NCBI GenBank assembly: GCA_028693355.1
Contig: JAQUVM010000002.1
Location: forward strand, 7,418 to 71,417
Source of the DNA: Burkholderiales bacterium
GTDB lineage: Bacteria; Pseudomonadota; Gammaproteobacteria; Burkholderiales; UBA11063
Length of the DNA stretch: 64,000 nucleotides
Direction: 5' to 3'
Part shown: positions 1-64,000 of the stretch, one piece after another
How positions within the stretch are numbered: the stretch's first letter is position 1
Layout of the letters: each line of letters starts with the position of its first letter
Notes under the pieces: model-generated
The model's database searches: none
Seen by the model: the letters and a program-made list of their open reading frames with translations, nothing else
Told to the model about the DNA's origin: nothing
Made by a program: the position numbers and the translations under genes

Positions 1-2909
1 TGGAAGATGTAATTCGTGAGCATCCAATTTTATTAAATCGTGCGCCAACATTACATCGTCTTGGTATTCAAGCATTCGAACCTATGTTAATTGAAGGTAA
101 AGCTATTCAATTACATCCATTAGTTTGTTCTGCATTCAATGCCGATTTTGATGGTGACCAAATGGCCGTTCACGTTCCTTTGAGTATTGAGGCTCAAATG
201 GAAGCACGCACTTTGATGTTAGCATCAAACAATGTACTATCTCCTGCACATGGTGAACCAATTGTAGTTCCTTCTCAGGATATTATCTTGGGTCTATATT
301 ACATGACTCGCGAAAAGATTAATGACAAAGGCGAAGGTGCTATCTTTACTGATTTTAAAGAATTAGAAAGAGCTTACCAAACTAATCAAGTTGGTTTACA
401 TGCACAAGTAACTGTTCGTCTACAAGATTGGTATCGTGATGGTACAGGTGAATTTGTTTCTCGTATTGTTCGTCGTACAACAACAGTTGGTCGTTCTATA
501 CTTGCACAAATATTACCAAAAGGTTTAGATTTTGATTTAATTAATAAGCCATTGAAGAAAAAAGAAGTTGCTAAATTAATTAACGTAGCTTTCCGTAAAT
601 GTGGAATTAAAGATACGGTTATTTTAGTCGATCAATTAATGTATACTGGTTTCCAATATTCTACTCGTGGTGGTATTTCTGTATGTGTAGATGACATGCA
701 TGTTCCACAAGCTAAATACGATAAAGTATTAAGTGCTCAAGCAGAAGTAGACGCAATTACACAACAATATAACGAAGGTTTGGTAACTCAAGGTGAACGT
801 TATAATAAAGTGATTGATATTTGGGGTCGTTGTGGTGATGATATCGCTAAAACTCTAATGGGTGAATTATCTAAAGAAGAAGTAACTGATAAAGATGGTA
901 ATAAAGTAGAACAAGATTCTTTCAATTCCATTTATATGATGGCTGATTCTGGTGCCCGTGGTTCGATTGCTCAGATTAAACAGTTATCTGGTATGCGTGG
1001 TTTGATGGCTAAGCCATCTGGTGAAATTATGGAAACTCCGATTACTGCAAACTTCCGTGAAGGATTAACAGTATCTCAGTACTTTATTTCAACGCATGGA
1101 GCTCGTAAAGGTTTATCAGATACGGCATTAAAAACGGCTAATTCGGGTTATTTAACTCGTCGTCTAGTTGATGTTACACAAGATTTAGTAGTAATTGAGA
1201 ATGATTGTGGTACTTCAAATGGTGTTGTAATGCGCTCTATCATCCAAGGTGGTGATGTAATTGAGTCGTTAAAAGATCGTATTTTAGGTCGTTCTATTGC
1301 TGAAGATGTAATTGATCCTGATACACAAAAAGTTATTGCTGAAGCAGGTGCTTTAGTTGATGAAAATCTAGTTGAGACTATTGAACGTACAAATGTGGAT
1401 GAAGTAAAAGTTCGTACACCATTAACTTGCGAGACTCGTTATGGTTTATGTGCTACATGTTATGGTCGTGATTTAGCTCGTGGTTATTTGGTTAATATTG
1501 GTGAAGCAGTTGGTATTGTTGCAGCACAATCAATTGGTGAACCAGGAACTCAGTTAACAATGCGTACATTCCATATTGGTGGTGCGGCTTCTCGTGCAGC
1601 AGCAGTTAGCCAAGTTGAAGCTAAATCATCCGGTATAGTAGGTTGTAAAAATCTTCGTTATGTAACTCGTCCAAATGGTGAAAAAATTATTGTTTCTCGT
1701 TCTGCTGAATTAGTAGTATTAGATCAACATCATCGTGAACGTGAGCAACATAAAGTTCCATATGGAGCTGTATTACATGTATCTCCAGATGAAAAAATTG
1801 ATGCTGGTAAGAAGTTAGCTAGTTGGGATCCACATTCTCGCCCAGTTATTTCTGAGCATGCGGGTATTATCCAGTTAGAAAATGTTGAAGAAGGTTTGAC
1901 TGTAGTTAAAGAAACTGATGAAGTAACTGGTTTAACGGCATTGAAAGTAATTGATCCTGCTAAAGTAAAAGGTTCTAAATCTCGCGATAAGAGTGTAAGA
2001 CCTGTTGCTCGTATGATTGATGCAACTGGAAAAGAAGTTAAAATATTTGGTAGCGATGCACCTGTAATTATTTCTTTCCAAATTGGAGATATTATAGCTG
2101 TACGTGATGGTCAAGAAGTAAACGTTGGTGATATGTTGGCTAAAAAACCACAAGAATCAATGAAAACTCGTGATATTACCGGTGGTTTACCGCGTGTTGC
2201 TGAATTATTTGAAGCTCGTCCTCCTAAAGATGCAGGGATGTTGGCTCGTCAATCTGGAACTATTACTTTTGTTAAAGAAACAAAGGGTAAACATAAGGTT
2301 AAAATTATAGCTGTAAATGGTGAAGAAGCAGAATTATCAATTCCTAAAGATAAAAACATCTTAGTGAATGATGGTGAGTATGTGGAACGTGGACAAATGA
2401 TTGTAGATGGTCCAGTTGATCCACATGAACTTCTAGAAATGAAAGGCATTGAAGAGTTATCTAAGTATATAGCTCATGAAGTGCAAGAAGTTTATCGTTT
2501 ACAAGGTGTTAAGATTAGCGATAAGCATATTGAAACAGTTGTAAGACAAATGTTGCGTCGTGTAGTTGTAACTAACCCAGGTGATAGTAATATATTCTTA
2601 CAAGATGAACAAGTAGAACGTTCTGCTATTCTTGATGAAAATGATATGCTAATTGCTGAAGGTAAACGTCCTGTAGAATACAAAAATATTCTATTAGGTA
2701 TCACGCGTGCTTCATTGAATACAGATTCATTCATATCTGCTGCATCATTCCAAGAGACTACTCGTGTCTTAACTGAGTCGGCTGTAGCTGGTCGTATTGA
2801 CTATTTACGTGGTCTTAAAGAAAATGTAATTATGGGTCGTTTAATTCCTGCTGGAACTGGTGCTGCATATCATCGTGCAAAACGTAAAGCAGAATTATCT
2901 GAGGGATAA
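1..2909 (+). CDS. rpoC: DNA-directed RNA polymerase beta' subunit, 5'-partial (frame open from window start)
   Basis: In-frame upstream of the ORF-track ATG reads [25 protein letters not shown]; catalytic [12 protein letters not shown] motif; [12 protein letters not shown]; [11 protein letters not shown]; [10 protein letters not shown]-terminus. Confidence 0.99.
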
Positions 2910-2924
2910 ACATCAATTTTAATA

Positions 2925-2964
2925 TTTAAAACACAGATATAAAACTTAATATTTGTGTTTTAAA
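2925..2964. terminator. AT-rich hairpin after rpoC, probable terminator
   Basis: tttaaaacacagatat / atatttgtgttttaaa inverted repeat (16 bp, one G-U), 8-nt loop. Confidence 0.55.
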
Positions 2965-2978
2965 ATTATTAAATTTTA

Positions 2979-2987
2979 TGCTATAAT
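2979..2987 (+). promoter_or_regulatory. Extended -10 promoter of trxA
   Basis: TGCTATAAT (TGn-TATAAT) 32 bp upstream of the trxA ATG. Confidence 0.65.
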
Positions 2988-3019
2988 TACAAATATGGAT
3001 TTACATTTAGGAAAATATA

Positions 3020-3343
3020 ATGAGTAATTTAATACAAATCACGGATGCTTCTTTTGAAGCAGATGTTGTAAAGTCTGAAATTCCTGTATTGGTTGATTTT
3101 TGGGCTGAATGGTGTGGACCTTGTCGTATGGTTGCTCCTATTTTAGAAGAACTATCTAAAGAGTATGCAGGTAAGGTGAAGATTGTTAAGTTAAATGTAG
3201 ATGAAAATAATGTTTCAGCTGCAACTTACGGTGTTCGCGGTATCCCAACTTTATTATTATTTAAAGATGGTCAAGTTGTAGGCACAAAAGTTGGTGCATT
3301 ACCAAAGGGACAATTGTCAGCTTTTATTGACAGCAGTCTATAA
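3020..3343 (+). CDS. trxA: Thioredoxin
   Basis: [13 protein letters not shown] active site; 107 aa; upstream of rho. Confidence 0.98.
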
Positions 3344-3351
3344 TATGAATT

Positions 3352-3390
3352 AAAATGATTATCTCGATTAGAGATAATCATTTTGTTTTT
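3352..3390 (+). terminator. Intrinsic terminator between trxA and rho
   Basis: Perfect 14-bp stem aaaatgattatctc/gagataatcatttt, 5-nt loop, followed by T-run. Confidence 0.75.
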
Positions 3391-3460
3391 TATAATCAAT
3401 CAATTCACTAAGTTCCAAATCCAAAAATTCTCCAAATATATTCTATTTTTCAAAATTAAT
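3391..3460 (+). promoter_or_regulatory. rho -10 element (TATAAT 3391-3396) and C-rich/G-poor leader, rut-like
   Basis: 13 C versus 1 G counted in these 70 nt; TCCAAA occurs three times. Confidence 0.45.
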
Positions 3461-3505
3461 TAGAAACTAAGTGAAAATAATCACAATTAAATTTTTAGGT
3501 GTTAT

Positions 3506-4762
3506 ATGCATTTATTAGAAATCAAAGATCTTCATGTTGCTCAATTATTAGAAATGGCCGCAGGTCATAATATTGAAAACGCTAGTCGTTTACGTAAGCA
3601 TGATTTAATTTTTGCAATTTTGCGAAAAGTTGCTGAAAAAGGTGAAAATATTCAAGGTGGTGGTGTGTTAGAGGTTTTGCAGGATGGATTTGGTTTCCTA
3701 CGCTCTCCTGATACATCTTATTTAGCAAGCCATGATGATATTTATATTAGTCCAAGTCAGATTCGTCGGTTTAACTTGCAAACTGGAGATACGATTGATG
3801 GTGAAATTCGCATGCCAAAAGAAGGCGAAAAATATTTTGCGATTGTTCGTGTAGATAAGGTTAATGGTAATACTCCAGAAAGTAATAAACATAAAATTCT
3901 GTTTGAGAATTTGACACCGTTATTTCCTGAACAACAATTATATTTAGAGCAAGATATTAAAGGTGAAGAAAATTATACTGGGCGTATAATAGATCTATTT
4001 TCTCCAATAGGAAAAGGGCAACGTGGATTACTAGTAGCTCCTCCAAAAACAGGTAAAACTGTTATGCTAAAACACATCGCTCATTCAATTACAGCAAATC
4101 ATCCAGAAGTTGAGTTAATTGTACTTTTAATAGATGAGCGCCCAGAAGAAGTTACAGAAATGCAACGTTCTGTCAAAGGTGAAGTTGTCTCATCAACATT
4201 TGATGAACCAGCTGCTCGTCATGTACAAGTGGCAGAAATGGTTATAGAGAAGGCAAAGCGCTTAGTTGAAAGTAAGAAAGATGTTGTTATTCTATTAGAT
4301 TCAATTACTCGTTTAGCTAGAGCTTATAATACTGTTGCTCCGGCATCTGGTAAAATATTAACTGGTGGTGTGGATGCTAATGCTTTACATCGTCCAAAAC
4401 GCTTCTTTGGTGCAGCTCGTAATATTGAAGAAGGTGGCTCATTAACTATTATTGCAACGGCATTAGTAGAAACTGGTTCTCGCATGGATGATGTTATCTA
4501 TGAAGAGTTCAAGGGAACTGGTAATATGGAGTTACACTTGGATCGTGAAATTGCGCAAAGAAGAATTTACCCAGCAATTGATATTTTACGTTCAGGAACA
4601 CGACGCGAAGAGTTGTTATTAGGTAAAGATAATTTACAGAAGTTATGGGTTTTACGTAAATATTTAGCTGATAAACAATCAATTGAAGCAAGCGGATTTG
4701 TTTTAGAAAAAATACGTGAAACAAAAAATAATAGTGATTTTTTTGATGCGATGAAACGTTAA
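3506..4762 (+). CDS. rho: Transcription termination factor Rho
   Basis: [11 protein letters not shown]-binding motif; [19 protein letters not shown] Walker A; [11 protein letters not shown]; [10 protein letters not shown]. Confidence 0.99.
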
Positions 4763-4779
4763 GAAATATTATTAAATTT

Positions 4780-4825
4780 ATAGTAAAATGGCATGCGGAC
4801 ATAGTCTGTATAGCCATTTTACTAT
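4780..4825. terminator. Long hairpin after rho
   Basis: atagtaaaatggc/gccattttactat outer stem plus 8-bp inner stem with G-U pairs. Confidence 0.65.
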
Positions 4826-4833
4826 GGTAAAAT
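4825..4833 (+). promoter_or_regulatory. Extended -10 promoter of tkt
   Basis: TGGTAAAAT 51 bp upstream of ATG. Confidence 0.55.
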
Positions 4834-4884
4834 TGTTGCTAGTTATAGATATATAATAATAAGTATGTAAGGATACATAATAGA

Positions 4885-6888
4885 ATGACTAATTATGCTC
4901 TAATGGCTAATGCTATAAGAATGTTGTCTGCTGATGCAGTTGAAAAAGCTAAATCAGGACACCCCGGTGCTCCTATGGGTATGGCAGAAATGGGTGTTAC
5001 TTTATGGAGAGATCATCTTCGTCATAGCCCAATGAACCCAAATTGGATAAACCGTGACCGTTTTATATTGAGTAATGGTCATGCTTCAATGTTTATTTAC
5101 AGCTTATTACATTTAACAGGTTATAAAGTATCAATTGATGATTTAAAAAATTTTCGTCAATTACACTCTTCAACACCCGGGCATCCTGAATATGGTTATA
5201 CTCCAGGAGTAGAAACTACAACAGGTCCTTTGGGTCAAGGGATTACTAATGCCGTGGGAATGGCATTGGCAGAAAAAGTTTTAGCAAATAAATATAACCG
5301 AGAACATTATGATGTTATAGATCATCATACTTATGCCTTTGTTGGTGATGGATGTCTTATGGAAGGTATCTCTCATGAAGCATGTGCATTAGCTGGTACT
5401 TGGCAGCTAGGTAAGTTAATTGTTTTTTATGATGACAATGGTATTTCAATCGATGGTGAAGTAGAGGCTTGGTTTAATGAAGATGTTCATAAACGTTTTG
5501 AATCATATCACTGGCAAGTAATTGGTCCTATTGATGGACATAATGTTGAAGAACTAGATTTAGCAGTACGTAAAGCTAAAATGGTACACAATAAGCCATC
5601 TTTAATTATTTGCAAAACAAAAATAGGTAAGGGTTCACCAAATAAAGTTGGTAAAGAAGAATGTCATGGATCTCCTTTAGGTACTAGTGAACTAGATCTA
5701 GTTCGTAAAGAGCTAAATTGGAGTTACGCTCCATTTGAGGTTCCTGATGATGTATATACTGATTTTGATTGCAAAGGTAAAGGATTACAGTCTGAGAATG
5801 AGTGGAATCAAATGTTTACTGAATATCAATCTCGTCATCATGAATTAGCTAATGAATTGCTTCGTTGTCATAATCATGAGTTGCCAGATAATTGGTCAGA
5901 AATTTTGTCATCTGCTATTGAAGACGCAAATGAGAAAAAAGAAACAATTGCAACGCGTAAAGCTTCGCAAAATTCAATTGAATATTTTTCTAAACATATA
6001 CCAGAATTTTTTGGTGGTTCAGCTGATTTAACTGGCTCAAATTTGACACGTTGGAAAGATGCTATCTCTTTAGATGAGAGTAATCACTTTATTGGTAATT
6101 ATGCTTCGTATGGCGTGCGAGAGTTTGGTATGTCTGCGATTATGAATGGTATTTATTTACATGGCGGATTAAGACCATTTGGTGGTACATTTTTAATGTT
6201 CTCTGAATACGCGCGTAATGCATTAAGAATGGCAAGTCTTATGAAGATTGCGCCAATTTTTGTATATACGCATGATTCAATTGGGCTTGGCGAAGATGGT
6301 CCTACACATCAACCTGTGGAACAGATAGCTTCATTAAGACTTATCCCTAATATGAATGTATGGCGTCCTTGTGATACTGTTGAAACAATGGTAGCTTGGG
6401 GTAGTGCTATTGAAAATACTACAACTCCAACATCATTAGTTTTTTCTCGCCAAAACCTTAAATTTATTGAACGAAATAAAGAACAAGTTGCAAGTATATC
6501 TAAAGGTGCGTATGTCATCAAAGATGCTGGTGTAAATCCAGATTATGCAATAATTGCAACTGGATCTGAGGTTGAACTAGCTTTAGCGGTTGCTGATAAA
6601 CTAAATATATTAGGTAAGTCTGTGCGAATAATATCGATGCCATCAACAAATGTTTTTGATAAACAGTCACCTGAGTATAAAAAGTCAGTGTTAAGCGGTG
6701 CTAAAAAATTAGTTGCTATTGAAGCTGGTGTTAAAGATACTTGGTATAAATATGTTGGTATTGATGGGGTTGTTATTGGTATGGATTCATTTGGTGAATC
6801 AGCGCCTGCTGGTAAATTATTTACACATTTTGGTTTTACCGTAGATACAATTATAGAGAAAATTTGTAATGGAGATAAAAATGCCTAA
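4885..6888 (+). CDS. tkt: Transketolase
   Basis: SGHPGAPMG; [10 protein letters not shown]; [11 protein letters not shown] motif; [16 protein letters not shown]. Confidence 0.99.
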
Positions 6889-7897
6889 GATTCGAGTTGC
6901 AATTAGTGGTTATGGACGTATTGGTCGAAATGTATTACGAGCTATATATGAAACTAATAGAACTGATGAGTTTGAGATTGTTGCAGTAAATGCAACAGGA
7001 ACTGATTTATCGGTGCAAGCATTGTTAACTCAGAGAGATACAGTGCAAGGATTTTTCCCATATAAGGTTGAAGCCGTAGAAAATGGTCTAAATATTGATG
7101 GTAAATTTATCCCATTTTGTGCAGAAAGAGACCCTACAAAGTTACCATGGAAAGAATTTAATGTTGATGTAGTTATGGAATGTACTGGCGCATTTACATC
7201 TAAAGTTAAAGCGATGGCTCATATAAATGCAGGCGCAAAGAAAGTTATTATTTCTTCTCCTGGAGGAGATGATGTTGATGCAACTATAGTCTATGGCGTT
7301 AATCATAATATTTTAACTAAAGAAATGCAGGTAGTTTCAAATGCTTCTTGTACAACAAATTGTTTAGCTCCAGTTGCAAAAGTATTGAATGATGCAATCG
7401 GTATTGAAAATGGTTTAATGACTACAATCCATGCTTTTACAAATGATCAAAATTTAACTGATGTTTATCATAAAGATGCCCGTCGTGCGCGCTCTGCTAC
7501 TTCATCTATGATTCCTACTAAGACAGGTGCAGCAGCAGCTGTTGGTTTAGTGTTGCCAGAATTAAAGGGTAAAATTGATGGTTTAGCTATTCGTGTGCCT
7601 ACGATTAATGTGTCATTGGTTGATTTAGTATTCACAGCAAAAAAAGAAGTAACTAAAGAAGAAGTTAATAAATTAATTAAAGATGCTTCGGATGGATTTT
7701 TAAAAGGTATCTTAGGGTATAATAAAGATCCTTTAGTTTCGATTGATTTTAATCATACTGTAGAATCTTCTATATTTGACTCAACTCAAACTAGAGTTAA
7801 TGGCAACCTTGTTAAAGTATTTGCATGGTATGATAATGAGTGGGGTTTTTCAAACCGTATGTTAGATACAGCAAAAGCACTAATAGAAGCTAAGTGA
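6881..7897 (+). CDS. gap: Type I glyceraldehyde-3-phosphate dehydrogenase (start moved to ATG 6881, GGAG RBS at 6871-6874)
   Basis: GYGRIGRN; [11 protein letters not shown] catalytic Cys; [11 protein letters not shown]. Confidence 0.97.
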
Positions 7898-7918
7898 TAA
7901 ATATATTAAGGATATGTT

Positions 7919-8965
7919 ATGTTTAAAAGATTTCTAAGTTTATTTTCAAATAGTATTGCAATAGATTTAGGCACAGCAAATACAATTGTTTATTCGTATG
8001 GTAAAGGGATTGTTCTAAATGAACCTTCTATGGTTGCAGTTGCTGTAGATAAAAATGGAATTAATAAACGAATTGTTGCGGTTGGTCAAGAAGCTAAGAC
8101 TATGCTTGGTAAAACTCCTGGTCAAATTGAAGTTATTCGCCCAATGAAAGATGGCGTTATTGCTGACTTTTATATTACTGAACAGATGATAAAATATTTT
8201 ATTAAAAAATCATCTAAGCAGTCAATTATGTCATTTCCTCCTACTATAGTTATTTGCGTTCCTTGTGGTTCAACACAGGTAGAGCGTAGAGCAATTAAAG
8301 ATTCAGCTTTGGCTGCTGGTGCTCGACATGTGGAAATTATTGAAGAAGCTATGGCGGCAGCTATTGGAGCAAATTTACCAGTAGAGTCTCCTAAGGCATC
8401 TATGATTATTGATATCGGTGGTGGTACCACAGAAGTCGGCGTAATTTCATTAGGTGGATTAGTATATGCTAACTCAATTCGAGTAGCAGGAGATCGCTTT
8501 GATGAAGTTATTATTAACTATGTTCGCTCAAAGCATGGTCTATTGATTGGTGATTCTACAGCTGAATCTATAAAAAAACAAATAGCATCCGCTCATCCTA
8601 GTGCTGATGTTAAAGAGAGTATGGTTATTCGTGGACGTAGTATATATGATGGATTACCAAAACAAATTGAAATTACATCAGAAGAGCTTCGTTTAGCCCT
8701 AACTGATCCTTTAGAGCAAATAGTTGTTGCAGTTAAGCAAGCTTTAGAGCTAACTCCTCCAGAATTATCAGCTGATTTAATGGAAAGCGGATTTGTTTTA
8801 ACTGGTGGTGGAGCTCTACTGAGAGGATTAAATACCTTATTAGAAGATATTTCAAAACTTAAAGTAACTATTGCAGATGAACCATTACTATGTGTAGCAA
8901 AAGGATGTGGAATGTCTTTAGAGCATTTAACTAATAGTAAGATTTATTTTAATCGCATAAGATAA
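7919..8965 (+). CDS. mreB: Rod shape-determining protein MreB
   Basis: IAIDLGTANT; RPMKDGVIADF; IDIGGGTTEV; LTGGGALL. Confidence 0.98.
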   Translation: MFKRFLSLFSNSIAIDLGTANTIVYSYGKGIVLNEPSMVAVAVDKNGINKRIVAVGQEAKTMLGKTPGQIEVIRPMKDGVIADFYITEQMIKYFIKKSSKQSIMSFPPTIVICVPCGSTQVERRAIKDSALAAGARHVEIIEEAMAAAIGANLPVESPKASMIIDIGGGTTEVGVISLGGLVYANSIRVAGDRFDEVIINYVRSKHGLLIGDSTAESIKKQIASAHPSADVKESMVIRGRSIYDGLPKQIEITSEELRLALTDPLEQIVVAVKQALELTPPELSADLMESGFVLTGGGALLRGLNTLLEDISKLKVTIADEPLLCVAKGCGMSLEHLTNSKIYFNRIR

Positions 8966-9747
8966 TGAGGTTCTATAGATTCTGGCTTATATTTTTGGGT
9001 ATAGGCCTTATTTCTTTGGATAAATTTTCATTTGTAGGTTTTGCACGTGATTATGTAACGATATTTATTGAGAAGCAAGTATCTTTATCTATATATAGAG
9101 TTAGAAATTATCCACTATTGCTAATTCTAAATACGCAGCAGCAACGTGAGTTAGCTAAAGAAAATGCTGATTTGCAGAAAAAAGTAGAACAATATTCTGT
9201 TATGTTACAACAAAGCCAAAATCAAAATATTGAAATAAAAAATGCTAGTATGTTAAAAGATGATGTAGTATACAATAATTTTCAGCAAACAATTGCAAAA
9301 GCTATTTTGGATGTGAATTTTTTTGCTAATAACCAAGTGTTAATCGATATTGGTAGCAATAAAAATATTAATTTGGGTGATGCAGTTGTTAACAAAGATG
9401 GAGTAATTGGTCAAATTAATAGCGTTAATAAAGCTAGTGCACAATTAATGTTTGTTACCAACCCTGATTTTAAAATTTACTTACAATCTAAAACAACAAA
9501 AGCTAAAATGTTAGCGCAGGGTGGAGGCCATAATTCTATTATAGTAAACTATATTGATAAGAGTGATAATTTACAAGTTGGTGATATACTAGAAACAACT
9601 GGTTTAGATGATACGTATCCGATGGGAATTCCGGTAGCGAAAGTTACCAAAATTTTTTATGAAAATAATGGTTTTAATAATGCAGTTTGCGTACCAGTCG
9701 TAAATTATAATGCGATGCAGTATGTTTTGGTTTTACACAAAGAATGA
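8965..9747 (+). CDS. mreC: Rod shape-determining protein MreC
   Basis: N-terminal TM, coiled coil, GVIGQI and TTGLDDTYPMGIPVAKV beta motifs; between mreB and mreD. Confidence 0.9.
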   Translation: MRFYRFWLIFLGIGLISLDKFSFVGFARDYVTIFIEKQVSLSIYRVRNYPLLLILNTQQQRELAKENADLQKKVEQYSVMLQQSQNQNIEIKNASMLKDDVVYNNFQQTIAKAILDVNFFANNQVLIDIGSNKNINLGDAVVNKDGVIGQINSVNKASAQLMFVTNPDFKIYLQSKTTKAKMLAQGGGHNSIIVNYIDKSDNLQVGDILETTGLDDTYPMGIPVAKVTKIFYENNGFNNAVCVPVVNYNAMQYVLVLHKE

Positions 9748-10214
9748 AAAATAATTTAAAATATCTAATTATGTTATTGGCTGCGGTATTTACACAGTTT
9801 ATGGTAAATAACTTTACTATTTTTTATGTAGATATTTTTGGTGCTGTATTAGTAATTGCACTATTATTAGGCTCTTATTCATGGTTGTTTTTAATTTGCT
9901 TAAGCCTCTTGGCGGATTTGCTTAGTCATTGGTACTTAGGTACACATCTTATAGGTATGGTGTTGATTAGCATCATGTCAGATAAAATAGTTAACTTTTA
10001 CCGAATATCTAATCCATTAAATAAATTTGTGATAGCTGTATTCTATTATCTACTATTATTTTTTATAATAGTGCTGATAGGTTTTATTACAAAGAAAGTC
10101 TTTTTTTCTGTAACGAGTCTATTATTTCAAATATTTGTTGTTCTCCCAATAGTACAATTAATTGTACATGCATTGGCTAAAAAAAATAAATCTAATTCTT
10201 TATTTTATGAATAA
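9744..10214 (+). CDS. mreD: Rod shape-determining protein MreD
   Basis: 156-aa polytopic membrane protein, LADLLSHWYLGTH motif, position after mreC. Confidence 0.8.
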   Translation: MKNNLKYLIMLLAAVFTQFMVNNFTIFYVDIFGAVLVIALLLGSYSWLFLICLSLLADLLSHWYLGTHLIGMVLISIMSDKIVNFYRISNPLNKFVIAVFYYLLLFFIIVLIGFITKKVFFSVTSLLFQIFVVLPIVQLIVHALAKKNKSNSLFYE

Positions 10215-12180
10215 ATCAAGAGTAGTTGCCGCGTATTTATTTATTATATGCGGATTATTAGTATTAGCACTAAGATATGCATGGTTACAAGTCTCAGATC
10301 ATAATATATTATTACAAAAGTCTATAAATAACTATTCTTCTGTTGTTGCAACCCAACCAACTCGTGGCGTTATAATGGATTCTGAAAGCGTTATCTTGGC
10401 AGATAATAAGCTATCTTATGCAGTTGCTATTTTGCCTAAATACTCACGAAATAATATTGAATCTGTTTTTGATTTTTTATCATCTCGCATAAATCTTACA
10501 GCATTTGACAAAAAAAATTATTATAAGCAGTTAAATATTTCTAAAAACTATGATTGGGTTATTATAAAAGATGGCTTATCTAATATAGAAGTTGCTAAAC
10601 TTGTTGCTGATAGTTATCAAATGCCAAATTTAAATGTATTTGGGCATACTAAAAGATATTATCCATTTCAAGATTTATATGCTCATAGTATTGGTTACGT
10701 CGGTCGAATTAGTCAAAAAGATAAGAGCAAAATAGAATCAGCTGGTAATGAAAAAAATTATATGTCAAATGATTATTTTGGTAAAAGTGGCATAGAGCAA
10801 TATTACGAATCTGATTTAAGAGGCTTTATGGGCAAAAAAGTTATTAGAACTGATGCATATGGGAATGAGGTAGGTTTAATAGCAAATACGCCAGCAACAG
10901 ATGGATATGCCTTACAATTAACTATTAATAATAGGTTACAGCAAAAGGCAAGTCAGCTTTTAGGTAGTAGAAAAGGTGCAATTGTTGCCATAGATCCACA
11001 AACTGGCGGAGTTTTAGCTTTTGTTTCGAAACCATCATATGACGCAAATCTATTTTTGGATGGTATTAGTCCTAGTGATTGGGAAGATTTACGTGAAGAT
11101 GATAGAAACCCGTTATTGAATAGGGCTAGCCAAGGTACATATCCACCAGGTTCAACATTTAAGCCATTTTTAGCTGCAGTATCTTTATATGCAGGAGTTC
11201 GTTCTCCAAGTTATCGTTTTAATGATATAGGATATTTTACATTACCTGGATCTACTCATCGGTTTAGAAATAGTGGAGATGAGGTACTTGGGAATATTAA
11301 TATTGTTGATGCTGTAGCACATTCATCTGATGCCTTCTTTTATAAACTGGGCTTAGATATGGGTGTTGACAGAATGAATAAAACGCTTTCTATGTTTAGT
11401 TTTGGAGCTAAAACAGGAATAGATTTACCACAAGAGAATACGGGCCTTTTACCATCACGTGCTTGGAAGGCTAAACGCTTTGCAAAAAATCCATATCAAA
11501 AAAATTGGCTGCCTGCAGATAGTGTTACTATGGGGGTGGGACAAGGATTTAATCATTATACGCCGTTACAAATGGCATTTGCAACGTCTATTTTAGCTAA
11601 TAGTGGCACAGTTAGAAGGCCTCATTTTTTAGATAAAATATTAAAAAAAGATGGATCTATTTATTATACTTATAATGAATCAGCAGGTCATCTTCCAATC
11701 TCTAAATCAGATTTAACGTTAATACAAAATGGAATGGTTCGTGTTATGCAAGTTGGAACCGGTAAGAGAGTTGGCGCTGGGGCGGCTTATTCTATGGCTG
11801 GAAAGACAGGTACTGCACAGGTTGTTGGATTACAGCAAGGAAGTCGTAAATCTAAATTTAGTGGTGAAAAATATAAAGATCATTCTTGGTTTATTGCGTA
11901 TGCACCTGTGGAAAACCCTAAAATAGCTATTGCAGTAATTGTTGAAAATGCAGGTTTTGGAGCAGCTGTTGCAGGCCCGATAGTAAGGCAAGTATTTGAT
12001 ACCTATTTACTTAAGCATTCAGTTGTTAGTAATGAAAGTGCTGTATTAGAGCCAACATATAAGAAATTTAAACCTGAAAAAGAGCAGGTAAATCCAATAA
12101 AACATGAAGATAATGTTATTGATAACGATCTTCAAGAAGAAGAGCAAGGTGATTTAAATGAGCAATCTGACTCCGAGTAA
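10207..12180 (+). CDS. mrdA: Penicillin-binding protein 2 (start probably ATG 10207)
   Basis: PTRGVIMD; GKSGIEQYYE; YPPGSTFK (SxxK); HSSDAFFY (SxD); AGKTGTAQ (KTG). Confidence 0.97.
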   Translation: MNKSRVVAAYLFIICGLLVLALRYAWLQVSDHNILLQKSINNYSSVVATQPTRGVIMDSESVILADNKLSYAVAILPKYSRNNIESVFDFLSSRINLTAFDKKNYYKQLNISKNYDWVIIKDGLSNIEVAKLVADSYQMPNLNVFGHTKRYYPFQDLYAHSIGYVGRISQKDKSKIESAGNEKNYMSNDYFGKSGIEQYYESDLRGFMGKKVIRTDAYGNEVGLIANTPATDGYALQLTINNRLQQKASQLLGSRKGAIVAIDPQTGGVLAFVSKPSYDANLFLDGISPSDWEDLREDDRNPLLNRASQGTYPPGSTFKPFLAAVSLYAGVRSPSYRFNDIGYFTLPGSTHRFRNSGDEVLGNINIVDAVAHSSDAFFYKLGLDMGVDRMNKTLSMFSFGAKTGIDLPQENTGLLPSRAWKAKRFAKNPYQKNWLPADSVTMGVGQGFNHYTPLQMAFATSILANSGTVRRPHFLDKILKKDGSIYYTYNESAGHLPISKSDLTLIQNGMVRVMQVGTGKRVGAGAAYSMAGKTGTAQVVGLQQGSRKSKFSGEKYKDHSWFIAYAPVENPKIAIAVIVENAGFGAAVAGPIVRQVFDTYLLKHSVVSNESAVLEPTYKKFKPEKEQVNPIKHEDNVIDNDLQEEEQGDLNEQSDSE

Positions 12181-13264
12181 ATTTAGGAAGTTTATTAATT
12201 ATATATTAAACTTTGATTACCTCTTAATCTGTTTCATATTGATCTTATTTGTTTGTAATATTTTTACTCAATATTCCGCAAATGATCAGTTTATGGATCG
12301 CATATATAATGATATAGCATATCTTGGCATTTCATTTGTAATCATGCTGATTATTGCAAATATTAAGATAAGTAAAATCAGGTCAATGGCTATACCTTTA
12401 TATATTATTTCATTAATTTTAATTGCTCTTGTGTTAGTAATGGGTGTTAAGGTCAATGGCGCTAGACGTTGGTTAAATATAGGCATTCGTATTCAACCTT
12501 CTGAGTTATGTAAAATATCTGTTCCTTTATTGGTGGCATATGTATTGTCTATTAAAAATACTGTTTTAGGTTACAAAGATTATTTCGTTGGTTTTATAAT
12601 TATTGCAATACCATTTTTAATGATAGCTAAGCAGCCTGATTTAGGTACTGGAATATTAGTTTTTTTATCTGGTTTTTTTATATTATTTATTGCAGGACTA
12701 CCATGGAAAGTTATTATATATAGTATTATTTCTTTAATAGTTGCAAGTCCACTAGCATGGAAGTTTTTATTACATGACTATCAAAAGCATAGAATTTTGA
12801 CTTTAATAGATCCACAATCAGATCCTCTTGGGAAGGGATATCATATTATTCAAGGCATTATTGCCATTGGTGCTGGTGGGCTTTTCGGGAAAGGTTATTT
12901 GCACGGTACGCAGGTTCATTTAAACTTTATTCCTGAAAAACATACTGATTTTGTGATTACAGTTATTGCTGAAGAGTTTGGTTATATAGGCGTTGCATGT
13001 ATATTAACATTATATTTATTGATTGCTCTTAGAGGGCTTAGGATCATGCGTCTAGCTGATGGGATATTTGCTAAGACTCTGGCTGGAAGTATAACACTAT
13101 CTTTTATTTCATATGTATTAATTAATATGGGTATGGTAGGTGGCATATTTCCAGTTGTTGGTGTACCATTACCTTTAATTAGTTATGGTGGAACGGCAAC
13201 CATCGTACTTATGGTTGGTTTTGGAATTTTACTGTCTATAGATCGTAAACGCCGCTACTCATAA
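12158..13264 (+). CDS. rodA: Rod shape-determining SEDS protein RodA
   Basis: GARRWL; IQPSELCK; KQPDLGT; FIPEKHTDF; LPLISYGG. Confidence 0.97.
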   Translation: MSNLTPSKFRKFINYILNFDYLLICFILILFVCNIFTQYSANDQFMDRIYNDIAYLGISFVIMLIIANIKISKIRSMAIPLYIISLILIALVLVMGVKVNGARRWLNIGIRIQPSELCKISVPLLVAYVLSIKNTVLGYKDYFVGFIIIAIPFLMIAKQPDLGTGILVFLSGFFILFIAGLPWKVIIYSIISLIVASPLAWKFLLHDYQKHRILTLIDPQSDPLGKGYHIIQGIIAIGAGGLFGKGYLHGTQVHLNFIPEKHTDFVITVIAEEFGYIGVACILTLYLLIALRGLRIMRLADGIFAKTLAGSITLSFISYVLINMGMVGGIFPVVGVPLPLISYGGTATIVLMVGFGILLSIDRKRRYS

Positions 13265-13389
13265 TGCTCTTAGACTTTACTTCATATACTTTGTCGTCAT
13301 TCAAAAATTGCTTCTTATGTACAATTTGTACATGTAGGCGCAATTTTTATCATGACTTCGTGTCTATGAAGAAAATTCGTTGAGCATTA
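13262..13389. repeat. Multi-stem palindromic element, copy A (128 bp)
   Basis: Nested stems taatgctc/gagcatta, cttcata/tatgaag, gtcat/atgac, aaaaattgc/gcaattttt, tgtac/gtaca; left end is the rodA TAA. Confidence 0.85.
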
Positions 13390-13430
13390 GTTTCTGTATT
13401 AAGTATTTATCATTAATTGATAGATAATTA

Positions 13431-14270
13431 CTAACTTAAATCAGAGAATGTTTTCATGGCTAATTGTAAGTCATTCCATGCCTCACGTTTAGCATCTGGA
13501 GTTCTCAGTAAATATGATGGGTGATATGTTGCAATAGTTGGTATTTCATTGTTAAATTTATGTATAGTTCCACGCAATTTACCAACTGCATTTGTGGTTG
13601 ATAAAATAGTTTGAATAGCAAATCTGCCAAGCAGAATAATGACTTTTGGTTGAATGAGTTCAATCTGGTTTAATATGTAATTTTTACATAGTTCAATTTC
13701 TTGTGTAACTGGATTTCTATTTTGTGGTGGGCGGCATTTAATTATATTGGCTATATAGACATCAGTTTCCGGATTTAATTTCATAGCACGTATCATTTTA
13801 TCTAATAATTGTCCAGATGCACCAACAAATGGCTTACCCTGTATATCCTCTTGTTCTCCAGGAGCTTCGCCAATAAACATCCATTTAGCATTACGGCTGC
13901 CACGTTCTATAACTACATTTTTTCTATCATGGCATAAGTCACAATCATGACAATTTTTGGCTTGATATTCTAGTTCTTCCCAAGTTAATTTTGATGATGA
14001 TTTTTGTGTATGTTGTACCACCATCTTATTTATTTGTACGACATGATCTTTTACAGCTTCTACTGATTCATGATTAATAAGTTTAGCTGGTTGATTTGTA
14101 GCAATTACTTTAATAGTGTCCAAAGTATTATTTAATGTCTTGCTTTCACTGTGATTTAATGTGCTTAGATTATCATAGTCTATCTGTAGATTAATTGAGT
14201 CTTTTAATTCAGATAGTTTATTTTTATCAGGAATCCATAATGTTTTAAATAGTAAATCAACAGTTTTCAT
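13431..14270 (-). CDS. udg: Uracil-DNA glycosylase family 4 (4Fe-4S)
   Basis: CHDCDLC; FIGEAPGEQED; PFVGASGQLL; IKCRPPQNRNP; TYHPSYLLR. Confidence 0.93.
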   Translation of the reverse strand: MKTVDLLFKTLWIPDKNKLSELKDSINLQIDYDNLSTLNHSESKTLNNTLDTIKVIATNQPAKLINHESVEAVKDHVVQINKMVVQHTQKSSSKLTWEELEYQAKNCHDCDLCHDRKNVVIERGSRNAKWMFIGEAPGEQEDIQGKPFVGASGQLLDKMIRAMKLNPETDVYIANIIKCRPPQNRNPVTQEIELCKNYILNQIELIQPKVIILLGRFAIQTILSTTNAVGKLRGTIHKFNNEIPTIATYHPSYLLRTPDAKREAWNDLQLAMKTFSDLS

Positions 14271-14725
14271 GATAAATCAAAACCTATTAAAGTTTTTGCC
14301 ATTAAAATAGCATCAATACTTTTACCTTCTACACGATAATAATTCTTACGCTTACCAATTATATTGAATCCTAACTTGTGATATAAATTAATTGCATTTG
14401 TATTGCCTACCATAACCTCAAGAAATATTTGTGTGGCTTTTTGAGCTATAACTAAATTACATACGTGATTTAATAATTGATATCCATACCCATTACCTTG
14501 AGACTCTTTTTCTATAACGATTTGTAAAATTTCTGCTTCATCTATAACTAAGCTATATGCACATATGCCAATTAATTTATTATTTATACTGTAGCCAACA
14601 AAATAATGATGCGGGTTTTTAAATGATTCTTCATAATCATGTAATGACCAAGGGGTTTTATTTGATTCTTTGTCAATATTTACAATTATATTTATTTCAT
14701 CTTTAGTTAAGTAATGGAAATTCAT
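14267..14725 (-). CDS. rimI: Ribosomal protein S18 alanine N-acetyltransferase
   Basis: GNAT fold: EAEIL, QGNGYG, FLEV, AINLY..GF, RKNYY; between tsaB and udg. Confidence 0.9.
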   Translation of the reverse strand: MNFHYLTKDEINIIVNIDKESNKTPWSLHDYEESFKNPHHYFVGYSINNKLIGICAYSLVIDEAEILQIVIEKESQGNGYGYQLLNHVCNLVIAQKATQIFLEVMVGNTNAINLYHKLGFNIIGKRKNYYRVEGKSIDAILMAKTLIGFDLS

Positions 14726-15411
14726 TTTTGCTTATTCAATAATTGTTCTTCGAGACTTAGAGCAACCTTATCTCTTAAATAGAGTAATTCTGCTTCTTGA
14801 GTCTTACATGGTGTAATTAACCCAGTATTAATTATTTTAAATAAAGTATCAGCAGTTGGATATCCGCTTTCTAAGTATGTAATTTGATCGAATAAATCTG
14901 GTTTAATATTTTGTTTATATAGATTCCATCCATTACCAATAACGACGCTATTATTGGAATATGATGTAATTGTTTCATTTATTTGCGCTGGATTAATTAA
15001 TATTGGATTAACAGCATAGCATAGTAATTGTTTATCAAAAATAGCAATATATAGTTGCCCAAGTTTAGCATCTAATGCAATGATATTATAACGATGAGAC
15101 GTACTAATACTATAAGCATATATTTGAAACATATGAATAGGGTATAACTGGCAGTTAATAGAGTAACTTAATGCTAATGAAGTGCTAAGTCCTATTCTTA
15201 GGCCTGTAAATCCACCAGGTCCTGCATTATAAGCAATTGCAGATATATCATTTATACCAATGTTTGCCTCGATTAGCAAATTATGAATGGTGGGCAAAAT
15301 AAATTCTGACTGTTTATTGCCAATCTTATTTTGGTATTTATATATTTTATCTGTAGTTTGTATTGCTAATGATAAATATTCATTGGCGGTATCAATTGCT
15401 AAAATATTCAT
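14722..15411 (-). CDS. tsaB: tRNA t6A modification protein TsaB (start probably ATG 15411)
   Basis: MNILAIDTA; AYNAGPGGFTGLRIG; LDAKLGQLY; ELLYLR. Confidence 0.92.
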   Translation of the reverse strand: MNILAIDTANEYLSLAIQTTDKIYKYQNKIGNKQSEFILPTIHNLLIEANIGINDISAIAYNAGPGGFTGLRIGLSTSLALSYSINCQLYPIHMFQIYAYSISTSHRYNIIALDAKLGQLYIAIFDKQLLCYAVNPILINPAQINETITSYSNNSVVIGNGWNLYKQNIKPDLFDQITYLESGYPTADTLFKIINTGLITPCKTQEAELLYLRDKVALSLEEQLLNKQK

Positions 15412-15497
15412 TACTTTTATTACTCTTTGTCTTTCGAATGTATCGGTTGTCATACTTCAAAAATATTTTTCATGGACTTATATCTGTATGTATTGTA

Positions 15498-16412
15498 CTA
15501 CAGGCGCTCACCTAACATATCAAGCATTGCTAATTCAGGTTCTGGATTTAGCGTAAATACTTGTATAGAGCTGGATTTTTTATGTAGTTTTGTCGTATTA
15601 CTTTTGTTTGGTTTATTACTAATGCTTATACCAATCCACTCGAGATGTTTACAGATCTGCTCACGTAGATTAGCATTATTATATGTTTCATTACCACTAA
15701 ATATTAAAATATCTAGTCCGCCAATTTCAATAGCCGCGTTACAAACTTTATTAGCAATTACTTTACTAGATATTAATTGTTCTGATACATATGGAATTAA
15801 CTCAAAAGAGTAATTAATCAGGTTTTTTATGCCAGTTATAAAATGTGCAGATTTGTCCGTATGGATTATTATCACTTTTGCTTTAGTAGTTTTTTTGGTG
15901 GTAATGTCACTGAGTTTATGAGTTATACTTTTAAAGTTTAAGCATTTGCTACTAATTAGTGAATTATTTTTATCATTGAAACTATCATCAAAACAAGCAT
16001 AATGTTTAGTATTACTAAAAAATGTAACTAATTTATGAGATAAAGATAACTCGTTATTTTGAGTTAATGAATTATATATTTGACCAAGTTTATTAATAGA
16101 GTCATCATTTATTCGGCTAATTTCGCCAAATTCACGATATCCATTGCTAATTTTATGTAATATTATATCAGGAGTATTAATTAGATCTGCTATATGCGTA
16201 ACAATGATTTCATAATTCATGGTTTCTTGAAAATCTTGTTGTAATACTTTAGAAATGATGTTTTTTTTACCAATAATGCGTTTTGTTGCAATGAGGTTGT
16301 TTCTATCTTCATAAATATTATGAGTCTCTGTCAAAATAAACTTCTTACCATATACTTTATAAAGATTATAAGCTATATAATCATCATGATGGTAAATGCT
16401 TAAAACTATCAA
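15498..16412 (-). CDS. Degenerate acetate kinase-like (ASKHA fold) protein
   Basis: LHKISNG, YACFDDSF, GGLDILIFSG, LREQICKHLEWIGI and VFTLNPEPELAM resemble AckA segments; catalytic motifs eroded; 304 aa versus about 400; TTG start with AAGGA RBS. Confidence 0.7.
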   Translation of the reverse strand: MIVLSIYHHDDYIAYNLYKVYGKKFILTETHNIYEDRNNLIATKRIIGKKNIISKVLQQDFQETMNYEIIVTHIADLINTPDIILHKISNGYREFGEISRINDDSINKLGQIYNSLTQNNELSLSHKLVTFFSNTKHYACFDDSFNDKNNSLISSKCLNFKSITHKLSDITTKKTTKAKVIIIHTDKSAHFITGIKNLINYSFELIPYVSEQLISSKVIANKVCNAAIEIGGLDILIFSGNETYNNANLREQICKHLEWIGISISNKPNKSNTTKLHKKSSSIQVFTLNPEPELAMLDMLGERL

Positions 16413-16454
16413 AACTATTCCTTTTATAAAAAATCTGAATTGTATTGTATACTA

Positions 16455-16463
16455 ATTATAGCA
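16455..16463 (-). promoter_or_regulatory. Extended -10 promoter of the ackA-like gene
   Basis: TGCTATAAT on the minus strand, 42 bp upstream of the start. Confidence 0.55.
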
Positions 16464-16480
16464 TTTATTGCAACGCACCA

Positions 16481-17638
16481 TTACAAAAATGTCTCGAGTA
16501 GATTATTTAAAAAGTCTTTTCCTTTTGTTGTTGGAATAACACTATTGCCATCTAATAATATATAGCCAGTTTGCTGTGCTTGTAATAGCTGAGGAATAAT
16601 TTGACTAAATGCTTGACCCGTAGTTTCTGTAAAGAGTGTTGTTTTAAATCCACCTGTTAAGCGTAATGCATTCATCATAAATTCAAAGGGTAAATCTTTA
16701 GTAGCAATTTCATTACTTGTTTGTATGTGTTGTCCAGTTAGAATTGATTCCATATACTTAGCAGGATGTTTATGACGCATTTGGCGAATTATGCGATCAT
16801 GAAAGCTAATTTTTCCATGAGCTCCAGCACCAATTCCAAGGTAATCGCCAAACTCCCAATAGTTTAAGTTATGGCGAGCATTAAATCCTTTTTTGCAATA
16901 GGCAGATGTTTCGTAACGTTCATAGCCATTATTTTCTAATGTTTCAATAATTTCATCTTGCATTTGAAAGCAAATATCATCATCTGGAATACCTTTGGGA
17001 GTGCGTTTCGCAAATTCTGTATTTGGTTCAATAGTAAGATTATAGGCTGAAATATGCGTTGGTTGATAGTCAATAGCTCTTTGAATATCATATACAGCAT
17101 CTTCAATAGATTGATTGGGCAGACCATAAATAATATCTAAATTGAAGTTATCAAAGCAGTCTTTAACTTTTTTGATCGCTAAATCTGTTTCATGGCTATT
17201 ATGAATGCGACCAAGATTTTTAAGTTGTACATCATTGAATGATTGAACCCCAAGTGAAATGCGATTAACTCCTGCATCACGATACTCTGCAATATATTGT
17301 TGCTCAACTGTGCCAGGGTTTGCTTCCATAGTTATTTCTGTATATGGCGATAGATTATAAAGCATCCGTAGATTAGTTATTAGTCGATCAATAGCCTTAC
17401 CACTAAATAAACTTGGGGTGCCACCGCCAATAAATATAGTCTGGATTTGTCGCCCCCAGATTAGTGGGAGTGTTGATTCTGCATCACGAATCAGAGCATC
17501 AATATACTGCTCTTCTGGTATCTCATTATTTTTTGTAGCGTGTGAATTAAAATCACAATATGGACATTTTTTTACGCACCAAGGTATATGGATATATAAG
17601 CTAAGTGGTGGTAGTTGTGTTAGGTTTATATTCGGCAT
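16481..17638 (-). CDS. hemW: Radical SAM heme chaperone HemW (start probably ATG 17638)
   Basis: LYIHIPWCVKKCPYCDFNS (CxxxCxxC); IFIGGGTPS; EITMEANP; RISLGVQSF; GIGAGAHG. Confidence 0.93.
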   Translation of the reverse strand: MPNINLTQLPPLSLYIHIPWCVKKCPYCDFNSHATKNNEIPEEQYIDALIRDAESTLPLIWGRQIQTIFIGGGTPSLFSGKAIDRLITNLRMLYNLSPYTEITMEANPGTVEQQYIAEYRDAGVNRISLGVQSFNDVQLKNLGRIHNSHETDLAIKKVKDCFDNFNLDIIYGLPNQSIEDAVYDIQRAIDYQPTHISAYNLTIEPNTEFAKRTPKGIPDDDICFQMQDEIIETLENNGYERYETSAYCKKGFNARHNLNYWEFGDYLGIGAGAHGKISFHDRIIRQMRHKHPAKYMESILTGQHIQTSNEIATKDLPFEFMMNALRLTGGFKTTLFTETTGQAFSQIIPQLLQAQQTGYILLDGNSVIPTTKGKDFLNNLLETFL

Positions 17639-17940
17639 GTTTTCTTTGGTTTTATTCTTTCGATATTTAAAATTTAAGCAAAAATACAAATTATACGGTA
17701 ATATATTTTGAGCTTTTAATTATATCAGGTTTCTTTTTTTATATGGTCTTATGGTTAAATATATTTCTATGATGATGTTATAGTATTATTATCTTATCAG
17801 TTATTAACATTGTGCATGTTCTGATTAATATAGTGCTAAACTTACTAAAGTATTCTAAATTATTAGATTAGTATTATTATCTATGATGTTTATAATTTGT
17901 GATGTTCACAGCTAATACTGATATAAATAAGGAAATTGTT

Positions 17941-19224
17941 ATGGAAAAGAAAAAAGCTGTTATTGTTGGAGGTGGATTTGCGGGCTTGTCTGCAGCTTGG
18001 GAGTTACGTAATAGTAATTATCAGGTAACATTGCTAGATAAAAGAAATTTTAGCCTTTTTCAACCATTACTATATCAAGTTGCTACTACCAGTCTAACCG
18101 AAACAGATGTTTCTTTTACTTTACGAAATGCTATAACTGGAGCAAAAAACATCTCAATATTTAATGTTGAAGTTACAGATTTTAATCTTGAGAAGAAGCA
18201 GGTTATTGCAAATAAGGAGATTTTTGATTACGATACTTTAATAGTTAGTAGCGGTGTTACACATAATTATTTTGGTAATCAACACTGGGCAGAATTTGCT
18301 CCAGGATTAAAAACACTGGAAAATGCTCTTGAAATACGTAATAAAATTTTATTAGCATTTGAGAGAGCAGAATTAGAAAAAGATATTGAAAAGAAAAAAA
18401 CATTATTACGTTTTATTATTATTGGTGGTGGTGCAACTGGGGTTGAACTTGCAGGTTCTTTATGTGAATTAGCTCATAGTACATTACGCAATGAGTTTCA
18501 TAATTTTACTTCTAATGATATTGAAATAATTTTGATTGAAGGATCTGAAAGGATTTTATCAACCTATGATCCTTCATTATCAAAAAAAGCTCAATTACAA
18601 TTAGAAAAATTGGGTGCTAAAGTTATACCCCGTAGTAGGGTTATCGATATTCAAAATGATCTTGTAAGAATATCATCCGAGTTTGGAGAAAAAACCTTTT
18701 ATACTAATACGGTAATTTGGGCAGCTGGGATGAAAGCAACTGCAATTGCTTTTAAGATCGCTGAAAAAACAGCCGCAAAACAAGATGGTCAAGGTAGAGT
18801 TTTGGTTAATTCTGATTTAAGTATCCCTAATTATCCAGATATATTTGTTTTAGGTGATATTGCAAATGTAATAGATTTAAATAATCAACCACTTCCAGGC
18901 ATTGCTCCTGTAGCCATGCAAGAAGGGAAGTATATTGGAAAACTGCTAAAAAATAAAATTAATGGTATGAAAATGAAGCCTTTTAAATATAATGATAAAG
19001 GTAATATGGCAGTTATTGGTAAAAATGCTGCAGTTGCAGAGCTTAAATCATTTAAATTTTCTGGTTATCCAGCGTGGCTGCTATGGGTTGCTGTACATAT
19101 CTGGTATTTAGTTGGCTATGATAATAAATTAATGATAATGATAAAGTGGGCATGGACATATTGGACATCTAAGCGTAGTGGTAGATTAATTCTTCACGAA
19201 AAAGATAGCCATGCCGACTCATAA
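17941..19224 (+). CDS. ndh: Type II NADH:quinone oxidoreductase (start probably ATG 17941)
   Basis: VIVGGGFAG and IIGGGATGVELAG Rossmann motifs; FQPLLYQVAT; IFVLGD; APVAMQEG. Confidence 0.9.
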   Translation: MEKKKAVIVGGGFAGLSAAWELRNSNYQVTLLDKRNFSLFQPLLYQVATTSLTETDVSFTLRNAITGAKNISIFNVEVTDFNLEKKQVIANKEIFDYDTLIVSSGVTHNYFGNQHWAEFAPGLKTLENALEIRNKILLAFERAELEKDIEKKKTLLRFIIIGGGATGVELAGSLCELAHSTLRNEFHNFTSNDIEIILIEGSERILSTYDPSLSKKAQLQLEKLGAKVIPRSRVIDIQNDLVRISSEFGEKTFYTNTVIWAAGMKATAIAFKIAEKTAAKQDGQGRVLVNSDLSIPNYPDIFVLGDIANVIDLNNQPLPGIAPVAMQEGKYIGKLLKNKINGMKMKPFKYNDKGNMAVIGKNAAVAELKSFKFSGYPAWLLWVAVHIWYLVGYDNKLMIMIKWAWTYWTSKRSGRLILHEKDSHADS

Positions 19225-19232
19225 TTTTTAAT

Positions 19233-20156
19233 TTATAAGCGAAGAATTTCTGCGGATTCAATGATCGGCTTATCTAATTCTGGGTGCCATATTACGTAAC
19301 GAATTTCTTCGCTAGAATTTAGACCAACTACTTTATAGTTGCCATCTTTATCTATCGCGTGTATTGTAACTTCATCTAAATACCCAGTTTTTAAATCTGC
19401 TAAGTCTTGTGCCGCCTCATATACAGCATCAACTACACTTAAGCCCATTTTTAGATAAAGTACTACACTACGAGCAGTACCCGCTCGAATACTCATTTCA
19501 CCTGTATGTGTACATGCACATGCGCCATAGCGACTATCTGCGTAACTACCAGCACCGATGATTGGGCTATCACCTAGACGGCCTGGGTATTTCCATCCCC
19601 AACCAGAGGTGCTAGTTGCTGATGAAATACGCTTTTCATGATCTATACTCATATAGATAGTAGTATCAAACATTTTTTCAGGATCAATGGCTTCGCTTTT
19701 TATATCTAGAAGTCTAACATTAGGGAAATCTTCTTTTTGTTTTGAAGTTAGTGCATTATCTAAATGTTTATGCCAAGCATTTATAGATATTTCAGTTTCA
19801 TTTTTATTTGTGATTGCACCAATTTCATGGGCAAATCTTTCTGCTCCAACACCCACTAGCATTTCATGGTTGATGTCAGTCATAATTCGATAGGCTACTT
19901 CAACTGGATGTAAATAACCGCGGAGTGCACCAACAGAACCTGTGCGGCGTGTATTGCCATCCATAACTGACGCATCTAGTTGTAATTCACCTAAAATATT
20001 AGGCCATGAGCTCATACCTACTGTATGTATATCTGGATTTGCTTCAACAATTTTTATACCTTCAATAATAGAGCGTAGCCCATTTTCTTTTTTTGCTAAT
20101 AGTTGTGCAGATAGCTCTGTACCAGAGCGCCCCTCATAGTTTGCCAATAACAACAT
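19233..20156 (-). CDS. N4-(beta-N-acetylglucosaminyl)-L-asparaginase / type 2 asparaginase (Ntn hydrolase); start probably ATG 20156
   Basis: WPNILGELQLDASVMDG; D-T autoproteolysis site (FDTTI); ATSTSGWGWKYPGRLGDSPIIGAG; ACTHTGE. Confidence 0.88.
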   Translation of the reverse strand: MLLLANYEGRSGTELSAQLLAKKENGLRSIIEGIKIVEANPDIHTVGMSSWPNILGELQLDASVMDGNTRRTGSVGALRGYLHPVEVAYRIMTDINHEMLVGVGAERFAHEIGAITNKNETEISINAWHKHLDNALTSKQKEDFPNVRLLDIKSEAIDPEKMFDTTIYMSIDHEKRISSATSTSGWGWKYPGRLGDSPIIGAGSYADSRYGACACTHTGEMSIRAGTARSVVLYLKMGLSVVDAVYEAAQDLADLKTGYLDEVTIHAIDKDGNYKVVGLNSSEEIRYVIWHPELDKPIIESAEILRL

Positions 20157-20278
20157 ACTCTTTGTCTTTCTATCATGAACGTTGTCATACTTCAAAAAAT
20201 ATTCCTCATGTACTTAAGTGTACACATTGTCATATTTTTTATCAGTATTCCTAGTTCACAATAGAAATACTGCGAGTA
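20156..20278. repeat. Multi-stem palindromic element, copy B (123 bp)
   Basis: Stems tactc/gagta, tttctat/atagaaa, tgaac/gttca, atact/agtat, aaaaaatat/atatttttt, tgtac/gtaca. Confidence 0.85.
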
Positions 20279-20294
20279 CTTATTCTGTTTGTCT

Positions 20295-20422
20295 ATATAC
20301 TCTTCACCTTTGAGCTTTGTACTGTGTCATACTTCAAAAAATATTCCTCATGTACCAAGTGTACATGTCGTCATATTTTTTATCAGTACTCCTTGCTCAA
20401 AGCCCAAATATTTTGAGTATAT
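20295..20422. repeat. Multi-stem palindromic element, copy C (128 bp), tandem with B at about 142 bp period
   Basis: Stems atatactc/gagtatat, tttgagc/gctcaaa, tact/agta, aaaaaatat/atatttttt, atgtac/gtacat; core 20325-20393 nearly identical to 20183-20252. Confidence 0.9.
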
Positions 20423-20593
20423 TTTAATTTTAATATAATATTTTGATATTATTATAGCTAACTTCAGATTAAAGTGTACAATGAAATGAGCGACGACACC
20501 TATAAATAATAGGTTAGGAGCGAATAAGGCAGTACAGTTTAAAAATGAGTTAGTTATATCAATGTCTTTAAGCATAGTAAATGCAGTTGATGC

Positions 20594-22054
20594 TTATCCT
20601 TTACGGTCAATATTTTTTCTGATAATAAATAAAATTCCAGTAATGATAATACCAATAATTGAAACTTTTATAAACCCATTTTGATAAATTGATAGTTGTT
20701 GTTCAGTTGCTAAATGTTCAGTATTTTCAAAGCCAATTAGTTGTGCTAATAATCCTGCGGTCAGTCCAGCAAATGCATTTATCATCCACCATAACCCCAT
20801 CATTACTCCAGACATACTTTGTGGTGCATATTTTGTTACTAATGCTAAACCATTTGGGGAAATACATAGTTCTCCAAATCCTAAGAGTGTATAGCAAGCA
20901 AGTATCCAAAGTAAATTCATTTTACCCATATGTGATGCTTCGATAATTCCCAAAATGATAAAGACAAATGCAAGTGTTGCCATAGTTAAACCAATAGCAA
21001 ATTTACCAGCATAACCCGGCTCATGTTGGATTTTTTTGGTAAATCCCCAAAACCATGCAATAACTGGAGCTAATGTTATTAAAATTAATGAATAAAAGCT
21101 TGATATGCTAGAAGCTGGGATTTTCATTCCAAAATAATTGAGATCAACAACACGGTCAATGAAAATTGGTAAACTTGCTATTGTTTGATTTGATAATGTC
21201 CAGTAGCTAACTGAAAAAATTGATAAAACTAATATAATCCAGACTTTACTCCGCTCTTCAGTTGATAGTTTGCGCCATAATAAAACTATGTACCCACCCA
21301 AAATGATTAAGCAAATACCAGACACAATCGTAGATTGAATTGGATTAGCAAGTAAACTTGCAAAAACCACAGCTAGGATAAGTAAGCCTATATATACTAT
21401 ATAATCAAGTTTTATACCAGAAAATTTACTGTTGCGTAGTATAGTGTTTTCTATTTTGCAATTACTTGGGAAGTTTTTCATACCACGTTTAAATATAACT
21501 AGCCCCAATGTCATTCCAATAGCAGCTAAACCAAACCCTGCATGCCATGATATTTTTTCTGCGACAAACCCAACAGATAGAGGTGCAATGACGGCTCCAA
21601 TATTAATCCCCATATAATAGATGTTGAAGCCTTGTACGCGTTTATCTTCTTCGCTGTCAGTATATAATTTACCTACCATAATTGATACATTTGGTTTTAG
21701 TAATCCTGTACCTGTTGCGATAAATCCTAATCCAAGATAAAAAATCTTAAAGTCTATTACTGATAATGCTAAGCTTAGATGTCCAAGTAAAATAAAAATA
21801 CCACCCATAAAAGCAACTTTTGCATATCCATATATTCTATCAGCTAAAAATCCTGCTATGGTTGTTGCAAGATAAACGTATGTAACATAGCTACCAAATA
21901 TAATAAGTGCTAAATTTTCAGGTATATGAGCAGACTTAGTTAAAAATAATACTAAAACTGCATTTAAGCCATAGAAACTAAAACGTTCCCACATTTCAGT
22001 GAAGAATAATCTTTTTAGACTGCTTGGATGATTTCTCCACATTGTAAGTGACAT
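20594..22054 (-). CDS. POT/PTR family proton-dependent oligopeptide transporter
   Basis: LFFTEMWERFSFYG (ExxERF); GTGLLKPN; FNIYYMGINIG; FGELCISP. Confidence 0.95.
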   Translation of the reverse strand: MSLTMWRNHPSSLKRLFFTEMWERFSFYGLNAVLVLFLTKSAHIPENLALIIFGSYVTYVYLATTIAGFLADRIYGYAKVAFMGGIFILLGHLSLALSVIDFKIFYLGLGFIATGTGLLKPNVSIMVGKLYTDSEEDKRVQGFNIYYMGINIGAVIAPLSVGFVAEKISWHAGFGLAAIGMTLGLVIFKRGMKNFPSNCKIENTILRNSKFSGIKLDYIVYIGLLILAVVFASLLANPIQSTIVSGICLIILGGYIVLLWRKLSTEERSKVWIILVLSIFSVSYWTLSNQTIASLPIFIDRVVDLNYFGMKIPASSISSFYSLILITLAPVIAWFWGFTKKIQHEPGYAGKFAIGLTMATLAFVFIILGIIEASHMGKMNLLWILACYTLLGFGELCISPNGLALVTKYAPQSMSGVMMGLWWMINAFAGLTAGLLAQLIGFENTEHLATEQQLSIYQNGFIKVSIIGIIITGILFIIRKNIDRKG

Positions 22055-22084
22055 AATACAACCCTTAGATAATTAGAAAAGCAA

Positions 22085-22131
22085 ATTTTATCATTGTCGT
22101 AATTATTACAAACATATTTTCATGATAAAAT
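22085..22131. promoter_or_regulatory. Symmetric divergent extended -10 promoters / operator
   Basis: Perfect 10-bp inverted repeat attttatcat...atgataaaat, reading TGATAAAAT on each strand; inner gtaat-t-attac palindrome. Confidence 0.55.
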
Positions 22132-22165
22132 CACAAACTAATTAAAAATTCTAAAAAGAACCAAC

Positions 22166-23329
22166 ATGTACACAAAAATTTCTGCTAAAGATAAAGAAGT
22201 TTGTTTGATAGATAAAGATTATCCTAATCAAGCAGTAAATACACCAATTTATCAAAATTCTATTTTTCATTTTAATACAGTTGATGATTATCTTTTATAC
22301 AAAAATCGCGAAATAAAAGCGTTTTGTTATACACGTGGTAATAATCCTACAACTGAGGTATTAGAAGATAAATTGGCTAAGTTAGATGGTGGCGAATCGT
22401 GTCGTGTTTTTTCATCGGGTATGGGAGCAATCACCGCAACTTTATTTGCTTTACTAACTTCTGGTGATCATGTTTTAGTTATTAATGATATTTATGGACC
22501 TACTCGTGAGTATTTAAGTGTATTATCTAAATTTGGAATTGGTTTTGACGTTATTTCAGCAACTGATACGAAAAATTTAGAATTCTTTATCAAAGAAAAT
22601 ACACGAGTTATTTATACTGAATCACCTGGTACAATGACATTTGATGTTGTTGATTTAAGACTCATTGCTAGTATTGCAAAAACTCGTGGAGTATATACAG
22701 TTATAGATAATACTTGTATGACACCTTTATTGCAAAAACCATTGTTATTAGGGTTTGACATAGCTGTTTATTCGCTTTCAAAATACACTGGCGGCCACAG
22801 TGATGTATTAGCTGGTGCAGTTGTAGGATCTCGCGAAATTTTGGCTAAAATTGATAAGGAAGGATATAAATTAGGCGGCTCTGTAATTAGTCCTAATGAT
22901 GCATTTCTTTTACTTAGGGGGCTTAGGACACTTCCGAGTCGTTTAGAAACATTGACTTTGATAACTAGTGAAGTAGTTACTTATTTACAAAAAAATGAAA
23001 AAGTGAAAAATATTTTACATCCATTAGCTTATAATGATACAGATCTTGAACTGTATCAAGCACAAACAACAGGGATTACTTCTTTATTATCGTTACAGTT
23101 GGTAACTACAGATACTAAGAAAATCAAGATGTTTATTGATAGCCTAAAAACATTCAGTATTGCGGTTAGTTGGGGTGGTTATGAAAATTTAGTTATGGTA
23201 CAAGATGTTTTAGAATTTACTAAGGCTCATAGCGACAAAATAATAATTCGTTTAGCACTTGGTTTATTTGATGCTAGTACGATTATTGCAGATTTAGAAC
23301 AAGCATTTAATCAAATAGAGGGTAAATAA
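22166..23329 (+). CDS. Cys/Met metabolism PLP-dependent enzyme (cystathionine beta-lyase/gamma-synthase family)
   Basis: YTRGNNPT; FSSGMGAI; TESPG; IDNT; SLSKYTGGHSD (PLP Lys); SWGGYENL. Confidence 0.93.
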   Translation: MYTKISAKDKEVCLIDKDYPNQAVNTPIYQNSIFHFNTVDDYLLYKNREIKAFCYTRGNNPTTEVLEDKLAKLDGGESCRVFSSGMGAITATLFALLTSGDHVLVINDIYGPTREYLSVLSKFGIGFDVISATDTKNLEFFIKENTRVIYTESPGTMTFDVVDLRLIASIAKTRGVYTVIDNTCMTPLLQKPLLLGFDIAVYSLSKYTGGHSDVLAGAVVGSREILAKIDKEGYKLGGSVISPNDAFLLLRGLRTLPSRLETLTLITSEVVTYLQKNEKVKNILHPLAYNDTDLELYQAQTTGITSLLSLQLVTTDTKKIKMFIDSLKTFSIAVSWGGYENLVMVQDVLEFTKAHSDKIIIRLALGLFDASTIIADLEQAFNQIEGK

Positions 23330-24918
23330 TGCGTAAATTTATTTCAATGGATTTTTTTCAAAATTTAGGTAAAGCATTTATGCTACCAGTTGCATTACTA
23401 TCTGCTCTTGGGTTGATGCTTGGTATTGGATCTGCTTTAATGACCCCACAATTAGTTGAGGTAATACCGTTTTTGGGTAATGGTGTTATTGTATTTATAG
23501 CTAAATTTTTAGCCATGACTGGAGCATTTGGTTTTCAAAATTTACCTGCATTATTTGCAGTAGCGATCCCAATTGCATTAGCTAAGTATGAAAAAGGCGT
23601 GGCAGGGTTTGCAGGGTTAGTTGGTTTTTATATGATGCATAACTCAGCTAATTTTATGTTAATTCAACAAAATTTGCTAGCTGATAAGAGTAGTTTAATA
23701 AATAATGGGCAAACTTTTATATTAGGTGTTCAGACTGTTGATATGGGAGTATTAGGTGGAATTATAGCAGGTTTAATTGTTTATAATTTACATCGTAAAT
23801 ATTATAAAGTTCAATTACCAGATGCGCTATCTTTTTTTTCTGGTGCTAGATTTGTACCAATAATTACTGCTATCACTATGAGTTTGTTCGGTTTGGCATT
23901 ACCATTTATTTGGCCACCAATAGCTCATTTAATTAATAGTGCTGGGCGTTCTTTAGTATCAACTGGTATTTTTGCTCCATTCTTTTTTGGTATGGGCGAA
24001 AGATTATTATTGCCATTTGGTTTACACCATATATTAGTTGCATTAATTAGGTTTACTCCAGCTGGTGGTGAAATGTTAGTGAATGGTCATATGGTTTATG
24101 GAGCATTAAACATATTTTATGCCCAATTGGCAGATCATACGACAGGGCAATTTAATCCAATGGCGACACAATTTTTATCTCAAGGCAAAATGCCAACCTT
24201 TTTATTTGGTTTACCAGGTGCTGCATTAGCTATCTATCATACGGCCAAACCTGAAAATAGATCACAAATAAAAGGAGTTTTGATTAGTGGTGTAGTTGCT
24301 TGTGTAGTTGCAGGAATTACTGAGCCATTAGAGTTTTTATTTTTATTTACGGCACCTTATTTGTATGTGATTCATGCTGTTTATACAGGATTAGGCTTTA
24401 TGATGGCATCATTGCTTCATATTACTATTGGTAATACTGATGGCAATTTGATTGATTTAGTTGTGTTTGGCGTTTTACAGGGAACAAAAACTAAATGGTA
24501 TTTTGTTTTACCATTGGGTATTGTATGGTTTTTATTGTATTATTTTACGTTTAAATTAGTCATTTTAAAATTTAACTTGAAAACCTTAGGGCGCGAAGAT
24601 GAGGCCGTGCCAGATGCTGTTATAGGTGCAAGTGATAGTGCATTCTCAGATAAAAAAACTAATGATAGTGTAGTGCTAGATAAAAATAGCCAAGCAAATA
24701 TGATAATAGAGGCTCTTGGTGGACGCGATAATATAATATCAATAGATAATTGTTTAACTAGATTAAGAATCGTATTAAATGATATCGATTTAATTGATGA
24801 AGTTAAAATAAAGGCTACTAAATCACTTGGTATAGTAAAATTAAATAAACAAAATCTACAAGTTGTTTATGGAGTACAGGTTCATTTGATTAAAGCTGAA
24901 TTAGATAAGATATTATAA
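23329..24918 (+). CDS. PTS EIICB component, glucose/maltose (MalX-like) family
   Basis: LGKAFMLPVALL; GERLLLPFGLHH; QGKMPTFLFGLPGAALA; GITEPLEF; EIIB DNCLTRLR with active Cys. Confidence 0.93.
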   Translation: MRKFISMDFFQNLGKAFMLPVALLSALGLMLGIGSALMTPQLVEVIPFLGNGVIVFIAKFLAMTGAFGFQNLPALFAVAIPIALAKYEKGVAGFAGLVGFYMMHNSANFMLIQQNLLADKSSLINNGQTFILGVQTVDMGVLGGIIAGLIVYNLHRKYYKVQLPDALSFFSGARFVPIITAITMSLFGLALPFIWPPIAHLINSAGRSLVSTGIFAPFFFGMGERLLLPFGLHHILVALIRFTPAGGEMLVNGHMVYGALNIFYAQLADHTTGQFNPMATQFLSQGKMPTFLFGLPGAALAIYHTAKPENRSQIKGVLISGVVACVVAGITEPLEFLFLFTAPYLYVIHAVYTGLGFMMASLLHITIGNTDGNLIDLVVFGVLQGTKTKWYFVLPLGIVWFLLYYFTFKLVILKFNLKTLGREDEAVPDAVIGASDSAFSDKKTNDSVVLDKNSQANMIIEALGGRDNIISIDNCLTRLRIVLNDIDLIDEVKIKATKSLGIVKLNKQNLQVVYGVQVHLIKAELDKIL

Positions 24919-24983
24919 ATTGATAATTATGTTTAAAGTTTGATTCAAGTATAATAACCTATAAAATAAAAAAAGAGAAAATT

Positions 24984-25934
24984 ATGAAAAAAGTATTATT
25001 TATTGCAGATCCACTTAGTGGAATAAAAATTACTGGTGATTCAACTTATTTGATGCTTATTACGGCTTATGATTTGGGGTACGAATTATATGTTGCCGAA
25101 TCTAAAGATTTATTTGCTATTGGCAATCATGCATATGTCAATGTAGAGAAGCTACAATTATCACATGGTGTTAAAGATATTCATTCAACACAGAATTGGT
25201 ACACTGTAACTGATAAATTTAGTAAGTATTCATTGACAAATTTTGATGCAGTTTATGTGCGTAATGATCCGCCTTTTAATATGGAATACTATTATTTAAC
25301 CCAAATACTAGATTTAGCCGTAAATTTAGGTGTTAATGTAGTTAATAATCCTACGCTATTACGTAATTGTAATGAAAAATTAACTATATTAAATTTCCCA
25401 CATCTAATTACCCCTACATTAGTTGCTAAAGATAAAGCTACAATTTTAGAATTTATTAAAGAACAAGGTGTATGTGTTGCTAAACCGATTGATTTGATGG
25501 GCGGGCGCGGTATTTTTAGAATAGCAGCTGATGACCCGAATCAAAATGCTATTTTGGAAAGCTTAACAGATTATTATACTCAGACTATTATGGTACAAAA
25601 ATTTATTCCAGAAGTTGTAAATGGAGATAAGCGTATTTTTATCATAGATGGTGAGGTTGTTGAATATTGTTTAGCTCGTATTCCCCAAAATGGTGAAATT
25701 CGCGGAAATTTAGCTGTAGGTGGTCGTGGTGAAGTGCAGAAATTAACAGATAGCGATAAGACGATAGCTAATGAAGTAGCTAAATGGCTAAAAAATAAAG
25801 GGATTATGATTGCAGGACTTGATGTGATTGGTACTTGTTTAACAGAGGTAAATATTACTAGTCCAACATCTATGCAGCAAATTTATCGTGAGAGCGGGAT
25901 TAATGTGGCTAGATTAATTTTAGAGAAAATCTAA
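24984..25934 (+). CDS. gshB: Glutathione synthetase
   Basis: RNDPPFNMEY; CNEKL; KPIDLMGGRG; GDKRIF; RGNLAVGGRG; EVNITSPT. Confidence 0.96.
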   Translation: MKKVLFIADPLSGIKITGDSTYLMLITAYDLGYELYVAESKDLFAIGNHAYVNVEKLQLSHGVKDIHSTQNWYTVTDKFSKYSLTNFDAVYVRNDPPFNMEYYYLTQILDLAVNLGVNVVNNPTLLRNCNEKLTILNFPHLITPTLVAKDKATILEFIKEQGVCVAKPIDLMGGRGIFRIAADDPNQNAILESLTDYYTQTIMVQKFIPEVVNGDKRIFIIDGEVVEYCLARIPQNGEIRGNLAVGGRGEVQKLTDSDKTIANEVAKWLKNKGIMIAGLDVIGTCLTEVNITSPTSMQQIYRESGINVARLILEKI

Positions 25935-25974
25935 CTATATGGTTATGTTGGAGATTTTTATGTGAAAATTTTTT

Positions 25975-27333
25975 ATGGATAACATAATGATGAGATTTGT
26001 TTCTAATTTACATAGTAGTATGATAGTTTCACTAGTTCTATTTGCACCAATTTTTTATCTTGGAATAGGCGGTAAATATCCTTGGGTATTATTAGGTAAA
26101 TACGGCATTGGCTTAGGTATGATAAGCTTTTTTATCTTAACGTTATGCTTTTTTCTGATGTCTTTTATTCGTTATGGCAATGTTATTAATGAAACACTCT
26201 TTTACAAGATATTCAATTTCAATTTAATATTAAGTATTTTGGTAGCTATTGCTTATGATTTGATTCAATACAAGCATTTTTTACGTTTTGCTTATCAACA
26301 ACCAACGATGTTATATGTTTTAAGTATACTTGCCATCATTGTAATCTTTTTAAGTATTAAATTAGAAAAGACACGATGTAATGCTCTTTGGATATTTGTG
26401 ATTTGTGCGTCATATAGTAGTTTACATTATCTGGGAAGCATTTATTATTTTCCTTTGACCGAAGCTCGCTCTGATATGCTACCTGCAATATCATTATCTA
26501 TACAACATTTTTATGATGGGTTTAGCCCATATCATAAAAGTATAGAATCTATAGGAGTACCACCATACTTACCTTTTACTATGATCTCGTTTATACCTGC
26601 TTATTTATGGAATATTGATTTTAGGTTTATTACATTAGTTTATTGGATTATAAGTATGGTATTAATTGCTTATAAGATTAATAAATTTACTATGGAACAG
26701 GTTTGTGCAATATGTTTATTCGTTATTAATCCGTACTTTTTAATGCGTCATGAAATGTATTATCAAATATTTCTATTAGAAATGATTGTAATTTGTTTAT
26801 ATTTACAATACTTTAACTACGCTGGCAAAGTTATTATTTTTGGGGTTTTTATTTCTACTTTACAGTTTGCTTGGATACTAATGCCATTTATAATATTAGC
26901 TGATAGTAAATCTAAATCTGAGGCTATTACAAAATTTATTTTATCTACTGCTATTGGTTTTTTAATCTCTCTTATATATATTGGAATAAATCAAACCAAT
27001 TTAGCTGATTTTATAAAAGCAATGTTTTTACATAAAGAATATAATTCACCTTATTCTTCGGATATTACTTTTGGATTATCAACAGTTTTTTATTTTGCCA
27101 AATCTCAAGTATTACTATATATCATGCAGATACTATCTTGTCTCAGTATAATATTATATTCAATATATTTGTACATAGTAAAAGGGAATAGGTCTCACAA
27201 TATGTATTTATCAATGAGTGCAATATGTTATATGATATTTATGACAACTAATTACTTCATCGAAACTTATTTATTAGCGCCACTTATTCTATACTTTATT
27301 GTGTCATATAAAAATGAAAACTCAACATATTAA
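25975..27333 (+). CDS. Polytopic membrane protein, possible GT-C (GT87/DUF2029-like) glycosyltransferase
   Basis: About 11-12 hydrophobic segments; loop ARSDMLPAI...FSPY...PPYLPF resembles GT-C acceptor loops. Confidence 0.4.
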   Translation: MDNIMMRFVSNLHSSMIVSLVLFAPIFYLGIGGKYPWVLLGKYGIGLGMISFFILTLCFFLMSFIRYGNVINETLFYKIFNFNLILSILVAIAYDLIQYKHFLRFAYQQPTMLYVLSILAIIVIFLSIKLEKTRCNALWIFVICASYSSLHYLGSIYYFPLTEARSDMLPAISLSIQHFYDGFSPYHKSIESIGVPPYLPFTMISFIPAYLWNIDFRFITLVYWIISMVLIAYKINKFTMEQVCAICLFVINPYFLMRHEMYYQIFLLEMIVICLYLQYFNYAGKVIIFGVFISTLQFAWILMPFIILADSKSKSEAITKFILSTAIGFLISLIYIGINQTNLADFIKAMFLHKEYNSPYSSDITFGLSTVFYFAKSQVLLYIMQILSCLSIILYSIYLYIVKGNRSHNMYLSMSAICYMIFMTTNYFIETYLLAPLILYFIVSYKNENSTY

Positions 27334-28372
27334 ATTTTTGGATTCAATTCGTGGTATTGCTGCAGTAAGTGTTTTAATATTTCACTTATATCAAATTGAT
27401 GGTAGTGAACGTAATATTTATAGTGAGTTTAAATTATTTGCAGCTGGCCACGAAGCTGTAATATTATTTTTTGTTTTAAGTGGCTTTGTCCTGAGTAACT
27501 CAATAAATAATAGTCAAACAATATTTATATATTCAAAGTATATAATAAAAAGATTATTTAGGATAATGCCAGTATATTATTGTTCTATGCTCCTTGCAAT
27601 AGTCTTTTATATTATTTATTCTCCAAAACCAATTTCGTATTTAAGTGATTGGTTTAATAACTTGTTGCCAAGTATTAAATATTTAGATTATAAGTTGTTA
27701 ATATCAACAATAATTTTAGCGCCATCAAATAAATTAAATGGTGTGGTATGGTCATTGTCTTATGAGCTTGTAATTTCAGTTATATTTTTGCCTACGCTTA
27801 TTGTTGCTACTCAAAAATATTTTAAGTTGTCTTTAACAGTTATGGTAACCATAGCAATTATTTTTCTCTCTTTTCCTCCACATAAATTTATTAATGCTTT
27901 ATTATTTTATACTGTATTTTTTTATCTAGGATTATTGATGTCGATAAAGAGAGTTGCTATTAAGAATATTTGGTTTATTCCAATGTTTTTGTTATTATAT
28001 TTTAATAGATTTTGTTTATACCAAGTGGTAAATTATAATGAAGCAATTAGAGATTTGATGACCGCGTTAGGAAGTTTTGGGTTAATTAGTATCATTTATT
28101 ATAATAATGGAGTAATTAAAAAAATATTGGAGTTTAAACTATTTACTTTTTATGGAAATATATCGTATTCATTATACTTATTGCATTTGCCAATTATGTA
28201 TATATGTGTGTATATATTTATACAATATATAGATATTTTTTATTTAAAAATCATGATTTTCTTGTTTACTAGTTTTTTTGCATTTATTTCTTATAAGTAT
28301 ATTGAATGTAGGTTTATTCAATTTGGATTATATTTTAGTAACTGTTTAATAACTCAGTCTGGTAAAAAATAA
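27314..28372 (+). CDS. Acyltransferase_3 family O-acyltransferase (OafA-like; start probably ATG 27314)
   Basis: LDSIRGIAAVSVLIFH; AVILFFVLSGF; KRLFRIMP; WSLSYE; GNISYSLYLLH. Confidence 0.92.
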   Translation: MKTQHIKFLDSIRGIAAVSVLIFHLYQIDGSERNIYSEFKLFAAGHEAVILFFVLSGFVLSNSINNSQTIFIYSKYIIKRLFRIMPVYYCSMLLAIVFYIIYSPKPISYLSDWFNNLLPSIKYLDYKLLISTIILAPSNKLNGVVWSLSYELVISVIFLPTLIVATQKYFKLSLTVMVTIAIIFLSFPPHKFINALLFYTVFFYLGLLMSIKRVAIKNIWFIPMFLLLYFNRFCLYQVVNYNEAIRDLMTALGSFGLISIIYYNNGVIKKILEFKLFTFYGNISYSLYLLHLPIMYICVYIFIQYIDIFYLKIMIFLFTSFFAFISYKYIECRFIQFGLYFSNCLITQSGKK

Positions 28373-28463
28373 ACGTAACTGGATTTATACGATATATTAT
28401 GTAAAGATCTTCAATAGTAATTTTTTATTGATATAAAAATCATGTGATTGTAAAAATAATATT

Positions 28464-28487
28464 AAACTGCTTGAAAAAGCAGTTTTT
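28464..28487 (+). terminator. Intrinsic terminator upstream of hslU, containing a sigma32-like CTTGAAA
   Basis: aaactgctt-GAAA-aagcagttt perfect stem running into a T-run. Confidence 0.55.
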
Positions 28488-28527
28488 GCACATATATATA
28501 AACAAATAAATTTTTAAATGAGTAGGA

Positions 28528-29862
28528 ATGAAGATGGATTTAACTCCTCGCCAAATAGTAGCAGAATTAGATAAAAATATTATCGGCCAGAATGATGCTA
28601 AAAAAGCTGTAGCAATAGCTCTTAGAAATCGTGTTCGTCGCCAAAAAATTGATGAACCATTAAGAAGTGAAATTACCCCAAAGAATATCTTAATGATTGG
28701 ACCAACAGGCGTTGGTAAAACGGAAATTGCTCGTCGTTTAGCTAAGCTTGCAGGAGCTCCGTTTATAAAAATTGAGGCAACAAAATTTACTGAAGTTGGT
28801 TATGTAGGTAAGGATGTTGATTCTATTATTCGTGATTTAGTTGAAGTTGCAGTAAAAGACGCTCGTGAGATTGCTCGAGATAGCAATAGAGATAAAGCTA
28901 AATTAGCTGCAGAAAATCGTATTTTAGATGTTTTATTACCACCAGCACGTGATACGTTTGGTGATACAGCTCAAGCCGATGATGCTCCAGAAAATTCTAC
29001 ACGTGAACGTTTTCGTAATATGTTACGTGATGGTAAATTAGATGATAAAGAAATTGAAGTAGAAGTGGCTCAAGCAAAAGCTCAATCAGTGTTGATGGGA
29101 CCTCCTGGAATGGAAGAGTTAACTAATCAACTTCAAGGCATGTTTGAAAATGCTGGAGAAGGCAAGAAGAAAAAACGTAAATTAAAAGTAAAAGATGCTT
29201 TTAAAATTGTTATTGATGAAGAAGCTGGTAAACTTGTTAATGAAGATGAGTTACGTCAAAATGCATTACAAAATGTTGAGCAAAATGGAATTGTATTTTT
29301 AGATGAAATTGATAAGGTAGCTATAAAAAGTGGTAATAGTAGTGCCGAAGTTTCACGCTCTGGAGTGCAACGAGATTTACTTCCTTTGGTTGAGGGTACA
29401 ACAGTATCTACCAAATATGGAATGATAAAAACAGAACACATCTTGTTTATTGCCTCAGGTGCATTTCATGTAGCAAAACCATCTGATTTACTACCAGAAT
29501 TGCAAGGACGTTTTCCTATCCGTGTTGAACTAAAATCTTTGACAGTAGATGATTTTAAGCGTATTTTAACGGAAACTAATGCGAGCTTAACAGAACAATA
29601 CAAAGCTCTTTTAGCTACGGAAAATTTAGATTTACAGTTTTCTGTAGATGGTATATCTAAACTGGCAGAAATAGCGTTTTCTGTCAATGAAAAAACCGAA
29701 AATATTGGCGCAAGACGTCTGTATACAGTCATGGAAAAGCTTCTGGAAGGCCTCCTTTTTGATAGTGAAGGTGTAAATTCGGTATCAATTGATAGTGCTT
29801 ATGTTACTAACATACTTGGTGAAATATCTGCATCAGAAGATTTATCTCACTACGTATTATAA
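28528..29862 (+). CDS. hslU: ATP-dependent protease ATPase subunit HslU
   Basis: [18 protein letters not shown]; EVGYVG pore loop; VFLDEIDK; ENIGARRL; DLSHYVL C-terminus. Confidence 0.98.
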
Positions 29863-29887
29863 AAAAAATGGTATTTTGTCGGAGATG

Positions 29888-29896
29888 TGGTAGAAT
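29888..29896 (+). promoter_or_regulatory. Extended -10 promoter of the PPIase gene
   Basis: TGGTAGAAT 34 bp upstream of ATG; GGAG RBS. Confidence 0.55.
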
Positions 29897-29930
29897 GCTA
29901 CATATTTTGAAAATTTATAGGAGTATTTAG

Positions 29931-30725
29931 ATGAAAAAAATTATTACTGCATTATTATTAAGTAGTGCTTTTATTGTAGCTAACGCAGATACAGTGTATG
30001 TTGATGGTAAAGCGGTTAATCAAAAAATTATTGACCAGGCAATGGCTCAAATCAAAAAAAATCCGATGGCTGCTCAACAAGCTAATAACCCTCAATTCAA
30101 AAAAGAAATGTTGCAGTCAATTGGTATGCAACAAGCTATTTTAGCTGAAGGAAATGCACAAGGATTAGATAAATCTCAAGCTTATCAAGATAAGTTAAAT
30201 GAAATCAAACCAATGATTTATGCTCAGATTTTACAAGATAAAGCATCAGCTAAGCCAATCACAGATGCTCAAGTTAAAGCTAAGTACGACCAAATGAAAG
30301 CTGCTGCTATGAAACAGCAACAGTATGATGTATCTCATATCTTAGTTAAAGATCAAAAAACTGCTAATGATATTGAAGCTCAATTGAAAAAAGGTGCTAA
30401 GTTTGCTGATTTAGCTAAAAAATATTCAATTGATCCAGGTTCAAAAGCTAATGGTGGTGAGTTAGGGTTGTCAGATGGTTCTAACTATGTTCCTGAGTTT
30501 ACTGCTGCAATTAAAACTCTTAAAAAAGGTCAATACACAACTACACCGGTTAAAACTCAATTTGGTTACCATATTATTAAATTGAATGATATTAAAGCTG
30601 GTTCAGCTGCACAAATTCCTGCATTTGATAAAGTAAAAGATCAAATTAAACAAGAGTTACAAATGGAACAAACTAAAGCTTTCTTTGATAGTGTTAAAGC
30701 TAAACATAAAGTAGAAGTTAAGTAA
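29931..30725 (+). CDS. Periplasmic PpiC-type (parvulin) peptidyl-prolyl isomerase
   Basis: Signal peptide (VANA-D); VSHILV; FADLAKKYSIDPGSKANGGELG; VKTQFGYHIIK. Confidence 0.93.
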   Translation: MKKIITALLLSSAFIVANADTVYVDGKAVNQKIIDQAMAQIKKNPMAAQQANNPQFKKEMLQSIGMQQAILAEGNAQGLDKSQAYQDKLNEIKPMIYAQILQDKASAKPITDAQVKAKYDQMKAAAMKQQQYDVSHILVKDQKTANDIEAQLKKGAKFADLAKKYSIDPGSKANGGELGLSDGSNYVPEFTAAIKTLKKGQYTTTPVKTQFGYHIIKLNDIKAGSAAQIPAFDKVKDQIKQELQMEQTKAFFDSVKAKHKVEVK

Positions 30726-30728
30726 CGA

Positions 30729-30852
30729 GATTCTTTGACTTTGGATTTTATACGTTGTTGGAGCAATAAAAAATTTTCCTTATGTAGTATAACTACACTG
30801 CGTCTAATTTTTTATTGCTACGCCTAGTCTAAAAAACCAAATTCTGCGAATC
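30729..30852. repeat. Multi-stem palindromic element, copy D (124 bp)
   Basis: Stems gattc/gaatc, tttgg/ccaaa, agcaataaaaaatt/aattttttattgct, tgtag/ctaca; shares TCCTTA loop and outer loops tttgac/ttctgc with copy B (tttgtc/tactgc). Confidence 0.8.
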
Positions 30853-30871
30853 ATAATGTATTAATATAATT

Positions 30872-30909
30872 ATAAAAATAGGGGTCATGAAAATGACCCC
30901 TATTTTTAT
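30872..30909. terminator. Strong intrinsic terminator after the PPIase gene
   Basis: Perfect 17-bp stem ataaaaataggggtcat-GAAA-atgacccctatttttat. Confidence 0.85.
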
Positions 30910-30927
30910 TTGCCTATTGAAAAGTAT

Positions 30928-31518
30928 ATGAAATATAACAGTGGATTTACTATTTGGGAGCTGGTGATAGTTGTATCTATAATTGCAATTTTATCTAACT
31001 TAGCAATACCAATGATGAGAGATCATATGTTTGAGTTACAAAGCCGATCAATTGCAACTGAAATTGAGGATGGTTTTAGATTTGCTCGTGCAGAGTCATT
31101 AAGATTGGGCATGCCAATTAGTATATGTGCTGCAAAGATAAGCATTAATAATGTCTTACATGGATGCAATGCTAAAGCTAGAAATAAAGATTGGAGCTCA
31201 GGAATGCTAGCATTTATTAATAAGGATAATTTATTTAAATATGACCCAGAAAATAGGGTTCGTTATGCATTATTTGAGAATGGACTAATCAGTAACATAA
31301 ATATTATTAGTAATAATGCCTATTATATAGTCTATCCAGACTCTATTATTGATAGTAATAAAGATGATGATATAAATTATTATTGCTTTTGGTTTAGTCA
31401 AAAAGCAATGAAACCTAGATTTAAAAATATTCTTGTTATTAATCAGTATGGCGTTAGTAATTTTTGTACAGCAAGTGCAAGTGATTTTCAAAATTGTGCA
31501 AAATTGTGCGCTCGATGA
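30928..31518 (+). CDS. fimT: Type IV minor pilin FimT/GspH-like (start probably ATG 30928)
   Basis: Class III signal SG|FTIWE; FARAESLRLGMPISIC; DWSSGML. Confidence 0.8.
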   Translation: MKYNSGFTIWELVIVVSIIAILSNLAIPMMRDHMFELQSRSIATEIEDGFRFARAESLRLGMPISICAAKISINNVLHGCNAKARNKDWSSGMLAFINKDNLFKYDPENRVRYALFENGLISNINIISNNAYYIVYPDSIIDSNKDDDINYYCFWFSQKAMKPRFKNILVINQYGVSNFCTASASDFQNCAKLCAR

Positions 31519-32054
31519 GATTTAATGGTGGGTTTTCGATCTTGGAAGTTATAATTGCAATGAGTATAGCTATACTTATAAGTTTAGCTGTGCTTAAGTT
31601 ACAATATATAACAATCTCTAACTCTCGGCAATCTTTGGTAAGACAGAAAGTTATGATTTATGCTAATAGTATGATAAATCAATTAAGAGTAGTATCGCAA
31701 AATCATAATCAAACATATTTTCCATTTACTGATAATTTTTATACTAAATATTCTGATAGTTCTGTTAAATGTGCTCAATCATTGTGCAGTAAAGAAGAGT
31801 TTATGTATTATATAATAAATGAATGGAAAATGGATATGGCTTTTGATGATGAATTATCAAACGTTAATATAAAAGCCATAGTTTGTCATGACTCCTTATT
31901 ACATATACCAACAATTGACTCACCAAATTGTGATGGTAATATAAATTCTTCATTATTTTTGAAGGTTATTTGGGATATCAAAGGCGATGAATTAATTAAT
32001 AAAGCGCTAATTATGCGGGATAATTATATAGTGCTTCGAGTACCAGCTAAATGA
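31515..32054 (+). CDS. pilV: Type IV minor pilin PilV-like (start probably ATG 31515)
   Basis: GG|FSILEVIIAM prepilin motif; second in cluster. Confidence 0.75.
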   Translation: MRFNGGFSILEVIIAMSIAILISLAVLKLQYITISNSRQSLVRQKVMIYANSMINQLRVVSQNHNQTYFPFTDNFYTKYSDSSVKCAQSLCSKEEFMYYIINEWKMDMAFDDELSNVNIKAIVCHDSLLHIPTIDSPNCDGNINSSLFLKVIWDIKGDELINKALIMRDNYIVLRVPAK

Positions 32055-33145
32055 ATAATAAATTAGGATTTAGCATTTTAGAGTTTATGATTGCACTATG
32101 TATTGGTGCAACTATTTGTACATTAATCCTTATAGCCTATAGTGAAACTTATAAAACTTATCTTACTAATATCAAGTTATTAACTCGAAATCAAGATTTA
32201 TATTTAGCTATGCACGTTATTAAAAATGACGTTATAAAGTCTGGAAAATTTGGGGATTTTAATTTTCATTACCAAAACGATAACTTATATCAAGTAAGTA
32301 GTACTTCTAGTCCTTTATGCAGTAATAGTAAATTCTGTGAGTTAACTCCTAATGGAGTTGGTATTAGCAGTAGTTTATCTGACCTTGATAATATTAGTGA
32401 TGTTTTAGTATTGACAAATGATAGTGATATCTTAAAATTGCAATTTGGTACCAATGATGTAAAATTAATTTTTAAAGAAAAGAATACTTCATGTCAATTA
32501 GGCAAAAGTTGTTTGATAAATAAATGTAATGATGAATATTATTTAAATAATTTATACTTTAGTGATGGAGGTTTGGATAAGTTATCCTCTGTTTATATGT
32601 TGAGTTCTGTAAGTAGAACCTATTTACTCAAGTTTTCTGACACAAATAATGTCAGATACGACGGTAATAAATTTAATCTTAAATTGACATTAAATGGTTG
32701 TCCAAAGCAAGATCAGCCATTTATTAAAGTATTAGCATCGGCAAAATTAAAAGATGACATTATAATTCCACATAATGCTTTTGATCCTGATATTCAGACT
32801 ATTAGTTTAAGTAATTTTAACACCACATATTATTTTGTTGCTTATGGTGATGATGATAAGTCAGGGCTTTACAAGGTGCAATTAGAGAATACAGGTACAT
32901 TATCTAAACCTGAATTAGTTTTAGATGATGTGATTAAGTTAAAGGTCAATTATATTTTAGGCTTTATGAAACTAGATAAAAATGGTAATAAAATAGATGA
33001 GTTTATGGTGTGTAGTACCAGCAATATGCTTGCAAATGATAGTATGTGTAGTAACGGTTGGGATAGAGTTCTTGCCGCGAAGATTAGTTTGATTGCTAAA
33101 CATAATAATATTGTCTATCAAACAACAGAAACGATTAGTTGGTAG
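32051..33145 (+). CDS. pilW: Type IV minor pilin PilW-like
   Basis: LG|FSILEFMIAL; third in cluster; 364 aa. Confidence 0.75.
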   Translation: MNNKLGFSILEFMIALCIGATICTLILIAYSETYKTYLTNIKLLTRNQDLYLAMHVIKNDVIKSGKFGDFNFHYQNDNLYQVSSTSSPLCSNSKFCELTPNGVGISSSLSDLDNISDVLVLTNDSDILKLQFGTNDVKLIFKEKNTSCQLGKSCLINKCNDEYYLNNLYFSDGGLDKLSSVYMLSSVSRTYLLKFSDTNNVRYDGNKFNLKLTLNGCPKQDQPFIKVLASAKLKDDIIIPHNAFDPDIQTISLSNFNTTYYFVAYGDDDKSGLYKVQLENTGTLSKPELVLDDVIKLKVNYILGFMKLDKNGNKIDEFMVCSTSNMLANDSMCSNGWDRVLAAKISLIAKHNNIVYQTTETISW

Positions 33146-33148
33146 CAA

Positions 33149-34096
33149 ATGATTTGTAAACATAAAGGATACGTGCTACCAGTAGTTTTAATGTGCTCCA
33201 CGTTGATGATAATATTAGCATCTTCTACTTCTAAAATATTAATTGGACATCAAAAATCTGTTAATGGTTATGTAGATAATAAATTAGCCGAGATGTATGC
33301 TTATGAAACAATTAAATATGCTGAATCATATGTATATGAATTTGATTTGAAATATAATTTAGAAAGCCCTGTTATTTCATGTGATGGAGCAGCAAGCAAG
33401 CTAAATGTCTCTAGAGGTCAATTAGCCAATGCGGATTGTTTAAATATAAGGCGATTGGTTACGTTAGATAAAAGTATAAATCAAACAATAGATAGTGGAA
33501 GTTGTCAAAATGGATTTTGTTATAAACCAATTGAAAAGAATATATATTTAGCAAATAACAGTTTTAATTCTGATTATAGTTGGCAACCTTGGAAATTATT
33601 ACCATCGGTAATGCAAAAAGTTACTCAACCTTGTAATAGTTATATTTTTAAATCTGCAGATAAGCTGATTCCATTGGTTGATGATAGAGCAAGTAATTAC
33701 AGTATTCTTTACCCAGTTAATGATGAATCTTTATGCACGTATCCACGATTTATTTTTGAAGCAATTAATTTAGACTATCGCGGAGTTTATCAAAATGATG
33801 AAAATAGTGAGCATGATATATATTACTTAAATCAATCACGTAATCATGATGATTTAATTATATATAAATCAAAACGAGATATTGATGATTTGGATAGTAT
33901 ACTAATTAATTCAGCACGTTTATATCGGATAACAGTTGTTGCGTTTGGTAGAAGCGGTGATACTAGAGTTTTATTGCAGGAAATTATTATGATAAATAAT
34001 CATAACACTATAAATTCAAGGACTTTGGGTGATAGCGAAGATAAACGACACAATAGAATTATAAGGTTATCAACGAGATTATTCAATGATGAATAA
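33149..34096 (+). CDS. pilX: Type IV minor pilin PilX/GspK-like
   Basis: KG|YVLPVVL lacking Glu5, typical of PilX; PRFIFE and YRITVVAFG C-terminal motifs. Confidence 0.75.
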   Translation: MICKHKGYVLPVVLMCSTLMIILASSTSKILIGHQKSVNGYVDNKLAEMYAYETIKYAESYVYEFDLKYNLESPVISCDGAASKLNVSRGQLANADCLNIRRLVTLDKSINQTIDSGSCQNGFCYKPIEKNIYLANNSFNSDYSWQPWKLLPSVMQKVTQPCNSYIFKSADKLIPLVDDRASNYSILYPVNDESLCTYPRFIFEAINLDYRGVYQNDENSEHDIYYLNQSRNHDDLIIYKSKRDIDDLDSILINSARLYRITVVAFGRSGDTRVLLQEIIMINNHNTINSRTLGDSEDKRHNRIIRLSTRLFNDE

Positions 34097-34550
34097 AGCA
34101 AATTATCATGGATTTACATTGCTTGAAATTTTAATAGCATTGTGTATTTTGTCTATGATTATTTCACTATCATCACCAAGCTTTACTAATTACTTATGGA
34201 AGACTAAAATAAAAGGCACAAGTCTTACAATGATGGCGAATGCGCAATTTTTAGAGCGTTGGAAATCCTCTCATGGCACTTATACTGACATAAGTGGCAA
34301 CTGCCCCGTTTTTCCATATCCACTTTATCCTGACAGTAAGAATGATGCCGCATACGCTATTGATTCGCAAAAATCTAAGTGTTCTGTTAAACATTATATA
34401 ATCAGAGCATTGCCAGTTTGTCATAAAGCTAGGTTAGAGAATGGAAATTATCAATGTTTATGCCTTAGCTCTGGTGATAGTATTAATGAATTTGCAAATT
34501 TTAAATGTATCAATAATAAAGGTATTTGTGATTGTATTCATTTGAAATAA
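34086..34550 (+). CDS. pilE: Type IV minor pilin PilE-like
   Basis: HG|FTLLEILIAL; SPSFTNY; AQFLERWKSSHGTY. Confidence 0.78.
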   Translation: MMNKANYHGFTLLEILIALCILSMIISLSSPSFTNYLWKTKIKGTSLTMMANAQFLERWKSSHGTYTDISGNCPVFPYPLYPDSKNDAAYAIDSQKSKCSVKHYIIRALPVCHKARLENGNYQCLCLSSGDSINEFANFKCINNKGICDCIHLK

Positions 34551-34687
34551 TAGCTGTTTTTCCATTGTTTTAAAAACTGTTATATTGGATTGAGATTTTT
34601 TATTTTATAATAAATGCGAAAATATTCTAACAAATATTCAAAAAAGTGTATAATAGAGTGAAAGTAGCTATTTTATGGAGAAAAACT

Positions 34688-35212
34688 ATTAGCGCTGATA
34701 AACAAACTCGTATTAATGGTGCAATTAGTGTACCAGAGGTTCGTCTAGTAATAGATGAGACTAGTGAACAGCTTGGTGTAGTTAGCATTGGCGATGCTAT
34801 GAGAAAAGCTCAAGAATTAGAATTGGATTTGGTTGAGATTTCACCGAATGCTAATCCACCAGTATGTAAAATCATGGATTTTGGTAAGTTTAAATACCAT
34901 GAGCAAAAGAAAGCTCATGCTGCTAAACAAAATCAAAAGCAAGTCCAAGTTAAGGAAATAAAATTACGCCCTGTAACTGATGATCATGATTATCAAATTA
35001 AATTAAAAAATGCTAAGCGATTTTTGGAAGATGGCGATAAAGTTAAATTTATTGTACAGTTCCGTGGACGTGAGATGGCGCATCAAGAATTAGGGTTGCG
35101 TTATTTGCAGAAAGCTGAGCAAGATTTGTTAGATTTGGTGGTGGTTGAATCTAAGCCAAAAGTAGAAGGTCGTAACGCTATAATGATAGTGTCACCTAAG
35201 AAGAAAAAATAA
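34688..35212 (+). CDS. infC: Translation initiation factor IF-3, ATT start codon
   Basis: GGAG (34677-34680) 7 nt before in-frame ATT; RINGAI..PEVRL; LDLVEISP; PPVCKIMDFGKFKY; VKEIKLRP; FRGREM. Confidence 0.96.
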   Translation: MSADKQTRINGAISVPEVRLVIDETSEQLGVVSIGDAMRKAQELELDLVEISPNANPPVCKIMDFGKFKYHEQKKAHAAKQNQKQVQVKEIKLRPVTDDHDYQIKLKNAKRFLEDGDKVKFIVQFRGREMAHQELGLRYLQKAEQDLLDLVVVESKPKVEGRNAIMIVSPKKKK

Positions 35213-35239
35213 TAAAAGCGCCTTTAAGGCGCTTTTATT
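35211..35239. terminator. Intrinsic terminator directly after infC
   Basis: Perfect 13-bp stem aataaaagcgcct/aggcgcttttatt. Confidence 0.85.
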
Positions 35240-35704
35240 CATGTCTATATGCATAGTGATTCTAGTTAGAAAAACTAGTGATTACTAATGTAATTCTATG
35301 TATAAATTATCTTTATACATAATGAAAAAAGCATCTTTTATTATTAGTATCTAAATATAAAATACTGTGTACCTATGGAAGTTATATCGCATAGTGACCA
35401 TTATTGTTGATAAATTTTTCAAAAATTTATTCGCAAGTTAATTATTTCTTATTACTTTTATCGCATTAATCATTTTAAAATTTACAAGAGTCATTCATAT
35501 ATTAAATTATGTAGTCATTATGGCTAAAGTACATTATTTAAATGATATGATTGTAGTGCTGTTTTATAGCACGAATTGTGTTTGATTTTATTCGTGCTCG
35601 GCAATTACGTTGTTTTTTGTAACGTTAGTTGTGTTGTAGGTGGCTTCTATGCCGCGGCGCACAATCTAAATGTGTATTTAATGATAATTCATTGTTGTAC
35701 TTTA

Positions 35705-35713
35705 TGTTAGAAT
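35705..35713 (+). promoter_or_regulatory. Extended -10 of the fad cluster; downstream palindrome ttaagaa-t-ttcttaa (35734-35748) is a possible operator
   Basis: TGTTAGAAT 51 bp upstream of ATG 35765. Confidence 0.45.
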
Positions 35714-35764
35714 ATGACACATTGAAACGTCAATTAAGAATTTCTTAACTCAGTGAGGTATATA

Positions 35765-38122
35765 ATGCAGAAAAAGATTTACTTTCGGAAAGTCGCGGTA
35801 CTAGGGTCTGGTGTTATGGGTGCACAGATAGCTGCACACTTTGCTAATGCTTTAGTTCCTGTTGTCTTGTTTGATTTAAAATCAAACACAGGCGCACCAA
35901 ATTCTATTTTAGATAACTCTATGAAGAATTTGAAAAAGTTGAAGCCAAATCCGGCGTCAGCTTCAAATACATTATCAATGATTGAATTAGCAAATTATGA
36001 TGATAATTTGGACAAGTTAAAAGATTGTGATTTAGTTATTGAAGCAATTGCTGAACGCATGGATTGGAAAATTGCTTTATTTGAAAAAATTGAAAAATCT
36101 TTAGCTGAAGGTGCTATTTTAGCTACAAACTCTTCAGGTCTAAGTATTAATAAATTAACTGAAGGGCTTCCAGCAAGTCTTAAATCTAATTTTTGTGGTA
36201 TTCACTTTTTTAATCCTCCTCGTTATATGCCATTGGTTGAGCTTATTCCTCACCATGGTACTGATAAATCAGTTGTAGATAAATTAGAGAGTTATTTAGT
36301 TACTAATTTAGGTAAAACAGTAGTTATTGCTCGTGATACACCAAACTTTATTGCAAACCGTATCGGTTGCTTCTCACTTTTAGCTGTTTTAAAACATGCT
36401 GAACAATTAGGAATCCCTTTTGAAGTAGTTGATCAAATTACTGGTAAAAATTTAGGGCGTGCAAAATCTGCAACATTCCGTACAGCTGATGTAGTTGGTT
36501 TAGATACTTTCAAACATGTAGTTAAAACTATGGAAGATTTGTGTAAAGATGGTTTTGAGTCTTATTATACATTACCTACATGGTACAATTTTTTGATTGA
36601 AAATAATTTATTAGGTCAAAAAACTAAAGCAGGATTCTTTAAAAAAGAAAAAGATGGTATCAAAGTTTTAGATATCGCAACACATAGCTACCGTCCAGCA
36701 GATAAAAAAGCAGATCAAGCAATTCTTGATAGTCTAAAAATTAAATCTTGGGCTGATCGTTTTGATGCTTGGCGTAATTCTGATAAAGCTGAAGGTCAAT
36801 TTTTATGGGCTACATTTAGAGATTTATTCCATTATTCAGCTGTATTAATGGGTGATATTACTGATAGTGTTCGTGACATTGATGTAGCAATACGATCTGG
36901 TTTTGGTTGGAAAGAGGGCGTATTTGAAATTTGGCAATTAGCAGGTTTTAGTAAAGTTGCAAATTGGATTAAAGAAGATATTGAAGCAGGAAAAACAGAA
37001 TCAAAAGTTGCATTACCTAGTTGGGTATTTACACATGATAAAGTATACGGTGATAATAGCCATTTTAATTTTGCTAAAAATGAATTGGTACCAGTTAAAT
37101 TACACTCAGTATATAACCGCCAATTATTCCCGTTACGTTTATTGAATGAAACAGCTAATGTAACTAAACATGTATTATACGAAAATGATGGTGTAGTGTT
37201 ATGGACAACCGGCGATGATGTTGGTATCCTAAGCTTTAAATCAAAAATGTGTGCAATTGGTAAAGATGTACTAACTGGTATTTCTGAAGCAATCGATGTA
37301 GCTGTTGATAAATGTTCTTCTATGGTTATTTGGCAAGAAGCTGATGTATTCTCAGTTGGTGCAAATTTAGAAGAATTTGGTTTTTCAATCATGATGAATG
37401 GTAAAGAAGCTGTTGATGAAATTATTGGCTTAGGTCACCAAGTTGTAGCTCGTAAGTTACGTTATAGCCCTATTCCAGTAGTTGCAGCAGTTAAAGGATT
37501 TACATTCGGCGGCGGTTGTGAAATTATGTTACATTCTGATGCCGTAGTTGCTGCGTTAGAATCATATATAGGTCTAGTTGAAGCTGGCGTTGGTTTACTA
37601 CCAGGTTGGGGTGGGTCTAAAGAAATGGCATTACGTGCCGCTGCTCATTCTCATAGTTGGGATGATTTTGCTAAACGTTATCAAAATCTTGCAATGGCAA
37701 AAGTTGCAACATCTGGTCGTGAAGCAAAAGAGATGGGCTTTTTACGCGAAAGCGATGATGTAGTAATGAATACTGCGGAAGTATTGTATGTTGCAAAACA
37801 AAAAGCAAAATTCTTAGCAGAAAAAGGTTATTTACCACCAGTTAAACCAGTGATTAAAGCATTTGGTATTCAAGGTATGGCAAATATTAGTGCGATGTTA
37901 GCAAACCTACACGCAGGTAATCAAATTTCTGATCATGATTTATTGATTGCTAAAAATTTGGCATACGTTATGTGTGGTGGTGCTGTTGATGAAGGAACTC
38001 CAATTAATGAAGATTGGTTATTAAAACTTGAGCATGAAAAATTCATTGAACTAGCTACTTCAGAAAAAACCGCAGACCGAATTCAGTATATGTTGGCAAA
38101 CGGTAAGCCATTACGTAATTAA
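35765..38122 (+). CDS. 3-hydroxyacyl-CoA dehydrogenase / enoyl-CoA hydratase (FadN-type domain order; start probably ATG 35765)
   Basis: VLGSGVMGAQIAAH; VIEAIAE; GIHFFNPPRYM; PNFIANRIG; C-terminal crotonase FGGGCE and GLVEAGVGLLPG. Confidence 0.95.
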   Translation: MQKKIYFRKVAVLGSGVMGAQIAAHFANALVPVVLFDLKSNTGAPNSILDNSMKNLKKLKPNPASASNTLSMIELANYDDNLDKLKDCDLVIEAIAERMDWKIALFEKIEKSLAEGAILATNSSGLSINKLTEGLPASLKSNFCGIHFFNPPRYMPLVELIPHHGTDKSVVDKLESYLVTNLGKTVVIARDTPNFIANRIGCFSLLAVLKHAEQLGIPFEVVDQITGKNLGRAKSATFRTADVVGLDTFKHVVKTMEDLCKDGFESYYTLPTWYNFLIENNLLGQKTKAGFFKKEKDGIKVLDIATHSYRPADKKADQAILDSLKIKSWADRFDAWRNSDKAEGQFLWATFRDLFHYSAVLMGDITDSVRDIDVAIRSGFGWKEGVFEIWQLAGFSKVANWIKEDIEAGKTESKVALPSWVFTHDKVYGDNSHFNFAKNELVPVKLHSVYNRQLFPLRLLNETANVTKHVLYENDGVVLWTTGDDVGILSFKSKMCAIGKDVLTGISEAIDVAVDKCSSMVIWQEADVFSVGANLEEFGFSIMMNGKEAVDEIIGLGHQVVARKLRYSPIPVVAAVKGFTFGGGCEIMLHSDAVVAALESYIGLVEAGVGLLPGWGGSKEMALRAAAHSHSWDDFAKRYQNLAMAKVATSGREAKEMGFLRESDDVVMNTAEVLYVAKQKAKFLAEKGYLPPVKPVIKAFGIQGMANISAMLANLHAGNQISDHDLLIAKNLAYVMCGGAVDEGTPINEDWLLKLEHEKFIELATSEKTADRIQYMLANGKPLRN

Positions 38123-38135
38123 TAAAGGAATATCT

Positions 38136-39320
38136 ATGAAAAATGTATATATAGTATCAGCACAACGTAGCCCTTTAACTAAAGCTAAACGTGGTGGATT
38201 AGCTAAGGTTCGTCCAGATGAACTATTAGCTAAAATTATTAAAAAATCAGTGGCTGACAGTAAAGTTAACCCTAATGATATTGAAGATGTAGTTATAGGT
38301 TGTGCTTTTCCTGAGGGTGAGCAAGGTCTAAACATTGCTCGTATCTCAGCATTGTTGGCAGGTTTGCCAGATACAGCGCCAGGCATTACAATTAACCGTT
38401 ACTGTAGTTCTGGATTAAATTCTATTGCTATGGTAGCAAACCGCATTGCGGTAGGTGAAATTGATGTGGCTATAGCAGGTGGAGTTGAGTCTATGAGTAT
38501 GGTACCTATGATGGGTAATAAATTCTCAGTAAGCTCGCAAATCTTTGAAGATGAAGATAATGCTGGTTTAGCTTATGGTATGGGTATTACTGCGGAAAAA
38601 GTTGCACAGAAATGGAATATTTCTCGTATAGAGCAAGATACATTTGCTGCAGCTAGTCATGCTAGAGCATTTAAAGCTCAGCAAGATGGTACATTTAATG
38701 AAGAGATTGTACCAATTGATATTGATTCACATACGATAAATTATGCTACAGGTGAACTTGTTACTAAAACAAAAACTATTTCACAAGATGATGGAATTCG
38801 TTCAGAAACTACTGTAGAGTCTTTAGCTAAGTTAAGACCAGTTTTTGATACAAAGGGTTCTGTAACTGCTGGTAATAGCTCACAGATGACTGATGGTGCA
38901 GCAGCACTTGTTTTAGTTAGTGAAGACTATCTTAAAAAGCATAATTTGAAACCAATTGGACGTTTTGTAAGTTTTGCTGTAACTGGTTTAGCTCCTGAAA
39001 TTATGGGTGCAGGTCCAATTAAAGCAATTCCAAAAGTTTTAGAAAAAGCTGGTTTGAAACTTGAACAAATTGATTTGATTGAATTGAATGAGGCTTTTGC
39101 AGCTCAATCATTAGCAATTATTAAAGAGTTAGGCTTAAACCCAGATAAAATAAATCCAACTGGTGGAGCAATTTCAATGGGTCATCCATTGGGCGCAACA
39201 GGGGCTATCCTTTCTACTAAAATATTGCATGCATTAAAACGTACTGGCGGAAAATACGGTATTGTTAGTATGTGTATTGGTGGCGGTATGGGTGCTGCTG
39301 GTATATTAGAAGCTATATAA
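38136..39320 (+). CDS. fadA: Acetyl-CoA C-acyltransferase (thiolase)
   Basis: NRYCSSGL; NEAFA; GHPLGATG; MCIGGGMG. Confidence 0.96.
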
Positions 39321-39333
39321 TTAGTTTACGAAG

Positions 39334-39356
39334 TAGGGAGATTTAATGTCTCCCTA
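39334..39356 (+). other. Intercistronic hairpin without T-run
   Basis: tagggaga/tctcccta 8-bp stem between fadA and fadD. Confidence 0.45.
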
Positions 39357-39401
39357 TATGATAAATATCGGCTCAAAGAAAAATGTATATAAGGTCATCA
39401 A

Positions 39402-41063
39402 ATGGAAAAAATCTGGCTTAAGAATTATAAAGATGGTATTCCTCATGAAATTAGTTTAGCTCATAATTCAATGGGTGAATTATTTTTAGAGGCATGTGGT
39501 AAATATAAACATAAAAAAGCTGTTACTTGCCAAGGCTACTCTTTAACATTTGGTGAGCTTGAACACAAATCAAAAATATTTGCAAACGAATTAAAAAAAC
39601 TTGGGTTTGTAAAAGGTGATAGATTAGGTGTGATGTTACCAAACTCAGTACTATATCCTGTAGTTGTATTTGCAGCTCTACTTATGGGTGTAGTAGTGGT
39701 TAATGTTAACCCTCTGTACACTAAAGATGAATTAGAGTATATCATCCAAAATAGCGAACCAAAAGCTATAGTAGTTTTAGATGTATTAGCAGATAAAACA
39801 TCTGATTTGAAAAAGCTTGGTGTATCGCATATTATAAAAGCTAATATTGCTGATCCTTATGGGTTTGTCAAGCGTTTTATAATTAGTAATGTTCAAAAGT
39901 ATGTATTACGTACAATTCCAGCGATTAATCATGAGTGTTTATCGTTTAGGGATATGTATACTCAAGATGTAGAGATGAATTCTTTTGAGAAAGTTGATGT
40001 TGATTGTTTAGCATTTATTCAATATACAGGTGCAACAACTGGTCGTCCAAAAGGTGCGATGTTATCACATGGTAATATTTTATCAAATATAGCACAAATC
40101 TTTGGTGTGCTTGAACCACAAGTTCCTAGCTTGGATTCTCAAATTGTCATCTGTGCATTACCTTTGTATCATATATTTTCATTAACAGCGAATTTATTTA
40201 CATTTTGTTTACATGGTTCAGAAAATGTAATGATTCCAAATCCTAAAGATATAAAATCAATGGTGAAAGTAATGAATAGTACGCCATTTACTGTGTTTAA
40301 TGGTTTAGATACTCTTTATCATAAATTACTAGAAACGCCAGAGTTTGTAAATACTCCACACCCTGATTATAAATATGGTATTTCAGGTGGTATGGCAACT
40401 CGTCCATCTGTTGCTCTTGCTTGGTTTAAAGCAACTGGCACATACCCAACTAATTGTTATGGTTTGACAGAGACTTCCCCTGCAACTAATATGAGCTATT
40501 TTGATGATGAGTACAATGGAAGTGTTGGTTTACCTATACCATCAACGCACATTGAGATTAGAAATCAGAATGATTTAACTACATGTTTGGATATTAATGA
40601 AAATGGAGTAATTTTTATTAAAGGTCCTCAGGTTATGAGTGGCTATTGGCGTAATGAAGAGCAAACAAAAAAAGCCCTAGTTGATGGATGGTTAAATACT
40701 GGTGATGTTGGAAATATAAATGATAGAGGACAATTAACGATTACAAGTCGTGTATCTGAGTTAATTATTGTTTCTGGTTTTAATGTATATCCAGCAGAAG
40801 TTGAACGAGTGATTGATGAACTGCCTCAAGTTAAAGATGTAGCAGTGTTAGGTCGCCCTAGTGAATCCACAGGTGAGTGTGTGTATGCTTTTGTTTCTCG
40901 TAAAGAAGGAAGCACAATTACTGAAAAAGAAGTTTATCGTTATTGTAAACAGCATTTAACTAGATATAAATTACCAAAAGAAATTATTTTCTTGGATGAA
41001 TTGCCAAAAACATCAGTTGGTAAGAGTGATAAAAAGCGTATTGTTGCTGAATATTTTAAATAA
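39402..41063 (+). CDS. fadD: Long-chain fatty acid-CoA ligase
   Basis: VNVNPLYT; QYTGATTGRPKG; LPLYHIFSL; YGLTETSP; TGDVG; SGFNVYP. Confidence 0.9.
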   Translation: MEKIWLKNYKDGIPHEISLAHNSMGELFLEACGKYKHKKAVTCQGYSLTFGELEHKSKIFANELKKLGFVKGDRLGVMLPNSVLYPVVVFAALLMGVVVVNVNPLYTKDELEYIIQNSEPKAIVVLDVLADKTSDLKKLGVSHIIKANIADPYGFVKRFIISNVQKYVLRTIPAINHECLSFRDMYTQDVEMNSFEKVDVDCLAFIQYTGATTGRPKGAMLSHGNILSNIAQIFGVLEPQVPSLDSQIVICALPLYHIFSLTANLFTFCLHGSENVMIPNPKDIKSMVKVMNSTPFTVFNGLDTLYHKLLETPEFVNTPHPDYKYGISGGMATRPSVALAWFKATGTYPTNCYGLTETSPATNMSYFDDEYNGSVGLPIPSTHIEIRNQNDLTTCLDINENGVIFIKGPQVMSGYWRNEEQTKKALVDGWLNTGDVGNINDRGQLTITSRVSELIIVSGFNVYPAEVERVIDELPQVKDVAVLGRPSESTGECVYAFVSRKEGSTITEKEVYRYCKQHLTRYKLPKEIIFLDELPKTSVGKSDKKRIVAEYFK

Positions 41064-41083
41064 TATTAATTTATAAAAAATAG

Positions 41084-41114
41084 AAAACCTAACTTATATT
41101 TAAAGTTAGGTTTT
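41084..41114. terminator. Bidirectional terminator between convergent genes
   Basis: aaaacctaactt/aagttaggtttt 12-bp stem with A- and T-runs. Confidence 0.8.
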
Positions 41115-41137
41115 TTATTTTTTAATGGATTTAACTA

Positions 41138-42046
41138 TTAATCTAAGTAAACTCTAATGCCAAGTGGTACATAGTTATTTTTTAAATTATTTAGTTGAAT
41201 TAGTTTATCTTCTGTTAGTTTGGATCTTTTTGCAATATTGAATAGAGTATCTCCACGGTTGATAATAATATAATGACGACCATTATTAGATACTTTAATC
41301 CTATCTTGAAAGTTTTGTATACCAGAGGATTTATCTGTAGTGGTAAATGTATTTTTAGTTGGACTTGTATCAACTATAGTATCATTGGTTTTAACTGGTT
41401 TAGTTACCGTTGTTTGAGGTGTAATAGCTAGATTTTGCTTTTGAGTCGTTACACTTTTTACTTGTTGATTTTTATTTAATTTTGTTAAATTTTGTTTTAG
41501 TTGAGATAGCTTATCTTGAAGTAATTTACGATTACTTGAGCTAATCTCATAATCATTATTTAAAAGCCCAGTTAGTGATTTAATTTTTAATTGTAATATT
41601 TCTTCTGTATTTTCATTTCCTGGATATGAGCTTATATAAAGCGCTGCTTTTGGATAGTTATTTTGCTCCAAGTATGCTTTAGTAATACCAATATAACCAG
41701 ATGTAGGTGGATATTTGCTCTGTAGTGCAGCTTCATAACTTTCAATTGCTGTATCATATTTTGCTTGAGTTGAATAACAGTCACCATAAGCACTTATGAC
41801 CATTGCTTGTTGTTTATTTATGCTGGGAGTTTTTATATTATTTGATGCAATGGCATAACTTTTTTTAAGTTGTGCTAGCGCTAAATCGTATTTACCGCTA
41901 TTACATAAATTGTTGGCATCCATTAAGCTCGCATCAAATGGATTTGATGGTTTTTTTACGGATGATTTCATTGTTTGATTTGTACTTGAACATGCCATCA
42001 TGAGCAAGATAGTCCCCGAATATAGTGCAATAAGTTTATTTTTCAT
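41138..42046 (-). CDS. Lipoprotein with TPR-like repeats and C-terminal LysM domain
   Basis: Lipobox LMMA-C; YDLALAQLKK / YDTAIESYEAAL helical repeats; YIIINRGDTLFNIAKR...LIQLNNL LysM. Confidence 0.75.
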   Translation of the reverse strand: MKNKLIALYSGTILLMMACSSTNQTMKSSVKKPSNPFDASLMDANNLCNSGKYDLALAQLKKSYAIASNNIKTPSINKQQAMVISAYGDCYSTQAKYDTAIESYEAALQSKYPPTSGYIGITKAYLEQNNYPKAALYISSYPGNENTEEILQLKIKSLTGLLNNDYEISSSNRKLLQDKLSQLKQNLTKLNKNQQVKSVTTQKQNLAITPQTTVTKPVKTNDTIVDTSPTKNTFTTTDKSSGIQNFQDRIKVSNNGRHYIIINRGDTLFNIAKRSKLTEDKLIQLNNLKNNYVPLGIRVYLD

Positions 42047-42091
42047 GTTTTAAATTTATCTTATACGTATTTATGATGAAATATTGATGAT

Positions 42092-42156
42092 ATTTTAACA
42101 CAATTATATTAGTATTATATGTATGATTAAATTTAACAATCACCATATGGTAAAAT
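42092..42156. promoter_or_regulatory. Divergent extended -10 promoters (LysM gene and M61 peptidase)
   Basis: TGTTAAAAT on minus at 42092-42100; TGGTAAAAT on plus at 42148-42156. Confidence 0.5.
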
Positions 42157-42185
42157 AGCTTAATTATTTGCAAATTTGAGGGAAT

Positions 42186-43928
42186 ATGATGATTCAATAT
42201 ATAATAAATCCACAGACTAATAAGCATATTTATGATGTTACTTTAAGATTTATGGCGAGCAAAAATACCCATGATCTATATTTACCAGCATGGATTCCTG
42301 GTAGTTATATGATTCGAGAATTTAGTAAGAATATTATTAAAATTAGTACAAATTTTGGAGCAATTTACCAACAAAATAAAAATACTTGGGGTATTACTAA
42401 TTTAGAAGCCGGTAAAATGGTAGAAGTTAGTTATCAAGTATATGCCTATGAATATGGTATTAGAACAGCATTTTTAGATAATTATCGTGGGTATTTTAAT
42501 CCAACTAGTTTATGTTTAGCTATTGATGGTTTTGAAGATAATGAGCATAGCGTAACATTTGCAAATAATCTGCCAGATATGTGGCAAGTTGCAGTTGGGC
42601 TTGATAATGTAAATGGTTGTTTTATTGCCAAAGATTATGATGAGTTATTAGATATGCCATTTGAAATTGGTTTATTAGAGCGCTATGAGTTTATCGTTGC
42701 GAATACGCCTCATTATCTTATTCTCTCTGGAAATATTTTACCTTTTGATAAAGAGCGTATAATTAGCGATATGACAAAGGTTTGTGAATATCAAATTAAA
42801 ATGTTTGGTGGCGTAGCTCCATATAAGCACTACACATTTATTTTAAATTTATCTGGTGAAGTATATACTGGATTAGAGCACCGTAATTCCACACTATTAA
42901 TGTCACCAAGTTATGCATTACCTAATTTAAATGGCACAAATGAAGATGATTATATAAAATTAATGGGATTAATTAGTCATGAATTTTTTCATACATGGAA
43001 TGTTAAGCGAATAAAACCCAAAGTATTTACACCATATAATTTGCAAGAAGAAAACTATACTAAATTATTATGGTGGTTTGAAGGTGTAACATCTTATTAT
43101 GATGATTTAGTTATGTATCGCAGTGGTGTTATTGATCAAAAGAAGTATCTTGGTTTTATAATTGATGCAATTAATAATGTTTACAAATTTGATGCAGTCA
43201 ATAAGCAAAGCGTTGCTAATAGTAGTTTAACTGCATGGATAAAGTATTATCGTCAAGATGAAAATAGCCCAAATAGCATTGTTAGTTATTATGTTAAAGG
43301 CTCTCTAGTGGCGATGTGCTTAGATTTACTTATTCGTGATAATACAAATTCAAAATATAGCTTAGACGATGTTTTGCGATATATGTTTACTAACTGGCAA
43401 AAAAATCCAGTAGGAGTTGATGAAGATGAAATTCCAAGCATTATAAAAGCAGCTACAGGTATTGACTTATCTGATTTTATTAAGTTAGCAACGGAAACTA
43501 CAGATATGTTACCTCTGGTTGATTTATTAGCTAAATTTGGCCTACATCTAAATACTCAAACAGCAAATAACTATCAAGATAGTGGCAAATATTATACATC
43601 CTTGAGCGACATTAAACCTAAAGTATCACTTGATTTAGGTATGAAATTAGATAAGCATTCATTAGGTTATATAGTGAAAAATGTTTATGCTAATACACCA
43701 GCTGAAAAGTCTGGTATCGCAGCTAATGATTTGATAATAGCTATAAATAGCACAAAATTAACTAATTTAGAACGTCAAATAAACTTTATTCAAGATGGTG
43801 AGATAGTTATGTTGTCTTTATTTAGACAAGAAAGTTTATTAGACATACCTATTGAAATTACTACGAGTAAAACGCAAAAATATAATTTAATCTTAGAGAA
43901 CCAATTAAACCTTGGTAGATGGTTATAA
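42186..43928 (+). CDS. M61 family metallopeptidase with C-terminal PDZ domain
   Basis: LPAWIPGSYMIREF; GLEHRNST; HEFFHTWNVKR (HExxH); WWFEGVTSYY; YYVKG; TPAEKSGIAANDLIIAIN. Confidence 0.93.
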   Translation: MMIQYIINPQTNKHIYDVTLRFMASKNTHDLYLPAWIPGSYMIREFSKNIIKISTNFGAIYQQNKNTWGITNLEAGKMVEVSYQVYAYEYGIRTAFLDNYRGYFNPTSLCLAIDGFEDNEHSVTFANNLPDMWQVAVGLDNVNGCFIAKDYDELLDMPFEIGLLERYEFIVANTPHYLILSGNILPFDKERIISDMTKVCEYQIKMFGGVAPYKHYTFILNLSGEVYTGLEHRNSTLLMSPSYALPNLNGTNEDDYIKLMGLISHEFFHTWNVKRIKPKVFTPYNLQEENYTKLLWWFEGVTSYYDDLVMYRSGVIDQKKYLGFIIDAINNVYKFDAVNKQSVANSSLTAWIKYYRQDENSPNSIVSYYVKGSLVAMCLDLLIRDNTNSKYSLDDVLRYMFTNWQKNPVGVDEDEIPSIIKAATGIDLSDFIKLATETTDMLPLVDLLAKFGLHLNTQTANNYQDSGKYYTSLSDIKPKVSLDLGMKLDKHSLGYIVKNVYANTPAEKSGIAANDLIIAINSTKLTNLERQINFIQDGEIVMLSLFRQESLLDIPIEITTSKTQKYNLILENQLNLGRWL

Positions 43929-43941
43929 AAAATATGTTAAT

Positions 43942-43982
43942 AATAAAAGGCATATATTTTACTTTGGTATATGCCTTTTATT
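43942..43982. terminator. Bidirectional terminator
   Basis: Perfect 15-bp stem aataaaaggcatata/tatatgccttttatt. Confidence 0.75.
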
Positions 43983-44100
43983 TGGGGAGCGGCATCATAA
44001 ACACTTTTAGAGCAGATTACATCTAATGTTGTAATCTGTGCTGGTATTATTATATTTAGTTTTATTTTAGTATAAAAATTTAAAGTTTATATGTTGTATA

Positions 44101-47100
44101 TTAATTATCTTCTTCAATTGGCATAAATTGTACGCTAGATTTAAAATTATTTAAAATTTGCTCATTAAGTTCAGTTGGCTTTATTTCTGGACTATGTATG
44201 TCACCAGTAATTTTAAAGTTTACAGCTAGAAGTTTATTGATTGGATCTCCAATTAATTTTTGAGCAAAATATACAAGACCTCCAATAATTGGGTTCAATG
44301 TTACAACTCCAGCGGTTGTAGCAATAGTTGCTCCCATTTTAGGCTCTACTGTTAGATAGGCGTCTATTTGTTGGCTATCAATATAATATTTACCAAATGA
44401 TTTAATAAATGCTGAATCACCATTTAATGTCATATTAGCTACACTAACTGTATTATCATGTATTTTAAAATTACTTATTAGATTTTTATATTGAAAGCTC
44501 TGACCAAATAAATTATTGAAATTCAAGCTATTTACACTAGAAATTGCGCCTAGGCTTACAACACCCATAAATGTTCCAACTATTCCAGGTTTAACTTTTA
44601 ATAATGTGCCATTCTCAATATTTATGTTGGAGTATAGGGTCAGATTTTGTTTCTTAAAGTCTAAGAGATTGCCGTCATAGTAAGCATTAATATTAATAGA
44701 GCCATTACCACCTTTAAACATATCACCTTGGTTAAATTTTGTTGCTAATTGCCCAAAGTTTTTAACATTCGTATGCATATTAATAGCCGCCATTTTGTCT
44801 TCTGTATTATTATCACAAAATAGACAATGCATAAATCCATTTAAATGACTACTTGACGATGCATTATTTAGAGTTATATTTTCAAGGTATAAGTCATTGC
44901 TTTGTTGAACTATATTACCTTTTACAGATCCTAAGAATGCATTGTTTAGATAAAGATTTTCTATAGAAATTAATATGTCGGGCAATTGTATTTTTTTAGA
45001 TAGTATGACGCTGCTTTCGTGGTTATTACTTTCTATATTTTTTATTGGTAAAATATGTTCATTATTAATAATTTGTGATGATTCAATATTATGAATGGAT
45101 TCTACGTTAGTTAGAACAATATTACTTTCATCAGTAGCAACCGCTATAACTTGTGCTGCTGTTTGGTTTGGATGTTGAATATTATTTTCAACAGAAATTA
45201 ATAAACGTTTTAAGTCTATACTTAAATTATTTTCAGAAGCACTATATCCAATTTTACCATTTACATCTGGTGTATTTATATTTGCAGTTACTAATTCATG
45301 TGGATAAATAGTTGCATTAATACTTCCACCATTAAAATTATAATTATTAAACCAAAAAGCATCAGAGTTTATATTTATATTAACGGGGAATATATGATTG
45401 TCGTCATCATAACTCTCAGACTCTTGAATCTGGCTTTCTAATTTTATAGCAGTGGTTTTGGCTAATTTATCAGAGACCTGATTAATAAATGCAAGCCATT
45501 TATGTATGTAAATATTATCTAAGTTTATATTGATATTAGTTTTATATTGGGTAGAGCTTTCAAATTCTTTGGGTTCACCAATATTAACATTTAAATTCTT
45601 TAAGGAAAAATTGTCTTCTAAATTTACATTAGATGTAATTATATTACTATAGTAGGCTTGTATATTTTTATTGCTAATATTTGCAATTACTGATAAATCT
45701 CTAATGTCATTAATAGATTTTCCTATTGGATCTGGAATATTTATATAAACGCCTTGTAAATTACTATTTATCTTTACAATATTATTGTCTATATTATATT
45801 CAATAGATGTTTTAGATGCCCCTTCGATAGTTGATTCTAAGGCAGGAGCAGTTTTATTGATTAGAGCAGAGTAGTTTAATTGTGGGAAATTTATGTTTAT
45901 ACTCTTAGGGGTTATGTTTGCATCAAATATTGAGTCTAGAACAACTCCTTGTGCTTTGCCTGATGTTAAACCTTTTTGCGTGAATGAGATTATGGCATTT
46001 ACATTTGAAATAGAAGAAGATTCTCCATTAAATGAGAACTCATTATTCTGTAATAAATGTTTACCTGTTACAGTAGCTTTTTCAGGATTATTAATTGGAA
46101 CTTTAAGATCTATTATTGTTTTACCATCTCCAGTCACGGATATTTTTTCTAGTAATTGTTCAATATCTTTTTTGTATGGTGTTTCATTAATACTTTGTAA
46201 CAAATTATTAGTAGAGCCATTAATTACTACACTTCCTACTATAATTGGCGAGTCTGCCATGATATTTGGAATTTGTATTTTATGTGCGGATATAGACATT
46301 TTTGCTATATTGCCATTGCCAGATAGATTTAAGATTGTATTTTTATCTAATTGGAATTTACCGTGGATATTTTCTAATTTAGGATAATCATTTATCACAT
46401 TATAACTTATATTATTTAATTCACCTTTCAAATTTAACTTATTAACATTATCAGACTCTTTAAATGGTATGTTATTTATATCGCCATTTATATTAATCTG
46501 TAGATTATTTATATAGCCACTTATGTCATTTTTTAAGCTGCTAATAGTATATTTATCTAGTGAATTTGGTAAGTATTTATAAATTTGGCTTAAATTTATA
46601 GATTTCGTTACTGCTGATGCTATTAGATGATTATGAGTATCATGGTAAGAACCACTAGATTTAACCGTAAAGTCAGGAGTTACAAACGTGCTATCTTTCC
46701 ATGTTAACATCCATGATTCAGATTCTTTTTGCCAGTTTATTGTAGAATTAAAGCTATTAATATTTATTGGTTGATACAAATATTTGTTTGCTGTTATCTT
46801 ACTATTATTCAGAGATAATGTTATTTCTCCATGATCTAAGGTTGAATTAATTTTTCCAGATAGATTAGTGAAGCTGGGTATGCTTTCATTATACGAAGTT
46901 AGATTTACATTTGAAATAGATGAATTTAAACTAATGTTTTTTGGATTACGAATATTTCCAAACCAGTATATATTGGTAGCATTAAGATTGCCACTTAAAT
47001 TTAGCAATGTACTTTCCGCCATGTAATTAATTAAACCAGTTATACCATTTAATTTTACATTCTTTATATCTAGTGATCCACCATTTTCTAAATCAATATT

Positions 47101-48084
47101 TCCTACTATTGAAGCATTATTGAATAAATATCCATAGTTAGTATTAATTAATAGATTTTTTGCGGCAACAGTATATTTGTTATACCCATTGTTTAATACA
47201 TTAATATTGCCTTTGAAGGCTGTTATATCCCCAAAGTTATTACTATAGCTAGTGAATACATTATCATTACTATCTAGATTCGCTTTGATATAATCAATTT
47301 GATGATCAACTACAAGTGAATTAATGCTTACTCTATATCCATGTGGAGTCATTGCATTTATGGATAACTTGCCGTTAACCCAAGTTCTATAGTCAAATGT
47401 ATCAAGACCATCATACTCTAATTTACTTATAAATTGATTATCTTTTATTTTAGCAGACATTGTTAATTGTCTGGCATATTGACCATCATGATTAAAGTGT
47501 AGAGTATAATCATTAATACTTAATGGCTTAAAATTATGTTTATTATCTTTGAATGAGACATTAATATTAGTAATGTCAATGCTTCCTTGTTGATTGACTA
47601 AATATCCTAAATTAATATCTGAGCCTTCATCATTTAAATTAGATATTACTACGCCATTTAATGTGATATCGTCATTCTTTTCTAATGTAAGGTATAAGCT
47701 TGAATTATTTATTTGTAGCTTATTAAAAATAGGAGCAAAACTTAATATACTACGATACGATAGTATCATATCTAAATTTGAGAGCTTTAAAATACGAGAT
47801 TTATTAACTGCTGAACTTAATATTAGATTATCTATTTTTAAAAAAGGCATTCCTGTTGCAGTAAATCCACTATCTAATTTACTATAGTCAATTTCCAGAC
47901 CTATAAAATTCTTAAAAATTAGCTGTAAGTCTTCTTTGTGATGAGATAATCTAGTAAAGACAATAGCAGTACTAGCTATAGCTGCCGTACTCACAAGAAT
48001 AGATATATTTGCGGTATGTCTTAAATATTTAAATAAAATTTTTTTATTTGGTTTTTTTATTTTTGATATTTGTTTTGCAGTCAT
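44101..48084 (-). CDS. yhdP: YhdP / AsmA-like intermembrane phospholipid transport protein
   Basis: 1327 aa; N-terminal TM anchor; beta-taco repeats; C-terminal NPIIGGLVYFAQKL and FKITGDIHSP. Confidence 0.75.
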   Translation of the reverse strand: MTAKQISKIKKPNKKILFKYLRHTANISILVSTAAIASTAIVFTRLSHHKEDLQLIFKNFIGLEIDYSKLDSGFTATGMPFLKIDNLILSSAVNKSRILKLSNLDMILSYRSILSFAPIFNKLQINNSSLYLTLEKNDDITLNGVVISNLNDEGSDINLGYLVNQQGSIDITNINVSFKDNKHNFKPLSINDYTLHFNHDGQYARQLTMSAKIKDNQFISKLEYDGLDTFDYRTWVNGKLSINAMTPHGYRVSINSLVVDHQIDYIKANLDSNDNVFTSYSNNFGDITAFKGNINVLNNGYNKYTVAAKNLLINTNYGYLFNNASIVGNIDLENGGSLDIKNVKLNGITGLINYMAESTLLNLSGNLNATNIYWFGNIRNPKNISLNSSISNVNLTSYNESIPSFTNLSGKINSTLDHGEITLSLNNSKITANKYLYQPININSFNSTINWQKESESWMLTWKDSTFVTPDFTVKSSGSYHDTHNHLIASAVTKSINLSQIYKYLPNSLDKYTISSLKNDISGYINNLQININGDINNIPFKESDNVNKLNLKGELNNISYNVINDYPKLENIHGKFQLDKNTILNLSGNGNIAKMSISAHKIQIPNIMADSPIIVGSVVINGSTNNLLQSINETPYKKDIEQLLEKISVTGDGKTIIDLKVPINNPEKATVTGKHLLQNNEFSFNGESSSISNVNAIISFTQKGLTSGKAQGVVLDSIFDANITPKSININFPQLNYSALINKTAPALESTIEGASKTSIEYNIDNNIVKINSNLQGVYINIPDPIGKSINDIRDLSVIANISNKNIQAYYSNIITSNVNLEDNFSLKNLNVNIGEPKEFESSTQYKTNININLDNIYIHKWLAFINQVSDKLAKTTAIKLESQIQESESYDDDNHIFPVNININSDAFWFNNYNFNGGSINATIYPHELVTANINTPDVNGKIGYSASENNLSIDLKRLLISVENNIQHPNQTAAQVIAVATDESNIVLTNVESIHNIESSQIINNEHILPIKNIESNNHESSVILSKKIQLPDILISIENLYLNNAFLGSVKGNIVQQSNDLYLENITLNNASSSSHLNGFMHCLFCDNNTEDKMAAINMHTNVKNFGQLATKFNQGDMFKGGNGSININAYYDGNLLDFKKQNLTLYSNINIENGTLLKVKPGIVGTFMGVVSLGAISSVNSLNFNNLFGQSFQYKNLISNFKIHDNTVSVANMTLNGDSAFIKSFGKYYIDSQQIDAYLTVEPKMGATIATTAGVVTLNPIIGGLVYFAQKLIGDPINKLLAVNFKITGDIHSPEIKPTELNEQILNNFKSSVQFMPIEEDN

Positions 48085-48093
48085 TTATATACT

Positions 48094-48879
48094 CTAATAT
48101 ATATTAGGAAGTAAAAAATAAACGTTGCCAAATTTATCTAATTCATCAGGTTTTTGATTTAGATAATCATAAGCACTACCTTGATTTATATTTGGAAAGT
48201 CTTCAATATCATTGCCAATAAATGCTATAGTTTGTAATGTTGAAAATGTTTTAGTTGTTATTATATTTTCATAATCACCAGATAATATAGCTTGAAAATT
48301 AGGGTTTTTATTTGTGTCATTTTTATCATGAGCAAATATTATCGAGTCGTAGCATACACTCTCTTTTTTTAAATTATCTTCTGTGGCTTTTATAATATTT
48401 GAGCTTGATGGGTTTTGTGTTTCTGGGTAACGATTTGTAATAATAATAATTTTACCCCCAAGTTTTTGAATAGAGCAACTAAATTCAGCCATGCCTGGGT
48501 TTACAGGTAATGGAAATTGCTCAATAAATTTTGTAATATTTTCTTCATTAGAGACACATCCGATTTGCTGATAATGTTTGAATGCAGAGGTATCTAAAAT
48601 TGTGCCATCGAGCCCCATTACAATTGCCCAAGGATCTTTTTTTATATTGATAGATTTAGTGTTTTTATAAATTTCTTCATATGCATTATTTAATATCTGA
48701 TGAAACATAGCACTTTTTTCAGCTAGTAACCTCGAACTTTGAACATTACTCTCAGACATTATATTGGCATCTTTTGTATTGTTGCTTATGCATTGATTTA
48801 GACTATCCTCTGCAAAAGCAAAGTTTGTTACTAATAATATAAAAATATATATATTAAATTGTATGCATTTTTTTAACAT
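48094..48879 (-). CDS. Secreted class C acid phosphatase / e(P4)-like HAD protein lacking the nucleophile Asp (start probably ATG 48879)
   Basis: Signal peptide AFA-E; WAIVMGLDGTILD versus family DxDET; IITNR; IGNDIEDF; FLLPNIY. Confidence 0.65.
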   Translation of the reverse strand: MLKKCIQFNIYIFILLVTNFAFAEDSLNQCISNNTKDANIMSESNVQSSRLLAEKSAMFHQILNNAYEEIYKNTKSINIKKDPWAIVMGLDGTILDTSAFKHYQQIGCVSNEENITKFIEQFPLPVNPGMAEFSCSIQKLGGKIIIITNRYPETQNPSSSNIIKATEDNLKKESVCYDSIIFAHDKNDTNKNPNFQAILSGDYENIITTKTFSTLQTIAFIGNDIEDFPNINQGSAYDYLNQKPDELDKFGNVYFLLPNIY

Positions 48880-48886
48880 AGTTTTA

Positions 48887-49654
48887 TTATTGAGTTTCCA
48901 AAAAAGAACGAACACGTACTAGATCTTCTGCTGTATCAACTCCAGCTATTGGAGCATTTTCTGTTGTCATTACAGATATTTCGTATCCATAATACATGGC
49001 CCGTAATTGTTCTAATGATTCCATTTGTTCTAATGCACATGGGGCTAAATTTTCATATGCTCTAAGAAATGATACTTGATATGCATATATACCAATATGA
49101 CGTAATACCTCTAAAGACTGGTTAATCTGGCGAGTGGCTTGATTGTAGCCATCTCTGTAATATGGTATTGGCGCTCTTGAGAAATATAATGCATTGGCCT
49201 TATTGTTTAATACTACTTTTACTACATTAGAGTTGAATATTTCATCTTCTGAATTAATTTTATGTGCAATGGTTGCAATAGATGTTTTTTTTGTAGCTAT
49301 GAAATTTGCTAAATTATTAATCAATACAGGGTCTATTAATGGTTCATCTCCTTGTACATTGATAATAATTTCATCATTTGACATTTGTAATTTATTTACC
49401 ACTTCGGCAATGCGATCTGTTCCAGATTGATGGTCGACCTTAGTCATTACAACATTTAAATTATGGGCTTTACATTCATTGAAGATGTCTTCATGGTCTG
49501 TTGCTATAACTACTTGAGATGCTTCACTCTTTAGTGCTTGTTTTGCTACTCGTATTATCAATGGCAAACCAGCAACATCAAGCATCATTTTGCCTGGAAG
49601 TCTAGTCGAACTCATGCGGGCAGGAATTACGATGGTAAATTTTGTCTTACTCAT
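48887..49654 (-). CDS. kdsB: 3-deoxy-manno-octulosonate cytidylyltransferase
   Basis: [13 protein letters not shown]; SGTDRIAE; INVQGDEP; ALYFSR; RHIGIYAY; LEQLRA. Confidence 0.97.
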
Positions 49655-49817
49655 TTTCTAAACTTCTAGCTTCATCAATAAGCATTACCGGTATTCCATC
49701 GTCAATAGGGAATGCTAATTTACATTTATTACAATGTAACTCTTCTTTATCTTTATGGTATTCTAATCCTGCTTTGCATATTGGACATACCAATATTTCT
49801 AATAATTTACTATCCAT
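49647..49817 (-). CDS. ycaR: Trm112/UPF0434 family protein (start probably ATG 49817)
   Basis: [15 protein letters not shown]...[11 protein letters not shown]; between lpxK and kdsB. Confidence 0.93.
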
Positions 49818-49853
49818 GTTAATTTCTTCTCTAAAAAGCATTTTTAATAAGAA

Positions 49854-50864
49854 TTATACTAAATTAATAATCTTATTAATTAATTCATCCGAGTTTAGTT
49901 TAGCAGATACTTCTGTAATCCAAACATTTTTTGGTTTAAATTTAGCCAGTTTTGTGTAATCTTTTTCAGTCGTTATTATATCAAGATTACTAACTATGTC
50001 ATGCTCTTGATAATGGTAATGATCCGGAAATGTTTTGACACCTTTTATTTTTTGGCCTAATTTTTCTAGATAATCATAAAATCTACCTGGGTTACCAATA
50101 GCTGCCATGGCATATATATGACGTTTTGCCATCTCACTAGCTGTTAATTTTTCATTGGTTACCGGATTATAAAAGCATTTGAATTGTAGCTCTTGATGGA
50201 AAATATGTGTTTTATATTTATTTAAAATTTCATTTAGTTTAACTTGATTATAGTCACCATTTATTACAATTGCAGAAACTTTATTTAATCTATTCATTGA
50301 CTCTCTAAGTGGGCCAACTGGTAATAATTGCTGATTTCCAAACATCCGACTACTATCCACGACACAGATTTCCATATTTCTACGTAATGCATAGTGCTGC
50401 ATCCCATCATCAGCTAAAATGATTTTTATATTCGGATGCTGTTTCAATAGTGCACGAGCTGCATTTACGCGCTTACTGCCAATTGCAACCTTATAGCCAG
50501 ATGATGCATAAATTAAAGCTTCGTCTCCAACTTCATCACTTGTGTGTTCAGGTGTTACAATAGTTATGCCTTTGTTTTTACTTTTATACCCACGCAACAC
50601 AATTCCAAATTCTACACCTCTAGCCGTTAATTCTTCTGCAATATGTTTGGTTAATGGTGTTTTACCAGCTCCGCCAACGCTTATATTGCCAATGATGACA
50701 ACAGGTACTTTGATTTTTGTCGATGGTAGTATTCTAAGTGTAAACAAGAGTTTACGTATGGATATAACTAACTCATACAGAATACTAAAAGGAAAAAGGA
50801 TTATTAGTAAAAATGGGTCTAATTTTGCATACCAATGACGTTCAATGATTGTTTGTAGTTTCAT
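49854..50864 (-). CDS. lpxK: Tetraacyldisaccharide 4'-kinase
   Basis: VGNI-like IGNISVGGAGKTP; VGDEAL; ADDGMQH; LPVGPLRE; FPDHY; TTEKD. Confidence 0.96.
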   Translation of the reverse strand: MKLQTIIERHWYAKLDPFLLIILFPFSILYELVISIRKLLFTLRILPSTKIKVPVVIIGNISVGGAGKTPLTKHIAEELTARGVEFGIVLRGYKSKNKGITIVTPEHTSDEVGDEALIYASSGYKVAIGSKRVNAARALLKQHPNIKIILADDGMQHYALRRNMEICVVDSSRMFGNQQLLPVGPLRESMNRLNKVSAIVINGDYNQVKLNEILNKYKTHIFHQELQFKCFYNPVTNEKLTASEMAKRHIYAMAAIGNPGRFYDYLEKLGQKIKGVKTFPDHYHYQEHDIVSNLDIITTEKDYTKLAKFKPKNVWITEVSAKLNSDELINKIINLV

Positions 50865-50874
50865 ATTTGTGTTG

Positions 50875-50883
50875 TGCTATAAT
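50875..50883 (+). promoter_or_regulatory. Extended -10 promoter of the HAD-ArnT-GT22 run
   Basis: TGCTATAAT; 12-mer tgctataattac identical to the trxA promoter. Confidence 0.55.
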
Positions 50884-50964
50884 TACATGATATTAGTGTT
50901 ATATGAATATATTATACACTATTAATATTTGTTAAAAACATATTGATTATTTAGAAAAGATTTT

Positions 50965-51618
50965 ATGCATTTAGTTTTATTTGATATGGATCATACTTTA
51001 ATACCGAATGATACAGGGTATTTATGGGCGCAGTTTTTGCAAGAAAAAGGTTTACTGAGCAGTGAGCAGGTGAGTCTTAGAAAAGAAATACTTGCTGATT
51101 ATTTTGCAGGTACATTAGATCTGAGCCGCGCTTATGGTTTTGAGATCGATATATTAAATGGACTAGGCCATAGAACGGATGACTTGTTGCAAGAGTTTGT
51201 ACAAACAAAAGTTATTCCTTTAATTACAGATAAAGCAATTACACAAGTACAACAACATAAAAGTAATGGTGATTATTTGGTTATGATTACTGCAACGCTA
51301 AATAATTTAGCTAAGTATATTTCTGAATTCTTTGGCATGGATGCATTAATTGCGAGTAGGGCAGATATTAATGATGATGGTAGCTTATCTTATAAACTAA
51401 TTAATGATGCATGTATGGGACGTGGTAAATTGGTTCATTTAGAACATTGGTTAACTGAAAATAGTTTTAACCCCACTGAGTATACATTTTATTCTGATTC
51501 ACATAATGATATTCCATTACTTGAGCAAGTTGATAATCCAATCGTAGTTGATCCAGATGATAAATTACTTGAGATTGCCAAGAGTAACTCTTGGAAGATA
51601 ATTTCGTTTATGAACTAA
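50965..51618 (+). CDS. HAD-IB (SerB-like) hydrolase
   Basis: LFDMDHTL; ITAT; GRGK; FYSDSHNDIPLL. Confidence 0.9.
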   Translation: MHLVLFDMDHTLIPNDTGYLWAQFLQEKGLLSSEQVSLRKEILADYFAGTLDLSRAYGFEIDILNGLGHRTDDLLQEFVQTKVIPLITDKAITQVQQHKSNGDYLVMITATLNNLAKYISEFFGMDALIASRADINDDGSLSYKLINDACMGRGKLVHLEHWLTENSFNPTEYTFYSDSHNDIPLLEQVDNPIVVDPDDKLLEIAKSNSWKIISFMN

Positions 51619-51640
51619 TAAAGTAGATAAAGAGTTTCTC

Positions 51641-53302
51641 ATGACTAAAATTAATACAGATAATAATACGGTGATCAAATATTTATGCCTAGTTATTGTT
51701 GGTGTGTTGGCTAATTCGATTGGAATGTTTTCTCCTGTATTAAATAGTAATGATGCTTATTTTTATTCTATCATGAGTAAAAATATTGTCACAAGTGATA
51801 ATTGGGTTTGGTTATTTTACCAAGGACAAGATTGGTTAGATAAACCTCATTTTCCTTTTTGGATGACAGCACTATCATTTAAAGTATTTGGCATAAGTGT
51901 TTTTGCTTTTGTGTTACCAGGGTTTGTTTTTAGTTTGATTGGTGCTATCTATACATATCGTTTAGCAAAAGAGTTTTTTGACTTTGAAACAGCTGCATTG
52001 TCAGCTCTAATCTATATAACTAGCTTACATTTGATGACATCAGCTATAGATATTCGTGCTGAAGCATTTCTTCTTGGGCAAATAGTTCCAGCTTGTTTTT
52101 ATTTGTGGCGCTTTAATACTACATCGAGATTTAAACATTTAGTTTTGGCTAGTTTATTTACTGGTCTGGCATTGATGACTAAGGGATTATTTGTTTTCGT
52201 TACCATTTGTAGTGGGCAAATCATATATTTGATTTATATCCGTAAACTAAACTTTGCATTTATCAAAAAATTTATTAGCTATATTTTACTGTCATTTGTC
52301 TTTGCATTGCCTGAATTTATCTGTTTATACATGCAATTTGATATGCATCCTGAAAAAGTAGTTTTTGGTAAAACGGGTGTATCTGGATTAGAGTGGTACT
52401 TTTGGGGAAGTCAATTTGGACGGTTCTTTAACAGTGGTCCAATAGCAATGGCAAATAAACATAGAGATTATTTTTTCTTTGTACATACTTTCTTATGGTC
52501 TTTTTTGCCTTGGAGTTTATTTTTTATATTTTCTATATATTCTTTTATAAAAAATCGTATCGAGATTATTTCATATGATTTTTCGAAGATAATATATTTG
52601 TTAGCTGCTTTTATTCCTACTTTTTTAATGTTTAGTTTAACAAAATTTCAGTTAGATTATTATATAAATATCATCATTCCATTTGCCGCAATTATGTGTG
52701 CTTATTTTTTAAATTATATTATTGTGCCAAAGTGGCTTTTAAAAGTGCAATCAGGTATAAATATAGTTCTTTTATTAATAGCTTCGTTACTGGTTTTACT
52801 GGTATTTAAATTAACTTTATATTCATTATATGTATTTGTGCCGTTAATATTTTTGTTTGTAATGGTGAATAGTTTACGAAATGGTGTTAATAAAGAGAAT
52901 GTCATTATATTTTCAGCCATTAGTATTTCTAATGTATTTGTAATCTTAATGTTAATTTATAGAATAATTTATCCAAATTTTGTAGTTGGGTTAAATTTGG
53001 CTAGTTATCTTAAAGAAAGTAATATTACTGCTGCAAAATTATATGTGGTGGGTGATTTAAATTATAACATAACAAATTTTTATATTAACAATATGGAATT
53101 AAGCTTTGTTAATCAAACTAGTGATATAAAAGATACTAATTACTATATTTTGAGTAATAGTAATGATAAAACTGTAAAAGATTTAAATAGTGCTCATGAG
53201 TTAAAAGAGTTCGCAGATATTTCTATTAATAGATTTATTCCTATGTTATTAAGTGACAAAAAAGAAGATATTAATTATTATCAATTATATAAAGTAAATT
53301 AA
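51641..53302 (+). CDS. ArnT/GT39-GT83 family GT-C glycosyltransferase
   Basis: NDAYFYSIMSKNI; WLDKPHFPFW; GLALMTKG; FLPWSLF; many TM helices. Confidence 0.88.
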   Translation: MTKINTDNNTVIKYLCLVIVGVLANSIGMFSPVLNSNDAYFYSIMSKNIVTSDNWVWLFYQGQDWLDKPHFPFWMTALSFKVFGISVFAFVLPGFVFSLIGAIYTYRLAKEFFDFETAALSALIYITSLHLMTSAIDIRAEAFLLGQIVPACFYLWRFNTTSRFKHLVLASLFTGLALMTKGLFVFVTICSGQIIYLIYIRKLNFAFIKKFISYILLSFVFALPEFICLYMQFDMHPEKVVFGKTGVSGLEWYFWGSQFGRFFNSGPIAMANKHRDYFFFVHTFLWSFLPWSLFFIFSIYSFIKNRIEIISYDFSKIIYLLAAFIPTFLMFSLTKFQLDYYINIIIPFAAIMCAYFLNYIIVPKWLLKVQSGINIVLLLIASLLVLLVFKLTLYSLYVFVPLIFLFVMVNSLRNGVNKENVIIFSAISISNVFVILMLIYRIIYPNFVVGLNLASYLKESNITAAKLYVVGDLNYNITNFYINNMELSFVNQTSDIKDTNYYILSNSNDKTVKDLNSAHELKEFADISINRFIPMLLSDKKEDINYYQLYKVN

Positions 53303-53360
53303 GTTTATCTGGTAATGCTTTGTTAAGAGATTACTAAAATATCGAAAGGGTTTTATTTTT

Positions 53361-54809
53361 ATGTTGGCAGATAAGGTTTCATTAAAAAAACATTTGTTTA
53401 TAGCATTAATATTAGGGCTAGTATTACGTACTTTAACGGCATATTTTGATTATGGGCCTTTTGCTCTTGATGATTATTTACATGGCTTAATTCCAGCTTT
53501 TATGCTAGAAAATTATGGTGTCCATATTTTACCTGAGTATCGCAGTTGGTTACTAGTATGGATATTAAATGGGTTCTTAAAATTATGTAGTTGTTTTGGA
53601 GTTAATGATTCGCTATCTCAAATCCGTATCATGTTAACTGGGCTTGGGGTTATTAGTCTAACTGCTATTATTGGTTGTTATTTATATGTTAAAAACTTTA
53701 ACAATAAATTATTTCAATTGACTTCATTATATCTAATCAGTGCTTATCCTCTTATGCTTCTAGTGTCTACCAGAGCATTTGGCGAGACTGTATCTATGAG
53801 CTTTTTGTTATTTGGTATTGGCATTTCTGAACATGCAAGGTTTAATCATAAAACTTTGAATTTTATTATAGGGATGATTATATTAGGTATAGCTTGTTTA
53901 TTACGTTTTCAGGTAGCTGTTTTTTGGCTTGCATATGCTATTTGTTTATTATTAATTAATTGGAGATCATTTCTTCCAAAAATCTTAATATCTGGGATAG
54001 TAGTTATTTTATTACAAATAGTTATTGATTTATTAAGTTCAAGAGCTGCTTTTTCTACGATTATTGCATATTTGCAGGCAAATGAGGGTGGTGCAGCTGG
54101 CTATGGAGTTACACCGTGGTATTCTACCTGGCTGCTAGTATTAGCTTTTATTTTGGCGCCATTTTCATTACCATTTTTTAGAAATTTTAAGTCGTTACTA
54201 CGTTCTCATTGGGTAACGTTTATTCCATTTTTTGTATTTGTTCTAGCTCATAGCTTAGTTCCTCATAAAGAAGAGCGTTTTATGTTTCCAATTGTTGGAA
54301 TAGAACTAATATTCCTTGCTTGGTTGTGGATGAGCGATTATAAAAATAATTGGGCAACAAAGATATTTAATTGGGTGATTGCTTGCCTTGGTGGAGTAGC
54401 TTTATTTGTTGTTTGCTTTGTTAATTTTCAAAGTGGTGCAGTTGACCCTATGTTTAAAACAAGTGCAAATAAAATTGATACTTTAGTACTTGCCGATGAG
54501 TGGAATACATGGGATGGGTTTTACCCAATATTAATAACTAAAAATAGTAAGGTTGAACAAGTCGACATTAAAAATAAATTATCATATAATGCTTTTAGAG
54601 ATGCAGCTAATAGTTTTAAACAAGTTATAGTTGTTTCCTCTAATCCAGATCTATCATATAATATTGATGATATTAGTAAAAATGGTTTATGGGAGTTAAA
54701 ATGTTCAAAGGTTTATGAAGCAACTTCTTTGGTTGATGAAATTGCATACAAACTAAACCCAAAACATAATAAACGTAGAGCACCTGTTCAATATATAGTT
54801 TGTAAATAA
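53361..54809 (+). CDS. ALG9/PIG-B-like (GT22) GT-C glycosyltransferase
   Basis: PFALDDY acidic loop; STRAFGE; GVTPWY; VPHKEERFMFP matching the ALG9/PIG-B HKE(E/F)RF motif. Confidence 0.75.
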   Translation: MLADKVSLKKHLFIALILGLVLRTLTAYFDYGPFALDDYLHGLIPAFMLENYGVHILPEYRSWLLVWILNGFLKLCSCFGVNDSLSQIRIMLTGLGVISLTAIIGCYLYVKNFNNKLFQLTSLYLISAYPLMLLVSTRAFGETVSMSFLLFGIGISEHARFNHKTLNFIIGMIILGIACLLRFQVAVFWLAYAICLLLINWRSFLPKILISGIVVILLQIVIDLLSSRAAFSTIIAYLQANEGGAAGYGVTPWYSTWLLVLAFILAPFSLPFFRNFKSLLRSHWVTFIPFFVFVLAHSLVPHKEERFMFPIVGIELIFLAWLWMSDYKNNWATKIFNWVIACLGGVALFVVCFVNFQSGAVDPMFKTSANKIDTLVLADEWNTWDGFYPILITKNSKVEQVDIKNKLSYNAFRDAANSFKQVIVVSSNPDLSYNIDDISKNGLWELKCSKVYEATSLVDEIAYKLNPKHNKRRAPVQYIVCK

Positions 54810-54846
54810 AAAGTGGAGTTATATTGATATAACTCCACTTTTTATT
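54805..54846. terminator. Bidirectional terminator
   Basis: Perfect 19-bp stem aataaaaagtggagttata/tataactccactttttatt, 4-nt loop. Confidence 0.88.
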
Positions 54847-54847
54847 G

Positions 54848-55543
54848 TTACTGTCCAATTAAAAAGATAGCTTCTTCTTTAGTTAGATTAATTTTTGTTT
54901 TTTTCCAGTCATTAATATTTTTACTAATGAGTTGTTGAGAGTCTGTCATTAGGTTTATGCCAATGCATAATTTAAGTTCACTATTTAATTGGCTAACTAA
55001 TGCATCAAAGAGTTTTTGATTGCGAAATGGAGCCTCAATAAAAATAAATGTAGTTTTTTCTTTTAGAATCTGATTTTCTAATAGTTTTAATTTAGTCTTA
55101 CGTTTATCTGGTTCTGCAGGTAAATATCCGATGAATGAAAAATTCTGTCCATTCATACCGCTTGCCATTAAAGCTAATAAAATTGAGCTAGGCCCAACAA
55201 ATGGTACTACATTGAAACCCATTTCATGCGCTATACTAACTACACGGCTTCCAGGGTCAGCAATAGCTGGGCATCCACAGTCCGACATTAAACCAATATC
55301 TTCACCACGTGATAGAGGTGCAATTAGTTCAGAATAGTCTTGTTTATGTTTATTTAATTCCATAATATTTAGCTCTTGCAAAGCTGTATCAAGCCCTAAA
55401 TGTTTTATATGAGATCTACATATTTTAGCGGTTTCAACTATGAAGTGCTTTAGATGCTTAATTTGATTTTTTTGCTCTGGTAATAATGCAGAATTATTTG
55501 ATTCTGGATTTAAGGTGGTAGGGATTAAATATAATGTTGCCAT
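54848..55543 (-). CDS. Tetrapyrrole methylase-fold SAM-dependent methyltransferase (RsmI-like paralogue)
   Basis: TLYLIPTTL; IGLMSDCGCPAIADPG; VVPFVGPSS; FSFIGYLP; IFIEAPFRN. Confidence 0.85.
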   Translation of the reverse strand: MATLYLIPTTLNPESNNSALLPEQKNQIKHLKHFIVETAKICRSHIKHLGLDTALQELNIMELNKHKQDYSELIAPLSRGEDIGLMSDCGCPAIADPGSRVVSIAHEMGFNVVPFVGPSSILLALMASGMNGQNFSFIGYLPAEPDKRKTKLKLLENQILKEKTTFIFIEAPFRNQKLFDALVSQLNSELKLCIGINLMTDSQQLISKNINDWKKTKINLTKEEAIFLIGQ

Positions 55544-55573
55544 GATTCTCGAACTTAAAAATTAATATACTAG

Positions 55574-55582
55574 ATTATATCA
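55574..55582 (-). promoter_or_regulatory. Extended -10 promoter of the methyltransferase gene
   Basis: TGATATAAT on minus, 30 bp upstream of ATG. Confidence 0.55.
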
Positions 55583-55855
55583 CTAATACTCTTGACTAAA
55601 TGTCTAAAGTGTGCATTTGTTTCATTGTTGGGGTGGGTTGTGTTTTTTTTTATGGTATTTCAGGTTCTTATGGGAAAGCCCCACTGCTAGAGACTAATCA
55701 AGGGTGAGGCTTAAAGGAAGTTTGTCTTTTTCAAGACCACGTTAATATAACCGCTCTTGTTTGTAAATGCAACAAATATTAAAGATATTTTTTGAGTAGG
55801 TGGGTTTGCAATATTTTTTAATATTATAAAAAAGTTTTTTTAGAGCAATGGTTTT

Positions 55856-55864
55856 TGGTAAAAT
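55856..55864 (+). promoter_or_regulatory. Extended -10 promoter of glpT
   Basis: TGGTAAAAT 34 bp upstream of ATG; AAGGA RBS. Confidence 0.55.
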
Positions 55865-55898
55865 CATTTAACTTTTTGTTTAAATCATAAGGATTGGT

Positions 55899-57218
55899 AT
55901 GATCGGAATTTTTAAACCAGCTAAATTTATTACTCCAGTTGATAAATCTGAAGCTGATAGTACTTATAAACGCTATCGCTTACAAATGTTTTTAGTAGCA
56001 TATATTGGCTATATGGCATATTATTTTGTTCGTAGTACTTTAGCATTGGCAAAACCCGAATTAATTAAAGATGGTTTTTCTATGACTGAAGTTGGTTTGC
56101 TGGGGTCTGGACTTGCTGTTGCCTATGGTTTAAGTAAATTTATAATGGGAACTGTTTCTGATCGTAGTAATCCTAGATATTTTTTAGCAACTGGTTTGAT
56201 TTTGTCAGCTATTTGTAATTTACTAATGCCAAGTTTTTTAAGTTTTAGCGCGTTATTTGTGTTAATGATATTTAATGGTTGGTTTCAAGGTATGGGATGG
56301 CCTCCATGTGGGCGTATTATGACACATTGGTTTTCAGACTCAGAACGAGGCACAAAAATGGCTATTTGGAATACCGCTCATAATGTTGGTGCTGGTTTGT
56401 TGCCTATGATAGTTTTTGTGGGTATTGCTTTGTTTGGTAAGTGGCAAGGAATCTTTTATCTTCCAGCTTTTTGTGCTATTGCAGTTGCTATATTTGTTTT
56501 AGTATGTGGGCGTGATGTACCACAATCAGTTGGACTTTCACCAATTGAAGAATATCGTAATGATTATCCATTAGAAGAGGTGGAACATGGTTTAGTTGAT
56601 CGAGAGAAAGAGATGACAACTAAGCAGATATTATTTGATTATGTCTTAACTAATAAATATGTTTGGTATATGGCAATTGCTAATGTATTTGTATACTGCG
56701 TAAGATATGGTGTATTAAACTGGGCTCCAACATATCTTACTAAAGTTAAACACTTTAGTAATTGGTATAGTAGCCTTGGTTTTGCTTTCTTTGAATTAGC
56801 TGCAATACCTGGGACTATTTTGATAGGCTGGTTATCTGATAAATATTTTGCAGGACGTCGTGCTCCACTTGGTTTTATCTCTATGATAATTATTGCATTT
56901 GGAATATATGCGTACTGGCAGTCAACTAGCCAAACAATGACACTTATTTCACTTGGCGTAATTGGATTTATGATTTATGGGCCAGTTATGCTAATAGGAG
57001 TTGCGGCACTTGATTTGGTTCCAAAAAAAGCAGGCGGTACGGCAGCTGGATTTACAGGGTTATTTGGTTATTTTTTTGGCACTATGGGAGCTGAAGCATT
57101 AATGGGTTTTTTAGTACAAAATTATGGCTGGGATAGTGGGTTTATCATGTTGATTATTTCATCAGTTTTAGCTTCATTATTATTTATTTTAAGTTGGAAT
57201 GTTCATAAAAAAGGCTAG
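55899..57218 (+). CDS. glpT: Organophosphate:Pi antiporter (OPA family MFS), GlpT-like
   Basis: IFKPA N-terminus; YGLSKF; GWFQGMGWPPC; WNTAHNVG; RYGVL; YGPVMLIG; AGGTAAGFTGLFGY. Confidence 0.85.
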   Translation: MIGIFKPAKFITPVDKSEADSTYKRYRLQMFLVAYIGYMAYYFVRSTLALAKPELIKDGFSMTEVGLLGSGLAVAYGLSKFIMGTVSDRSNPRYFLATGLILSAICNLLMPSFLSFSALFVLMIFNGWFQGMGWPPCGRIMTHWFSDSERGTKMAIWNTAHNVGAGLLPMIVFVGIALFGKWQGIFYLPAFCAIAVAIFVLVCGRDVPQSVGLSPIEEYRNDYPLEEVEHGLVDREKEMTTKQILFDYVLTNKYVWYMAIANVFVYCVRYGVLNWAPTYLTKVKHFSNWYSSLGFAFFELAAIPGTILIGWLSDKYFAGRRAPLGFISMIIIAFGIYAYWQSTSQTMTLISLGVIGFMIYGPVMLIGVAALDLVPKKAGGTAAGFTGLFGYFFGTMGAEALMGFLVQNYGWDSGFIMLIISSVLASLLFILSWNVHKKG

Positions 57219-57220
57219 TA

Positions 57221-58981
57221 ATGTTATTTAGAATTCTGCGTTTTATATTTATATGTTTTTTTGCTTTTCCTGTTTTGTCTGAAGCTAAGTCATTTCAAGA
57301 AACACCGTATCATGTGAGTATTGAGGCGCAGGATGAGTCATATCTCTGGGTTAAATTTTCTATTGAACCTGAATATTATCTTTATCAAAATAAAATATCT
57401 ATTAAAAATACTGCAAATAGTAATGTAAAACTTGGAAAGTATGTTTTGCCAGATCCTATCGAATTATCAAATTCATTTGAGCCTGATAAAAAATTTGTTT
57501 ATGAGAATCAATTATCAATTCAGGTGCCTATATCTAAATTTGCAGATGGTAATCTTAATATACAAATAAATTACCAAGGCTGTAAAGGTAGCTCATTATG
57601 TTTACCTGAGGAAGAATTAAGGCAACAAATAAATTTAAAGAGTGGAAAATCTGTACATTCTGCTTATAAGGTAGCCATGGAAAGTGATTCATTTGTCGAA
57701 ATGAGTGCAGACTCTTTAGCCATTAGCAAATATTTAAATCAAAATAGTTTTATTTTATCTTTGGGACTATTCTTTATTTTTGGAGTTTTATTAGCATTTA
57801 CTCCGTGTGTATTCCCAATGCTTCCTGTACTAATAATGGTAGTTTCAAATAAAAATAATACCTTATTACATAATTTTTTCCTAGCACTTAGCTATGTTTT
57901 AGGTGGCGCGGTTATATATGCTATAGCAGGTATTGTTGCTGCAACGTTAGGTATTAGTTTAACTCAATACTTACAAGCATGGTGGGTAGGTATTGTTGTT
58001 GGTGTTTTATTTATAGTATTTGCCGCAGCTATGTTTGGGTATTTTGAAATTAGATTACCAACTTTTATTCAAAATAAATTAAGTGAAAAATCAATTGGAA
58101 TTTCATCAAAAGGGATTTTTAGTACTTTTATATTAGGTGGTATATCGACACTAATTTTATCGCCATGTGTGACTGCTCCTTTGGCGGGTGCTTTAATTTA
58201 TATTGCCAATTCTCGTGATTTAGCTCTTGGAGCAAGTAGCTTATTTATGTTAGGCTTAGGCAGTGGTTTGCCATTATTGCTTATAGCTGTTTTTGGGCGT
58301 GAAGTATTGCCTAAAAATGGTGCTTGGATGGAGTATACAAAAATTCTATTTGGTATTGTGCTACTTGCTATGGCAGGGTATATGTTATCTCGCGTTTCTG
58401 CTGGTTACGATTTAGAAATAATCTTGGGTATAATTATTATATCTATTTATCAAATCATAAGAAAAATTATATTTTTTAGAGATAGCAAAATTAGATTTAA
58501 TGCTGTTATGGCCTTATTGATTATAATTTGTATTATCTTTTATAATCATTATAGTAAAGAGCGTATTAATGCAGCGGATAAAAATTTTAATGTTGTAAGC
58601 ACTTTTAGTGAATATGAAGCACAGATGCAGCTAGCTAAAAATAGCCATAAGCCAATAGTTATTGATTTTTATGCAAACTGGTGTTCTGCTTGTAAAGAAA
58701 TGGACTTAAGAACATTTTCTAATGATGGCGTTATTAATAAATTACATGATTTTTATTTAATTCGAGTAGACTCAACAAAAAACTCTTCTGATATTCAAAG
58801 ATTACAAAATATATATGGAGTTTTTGCTCTACCTAGTATTATTTTATTGTATCCGGGTGGTAGTGTTGCACAAGATAATCAGGTTTATGGTTTTACAGCG
58901 CCTAATAGTTTTTTAGATAAGTTAAATAATTTTAATAGTAACAAGATATTGTATTGTGAATTAAAAGATAAGAATTGTTAA
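57221..58981 (+). CDS. dsbD: Thiol:disulfide interchange protein DsbD
   Basis: N-terminal YQGCKGSSLC; TM FTPCVFPM and SPCVTAPL; thioredoxin FYANWCSAC. Confidence 0.95.
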   Translation: MLFRILRFIFICFFAFPVLSEAKSFQETPYHVSIEAQDESYLWVKFSIEPEYYLYQNKISIKNTANSNVKLGKYVLPDPIELSNSFEPDKKFVYENQLSIQVPISKFADGNLNIQINYQGCKGSSLCLPEEELRQQINLKSGKSVHSAYKVAMESDSFVEMSADSLAISKYLNQNSFILSLGLFFIFGVLLAFTPCVFPMLPVLIMVVSNKNNTLLHNFFLALSYVLGGAVIYAIAGIVAATLGISLTQYLQAWWVGIVVGVLFIVFAAAMFGYFEIRLPTFIQNKLSEKSIGISSKGIFSTFILGGISTLILSPCVTAPLAGALIYIANSRDLALGASSLFMLGLGSGLPLLLIAVFGREVLPKNGAWMEYTKILFGIVLLAMAGYMLSRVSAGYDLEIILGIIIISIYQIIRKIIFFRDSKIRFNAVMALLIIICIIFYNHYSKERINAADKNFNVVSTFSEYEAQMQLAKNSHKPIVIDFYANWCSACKEMDLRTFSNDGVINKLHDFYLIRVDSTKNSSDIQRLQNIYGVFALPSIILLYPGGSVAQDNQVYGFTAPNSFLDKLNNFNSNKILYCELKDKNC

Positions 58982-58991
58982 AGGGAAATTT

Positions 58992-59396
58992 ATGAATGAT
59001 GAACAAATGCATCCAGATGGTGAACTAGTAGTACGTACATTAGCTATGCCGGGAGATGCCAATCCAAAAGGCGATATTTTTGGTGGCTGGGTATTATCTC
59101 AAATGGATATTGCTGGCGGTCTAATTGCTAAGCAACATGCAAAGGGTGGACGTGCGGTTACGGTTTCAATAGATGGAATGTCGTTTAAGAATCCTGTGAA
59201 AATTGGTGATATGGTATCTTGTTACGCTAAGTTAATAGAGCATGGACGCTCATCAATGAAAATTAAAATAGAAACATGGACATATTGTTTTGATAAAGAA
59301 GAACATAAAATGGTAACAAATGGTGTATTTACTTATGTGGCAATAGATGAAAATGGCAAACCGTGCCAAATAATTAAACCTATTAAAGCTGCATAA
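58992..59396 (+). CDS. yciA: Hotdog-fold acyl-CoA thioesterase
   Basis: LAMPGDANPKGDIFGGWVLSQMDIAGG; FKNPVKIGD; FTYVAID. Confidence 0.92.
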   Translation: MNDEQMHPDGELVVRTLAMPGDANPKGDIFGGWVLSQMDIAGGLIAKQHAKGGRAVTVSIDGMSFKNPVKIGDMVSCYAKLIEHGRSSMKIKIETWTYCFDKEEHKMVTNGVFTYVAIDENGKPCQIIKPIKAA

Positions 59397-59398
59397 TT

Positions 59399-60499
59399 AT
59401 GAAAATTACTAAAATAGAAATTGCCAAATTACGTATTCCATTGATTAGACCTTTTATTACTGCACTTCGTAGAACTGAGCACGTTGAGGATATCGTTGTA
59501 ACTATTCTAACTGATGAAGGTAGCATCGGGTATGGAGCAGCTGCTTCAACCCCAGTAATTACTGGAGATAGTCAAGAGTCTATCATTGGAGCCATACAAA
59601 TTATAGGAAATAAATTACTTGGGCTTGATATTGCAAGTTTTGAATCAATATTATTGATGATTCAAAATAGCGTTATTAATAATAGCTCAGCAAAAGCAGC
59701 TCTTGATATGGCAATTCATGATTTAGTTGCCAAAAAATTGCAAACACCATTATATAAAATGCTTGGTGGTGGTAATTCTGAGATAAAAACGTTGACGACT
59801 GTTAGCGTCAAAGATGTAAACGATATGGTAGAAGATGCAAGACTTTTTATAAGTCAAGGATTTGAGACACTAAAAATTAAAGTAGGACAGAATCCATTAG
59901 AAGATATTGAACGGTTAAAGAAAATTCGAGAGGCAGTTGGCAATAAAATTAATATTGTAAGTGATGCTAATCAAGGTTGGGATAGTAAGTCAGCATTACA
60001 AATTATTGATACCTTAGTGAATAGTAATGTTGGAATAGCGATGGTTGAACAGCCATGCAAGGCATGGGATTTAGAGAATTTAAAATATATTCGTGATAAT
60101 TCGCCATTACCTATCTTTGCTGATGAATCAGCTTTTAATATAAGAGATGTAACAAATATATTAGCTAATCGTATTGCAGATGGAATTAACATTAAACTTA
60201 TGAAGTCAGGTGGCATTTATCAAGCTCGTACAATCTATGATCTATCTACAGCTCATAATATTCCTTGCATGGCAGGATGTATGCTTGAGTCTCCAATAGG
60301 TTTAGCCGCTATGGCAAGCTTTGTTGTGAGCCGCCATAATATTCAATTTGTTGATTTAGATTCTATTACTATGATTAAAGCTAACCCAGTTCATGGTGGA
60401 GTACAATTAAAAGGTGCAACATTATTATTAAGTGATGAAGCTGGATTAGGAATAAAACACATTGATGATTTAGAAATTGTTTCTATGTTAGGAATATAG
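59399..60499 (+). CDS. L-Ala-D/L-Glu dipeptide epimerase (enolase superfamily, YkfB/YcjG-like)
   Basis: PFITALR; VITGDS; LKIKVG; DANQGW; EQP; ADES; NIKLMKSGG; GCMLES; DLD. Confidence 0.9.
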   Translation: MKITKIEIAKLRIPLIRPFITALRRTEHVEDIVVTILTDEGSIGYGAAASTPVITGDSQESIIGAIQIIGNKLLGLDIASFESILLMIQNSVINNSSAKAALDMAIHDLVAKKLQTPLYKMLGGGNSEIKTLTTVSVKDVNDMVEDARLFISQGFETLKIKVGQNPLEDIERLKKIREAVGNKINIVSDANQGWDSKSALQIIDTLVNSNVGIAMVEQPCKAWDLENLKYIRDNSPLPIFADESAFNIRDVTNILANRIADGINIKLMKSGGIYQARTIYDLSTAHNIPCMAGCMLESPIGLAAMASFVVSRHNIQFVDLDSITMIKANPVHGGVQLKGATLLLSDEAGLGIKHIDDLEIVSMLGI

Positions 60500-60501
60500 A
60501 T

Positions 60502-61794
60502 ATGAATTGGCATTTTATTTTTCAATTGTCTAGTTTATCGGTAATTATTTTATATGCTATTTTAGTATTTCGTAATGTAGATGTGTTAGTTGCCACGGCT
60601 ATTGCAGTCGGATTAGGCTTTTTATTTAATTTGTCCAATCCATTAGAAATTGGCAAAACTATTGAAGCATCTTTAGGTGGCTTTTTAGCTTTAGTAGGTT
60701 TCATAATTATGCTTGGGCGTGGATTGGGTGAAGTCTTGACAGAAACTAAGGTTAGTCATACGTTAGTTCATAAAATTGTTTATTCAATAGGCGTAAATAC
60801 GCAGCGTCGTGTAAAAATTGGTGTGGTTTTATCTTCTTTAGTGATTGTTGCTGTTTTAGGTACTTTAGCTGGTGGTTTGGCAATATTAGCACCGATTCTT
60901 CGTCCAATTGCTGCAAGCGTTGGCTTATCACGGCCAAGTTTAGCTGTACTTATGCAAGCATCAGGTGAAGAAGCACTAATTTTAGGGCCTTTTGCACCAC
61001 CAGTGGTTGCGCTGCTTGGTGTAACAGGGCTTACATATGGCACTATGCTTACACAGGCATCAATTCCAATTGTGCTTGTAACATTAGCTGTTACTTGGGT
61101 TATGGCAAACAAGTTACAAAAACAATATTCGCATGAATTATTTAATTATGATGAGTCAGCTGAGCAATTTGTACCAAGTAAGCGTCAAAATTTTGCAACT
61201 ATTCTATTTACTCTAGCATTTATTGCTTGCGTAGTGTATGGATTGATGTTTCAAGCTAAAACTTCATTTGTAATTTTTGTGATGGTATTTTTATCAATTA
61301 TTACTGGTTTAGCTGGTGGTTTAAAAATTGCACGAATTTTTGAATTAATTATTGATGGTATGAAGAAAAATTTTCATTTATTCTTTATCTTTGTCTTGCT
61401 TGAACCTATGATTGGTTTAGTAAAAAGTGCTGGTGGTTTTGATGCATTATTAATATTATTTAAACCATTACAAGATTATGGTGGTAAGTCGGTATTAACT
61501 GTACTGGTTGGTTTAACTGGAGCATTTGGCATGCCTGCTGCATCTGCTGCTGTTATCAAAATGTTATATGAGATGTTTTCACCATCAGCATTAGCATTAA
61601 ATTTAGCAATGACGCATTTAGCATTTAGTATGTTACTTGCTACTCGTATTACAAATTTTGCAATACCTGGACCAAATATGTTTGCGGCTATGGGGTTTGC
61701 GGAAAGTAGCAATGTAAAAGCAATGATAAAAAATGGCTTAATGGTAACGATTGTGCAAATAGCTTTTTTAATTTTATATGCTTCATTTGTTTAA
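60502..61794 (+). CDS. Polytopic secondary transporter (ion-transporter superfamily; GntP/TRAP-M/NhaC-like)
   Basis: About 11-12 TM segments with internal two-fold repeat; GFIIMLGRGLG; LGPFAPP; FAIPGPN. Confidence 0.65.
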   Translation: MNWHFIFQLSSLSVIILYAILVFRNVDVLVATAIAVGLGFLFNLSNPLEIGKTIEASLGGFLALVGFIIMLGRGLGEVLTETKVSHTLVHKIVYSIGVNTQRRVKIGVVLSSLVIVAVLGTLAGGLAILAPILRPIAASVGLSRPSLAVLMQASGEEALILGPFAPPVVALLGVTGLTYGTMLTQASIPIVLVTLAVTWVMANKLQKQYSHELFNYDESAEQFVPSKRQNFATILFTLAFIACVVYGLMFQAKTSFVIFVMVFLSIITGLAGGLKIARIFELIIDGMKKNFHLFFIFVLLEPMIGLVKSAGGFDALLILFKPLQDYGGKSVLTVLVGLTGAFGMPAASAAVIKMLYEMFSPSALALNLAMTHLAFSMLLATRITNFAIPGPNMFAAMGFAESSNVKAMIKNGLMVTIVQIAFLILYASFV

Positions 61795-61817
61795 AGTACT
61801 ATGTTTTTAATTTATTT

Positions 61818-61839
61818 AGTGTAGTTGTCAAACTACACT
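61818..61839. terminator. Hairpin between convergent genes
   Basis: agtgtagtt-gtca-aactacact 9-bp stem followed by T-run. Confidence 0.7.
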
Positions 61840-61854
61840 TTTATTTTCAATGTG

Positions 61855-62925
61855 TTATGAACGATTTAATTTAGATATTTGTTCATGAATTGCCCAAGTA
61901 AAATGCTCTTGTAATATTTCATTATCGGTTTGCAATAACTTAGATTGTAAGGCTGAAATTATATCTTTGTTATATAGAGCATTACCCATTGCCACAGATA
62001 TATTTCGAAGCCATGATACATAACCAATTCGATAAATTGCTGAACCTTGCATTTTTTTCTTAAACTCTTCTTCACTCCATGCAAAGAGCTCTAATAATGT
62101 AGCAGAGTCTAGATTATTACGAATTGCAAAATCTGGATTTTTACTTAAATGAGCAAACTTATTCCATGGGCAAAATAATTGGCAATCATCACAGCCATAG
62201 ATTCGATTACCAATTTGCTGTCTAAACTCTAATGGGATTGTGCCTTTATTTTCAATTGTCAGGTATGATATGCATTTACGGGCATCTAATACATATGGTC
62301 CAATAAATGCATTTGTCGGGCAAATATCCATACATTTAGTACAACTTCCGCAATGCTCCGTGGTTTTGTCATCCACAGCTAATGGTAGATTGGTAAAAAT
62401 TTCGCCTAAAAAAAACATGCTTCCATGATTTTTATGGATTAACAAAGTGTTTTTTCCTCTCCATCCTCCACCTGAGTTGCTAGATATTTCTACTTCCATA
62501 ACAGGTGCTGAGTCCGTAAATACACGGTAGTCATGGTTTAATGGTTCAATTTGTTCTTGAATCCATTTAGCTAATTTTTCAAGGTTTTGTTTAACTACTT
62601 TATGATAATCTCGCCCTAGCGTATAGCTTGATATATATGCATCATTCTTCTGTAATCTAGATTTATGATATTGTATATCTTGTTGCAAATACGGATGTTT
62701 TAACGATAAAATTGTTAATGTATTTTCTTTGATTTTGGCTGGGTTAAATCTTAGATCTTGATTATTTTTTAGGTATTCCATCTCACCATGATAAGCATTT
62801 GCTATCCATTGTTGAAATTTTTGTTGACTGTCCTCTGAAATAATTGTTTTTGCAATAGTTAAATCAAGAAATCCTAATTCAAGGGCTTTTTTTCTTATTT
62901 CTATTTTGAGTGTGGTGAAATTCAT
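61855..62925 (-). CDS. queG: Epoxyqueuosine reductase
   Basis: YTLGRDYH; FTDSAPVME; GWRGKNTLLI; FFLGE; CGSCTKCMDICP; CISYLTIE; IYGCDDCQLFCPWN. Confidence 0.96.
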   Translation of the reverse strand: MNFTTLKIEIRKKALELGFLDLTIAKTIISEDSQQKFQQWIANAYHGEMEYLKNNQDLRFNPAKIKENTLTILSLKHPYLQQDIQYHKSRLQKNDAYISSYTLGRDYHKVVKQNLEKLAKWIQEQIEPLNHDYRVFTDSAPVMEVEISSNSGGGWRGKNTLLIHKNHGSMFFLGEIFTNLPLAVDDKTTEHCGSCTKCMDICPTNAFIGPYVLDARKCISYLTIENKGTIPLEFRQQIGNRIYGCDDCQLFCPWNKFAHLSKNPDFAIRNNLDSATLLELFAWSEEEFKKKMQGSAIYRIGYVSWLRNISVAMGNALYNKDIISALQSKLLQTDNEILQEHFTWAIHEQISKLNRS

Positions 62926-62927
62926 TA

Positions 62928-63626
62928 TCAGCGGACTAATTTTAAAATATCAATTAAATGTGATACAGTAAAAGTTGGTTTTATATATTCTGGTGTTGGT
63001 TTATTATTTGGATTATACCAACAAGTATCAAATCCAAATCGTTGCCCACCAATTATATCTGAGTCAGGATTATCTCCTATCATTAAGACACTATTTTTAT
63101 CTGGGTGTCCCATTTTATCATGTGCGAATTCAAAAATTCCTTCATGAGGCTTAGCATAACCAACCTTTTCTGAAATTACTAATAAGTCTATATATTTTTT
63201 ACAATTAGTCTTTAATAGTCTTGCTTCTTGAAGATCTATCATACCGTTTGTAATTATACCGATGTTAAATTTTCCATGTAAACTATCTAAAAGTTCATGA
63301 GCTCCTGGTAAGACATCGCTTATTTCTGCCATAGAGTTTATGAAGTCGCGGTTTAATTGAACTGTAGATAAATTAAACTTATTTGCCCATTTAGCAAAAC
63401 GTTGTTCTTTTATATCAGGAATTTTTATTTCATGATTTTGATACTTGATCCATAGTAATTCATTTAGCTTGCTGTATTCATTGTATTCATTTTCGCAGTA
63501 TGGTAATGAAAGCCTTTTAAACATATGTTCTATAGCTAATTTTGAATTAAAATGAAAGAGTGTTTCATCGGCATCAAAAAGTATCCAATCATATTTGGAT
63601 GTATCACTTTTATTATCTTTAGGCAT
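62928..63626 (-). CDS. yjjG: HAD pyrimidine 5'-nucleotidase
   Basis: WILFDADETLFHF; IITNG; ISEKVGYAKP; MIGDNPDSDIIGG. Confidence 0.9.
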   Translation of the reverse strand: MPKDNKSDTSKYDWILFDADETLFHFNSKLAIEHMFKRLSLPYCENEYNEYSKLNELLWIKYQNHEIKIPDIKEQRFAKWANKFNLSTVQLNRDFINSMAEISDVLPGAHELLDSLHGKFNIGIITNGMIDLQEARLLKTNCKKYIDLLVISEKVGYAKPHEGIFEFAHDKMGHPDKNSVLMIGDNPDSDIIGGQRFGFDTCWYNPNNKPTPEYIKPTFTVSHLIDILKLVR

Positions 63627-64000
63627 TTTTAATAAGCTCTTTAATTTTTGTAGTTGAAATATTTTGTGTCCGTTTTAAATATAAAACATCACAATGGTTT
63701 TTAAAGTGGTCAAACTTTCCTTGCCAATCATCACCGATAACAAATAAATCAACATTATATTTTATGATATCAGATAGTTTTTGGTCGGAATTATTTTCTA
63801 AAATAACACTATCAACATATTTAATGCTAGAAATGATTGCAACCCTTTCTTCTGTAGAGTAAGTAGTTTGCTTTTTGACTATTTTATTTAAGCAAAATTC
63901 ATCTGAACATACCCCTACAATTACATGCGTAGCTAAGCTTTTCATTCTTTTTAATAGGTTTAAATGCCCTATATGAAATAAATCGAAAGTCCCATATGTT
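63619..64000 (-). CDS. tagD: Glycerol-3-phosphate cytidylyltransferase, 5'-partial (frame runs past window end)
   Basis: In-frame upstream of the ORF-track start reads TYGTFDLFHIGHLNLLKR (HIGH motif); IGDDWQGKFD; RTQNISTT. Confidence 0.88.
   Translation of the reverse strand, partial: TYGTFDLFHIGHLNLLKRMKSLATHVIVGVCSDEFCLNKIVKKQTTYSTEERVAIISSIKYVDSVILENNSDQKLSDIIKYNVDLFVIGDDWQGKFDHFKNHCDVLYLKRTQNISTTKIKELIKNA

Follow-up and report, generated by a model that had tools for sequence, protein, structure and literature searches.

What are the four long palindromes that lie between the genes in a 64,000-nucleotide stretch (hereafter, the window) of the 2.3-Mb, 31.5% GC genome of an uncultured bacterium, whose likewise uncultured family belongs to the same order as Neisseria? 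The original prediction regarded them as 123-128 bp members of a candidate new family resembling ERIC or RPE. According to our analysis, they are copies of a ~125-nt hairpin-forming miniature mobile element (MITE), and the best explanation, which we regard as highly probable, is a non-autonomous hairpin MITE representing a divergent low-GC branch of a superfamily that includes the Correia elements (CREE/NEMIS) of Neisseria. All four predicted copies are real and align with a mean column identity of 75%, and a fifth, comprising only the 5' half, had been missed:

13262-13389, plus strand: copy A, full element, in the same sense as rodA.
15420-15487, plus strand: 5'-half copy (model positions 3-68), antisense to both flanking genes, an ackA-like ORF and tsaB.
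20155-20279, plus strand: copy B, full element, antisense to the minus-strand flanking genes.
20297-20420, plus strand: copy C, full element, in tandem with copy B.
30728-30853, plus strand: copy D, full element, in the same sense as a gene for a PpiC/PrsA-type peptidyl-prolyl isomerase.

The spacer of ~17 nt between copies B and C (20280-20296; 16 nt, 20279-20294, in the original prediction) looks like a degraded fragment of a 5' arm (ttattctgtttgtct).

Copies A-D each form, on either strand, a single long hairpin with imperfect pairing; the energies lie between -28 and -45 kcal/mol, and comparison with dinucleotide-shuffled sequences gave z-scores between -4.7 and -9.2. The architecture described from these copies was reproduced by the RNAalifold consensus of 60 genomic copies, which consists of a terminal stem, an internal loop, a TTT-started stem, an A-rich stem and a short tip stem, with asymmetric internal loops. 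The compensatory pairs quoted in the prediction (tgtac/gtaca at the tip against TGTAG/CTACA in copy D, the variants of the A-rich stem, and the covarying termini) are genuine, and compensatory double changes occur in 27 of the 34 helix pairs among the 60 copies, a count in which related copies register lineages and not independent events. Paired cells amount to 91.8%, versus 76.9% in shuffles; none of 500 shuffles matched the observed value on any of five measures, and the covariation score of 0.426 falls to 0.03-0.10 once the 3' partners are displaced by 1-3 columns. The terminal stem of 6-8 bp is variable in sequence and covaries, while the unpaired segments are conserved, as had been claimed, with four internal-loop blocks kept across families: TACGnnGTTG, TCCTYA, GCGTC and CCTWGTC. 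Given covarying helices and conserved unpaired segments, the folded single strand, and not the sequence of the arms, appears to be the feature that is maintained, in agreement with the original prediction of a dispersed, non-autonomous repeat, and the four loop blocks set on covarying helices are likely recognition features.

A scan of the genome with nhmmer returned 97 matches, 83 of them near full length, i.e. about 100 copies of an element that measures 124-130 bp at full length. They are dispersed beside core genes (e.g. rodA, tsaB and ppiC), and about a quarter are antisense to both neighbouring genes. The elements also interrupt assembly, as two contigs, C41 and C62, terminate within one copy. 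Roughly half of the species in the genus carry the family and the others lack it; among 36 further species, 23 gave a match (at least eight copies in 17, only one or two in six) and 13 gave none. Sites are almost never common to different species, and at least ten that are occupied in relatives are empty in this genome. Within each of two relatives, G020 and G024, the dispersed copies are, by inspection, ~90-95% or more alike and form species-specific subfamilies, whereas those in the present genome are old (maximum identity 90%, median 67%). Since the occupied sites differ among species and two relatives carry young, near-identical dispersed copies, we conclude that the element is mobile, with young copies seen in these relatives and not in the genome studied here. 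The original prediction suggested a search for target duplications, and no consistent one was found: no direct repeat of 2-4 bp flanks 20% or more of 55 copies in any register, and there are no long duplications. TA is found on both sides of ~9 of 23 young copies (from G020, G024 and G010), where this self-complementary dinucleotide is indistinguishable from an extension of the stem; Correia elements are characterised by a TA duplication.

To which of the known systems does such an element belong? Its assignment to ERIC, RPE, REP/RAYT or the attC-type sites of integrons is, in our opinion, very improbable. ERIC elements, which E. coli genomes carry, are reported to have TA flanks and a target duplication. 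The resemblance to them, which the original prediction noted, lies in a ~125-nt, rod-like imperfect palindrome; however, the family consensus has no blastn match (word size 11, E <= 0.01) in 5,426 complete E. coli genomes, which refutes identity with ERIC at the level of sequence. RPEs are often inserted in-frame within protein-coding genes, whereas only 3 of 82 copies of the present family are within a long ORF and all others are located between ORFs; this comparison sets the two apart by the genomic location of their copies. The attC sites share the conservation of structure over sequence, but the family has termini ATACTC...GAGTAT, no RYYYAAC/GTTRRRY core sites, and dispersed copies rather than cassette arrays. 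No Rfam family was matched in the 64-kb window. What remains in common with ERIC/IRU is the size (~127 bp), the imperfect palindrome, the intergenic location, co-transcription (putative in the present family) and the reported effects on mRNA stability (PMC3184786), while sequence similarity is absent and the hosts, Enterobacterales, are a different order.

The original prediction proposed a co-distributed HUH/TnpA(REP) partner, but the Y1/HUH transposase (PF01797) is not co-distributed with the element: within the genus, 5 of 19 species rich in the element and 4 of 13 species free of it have robust Y1_Tnp matches, and the present genome has only a 22-residue fragment. An origin from REP/REPIN with RAYT, or as an IS200/IS605-derived PATE, was therefore rejected. 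Another precedent is the RUP of Streptococcus pneumoniae, a ~107-bp hairpin MITE thought to be moved in trans by a transposase of the IS630 family (PMC2229807). The IS630-like insertion sequences of the genus have TA-flanked ends, TACTG...CAGTA or ...GAGTA, which resemble the MITE ends TACTC...GAGTA over ~7 nt only, so that the likeness to RUP/IS630-Spn1 is limited to the hairpin MITE form and ~7 terminal bases. DDE_3 occurs in 15 of 19 species of the genus that are rich in the element versus 8 of 13 that lack it, and IS630/DDE_3 across the order in 13 of 42 element-positive versus 66 of 209 element-negative genomes, with no association in either comparison; derivation from IS630/Tc1-mariner was rejected on account of the short end likeness and this distribution. 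In this genome, neither a multi-copy transposase ORF nor a split or autonomous form of the element was found.

The closest relatives were found within the order itself. Correia/NEMIS elements are classic MITEs, the first to be described in bacteria (1986-88), and the Correia repeat is a conserved terminal inverted repeat of 26-27 bp, TATAGTGGATTAAC/AAAAA..CCGGTACGG or ..TCAGGACAA. A model trained on the copies of this genome only (R1) aligns, over positions 1-128, with six true 107-bp CREE of Neisseria at E values of 8.6e-5 to 1e-3 in 30 kb, the opposite strand giving 0.4 or worse. The tip GUACUAUUUGUAC in Neisseria matches GUACUAUAUGUAC in the family, and the blocks GUACGGCGUUG and CCUUGUCC are common to both. 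The core blocks of CREE appear in the same order and spacing (GTACGGCGTTG versus GTACGTTGTC, with the tip GTACTATTTGTAC versus GTACTATATGTAC), accompanied by TTCGTC and by CCTTGTCC versus CCTAGTCY, and one Neisseria variant has the same CCTTATGTAC-loop-GTACACGGCG as the family. CREE and the present elements each consist of one long hairpin, which has a defined orientation and TATA-type termini; they are of similar size (105-157 bp in CREE, 124-130 bp here), mostly beside genes, and present in hundreds (CREE) or about one hundred (this genome) copies; both have one strand without stop codons (PMC2229807). Intermediate forms were detected in four further families of the order (E ~1e-9, filter-off search), and with a broader model, members of the superfamily were recognised in 42 of 251 genomes from the order, representing 22 of 130 genera and at least 18 families.

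Judging from these sequence comparisons, the element is homologous to the Correia/NEMIS elements of Neisseria but divergent from them, i.e. a new branch of a known kind. This bears on two expectations of the original prediction. The element is not unusual for its lineage, as the host belongs to the same order as Neisseria, and the novelty, which a match to a described repeat was expected to remove, is reduced and not removed, since the match is remote (E ~1e-4), the 26-bp Correia repeat is absent and only the core blocks are common. In a pattern search, that repeat (TATAGTGGATTAA...) gave no match in this genome, and it is absent from all sampled genera of the order but one (the Neisseria-type genomes G139, G226 and G087). 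Of the CREE ends, the family keeps only the TATAC-type termini and the inner GTACG block; unlike CREE, it has an additional A-run stem (AAAAAATAT/ATATTTTTT), and it differs also in its low GC content and host family. The papers examined treat Correia elements as a feature of Neisseria, a full-text search for "Correia-like" elements gave no match, and the homologue reported here resides in an uncultured genus of a different family of the same order. No transposase is known for Correia elements, whose mode of movement has not been determined (PMC2649163).

A distinctive property of the family is its placement. In 56 of 64 copies the 5' end of the element is no more than 3 nt from an ORF boundary, usually a stop codon, against a chance expectation of ~7.5 of 64, and the 3' end is as close in one (sign test, p = 1.7e-12). 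Among long ORFs reading toward the 5' end, 41 of 49 stop at offsets -6 to 0, whereas 25 ORFs that approach from the 3' side have stops scattered from -82 to -4. Typically, the 5' arm begins 0-3 nt past the stop codon of a co-oriented gene, or overlaps it; less commonly it abuts the start codon of a gene on the opposite strand, and at the 3' end a spacer of ~50 nt is kept. The window illustrates both arrangements. The stop codon TAA of rodA (13262-13264) constitutes the outer 3 bp of the 8-bp terminal stem of copy A (TAATGCTC/GAGCATTA), and RodA ends in RRYS-stop, compared to RRY(T/R/H/K)xL-stop and similar in relatives without the element; this copy was found at the identical site in three other metagenome runs. 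The TAA of the isomerase gene (30723-30725) is 3 nt ahead of the stem of copy D. The 5' end of copy B overlaps the probable ATG (CAT, 20154-20156) of an isoaspartyl-peptidase/asparaginase-like gene, and that of the half copy is ~8 nt from the probable start codon of tsaB. The same polarity was observed in 31 copies from 11 other species. For CREE, in a 400-kb sample of Neisseria, such anchoring is weak and symmetric, and we found no description of it in the papers examined; the polar anchoring at gene ends is a new feature.

Could this pattern be merely what selection has left of random insertion into AT-rich DNA in both orientations, with the covariation produced by hairpin-templated mismatch repair rather than by structural selection? 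Such repair could yield covariation without selection, no specific target sequence was found at the insertion sites, and 6-8 of 28 CREE in Neisseria have a long ORF ending in or beside the terminal repeat. Moreover, in some filled alleles the upstream ORF is 1-3 codons shorter than in the empty allele, so insertion can hit the last codons, with the stop created at the junction. We nevertheless consider this explanation rather doubtful. Only 8 of 64 copies lie unattached between genes, where an insertion should do the least harm, and no ORF ends inside a reverse-oriented element, despite stops in all frames within 24-72 nt there. The bias is already seen in the young copies of G020 and G024, and the conserved mismatches and loops persist, which indiscriminate repair would erase.

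On the other hand, the hairpins might be kept at stop codons because they are useful to the host as cis-regulatory RNA (e.g. an mRNA stabiliser, an RNase III site, a partial terminator or a translational-coupling device), mobility being a mere route of arrival. That the element, in one orientation, begins directly at the stop codon agrees with this possibility. In contigs from three RNA-labelled metagenomic runs, the isomerase gene continues through its stop codon into copy D; these libraries may contain DNA, and the RNA-level data are assembled contigs, from which processing of the hairpin is not readable. Copies abutting a stop codon are better paired than antisense ones (89.8% versus 80.3%), and effects on mRNA processing have been reported for ERIC as well as for Correia/NEMIS (PMC2229807, PMC3184786, PMC2649163). 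Correia elements are known for co-transcription with adjacent genes and for hairpins processed by RNase III. However, a third of the species of the genus have no element and sites are almost never common to species, and therefore no gene depends on it. The asymmetry between G.U and A.C, which follows the orientation of the element and not the direction of transcription, argues against a purely RNA-level selection. G.U wobble is also rare, and about a quarter of the copies are antisense to both neighbours. We regard a host regulatory role as an improbable primary explanation.

Returning to the mobile hairpin as the preferred reading, a scenario may be envisaged in which an enzyme supplied in trans would copy the element by recognising the folded single strand, through conserved loops set on sequence-variable helices, and mutations in the arms would survive only if compensated. 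Insertion, or immediate survival, would be tied to the 3' ends of genes in one orientation, and the element would therefore be transcribed as a 3'-UTR or intercistronic hairpin starting at the stop codon. Where the element is inverted, its 5' end read as the reverse complement (GACAAAGAGTAT) would place a Shine-Dalgarno-like AAGAG shortly before the adjoining ATG. It is tempting to extend this scenario to an order-wide, Correia-type superfamily that moves via a folded single-stranded intermediate recognised by a structure-specific enzyme, with the insertion machinery itself, and not subsequent selection, setting the element in one orientation at the 3' edge of ORFs in the low-GC lineage, but this extension is speculative and, on balance, unlikely. 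If true, it would describe a transposon that reads gene ends.

For the annotation of these metagenome-assembled genomes, the elements show where dozens of genes truly end and, in some cases, begin. The patchy presence within genera, together with the recently active subfamilies, makes the question of mobilisation accessible to comparative genomics, by asking which gene tracks the element. The anchoring itself points either to an unusual choice of target or to a very stringent rule for the tolerance of a 125-nt hairpin in a compact genome.

The four palindromes of the original prediction (copy A, 13262-13389, behind rodA; the tandem pair B and C, 20156-20278 and 20295-20422; copy D, 30729-30852, behind a PpiC/PrsA-type isomerase gene) lie where they had been placed and show 75% mean column identity on alignment. 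Each folds into a single long imperfect hairpin whichever strand is considered, with energies between -28 and -45 kcal/mol and z-scores between -4.7 and -9.2 relative to dinucleotide-preserving shuffles. A repeat scan revealed a further, partial copy that the prediction had not listed, situated between the stop of an ackA-like ORF and the probable start of tsaB:

15420-15487, antisense to both flanking genes: 5'-half copy of the element

Rfam returned no match for the window at gathering thresholds. The window corresponds to positions 7418-71417 of contig C4 in an assembly of 2.31 Mb (169 contigs, 31.5% GC). An nhmmer search of this assembly, started from the four copies and run with one iteration, gave 97 matches in both orientations, 83 of them near full length (124-131 nt), with the consensus TTATACTCTTTGTCTTTCAATTTTGTACGTTGTCATACTTCAAAAAATATTCCTCATGTACTATATGTACATTTCGTCATATTTTTTATCAGTATTCCTAGTCTAAAATTGAAATACTTCGAGTATAT; the original observation was correct, and understated. 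The dispersed copies of this genome are old and diverse: their median pairwise identity is 67%, the closest dispersed pair reaches 90%, and near-identity is confined to tandem neighbours. At position 13336 copy A carries A, and contigs from three other metagenomes carry C. With C the loop block regains its conserved TCG, and the allele of the window is therefore the derived one. The end of contig C41 (63527-63584) and the start of contig C62 (1-70) hold complementary halves of one element; the assembly therefore broke at the hairpin tip, and the two contigs are probably adjacent.

According to RNAalifold, an alignment of 60 copies forms an unbranched rod of five helices and 34 pairs, of which 27 exhibit compensatory double changes. 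With the same structure imposed, paired cells amount to 91.8% vs 76.9% in column shuffles, double-change cells to 320 vs 90, and the covariation score to 0.426 vs 0.159; on every measure the observed value was reached by none of 500 shuffles. When the 3' partners are slid by 1-3 columns, 28-50% of cells remain paired and the covariation score drops to 0.03-0.10. Pairing in the terminal stem is at least 0.93 at model positions 4-8; it declines to 0.76 (position 3) and 0.42 (position 2) and is at background beyond. The subfamilies differ by paired changes, both in the tip (TGTAT/ATACA, TGTAG/CTACA or TGTAC/GTACA) and in the A-run stem (..AAGC/GCTT.., ..AGAC/GTCT.. or ..ATAT/ATAT..), which indicates that the covariation arises among propagating lineages, as would be expected if propagation required the hairpin. 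Filled orthologous sites, in which compensatory change could be followed in place, were not found; the four candidate pairs, at 62-70% identity, are no more alike than random pairs.

One-sided changes, e.g. from G-C to G-U, are rare in the helices, and the consensus strand has 63 A.C mismatches vs 34 G.T mismatches. Splitting this asymmetry by direction of transcription, as a test for selection at the level of RNA, gave no difference: the 2:1 bias is the same in copies sense and antisense to the neighbouring genes (Fisher p = 0.75). The bias therefore tracks the element rather than the transcript, and it leans towards DNA as the selected fold. The position of stop codons at the element's edge, described below, leans towards RNA.

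The anchoring of the 5' end at the ends of genes is a new feature of the element. On a crude long-ORF map (2,049 ORFs, 89% coding), the 5' end, as defined by the consensus orientation, adjoins an ORF boundary far above chance. Of the ORFs with at least 100 codons, 49 point at the 5' end, and the stops of 41 of them fall at offsets -6 to 0 relative to model position 3; the 25 that point at the 3' end have stops scattered from -82 to -4. A long upstream ORF ends at the boundary in 42 of the 75 copies analysed, with TAA as the stop in 31 of these; the first base of the stop falls at model position -2 (5 copies), -1 (8), 0 (10) or +1 (14). In about a dozen further copies the 5' end lies against CAT, the start codon of a gene on the opposite strand; antisense copies of this kind have, in the reverse complement of their 5' end (GACAAAGAGTAT), an AAGAG that precedes the ATG by a few nucleotides. 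For the 64 copies in intergenic spaces shorter than 400 nt, an ORF lies within 3 nt of the 5' end in 56 cases and of the 3' end in one, vs 7.5 expected under uniform placement (sign test p = 1.7e-12), and the median spacers are 0 and 52.5 nt, respectively. The same bias is seen in 31 copies from other species, young subfamilies included; in this set, 14 of 20 long ORFs have their stops at -7 to -2.

The consensus strand is pyrimidine-rich, with one frame open throughout and the two others open for about 100 nt. On the reverse strand every frame meets a stop within 24-72 nt, and yet not a single ORF terminates on it; the availability of stops thus does not explain the polarity. Comparison of filled and empty alleles shows the upstream protein flush with its counterpart at locus L090, and shorter by one residue at L151 and by three at L156; insertion therefore falls at the native stop or a few codons upstream of it, and the stop is carried by the junction. 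Two genes that overlap by a stop/start ATGA in the empty allele of L156 (C58:540-660 in our genome) are parted by the element in the filled one (genome G010), where the downstream protein starts three residues later behind a new GAAGGAA ribosome-binding site. The RodA protein encoded upstream of copy A terminates 2-3 residues ahead of most of its relatives.

We located orthologues of the genes flanking the 31 copies from 11 related species, and at least 10 of these sites are clearly empty in our genome (e.g. L144/C145, L151/C96, L156/C58, L090/C84 and L086/C83, given as locus/contig). The few copies that share a neighbouring gene have different junctions and are 62-70% alike, and therefore represent independent insertions. 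In two related genomes, G020 and G024, the subfamilies are species-specific and, by inspection of the printed sequences, their dispersed copies are about 90-95% or more alike, so that bursts of transposition are recent there. Empty alleles of copy A were not seen in other metagenomes; in the three metagenomes mentioned above the copy is in place. Head-to-tail arrays are common (B-C, and on contigs C150, C112, C16, C5 and C43), including the following arrays of 2-6 copies:

C150:20449-21813, head-to-tail array
C112:5631-5877, head-to-tail array
C16:14294-14545, head-to-tail array
C16:17297-18019, head-to-tail array

Neighbours within arrays are up to 100% identical, and in later copies the 5' terminal half-stem is replaced, e.g. 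by TTAATTAAG. The arrays suggest that copies either recombined unequally or were inserted repeatedly at the same place. At L149, L150, L142, L151, C145:7420 and C41:35136, full copies are followed 4-20 nt downstream by short remnants of another 3' terminus (..ACTTTGAGTA..); together with the arrays, these suggest that a newer copy inserted at the same gene end and that the older one is decaying downstream. Direct repeats of 2-4 bp were sought in every register and none was consistent, and a long target duplication, a possible source of the 3' spacer, scored no better than controls (mean 6.79 vs 6.91). Young copies agree in their 3' end, GAGTATAT, and vary at 5' positions 1-2; TA occurs on both sides in about 9 of 23.

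The class of the element, a non-autonomous structured repeat, was predicted correctly, but the relatives named for it were not: ERIC was rejected, as blastn gave no match in E. coli genomes, and the element groups instead with the Correia (CREE/NEMIS) repeats. A plasmid search gave no match. Correia is listed as a Neisseria element in reviews (PMC3184786, PMC2229807), and a full-text search of the literature for 'Correia-like' returned nothing. Among 401 genomes of the order, a pattern of published Correia repeat variants (PMC5039591) is limited to one genus (466, 307 and 20 hits in G139, G226 and G087) and has zero occurrences in our genome. A covariance model trained solely on our copies (R1, built from the 60-copy alignment) nevertheless aligns end to end, at model positions 1-128, with six true 107-bp CREE (E 8.6e-5 to 1e-3 in a 30-kb search; 0.4 or worse on the opposite strand). 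In a joint alignment with 34 CREE from 400 kb of G139, both groups share, in the same order, a TATA-type terminus, GTACG(G)CGTTG, the tip GTAC-5 nt-GTAC, (T)TCGTC/GCGTC and GCCT(A/T)GTC, and CCTTATGTAC-loop-GTACACGGCG is common to one Neisseria variant and our copies. Our family differs from the 107-bp CREE by one additional A-run stem and by the absence of the conserved 26-bp terminal repeat. A minority 107-bp variant in G139 (TATAGTGGATTAAAATTGCAATGATACGGCGTTGCCAACGCCCTTATGTAC..., e.g. 363268-363375, among loci L119-L138) has a tip region nearer to the window family than the common CREE tip.

The RodA proteins closest to ours reach no more than 78% identity and belong to metagenome-assembled genomes from water-treatment and freshwater sites, whose labels read uncultured Neisseria sp., Neisseriales or Burkholderiales. 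R1 detects the element in 23 of the 36 other species in the genus (in 17 of them 8 or more copies, up to the scoring cap, and only 1-2 in six) and in none of the remaining 13. Full-length but weaker matches come from four further families of the order, where copies of 28-43% GC lie within loci of 44-60% GC and share central blocks with our family. A broader model (R2) detects the superfamily in 42 of 251 genomes of the order, that is in 22 of 130 genera and 18 families, 12 of which contributed nothing to the model. The element is a remote, low-GC branch of an order-wide superfamily that includes Correia/NEMIS.

The HUH partner envisaged by the original prediction is not borne out, as Y1/HUH (PF01797) is unrelated to the presence of the element within the genus. 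An IS630 partner was likewise rejected. IS630 elements of the genus have TA-flanked ends (TACTG...CAGTA or ...GAGTA) that match the MITE over only about 7 nt, and IS630/DDE_3, though common in the genus, is not co-distributed with the element there (15 of 19 element-rich vs 8 of 13 element-free species). Nor is it across the order, where DDE_3 is found in 31% of genomes either way: 13 of 42 with the element and 66 of 209 without it. Multi-copy ORFs of our genome, considered as transposases, are all ordinary genes (e.g. outer-membrane protein, LysR, UvrC and MFS transporters), and neither a split element enclosing a gene nor an autonomous version was found there. A transposase gene of the IS630 family (DDE_3), degraded and interrupted by two in-frame TAA stops, lies at C62:11585-11926; the only other transposase-like sequence found is a 22-residue Y1 fragment on C166. 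For Correia, too, no mobilising enzyme has been reported (PMC2649163).

In three wastewater libraries labelled RNA-Seq, contigs cross the isomerase stop codon into copy D (30533-30788, 30543-30830 and 30553-30824, with at most one difference from the window). They are consistent with co-transcription of the gene and the copy, although, as assembled contigs, they may include DNA carry-over and their ends may be repeat breaks.

The best-supported mechanism is mobilisation in trans of a folded single strand, in which conserved loops would be displayed on covarying helices and insertion or survival would be tied to ORF ends in one orientation, an anchoring that may stem either from the machinery or from selection. 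In the 400-kb Neisseria sample, a long ORF ends in or beside the terminal repeat in 6-8 of 28 CREE, at either end, with TAG at position 3 and TAA at position 11. The other families show a similar tendency, their long ORFs often ending where the longer terminal repeats have their outer edge. Adjacency to gene ends may therefore be a trait of the whole superfamily, one that is extreme and one-sided in this genus.

Follow-up and report, generated by a model that had tools for sequence, protein, structure and literature searches.

The window, i.e., the entire 64,000-nucleotide stretch of Burkholderiales DNA analyzed in this work, contains two gene pairs that diverge from a short spacer (Table 1). 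All four genes named in the first-pass annotation, coding for an Ntn hydrolase, a POT transporter, a Cys/Met-type PLP enzyme, and a MalX-type PTS EIICB, are found at the claimed places, with identities assigned by Pfam and TIGR scores, and the 1-bp overlap between the last two genes can be read directly in the sequence as TAATG. The surrounding genes code for UDG, GNAT, TsaB, a HemN-like protein, NDH-2, GshB, an acyltransferase, HslU, and a PPIase. In this genome, gshB lies immediately downstream of the EIICB gene, an adjacency that is not kept in the flanks of the PLP-MalX pair in relatives. Genes for a glycosidase, an EIIA protein, or a regulator were not found within ~5 kb of the four genes, as previously noted, but for EIIA this local absence does not extend to the genome, where contig C46 encodes an EIIA-Glc/HPr/EI fusion beside a NagE-like EIICB. 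A search of the genome for GH4 or GH1 phospho-glycosidases found none, and tblastn detected neither MalI nor MalT in this 98.7%-complete genome.

Table 1. Features of the divergent four-gene region (positions counted from the first nucleotide of the window)
Feature	Coordinates	Strand	Remarks
Asparaginase_2 Ntn hydrolase, 307 aa	19233..20156	minus	PF01112, 180 bits; second gene of the POT-Ntn cassette
Three dispersed-repeat copies splitting the POT-Ntn operon	20157..20593	none	437 bp; blastn against own genome
POT/PTR2 proton-coupled di/tripeptide-type transporter	20594..22054	minus	PF00854, 205 bits; first gene of the POT-Ntn cassette
Divergent spacer with inverted repeat, 111 bp	22055..22165	none	
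Divergent Cys/Met-metabolism fold-type-I PLP enzyme, 387 aa	22166..23329	plus	PF01053, 321.5 bits; first gene of the PLP-MalX cassette
MalX-orthologous PTS EIICB, 529 aa	23329..24918	plus	TIGR02004, 698.5 bits; second gene of the PLP-MalX cassette

The transporter of the minus-strand pair belongs to the POT/PTR2 oligopeptide:H+ symporter subfamily (TIGR00924, 302.9 bits with a cut-off of 130.2). The order and strand of the POT and Ntn genes are those previously described for a back-to-back unit, but the two genes are not contiguous here, being separated by two copies of a ~123-bp element (~20156-20278 and 20295-20422) and a single copy of a ~110-bp element (~20450-20561), of which the same genome carries ~50 and ~14 further copies, respectively (blastn). 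In relatives, the POT and Ntn genes abut or overlap; the three dispersed repeats are insertions of this genome. Nine genomes of the genus (G002, G009, G010, G011, G012, G013, G015, G017, and G019) carry the abutting pair, with POT orthologues that are 76-83% identical to the one studied here encoded directly upstream of the Ntn gene. At metagenome loci, more distant Ntn homologues are preceded by genes for POT homologues that are 40-42% identical or come after genes for an Opp-type permease and an M17 aminopeptidase; the POT-Ntn pair is also found in Lentisphaerota. These gene neighborhoods support the prediction that POT and Ntn form a functionally coupled pair of importer and enzyme that is conserved across phyla.

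The Ntn hydrolase gene was taken to start at the ATG at position 20156 rather than at the TTG at 20195, because the homologues are all 307 aa long and the TTG sits within a repeat copy. Its product is about equally distant from the E. coli isoaspartyl peptidase (96 bits) and the Flavobacterium glycosylasparaginase (90 bits), with ~25-30% identity to either of these characterized subfamilies, and belongs to a clade of several phyla whose members are 60-95% identical and share the invariant motifs FDT(T), GRLGDSPIIGAG, and MLL(I/L)ANYEGR. With the E. coli iaaA-gsiABCD system and the bacterial and lysosomal glycosylasparaginases, it has in common the Ntn fold, the Thr nucleophile, and the aspartate-binding Arg/Asp pair (R193 and D196 in the GRLGDSP motif, both invariant). 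Like iaaA, its gene is linked to that of a peptide importer, which is a POT protein here and an ABC system in E. coli. The HGGxG motif of isoaspartyl peptidases is missing, whereas the genome's other Asparaginase_2 paralogue, encoded in a cyanophycin cluster, has IIIHGGCGA, and the score against the EcAIII-type isoaspartyl peptidase model (PRK10226) is 110.9 bits, below the cut-off of 567. The invariant FDT contains the glycosylasparaginase-type D-T autoprocessing site, but the signal peptide typical of glycosylasparaginases was not found in this protein or in its 307-aa homologues, and there is no room for one, since the homologues open straight into the domain (MLLIANYEGR); the linkage to an importer gene likewise implies action in the cytoplasm. 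In the Flavobacterium glycosylasparaginase, W11 and F13 are the N-terminal aromatic residues that touch the sugar; the corresponding positions would be N and E by ungapped extension, with the N-terminal 20 residues left unaligned by HMMER. Some of the homologues carry the NCBI name N(4)-(beta-N-acetylglucosaminyl)-L-asparaginase. The transporter would bring in a small peptide-like compound with a beta-aspartyl or N4-substituted asparagine linkage, possibly an isoaspartyl di- or tripeptide and less likely GlcNAc-Asn, and the Ntn hydrolase would then cut the amide of the imported compound in the cytoplasm.

The plus-strand pair is built around an EIICB protein that scores above the cut-offs of the MalX models TIGR02004 (698.5 bits; cut-off, 632.2) and NF007509 (694.3 bits; cut-off, 665) and has a full-length identity of 53% with E. 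coli MalX, compared with 33% identity to the genome's own NagE-like EIICB. Its domains follow the EIIC-EIIB order (PF02378 at residues 14 to 354 and PF00367 at residues 459 to 490), and the residues C475 (the phosphorylatable Cys of EIIB), T477, R478, L479, and R480 (NCLTRLR) and T331, E332, and P333 (TEPLEF, in EIIC) are invariant in the alignment with the E. coli protein. By score and identity, it is a true MalX orthologue, and the earlier assignment as MalX-like stands, as does the view that its PLP partner comes from another subfamily than MalY (BLASTP E = 0.28). The gene pair abuts in about eight related genomes (among them G009, G011, G012, G013, G017, G019, and G021), its adjacency being kept in every relative that has the pair. 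The proposed gene-neighborhood comparison of lyase-EIICB pairs thus bears out their conservation, across at least four flanking contexts (POT/gshB here, patatin/abhydrolase, SerA-like, and others).

Outside the genus, all 75 sampled MalX loci, which come from four phyla and cover Enterobacterales, Vibrionaceae, Aeromonas, Thorsellia, Brachyspira, Facklamia, and Fusobacterium, show malX immediately followed by a malY homologue, with regulators of varying type (MalI, PRD/Mga, or RpiR). In the low-GC Neisseriaceae-like genus, an unrelated PLP gene is located upstream of malX instead of malY downstream; at the present locus, the position directly downstream is occupied by gshB and not by a gene of the MalY/PatB subfamily. 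Compared with E. coli malI-malX-malY, the EIICB is orthologous, a fold-type-I PLP gene is tightly linked in the same direction, and EIIA is supplied in trans. The differences are that the PLP partner belongs to PF01053 rather than to the MalY/PatB aminotransferase class, that its gene precedes malX rather than follows it, and that no MalI repressor, MalT, or maltose regulon is present, the two regulators of the malXY module (MalI, encoded divergently, and MalT) having been sought by tblastn. The MalX tree splits into four deep lineages, three of them entirely MalY-linked and the fourth being the genus clade, and its outgroup branch is long; the root is unreliable, and the tree therefore does not separate displacement of MalY from independent recruitment of the PLP partner. 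The arrangement is probably a nonorthologous displacement of MalY in the malXY module by a PLP enzyme of the Cys/Met subfamily. The conserved adjacency shows co-selection, from which a shared substrate does not follow; it is the displacement that argues for one and suggests that MalX and its PLP partner may act on the same compound.

The first-pass annotation described this partner as a Cys/Met PLP lyase. Its family is confirmed by the PF01053 match and by the cofactor residues: K206 (PLP lysine), Y110 (stacking Tyr), D181 (Asp to the pyridine N), Y55/R57 (phosphate clamp), S335, and R362 (alpha-carboxylate Arg) are all kept and align, in this order, with K210, Y111, D185, Y56/R58, S339, and R372 of E. 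coli MetC. The word "lyase," on the other hand, was an assumption only. Against the NCBIfam equivalogs, the enzyme falls under every cut-off, and far under those for cystathionine beta-lyase, methionine gamma-lyase, and cystathionine gamma-lyase or synthase, scoring, for example, 273 bits for MGL (cut-off, 549.7) and 252 bits for CBL (cut-off, 365.9); the distal carboxylate-binding R59 of MetC is replaced by G58, and the YGC motif with Cys116 of MGL reads YGP. Going by these scores and missing residues, the enzyme cannot be recognized as a cystathionine or methionine lyase. The top NCBIfam score, 362.5 bits, is to the archaeal L-Ala/L-Glu racemase (NF041088), below its cut-off of 629, and among proteins of solved structure the closest is an archaeal racemase of Ala/Glu (9iz5, 248 bits).

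In the tree, the PLP enzyme falls within a 32-member clade (100% support) that is sister to NhaC-linked clades. For all five of its closest relatives outside the genus (41-48% identity), the gene is followed after 0-15 bp by one for an NhaC-family transporter, and for one further relative by an APC permease gene; a search of the wider clade found no characterized member. The same wider clade includes the pairs of a "trans-sulfuration enzyme family protein" and NhaC in Enterobacter, Citrobacter, Salibacterium, Radiobacillus, and others, which resemble the PLP-MalX pair in that the enzyme gene is directly followed by the importer gene but differ in that the importer is a secondary carrier instead of a PTS EIICB. 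Several pocket positions also differ consistently, with C54, N59, Y116, K231, Y234, and K235 in the PTS-linked clade versus I/V, L, L, D, H/F, and Q/L in the NhaC-linked ones; no clear phosphate-binding signature was seen among these differences.

The pairing of MalX with a PLP enzyme could also be physiological or regulatory: MalX would take glucose or maltose, and its partner would be an ordinary sulfur-amino-acid lyase, a desulfhydrase, or a MalY-like moonlighting regulator, co-transcription serving, for example, to tie sugar supply to cysteine/methionine turnover. The only compounds that E. coli MalX is known to carry, when derepressed, are glucose and maltose (Reidl and Boos 1991, cited in PMC5845896), so MalX here might simply import glucose; E. 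coli MalY is a cystathionase that also represses MalT (cited in PMC5845896 and PMC10427625). The retention of all PLP- and alpha-carboxylate-binding residues of a trans-sulfuration-type enzyme and the presence of the glutathione synthase gene directly downstream are consistent with such a role. A MalT-regulatory function is, however, excluded here because the genome has neither MalT nor MalI. The gshB adjacency is not conserved, and other loci of the genome already provide a C-S lyase of the PatB family along with a canonical cystathionine gamma-lyase-like enzyme. Members of the clade that supplied the partner are always coupled to transporters, and the retention of two unrelated PLP subfamilies beside MalX, across four phyla, is hard to explain without a catalytic link; this explanation is unlikely.

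A further reading, rather improbable, gives the PLP enzyme racemase or epimerase activity in place of lyase activity, its substrate being either the amino-acid portion of what is imported or a free amino acid, for instance Ala or Glu. Its best NCBIfam and PDB matches point in this direction, the NhaC-linked relatives likewise give the archaeal racemase as the best match, the annotation of E. coli MetC includes an alanine racemase side activity, and the MalY of Lactobacillus sakei, whose gene belongs to a PTS cluster, combines the activities of a racemase and a beta-lyase (PMC5845896). Yet the score of 362 bits is far short of the cut-off of 629, racemization alone would free no usable sugar phosphate from a conjugate, and the cassette contains no downstream enzyme of D-amino-acid metabolism.

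The relation between the two pairs was assessed in the same relatives. In the nine relatives counted as having both gene sets, POT-Ntn and PLP-MalX are always on different contigs, and none of the window's other ORFs recurs in the 9 kb on either side of a relative's PLP-MalX pair. The presence of the pairs is also discordant: G015 carries POT-Ntn but lacks MalX; in G002, which likewise carries POT-Ntn, all that is left of malX is a 5'-truncated remnant, with the PLP orthologue missing; and in G021, which is only 59% complete, PLP-MalX is present and POT-Ntn was not detected. Each pair is found alone in unrelated contexts elsewhere. As to the spacer, its length and symmetry are as first described: a perfect 10-nt inverted repeat, ATTTTATCAT-N27-ATGATAAAAT, lies at 22085-22094 and 22122-22131 and was matched or exceeded in 27 of 2000 shuffles. 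The spacer sequence occurs once in the genome and is not conserved upstream of the orthologous PLP genes in relatives; with the two pairs unlinked and discordant there, the 111-bp promoter supposedly common to both is therefore a peculiarity of the present genome.

The earlier proposal was a single glyco-amino-acid or glycopeptide salvage locus with both arms co-regulated from the spacer, amino acids with an S- or O-linked glycosyl group going to the PTS-lyase arm and N-linked remnants to the POT-asparaginase arm. In its favor, each arm joins an importer to a cleaving enzyme with no glycosidase, the spacer has the inverted repeat, both pairs occur only in one and the same subset of the genus, that with the larger genomes, some Ntn homologues carry glucosaminyl-asparaginase names, and the scissile motif is D-T as in glycosylasparaginase. 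Given the separate contigs, the unshared synteny, the discordant genomes, the unconserved spacer, and the solitary pairs of other lineages, such a locus is very improbable and, as a conserved unit, already largely refuted. Co-conservation of the two arms, on which the first-pass annotation had in part staked this proposal, was not observed; what survives is each arm taken alone, which, by its conserved adjacency in relatives, appears to be a functionally coupled pair of importer and enzyme.

The four genes probably represent two independent, horizontally mobile importer-enzyme cassettes whose back-to-back placement is confined to this genome, with PLP-MalX being a variant of malXY. In such a variant, the fused EIIA-Glc/HPr/EI protein of contig C46 would hand phosphate to MalX, which would import and phosphorylate a glucose-like compound bearing an alpha-amino-acid moiety; a "glyco-amino acid" is a reasonable guess for this substrate. 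The proposed scheme resembles that of the dga system, where PLP-dependent elimination, and no glycosidase, splits a compound that has an alpha-amino-acid function and was phosphorylated by a PTS, although the PTS family is Man there and Glc/Mal here, the PLP enzyme of dga is SelA-like, its operon is larger, and its substrate is known. The PLP partner of MalX would process the amino-acid moiety, the simplest reaction being an alpha,beta-elimination that would free the sugar phosphate along with pyruvate and ammonia and would do so with no need for a glycosidase.

The four genes that the first-pass annotation had described were verified by ORF listing and profile searches (see the table), with two corrections: the genes for the POT transporter and the Ntn hydrolase are not contiguous in the window, and an EIIA is available on C46, another contig of the same genome. 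The 437 bp that part the POT gene from the Ntn gene hold three copies of dispersed repeats, namely two of a ~123-bp element, which is present ~50 more times in the genome, and one of a ~110-bp element that has ~14 copies; the first of the three overlaps the region of the Ntn start codon. The genes for the PLP enzyme and the EIICB overlap by one base (TAATG), and the 111-bp spacer between the divergent POT and PLP genes contains a perfect 10-nt inverted repeat, which was equaled or bettered in 27 of 2,000 shuffles. The flanking genes on both sides are housekeeping ones. The reported absence of a glycosidase, an EIIA, and a regulator holds locally. The window is AT rich (GC content, ~31%), and scans of it for promoters and terminators returned 40 and 3 candidates, respectively, against the 39.7 and 3.2 expected from shuffles, and were given no weight; an Rfam search of the window gave no match. 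Two further reading frames of the window are a 304-aa ORF that has only a weak C-terminal match to PF00871 (acetate kinase; 25.9 bits, with no significant stretch) and a 452-aa polytopic membrane protein that has no Pfam or NCBIfam match.

Features of the window and of other loci referred to in the text
Feature	Location	Strand	Particulars
Asparaginase_2 Ntn hydrolase	19233-20195 as listed; true start, ATG at 20156	minus	307 aa, length common to all homologs
POT/PTR2 transporter	20594-22054	minus	TIGR00924, 302.9 bits (cutoff, 130.2)
Cys/Met-metabolism PLP enzyme	22166-23329	plus	PF01053, 321 bits
PTS EIICB, MalX type	23329-24918	plus	TIGR02004, 698.5 (cutoff, 632.2); PRK10110, 694.3 (cutoff, 665)
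Upstream neighbors of the four genes			UDG, GNAT, TsaB, HemN-like protein, NDH-2
Downstream neighbors of the four genes			GshB, unassigned membrane protein, acyltransferase, HslU, PPIase
Dispersed-repeat copies	20156-20561		
304-aa ORF	15498-16412		Upstream of the TsaB-like gene
452-aa membrane protein	25975-27333		Directly 3' of gshB
General PTS genes, same genome	C46:9147-14393		843-aa EIIA-Glc/HPr/EI fusion, then NagE-like EIICB (570 aa)
Complete cyanophycin cluster, same genome	C142:6972-13510		cphA1 (934 aa), cphA2-like (564 aa), cyanophycinase (TIGR02069, 244 bits), isoaspartyl dipeptidase
PLP homolog, 46% identical, and following genes	L033:2710-8725		APC permease, AmiA-like amidase, GH20 beta-hexosaminidase
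PLP paralog, 48% identical, genome G015	L019:5873-7051		
PLP paralog, 48% identical, genome G009	L022:8848-10035		In-frame TGA
malX remnant, metagenome-assembled genome of the genus	L088:5001-6029		malX from residue 120 on only
POT-Ntn-CutC gene order	L156:367-3486		Also in L157, L147, and L169

The two pairs are independent cassettes. The host lineage, an uncultured genus of low GC content that resembles Neisseriaceae, is known from metagenome-assembled genomes only, with close relatives deposited as “uncultured Neisseria sp.,” “Neisseriaceae bacterium AWTP1-26,” “Neisseriales bacterium,” or “Burkholderiales bacterium,” and both pairs were searched for in 40 related genomes. Orthologs of the PLP enzyme (53 to 68% identical) and of MalX (67 to 79%) co-occur in eight of these (G009, G010, G011, G012, G013, G017, G019, and G021), with the two genes directly adjoining wherever the assembly permits checking. 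The POT (76 to 83%) and Ntn (80 to 85%) genes abut in G002, G009, G010, G011, G012, G013, G015, G017, and G019. Wherever a genome has both sets of genes, the pairs reside on different contigs. The POT-Ntn pair is present and MalX absent in G015; G002 carries the POT-Ntn pair and, without a PLP ortholog, a 5'-truncated malX remnant only; in G021 (59% complete), the PLP-MalX pair is present and POT-Ntn was not detected. The coupling of an importer to an enzyme, as first proposed, is thus retained as two pairs of conserved adjacency, while the single glycopeptide salvage locus sharing one spacer is not supported, given the different contigs and discordant presence. In one metagenome-assembled genome of the genus (L088 in the table), the truncated malX has unrelated AT-rich DNA upstream and no PLP gene, which represents either a cassette in decay or an assembly error.

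No other ORFs of the window were found in common within 9 kb on either side of the PLP-MalX pair in the relatives. In one group, the pair is flanked by genes for a patatin and an alpha/beta-hydrolase, and in several relatives the PLP gene begins 27 to 40 bp past a patatin gene; in a more distant contig (PLP enzyme and MalX 50% and 65% identical, respectively), the pair follows a SerA-like gene, and the remaining relatives have it at still other sites. A linkage of gshB to this cassette was considered and rejected, as gshB adjoins it in no relative. No conserved operator was found upstream of the orthologous PLP genes; their upstream regions bear no relation to one another, which makes the 111-bp spacer, with its inverted repeat, a peculiarity of the window's genome.

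The POT-Ntn pair recurs in Lentisphaerota, where the Ntn protein is 73 to 74% identical. On metagenome contigs, more distant Ntn homologs are encoded behind POT genes, in some cases with CutC next in line, or behind genes for an Opp-type permease and an M17 aminopeptidase, and others adjoin GH28 or GH127 genes. The POT-Ntn-CutC order was seen at four loci, with Ntn homologs 58 to 63% identical; a literature search found no paper tying CutC to glycosylasparaginase. The Ntn hydrolase itself is approximately equidistant from the E. coli isoaspartyl peptidase (96 bits) and the Flavobacterium glycosylasparaginase (90 bits), and its clade shows 60 to 95% identity across phyla, with the invariant motifs MLL(I/L)ANYEGR, FDT(T), and GRLGDSPIIGAG. 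Similarly to glycosylasparaginase, it has a D-T scissile site, and some of its homologs carry glycosylasparaginase-type automatic names at NCBI; unlike glycosylasparaginase, it lacks a signal peptide. The HGGxG motif of isoaspartyl peptidases is missing from it as well. The sugar-contacting aromatic residues of glycosylasparaginase are not clearly conserved in this protein, that region being unaligned. The canonical Asparaginase_2 paralog of this genome, with the HGGxG motif, is the isoaspartyl dipeptidase of the cyanophycin cluster, which makes the POT-linked enzyme a second, divergent paralog. The presence of such a cluster is unusual for a Neisseriaceae-like lineage. The linkage to POT- and Opp-type importers and to the M17 aminopeptidase favors the import of a peptide-like compound of the beta-aspartyl or N4-substituted asparagine kind; an isoaspartyl peptide appears somewhat more likely as the substrate than GlcNAc-Asn. 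Besides PLP-MalX, POT-Ntn is thus another compact cassette, one whose conservation extends across phyla.

The EIICB of the other cassette shares 53% identity with E. coli MalX along the full length and 33% with the genome's own NagE-like permease. Among the best 80 MalX loci, scanned by tblastn with one genome per species, a homolog of the PLP C-S lyase MalY (44 to 84% identical to that of E. coli) is encoded directly downstream of malX in all 75 loci from outside the genus, which belong to Enterobacterales, Vibrionaceae, Aeromonas, Thorsellia, Brachyspira (Spirochaetota), Facklamia (Bacillota), and Fusobacterium. The regulator varies: it is MalI in most gammaproteobacteria, an RpiR/SIS protein in Facklamia, and a PRD/Mga-type activator with EIIA-2 in Brachyspira, where an M3 oligopeptidase gene precedes. 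With the partner constant and the regulators changing, the pair of EIICB and PLP enzyme is the invariant core. In the four complete loci of the window's genus, the PLP enzyme is instead encoded upstream of malX and has no sequence relationship to MalY (E = 0.28). The MalX tree, whose root is unreliable, has four deep lineages, of which this genus is one and the other three are all MalY linked. MalY appears to have been displaced from the malXY module in this genus, which, in contrast to the module of E. coli, combines a true MalX ortholog with a non-orthologous replacement of MalY; this replacement and the systematic count of 75 adjacencies in 75 loci are the new observations here.

Neither MalI nor MalT was found in the window's genome, so the known regulatory role of MalY, which targets MalT, cannot account for the linkage in this case. 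Phospho-glycosidases of families GH4 and GH1 were likewise not found in the genome. The absence of an EIIA, true of the locus, does not extend to the genome: C46 encodes the EIIA-Glc/HPr/EI fusion, by which MalX can be energized in trans, as in E. coli. After the NagE-like gene on C46 come an EIIA-Man-type gene and the beginning of a second EI gene, cut off where the contig ends (an EIIA-Man/HPr/EI set), so that the general PTS proteins come in two sets. A PatB-family C-S lyase (TIGR04350, 389 bits; cutoff, 340) and a canonical cystathionine gamma-lyase-like enzyme are encoded elsewhere in the genome, with no PTS gene adjoining either.

In an alignment to E. coli MetC, the PLP enzyme keeps all general catalytic residues of the family (Y55/R57, Y110, D181, K206, S335, W336, and R362, corresponding to MetC Y56/R58, Y111, D185, K210, S339, W340, and R372). 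The position of MetC R59 is occupied by Gly, and that of the Cys in the YGC motif of methionine gamma-lyase (MGL) by Pro. The enzyme scores far under the cutoff of every named equivalog; its top NCBIfam match is the archaeal L-Ala/L-Glu racemase (362 bits; cutoff, 629), and its top PDB match (9iz5; 248 bits) is also an archaeal L-Ala/L-Glu racemase. Since the best matches are to a racemase and the equivalog cutoffs are not reached, the term “lyase” is an assumption.

The closest relatives from outside the genus (41 to 48% identical) come from Enterobacter, Salibacterium, Radiobacillus, one metagenome-assembled genome, and a Superficieibacter-like contig, and in all five the PLP gene is followed, after 0 to 15 bp, by the gene for an NhaC-family transporter. 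The possibility that these are the known Citrobacter methionine gamma-lyase was rejected on a score of only 257 bits. In a tree of the best 120 hits, the PTS-linked PLP enzymes form a single 32-member clade (100% support) beside the NhaC-linked clades; with such transporter-linked neighbors, the enzyme belongs to a lineage habitually coupled to an importer of amino-acid-like substrates. The PTS-linked clade has C54, N59, Y116, K231, Y234, and K235 at pocket positions that hold I/V, L, L, D, H/F, and Q/L in the NhaC-linked enzymes, differences that point to a different, more polar substrate. A search for a phosphate-binding signature found that several pocket positions differ but that the charges largely compensate (R230/D231 to D230/K231), so the pocket differences are only a lead on phosphate binding. 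In other contexts, the 46%-identical homolog on L033 lies among amino acid genes mixed with amino sugar genes, and the 48%-identical paralogs of G015 and G009 have no transporter adjoining and are encoded between PPK2/aspartokinase and a glyoxalase-II-like gene with cyanophycin synthetases.

In the pathway proposed here, MalX would take up and phosphorylate a glucose-like compound bearing an alpha-amino-acid function, which the PLP enzyme would then remove by elimination, yielding sugar phosphate, pyruvate, and ammonia. A two-gene pathway of this kind would be self-sufficient, which would explain the working of the cassette in many genomic contexts. That MalX-type EIICBs and the adjoining PLP enzymes in general serve such a glycosidase-free catabolism of a PTS-phosphorylated glyco-amino acid, for which serine or cysteine carrying an O- or S-linked glucosyl group and related conjugates of amino sugars are candidates, is a tentative and rather unlikely proposition. 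The main rival is that MalX imports just glucose or maltose, with the PLP enzyme working on free amino acids. Two facts taken together point to a substrate common to both proteins that is part sugar-like and part amino-acid-like: the MalX-PLP linkage holds at all MalX loci sampled, which span four phyla, while the surrounding regulators are swapped, and a lineage without MalT and MalI has exchanged MalY for a PLP enzyme from a different subfamily, whose clade otherwise invariably goes with an importer of the amino acid type. A racemase function of the PLP enzyme is another possibility, favored by its best matches and by MalY of L. sakei, which is both a racemase and a lyase and is encoded in a PTS cluster (PMC5845896).

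The cotranscription of malX, encoding a sugar PTS permease, with malY has been unexplained since 1991, and a literature search turned up neither a natural substrate nor an inducer for MalX, MalY, or MalI. The constant linkage and the exchange of MalY make this question testable, and the PLP-MalX pair of this genus is a minimal cassette of two genes, free of regulators, that lends itself to expression and screening. If the glycosidase-free catabolism by MalX and its PLP partner proves true, the exchange of MalY in a genus lacking MalT would show that malX and malY were ancestrally linked for the sake of catalysis and not of regulating the maltose regulon.
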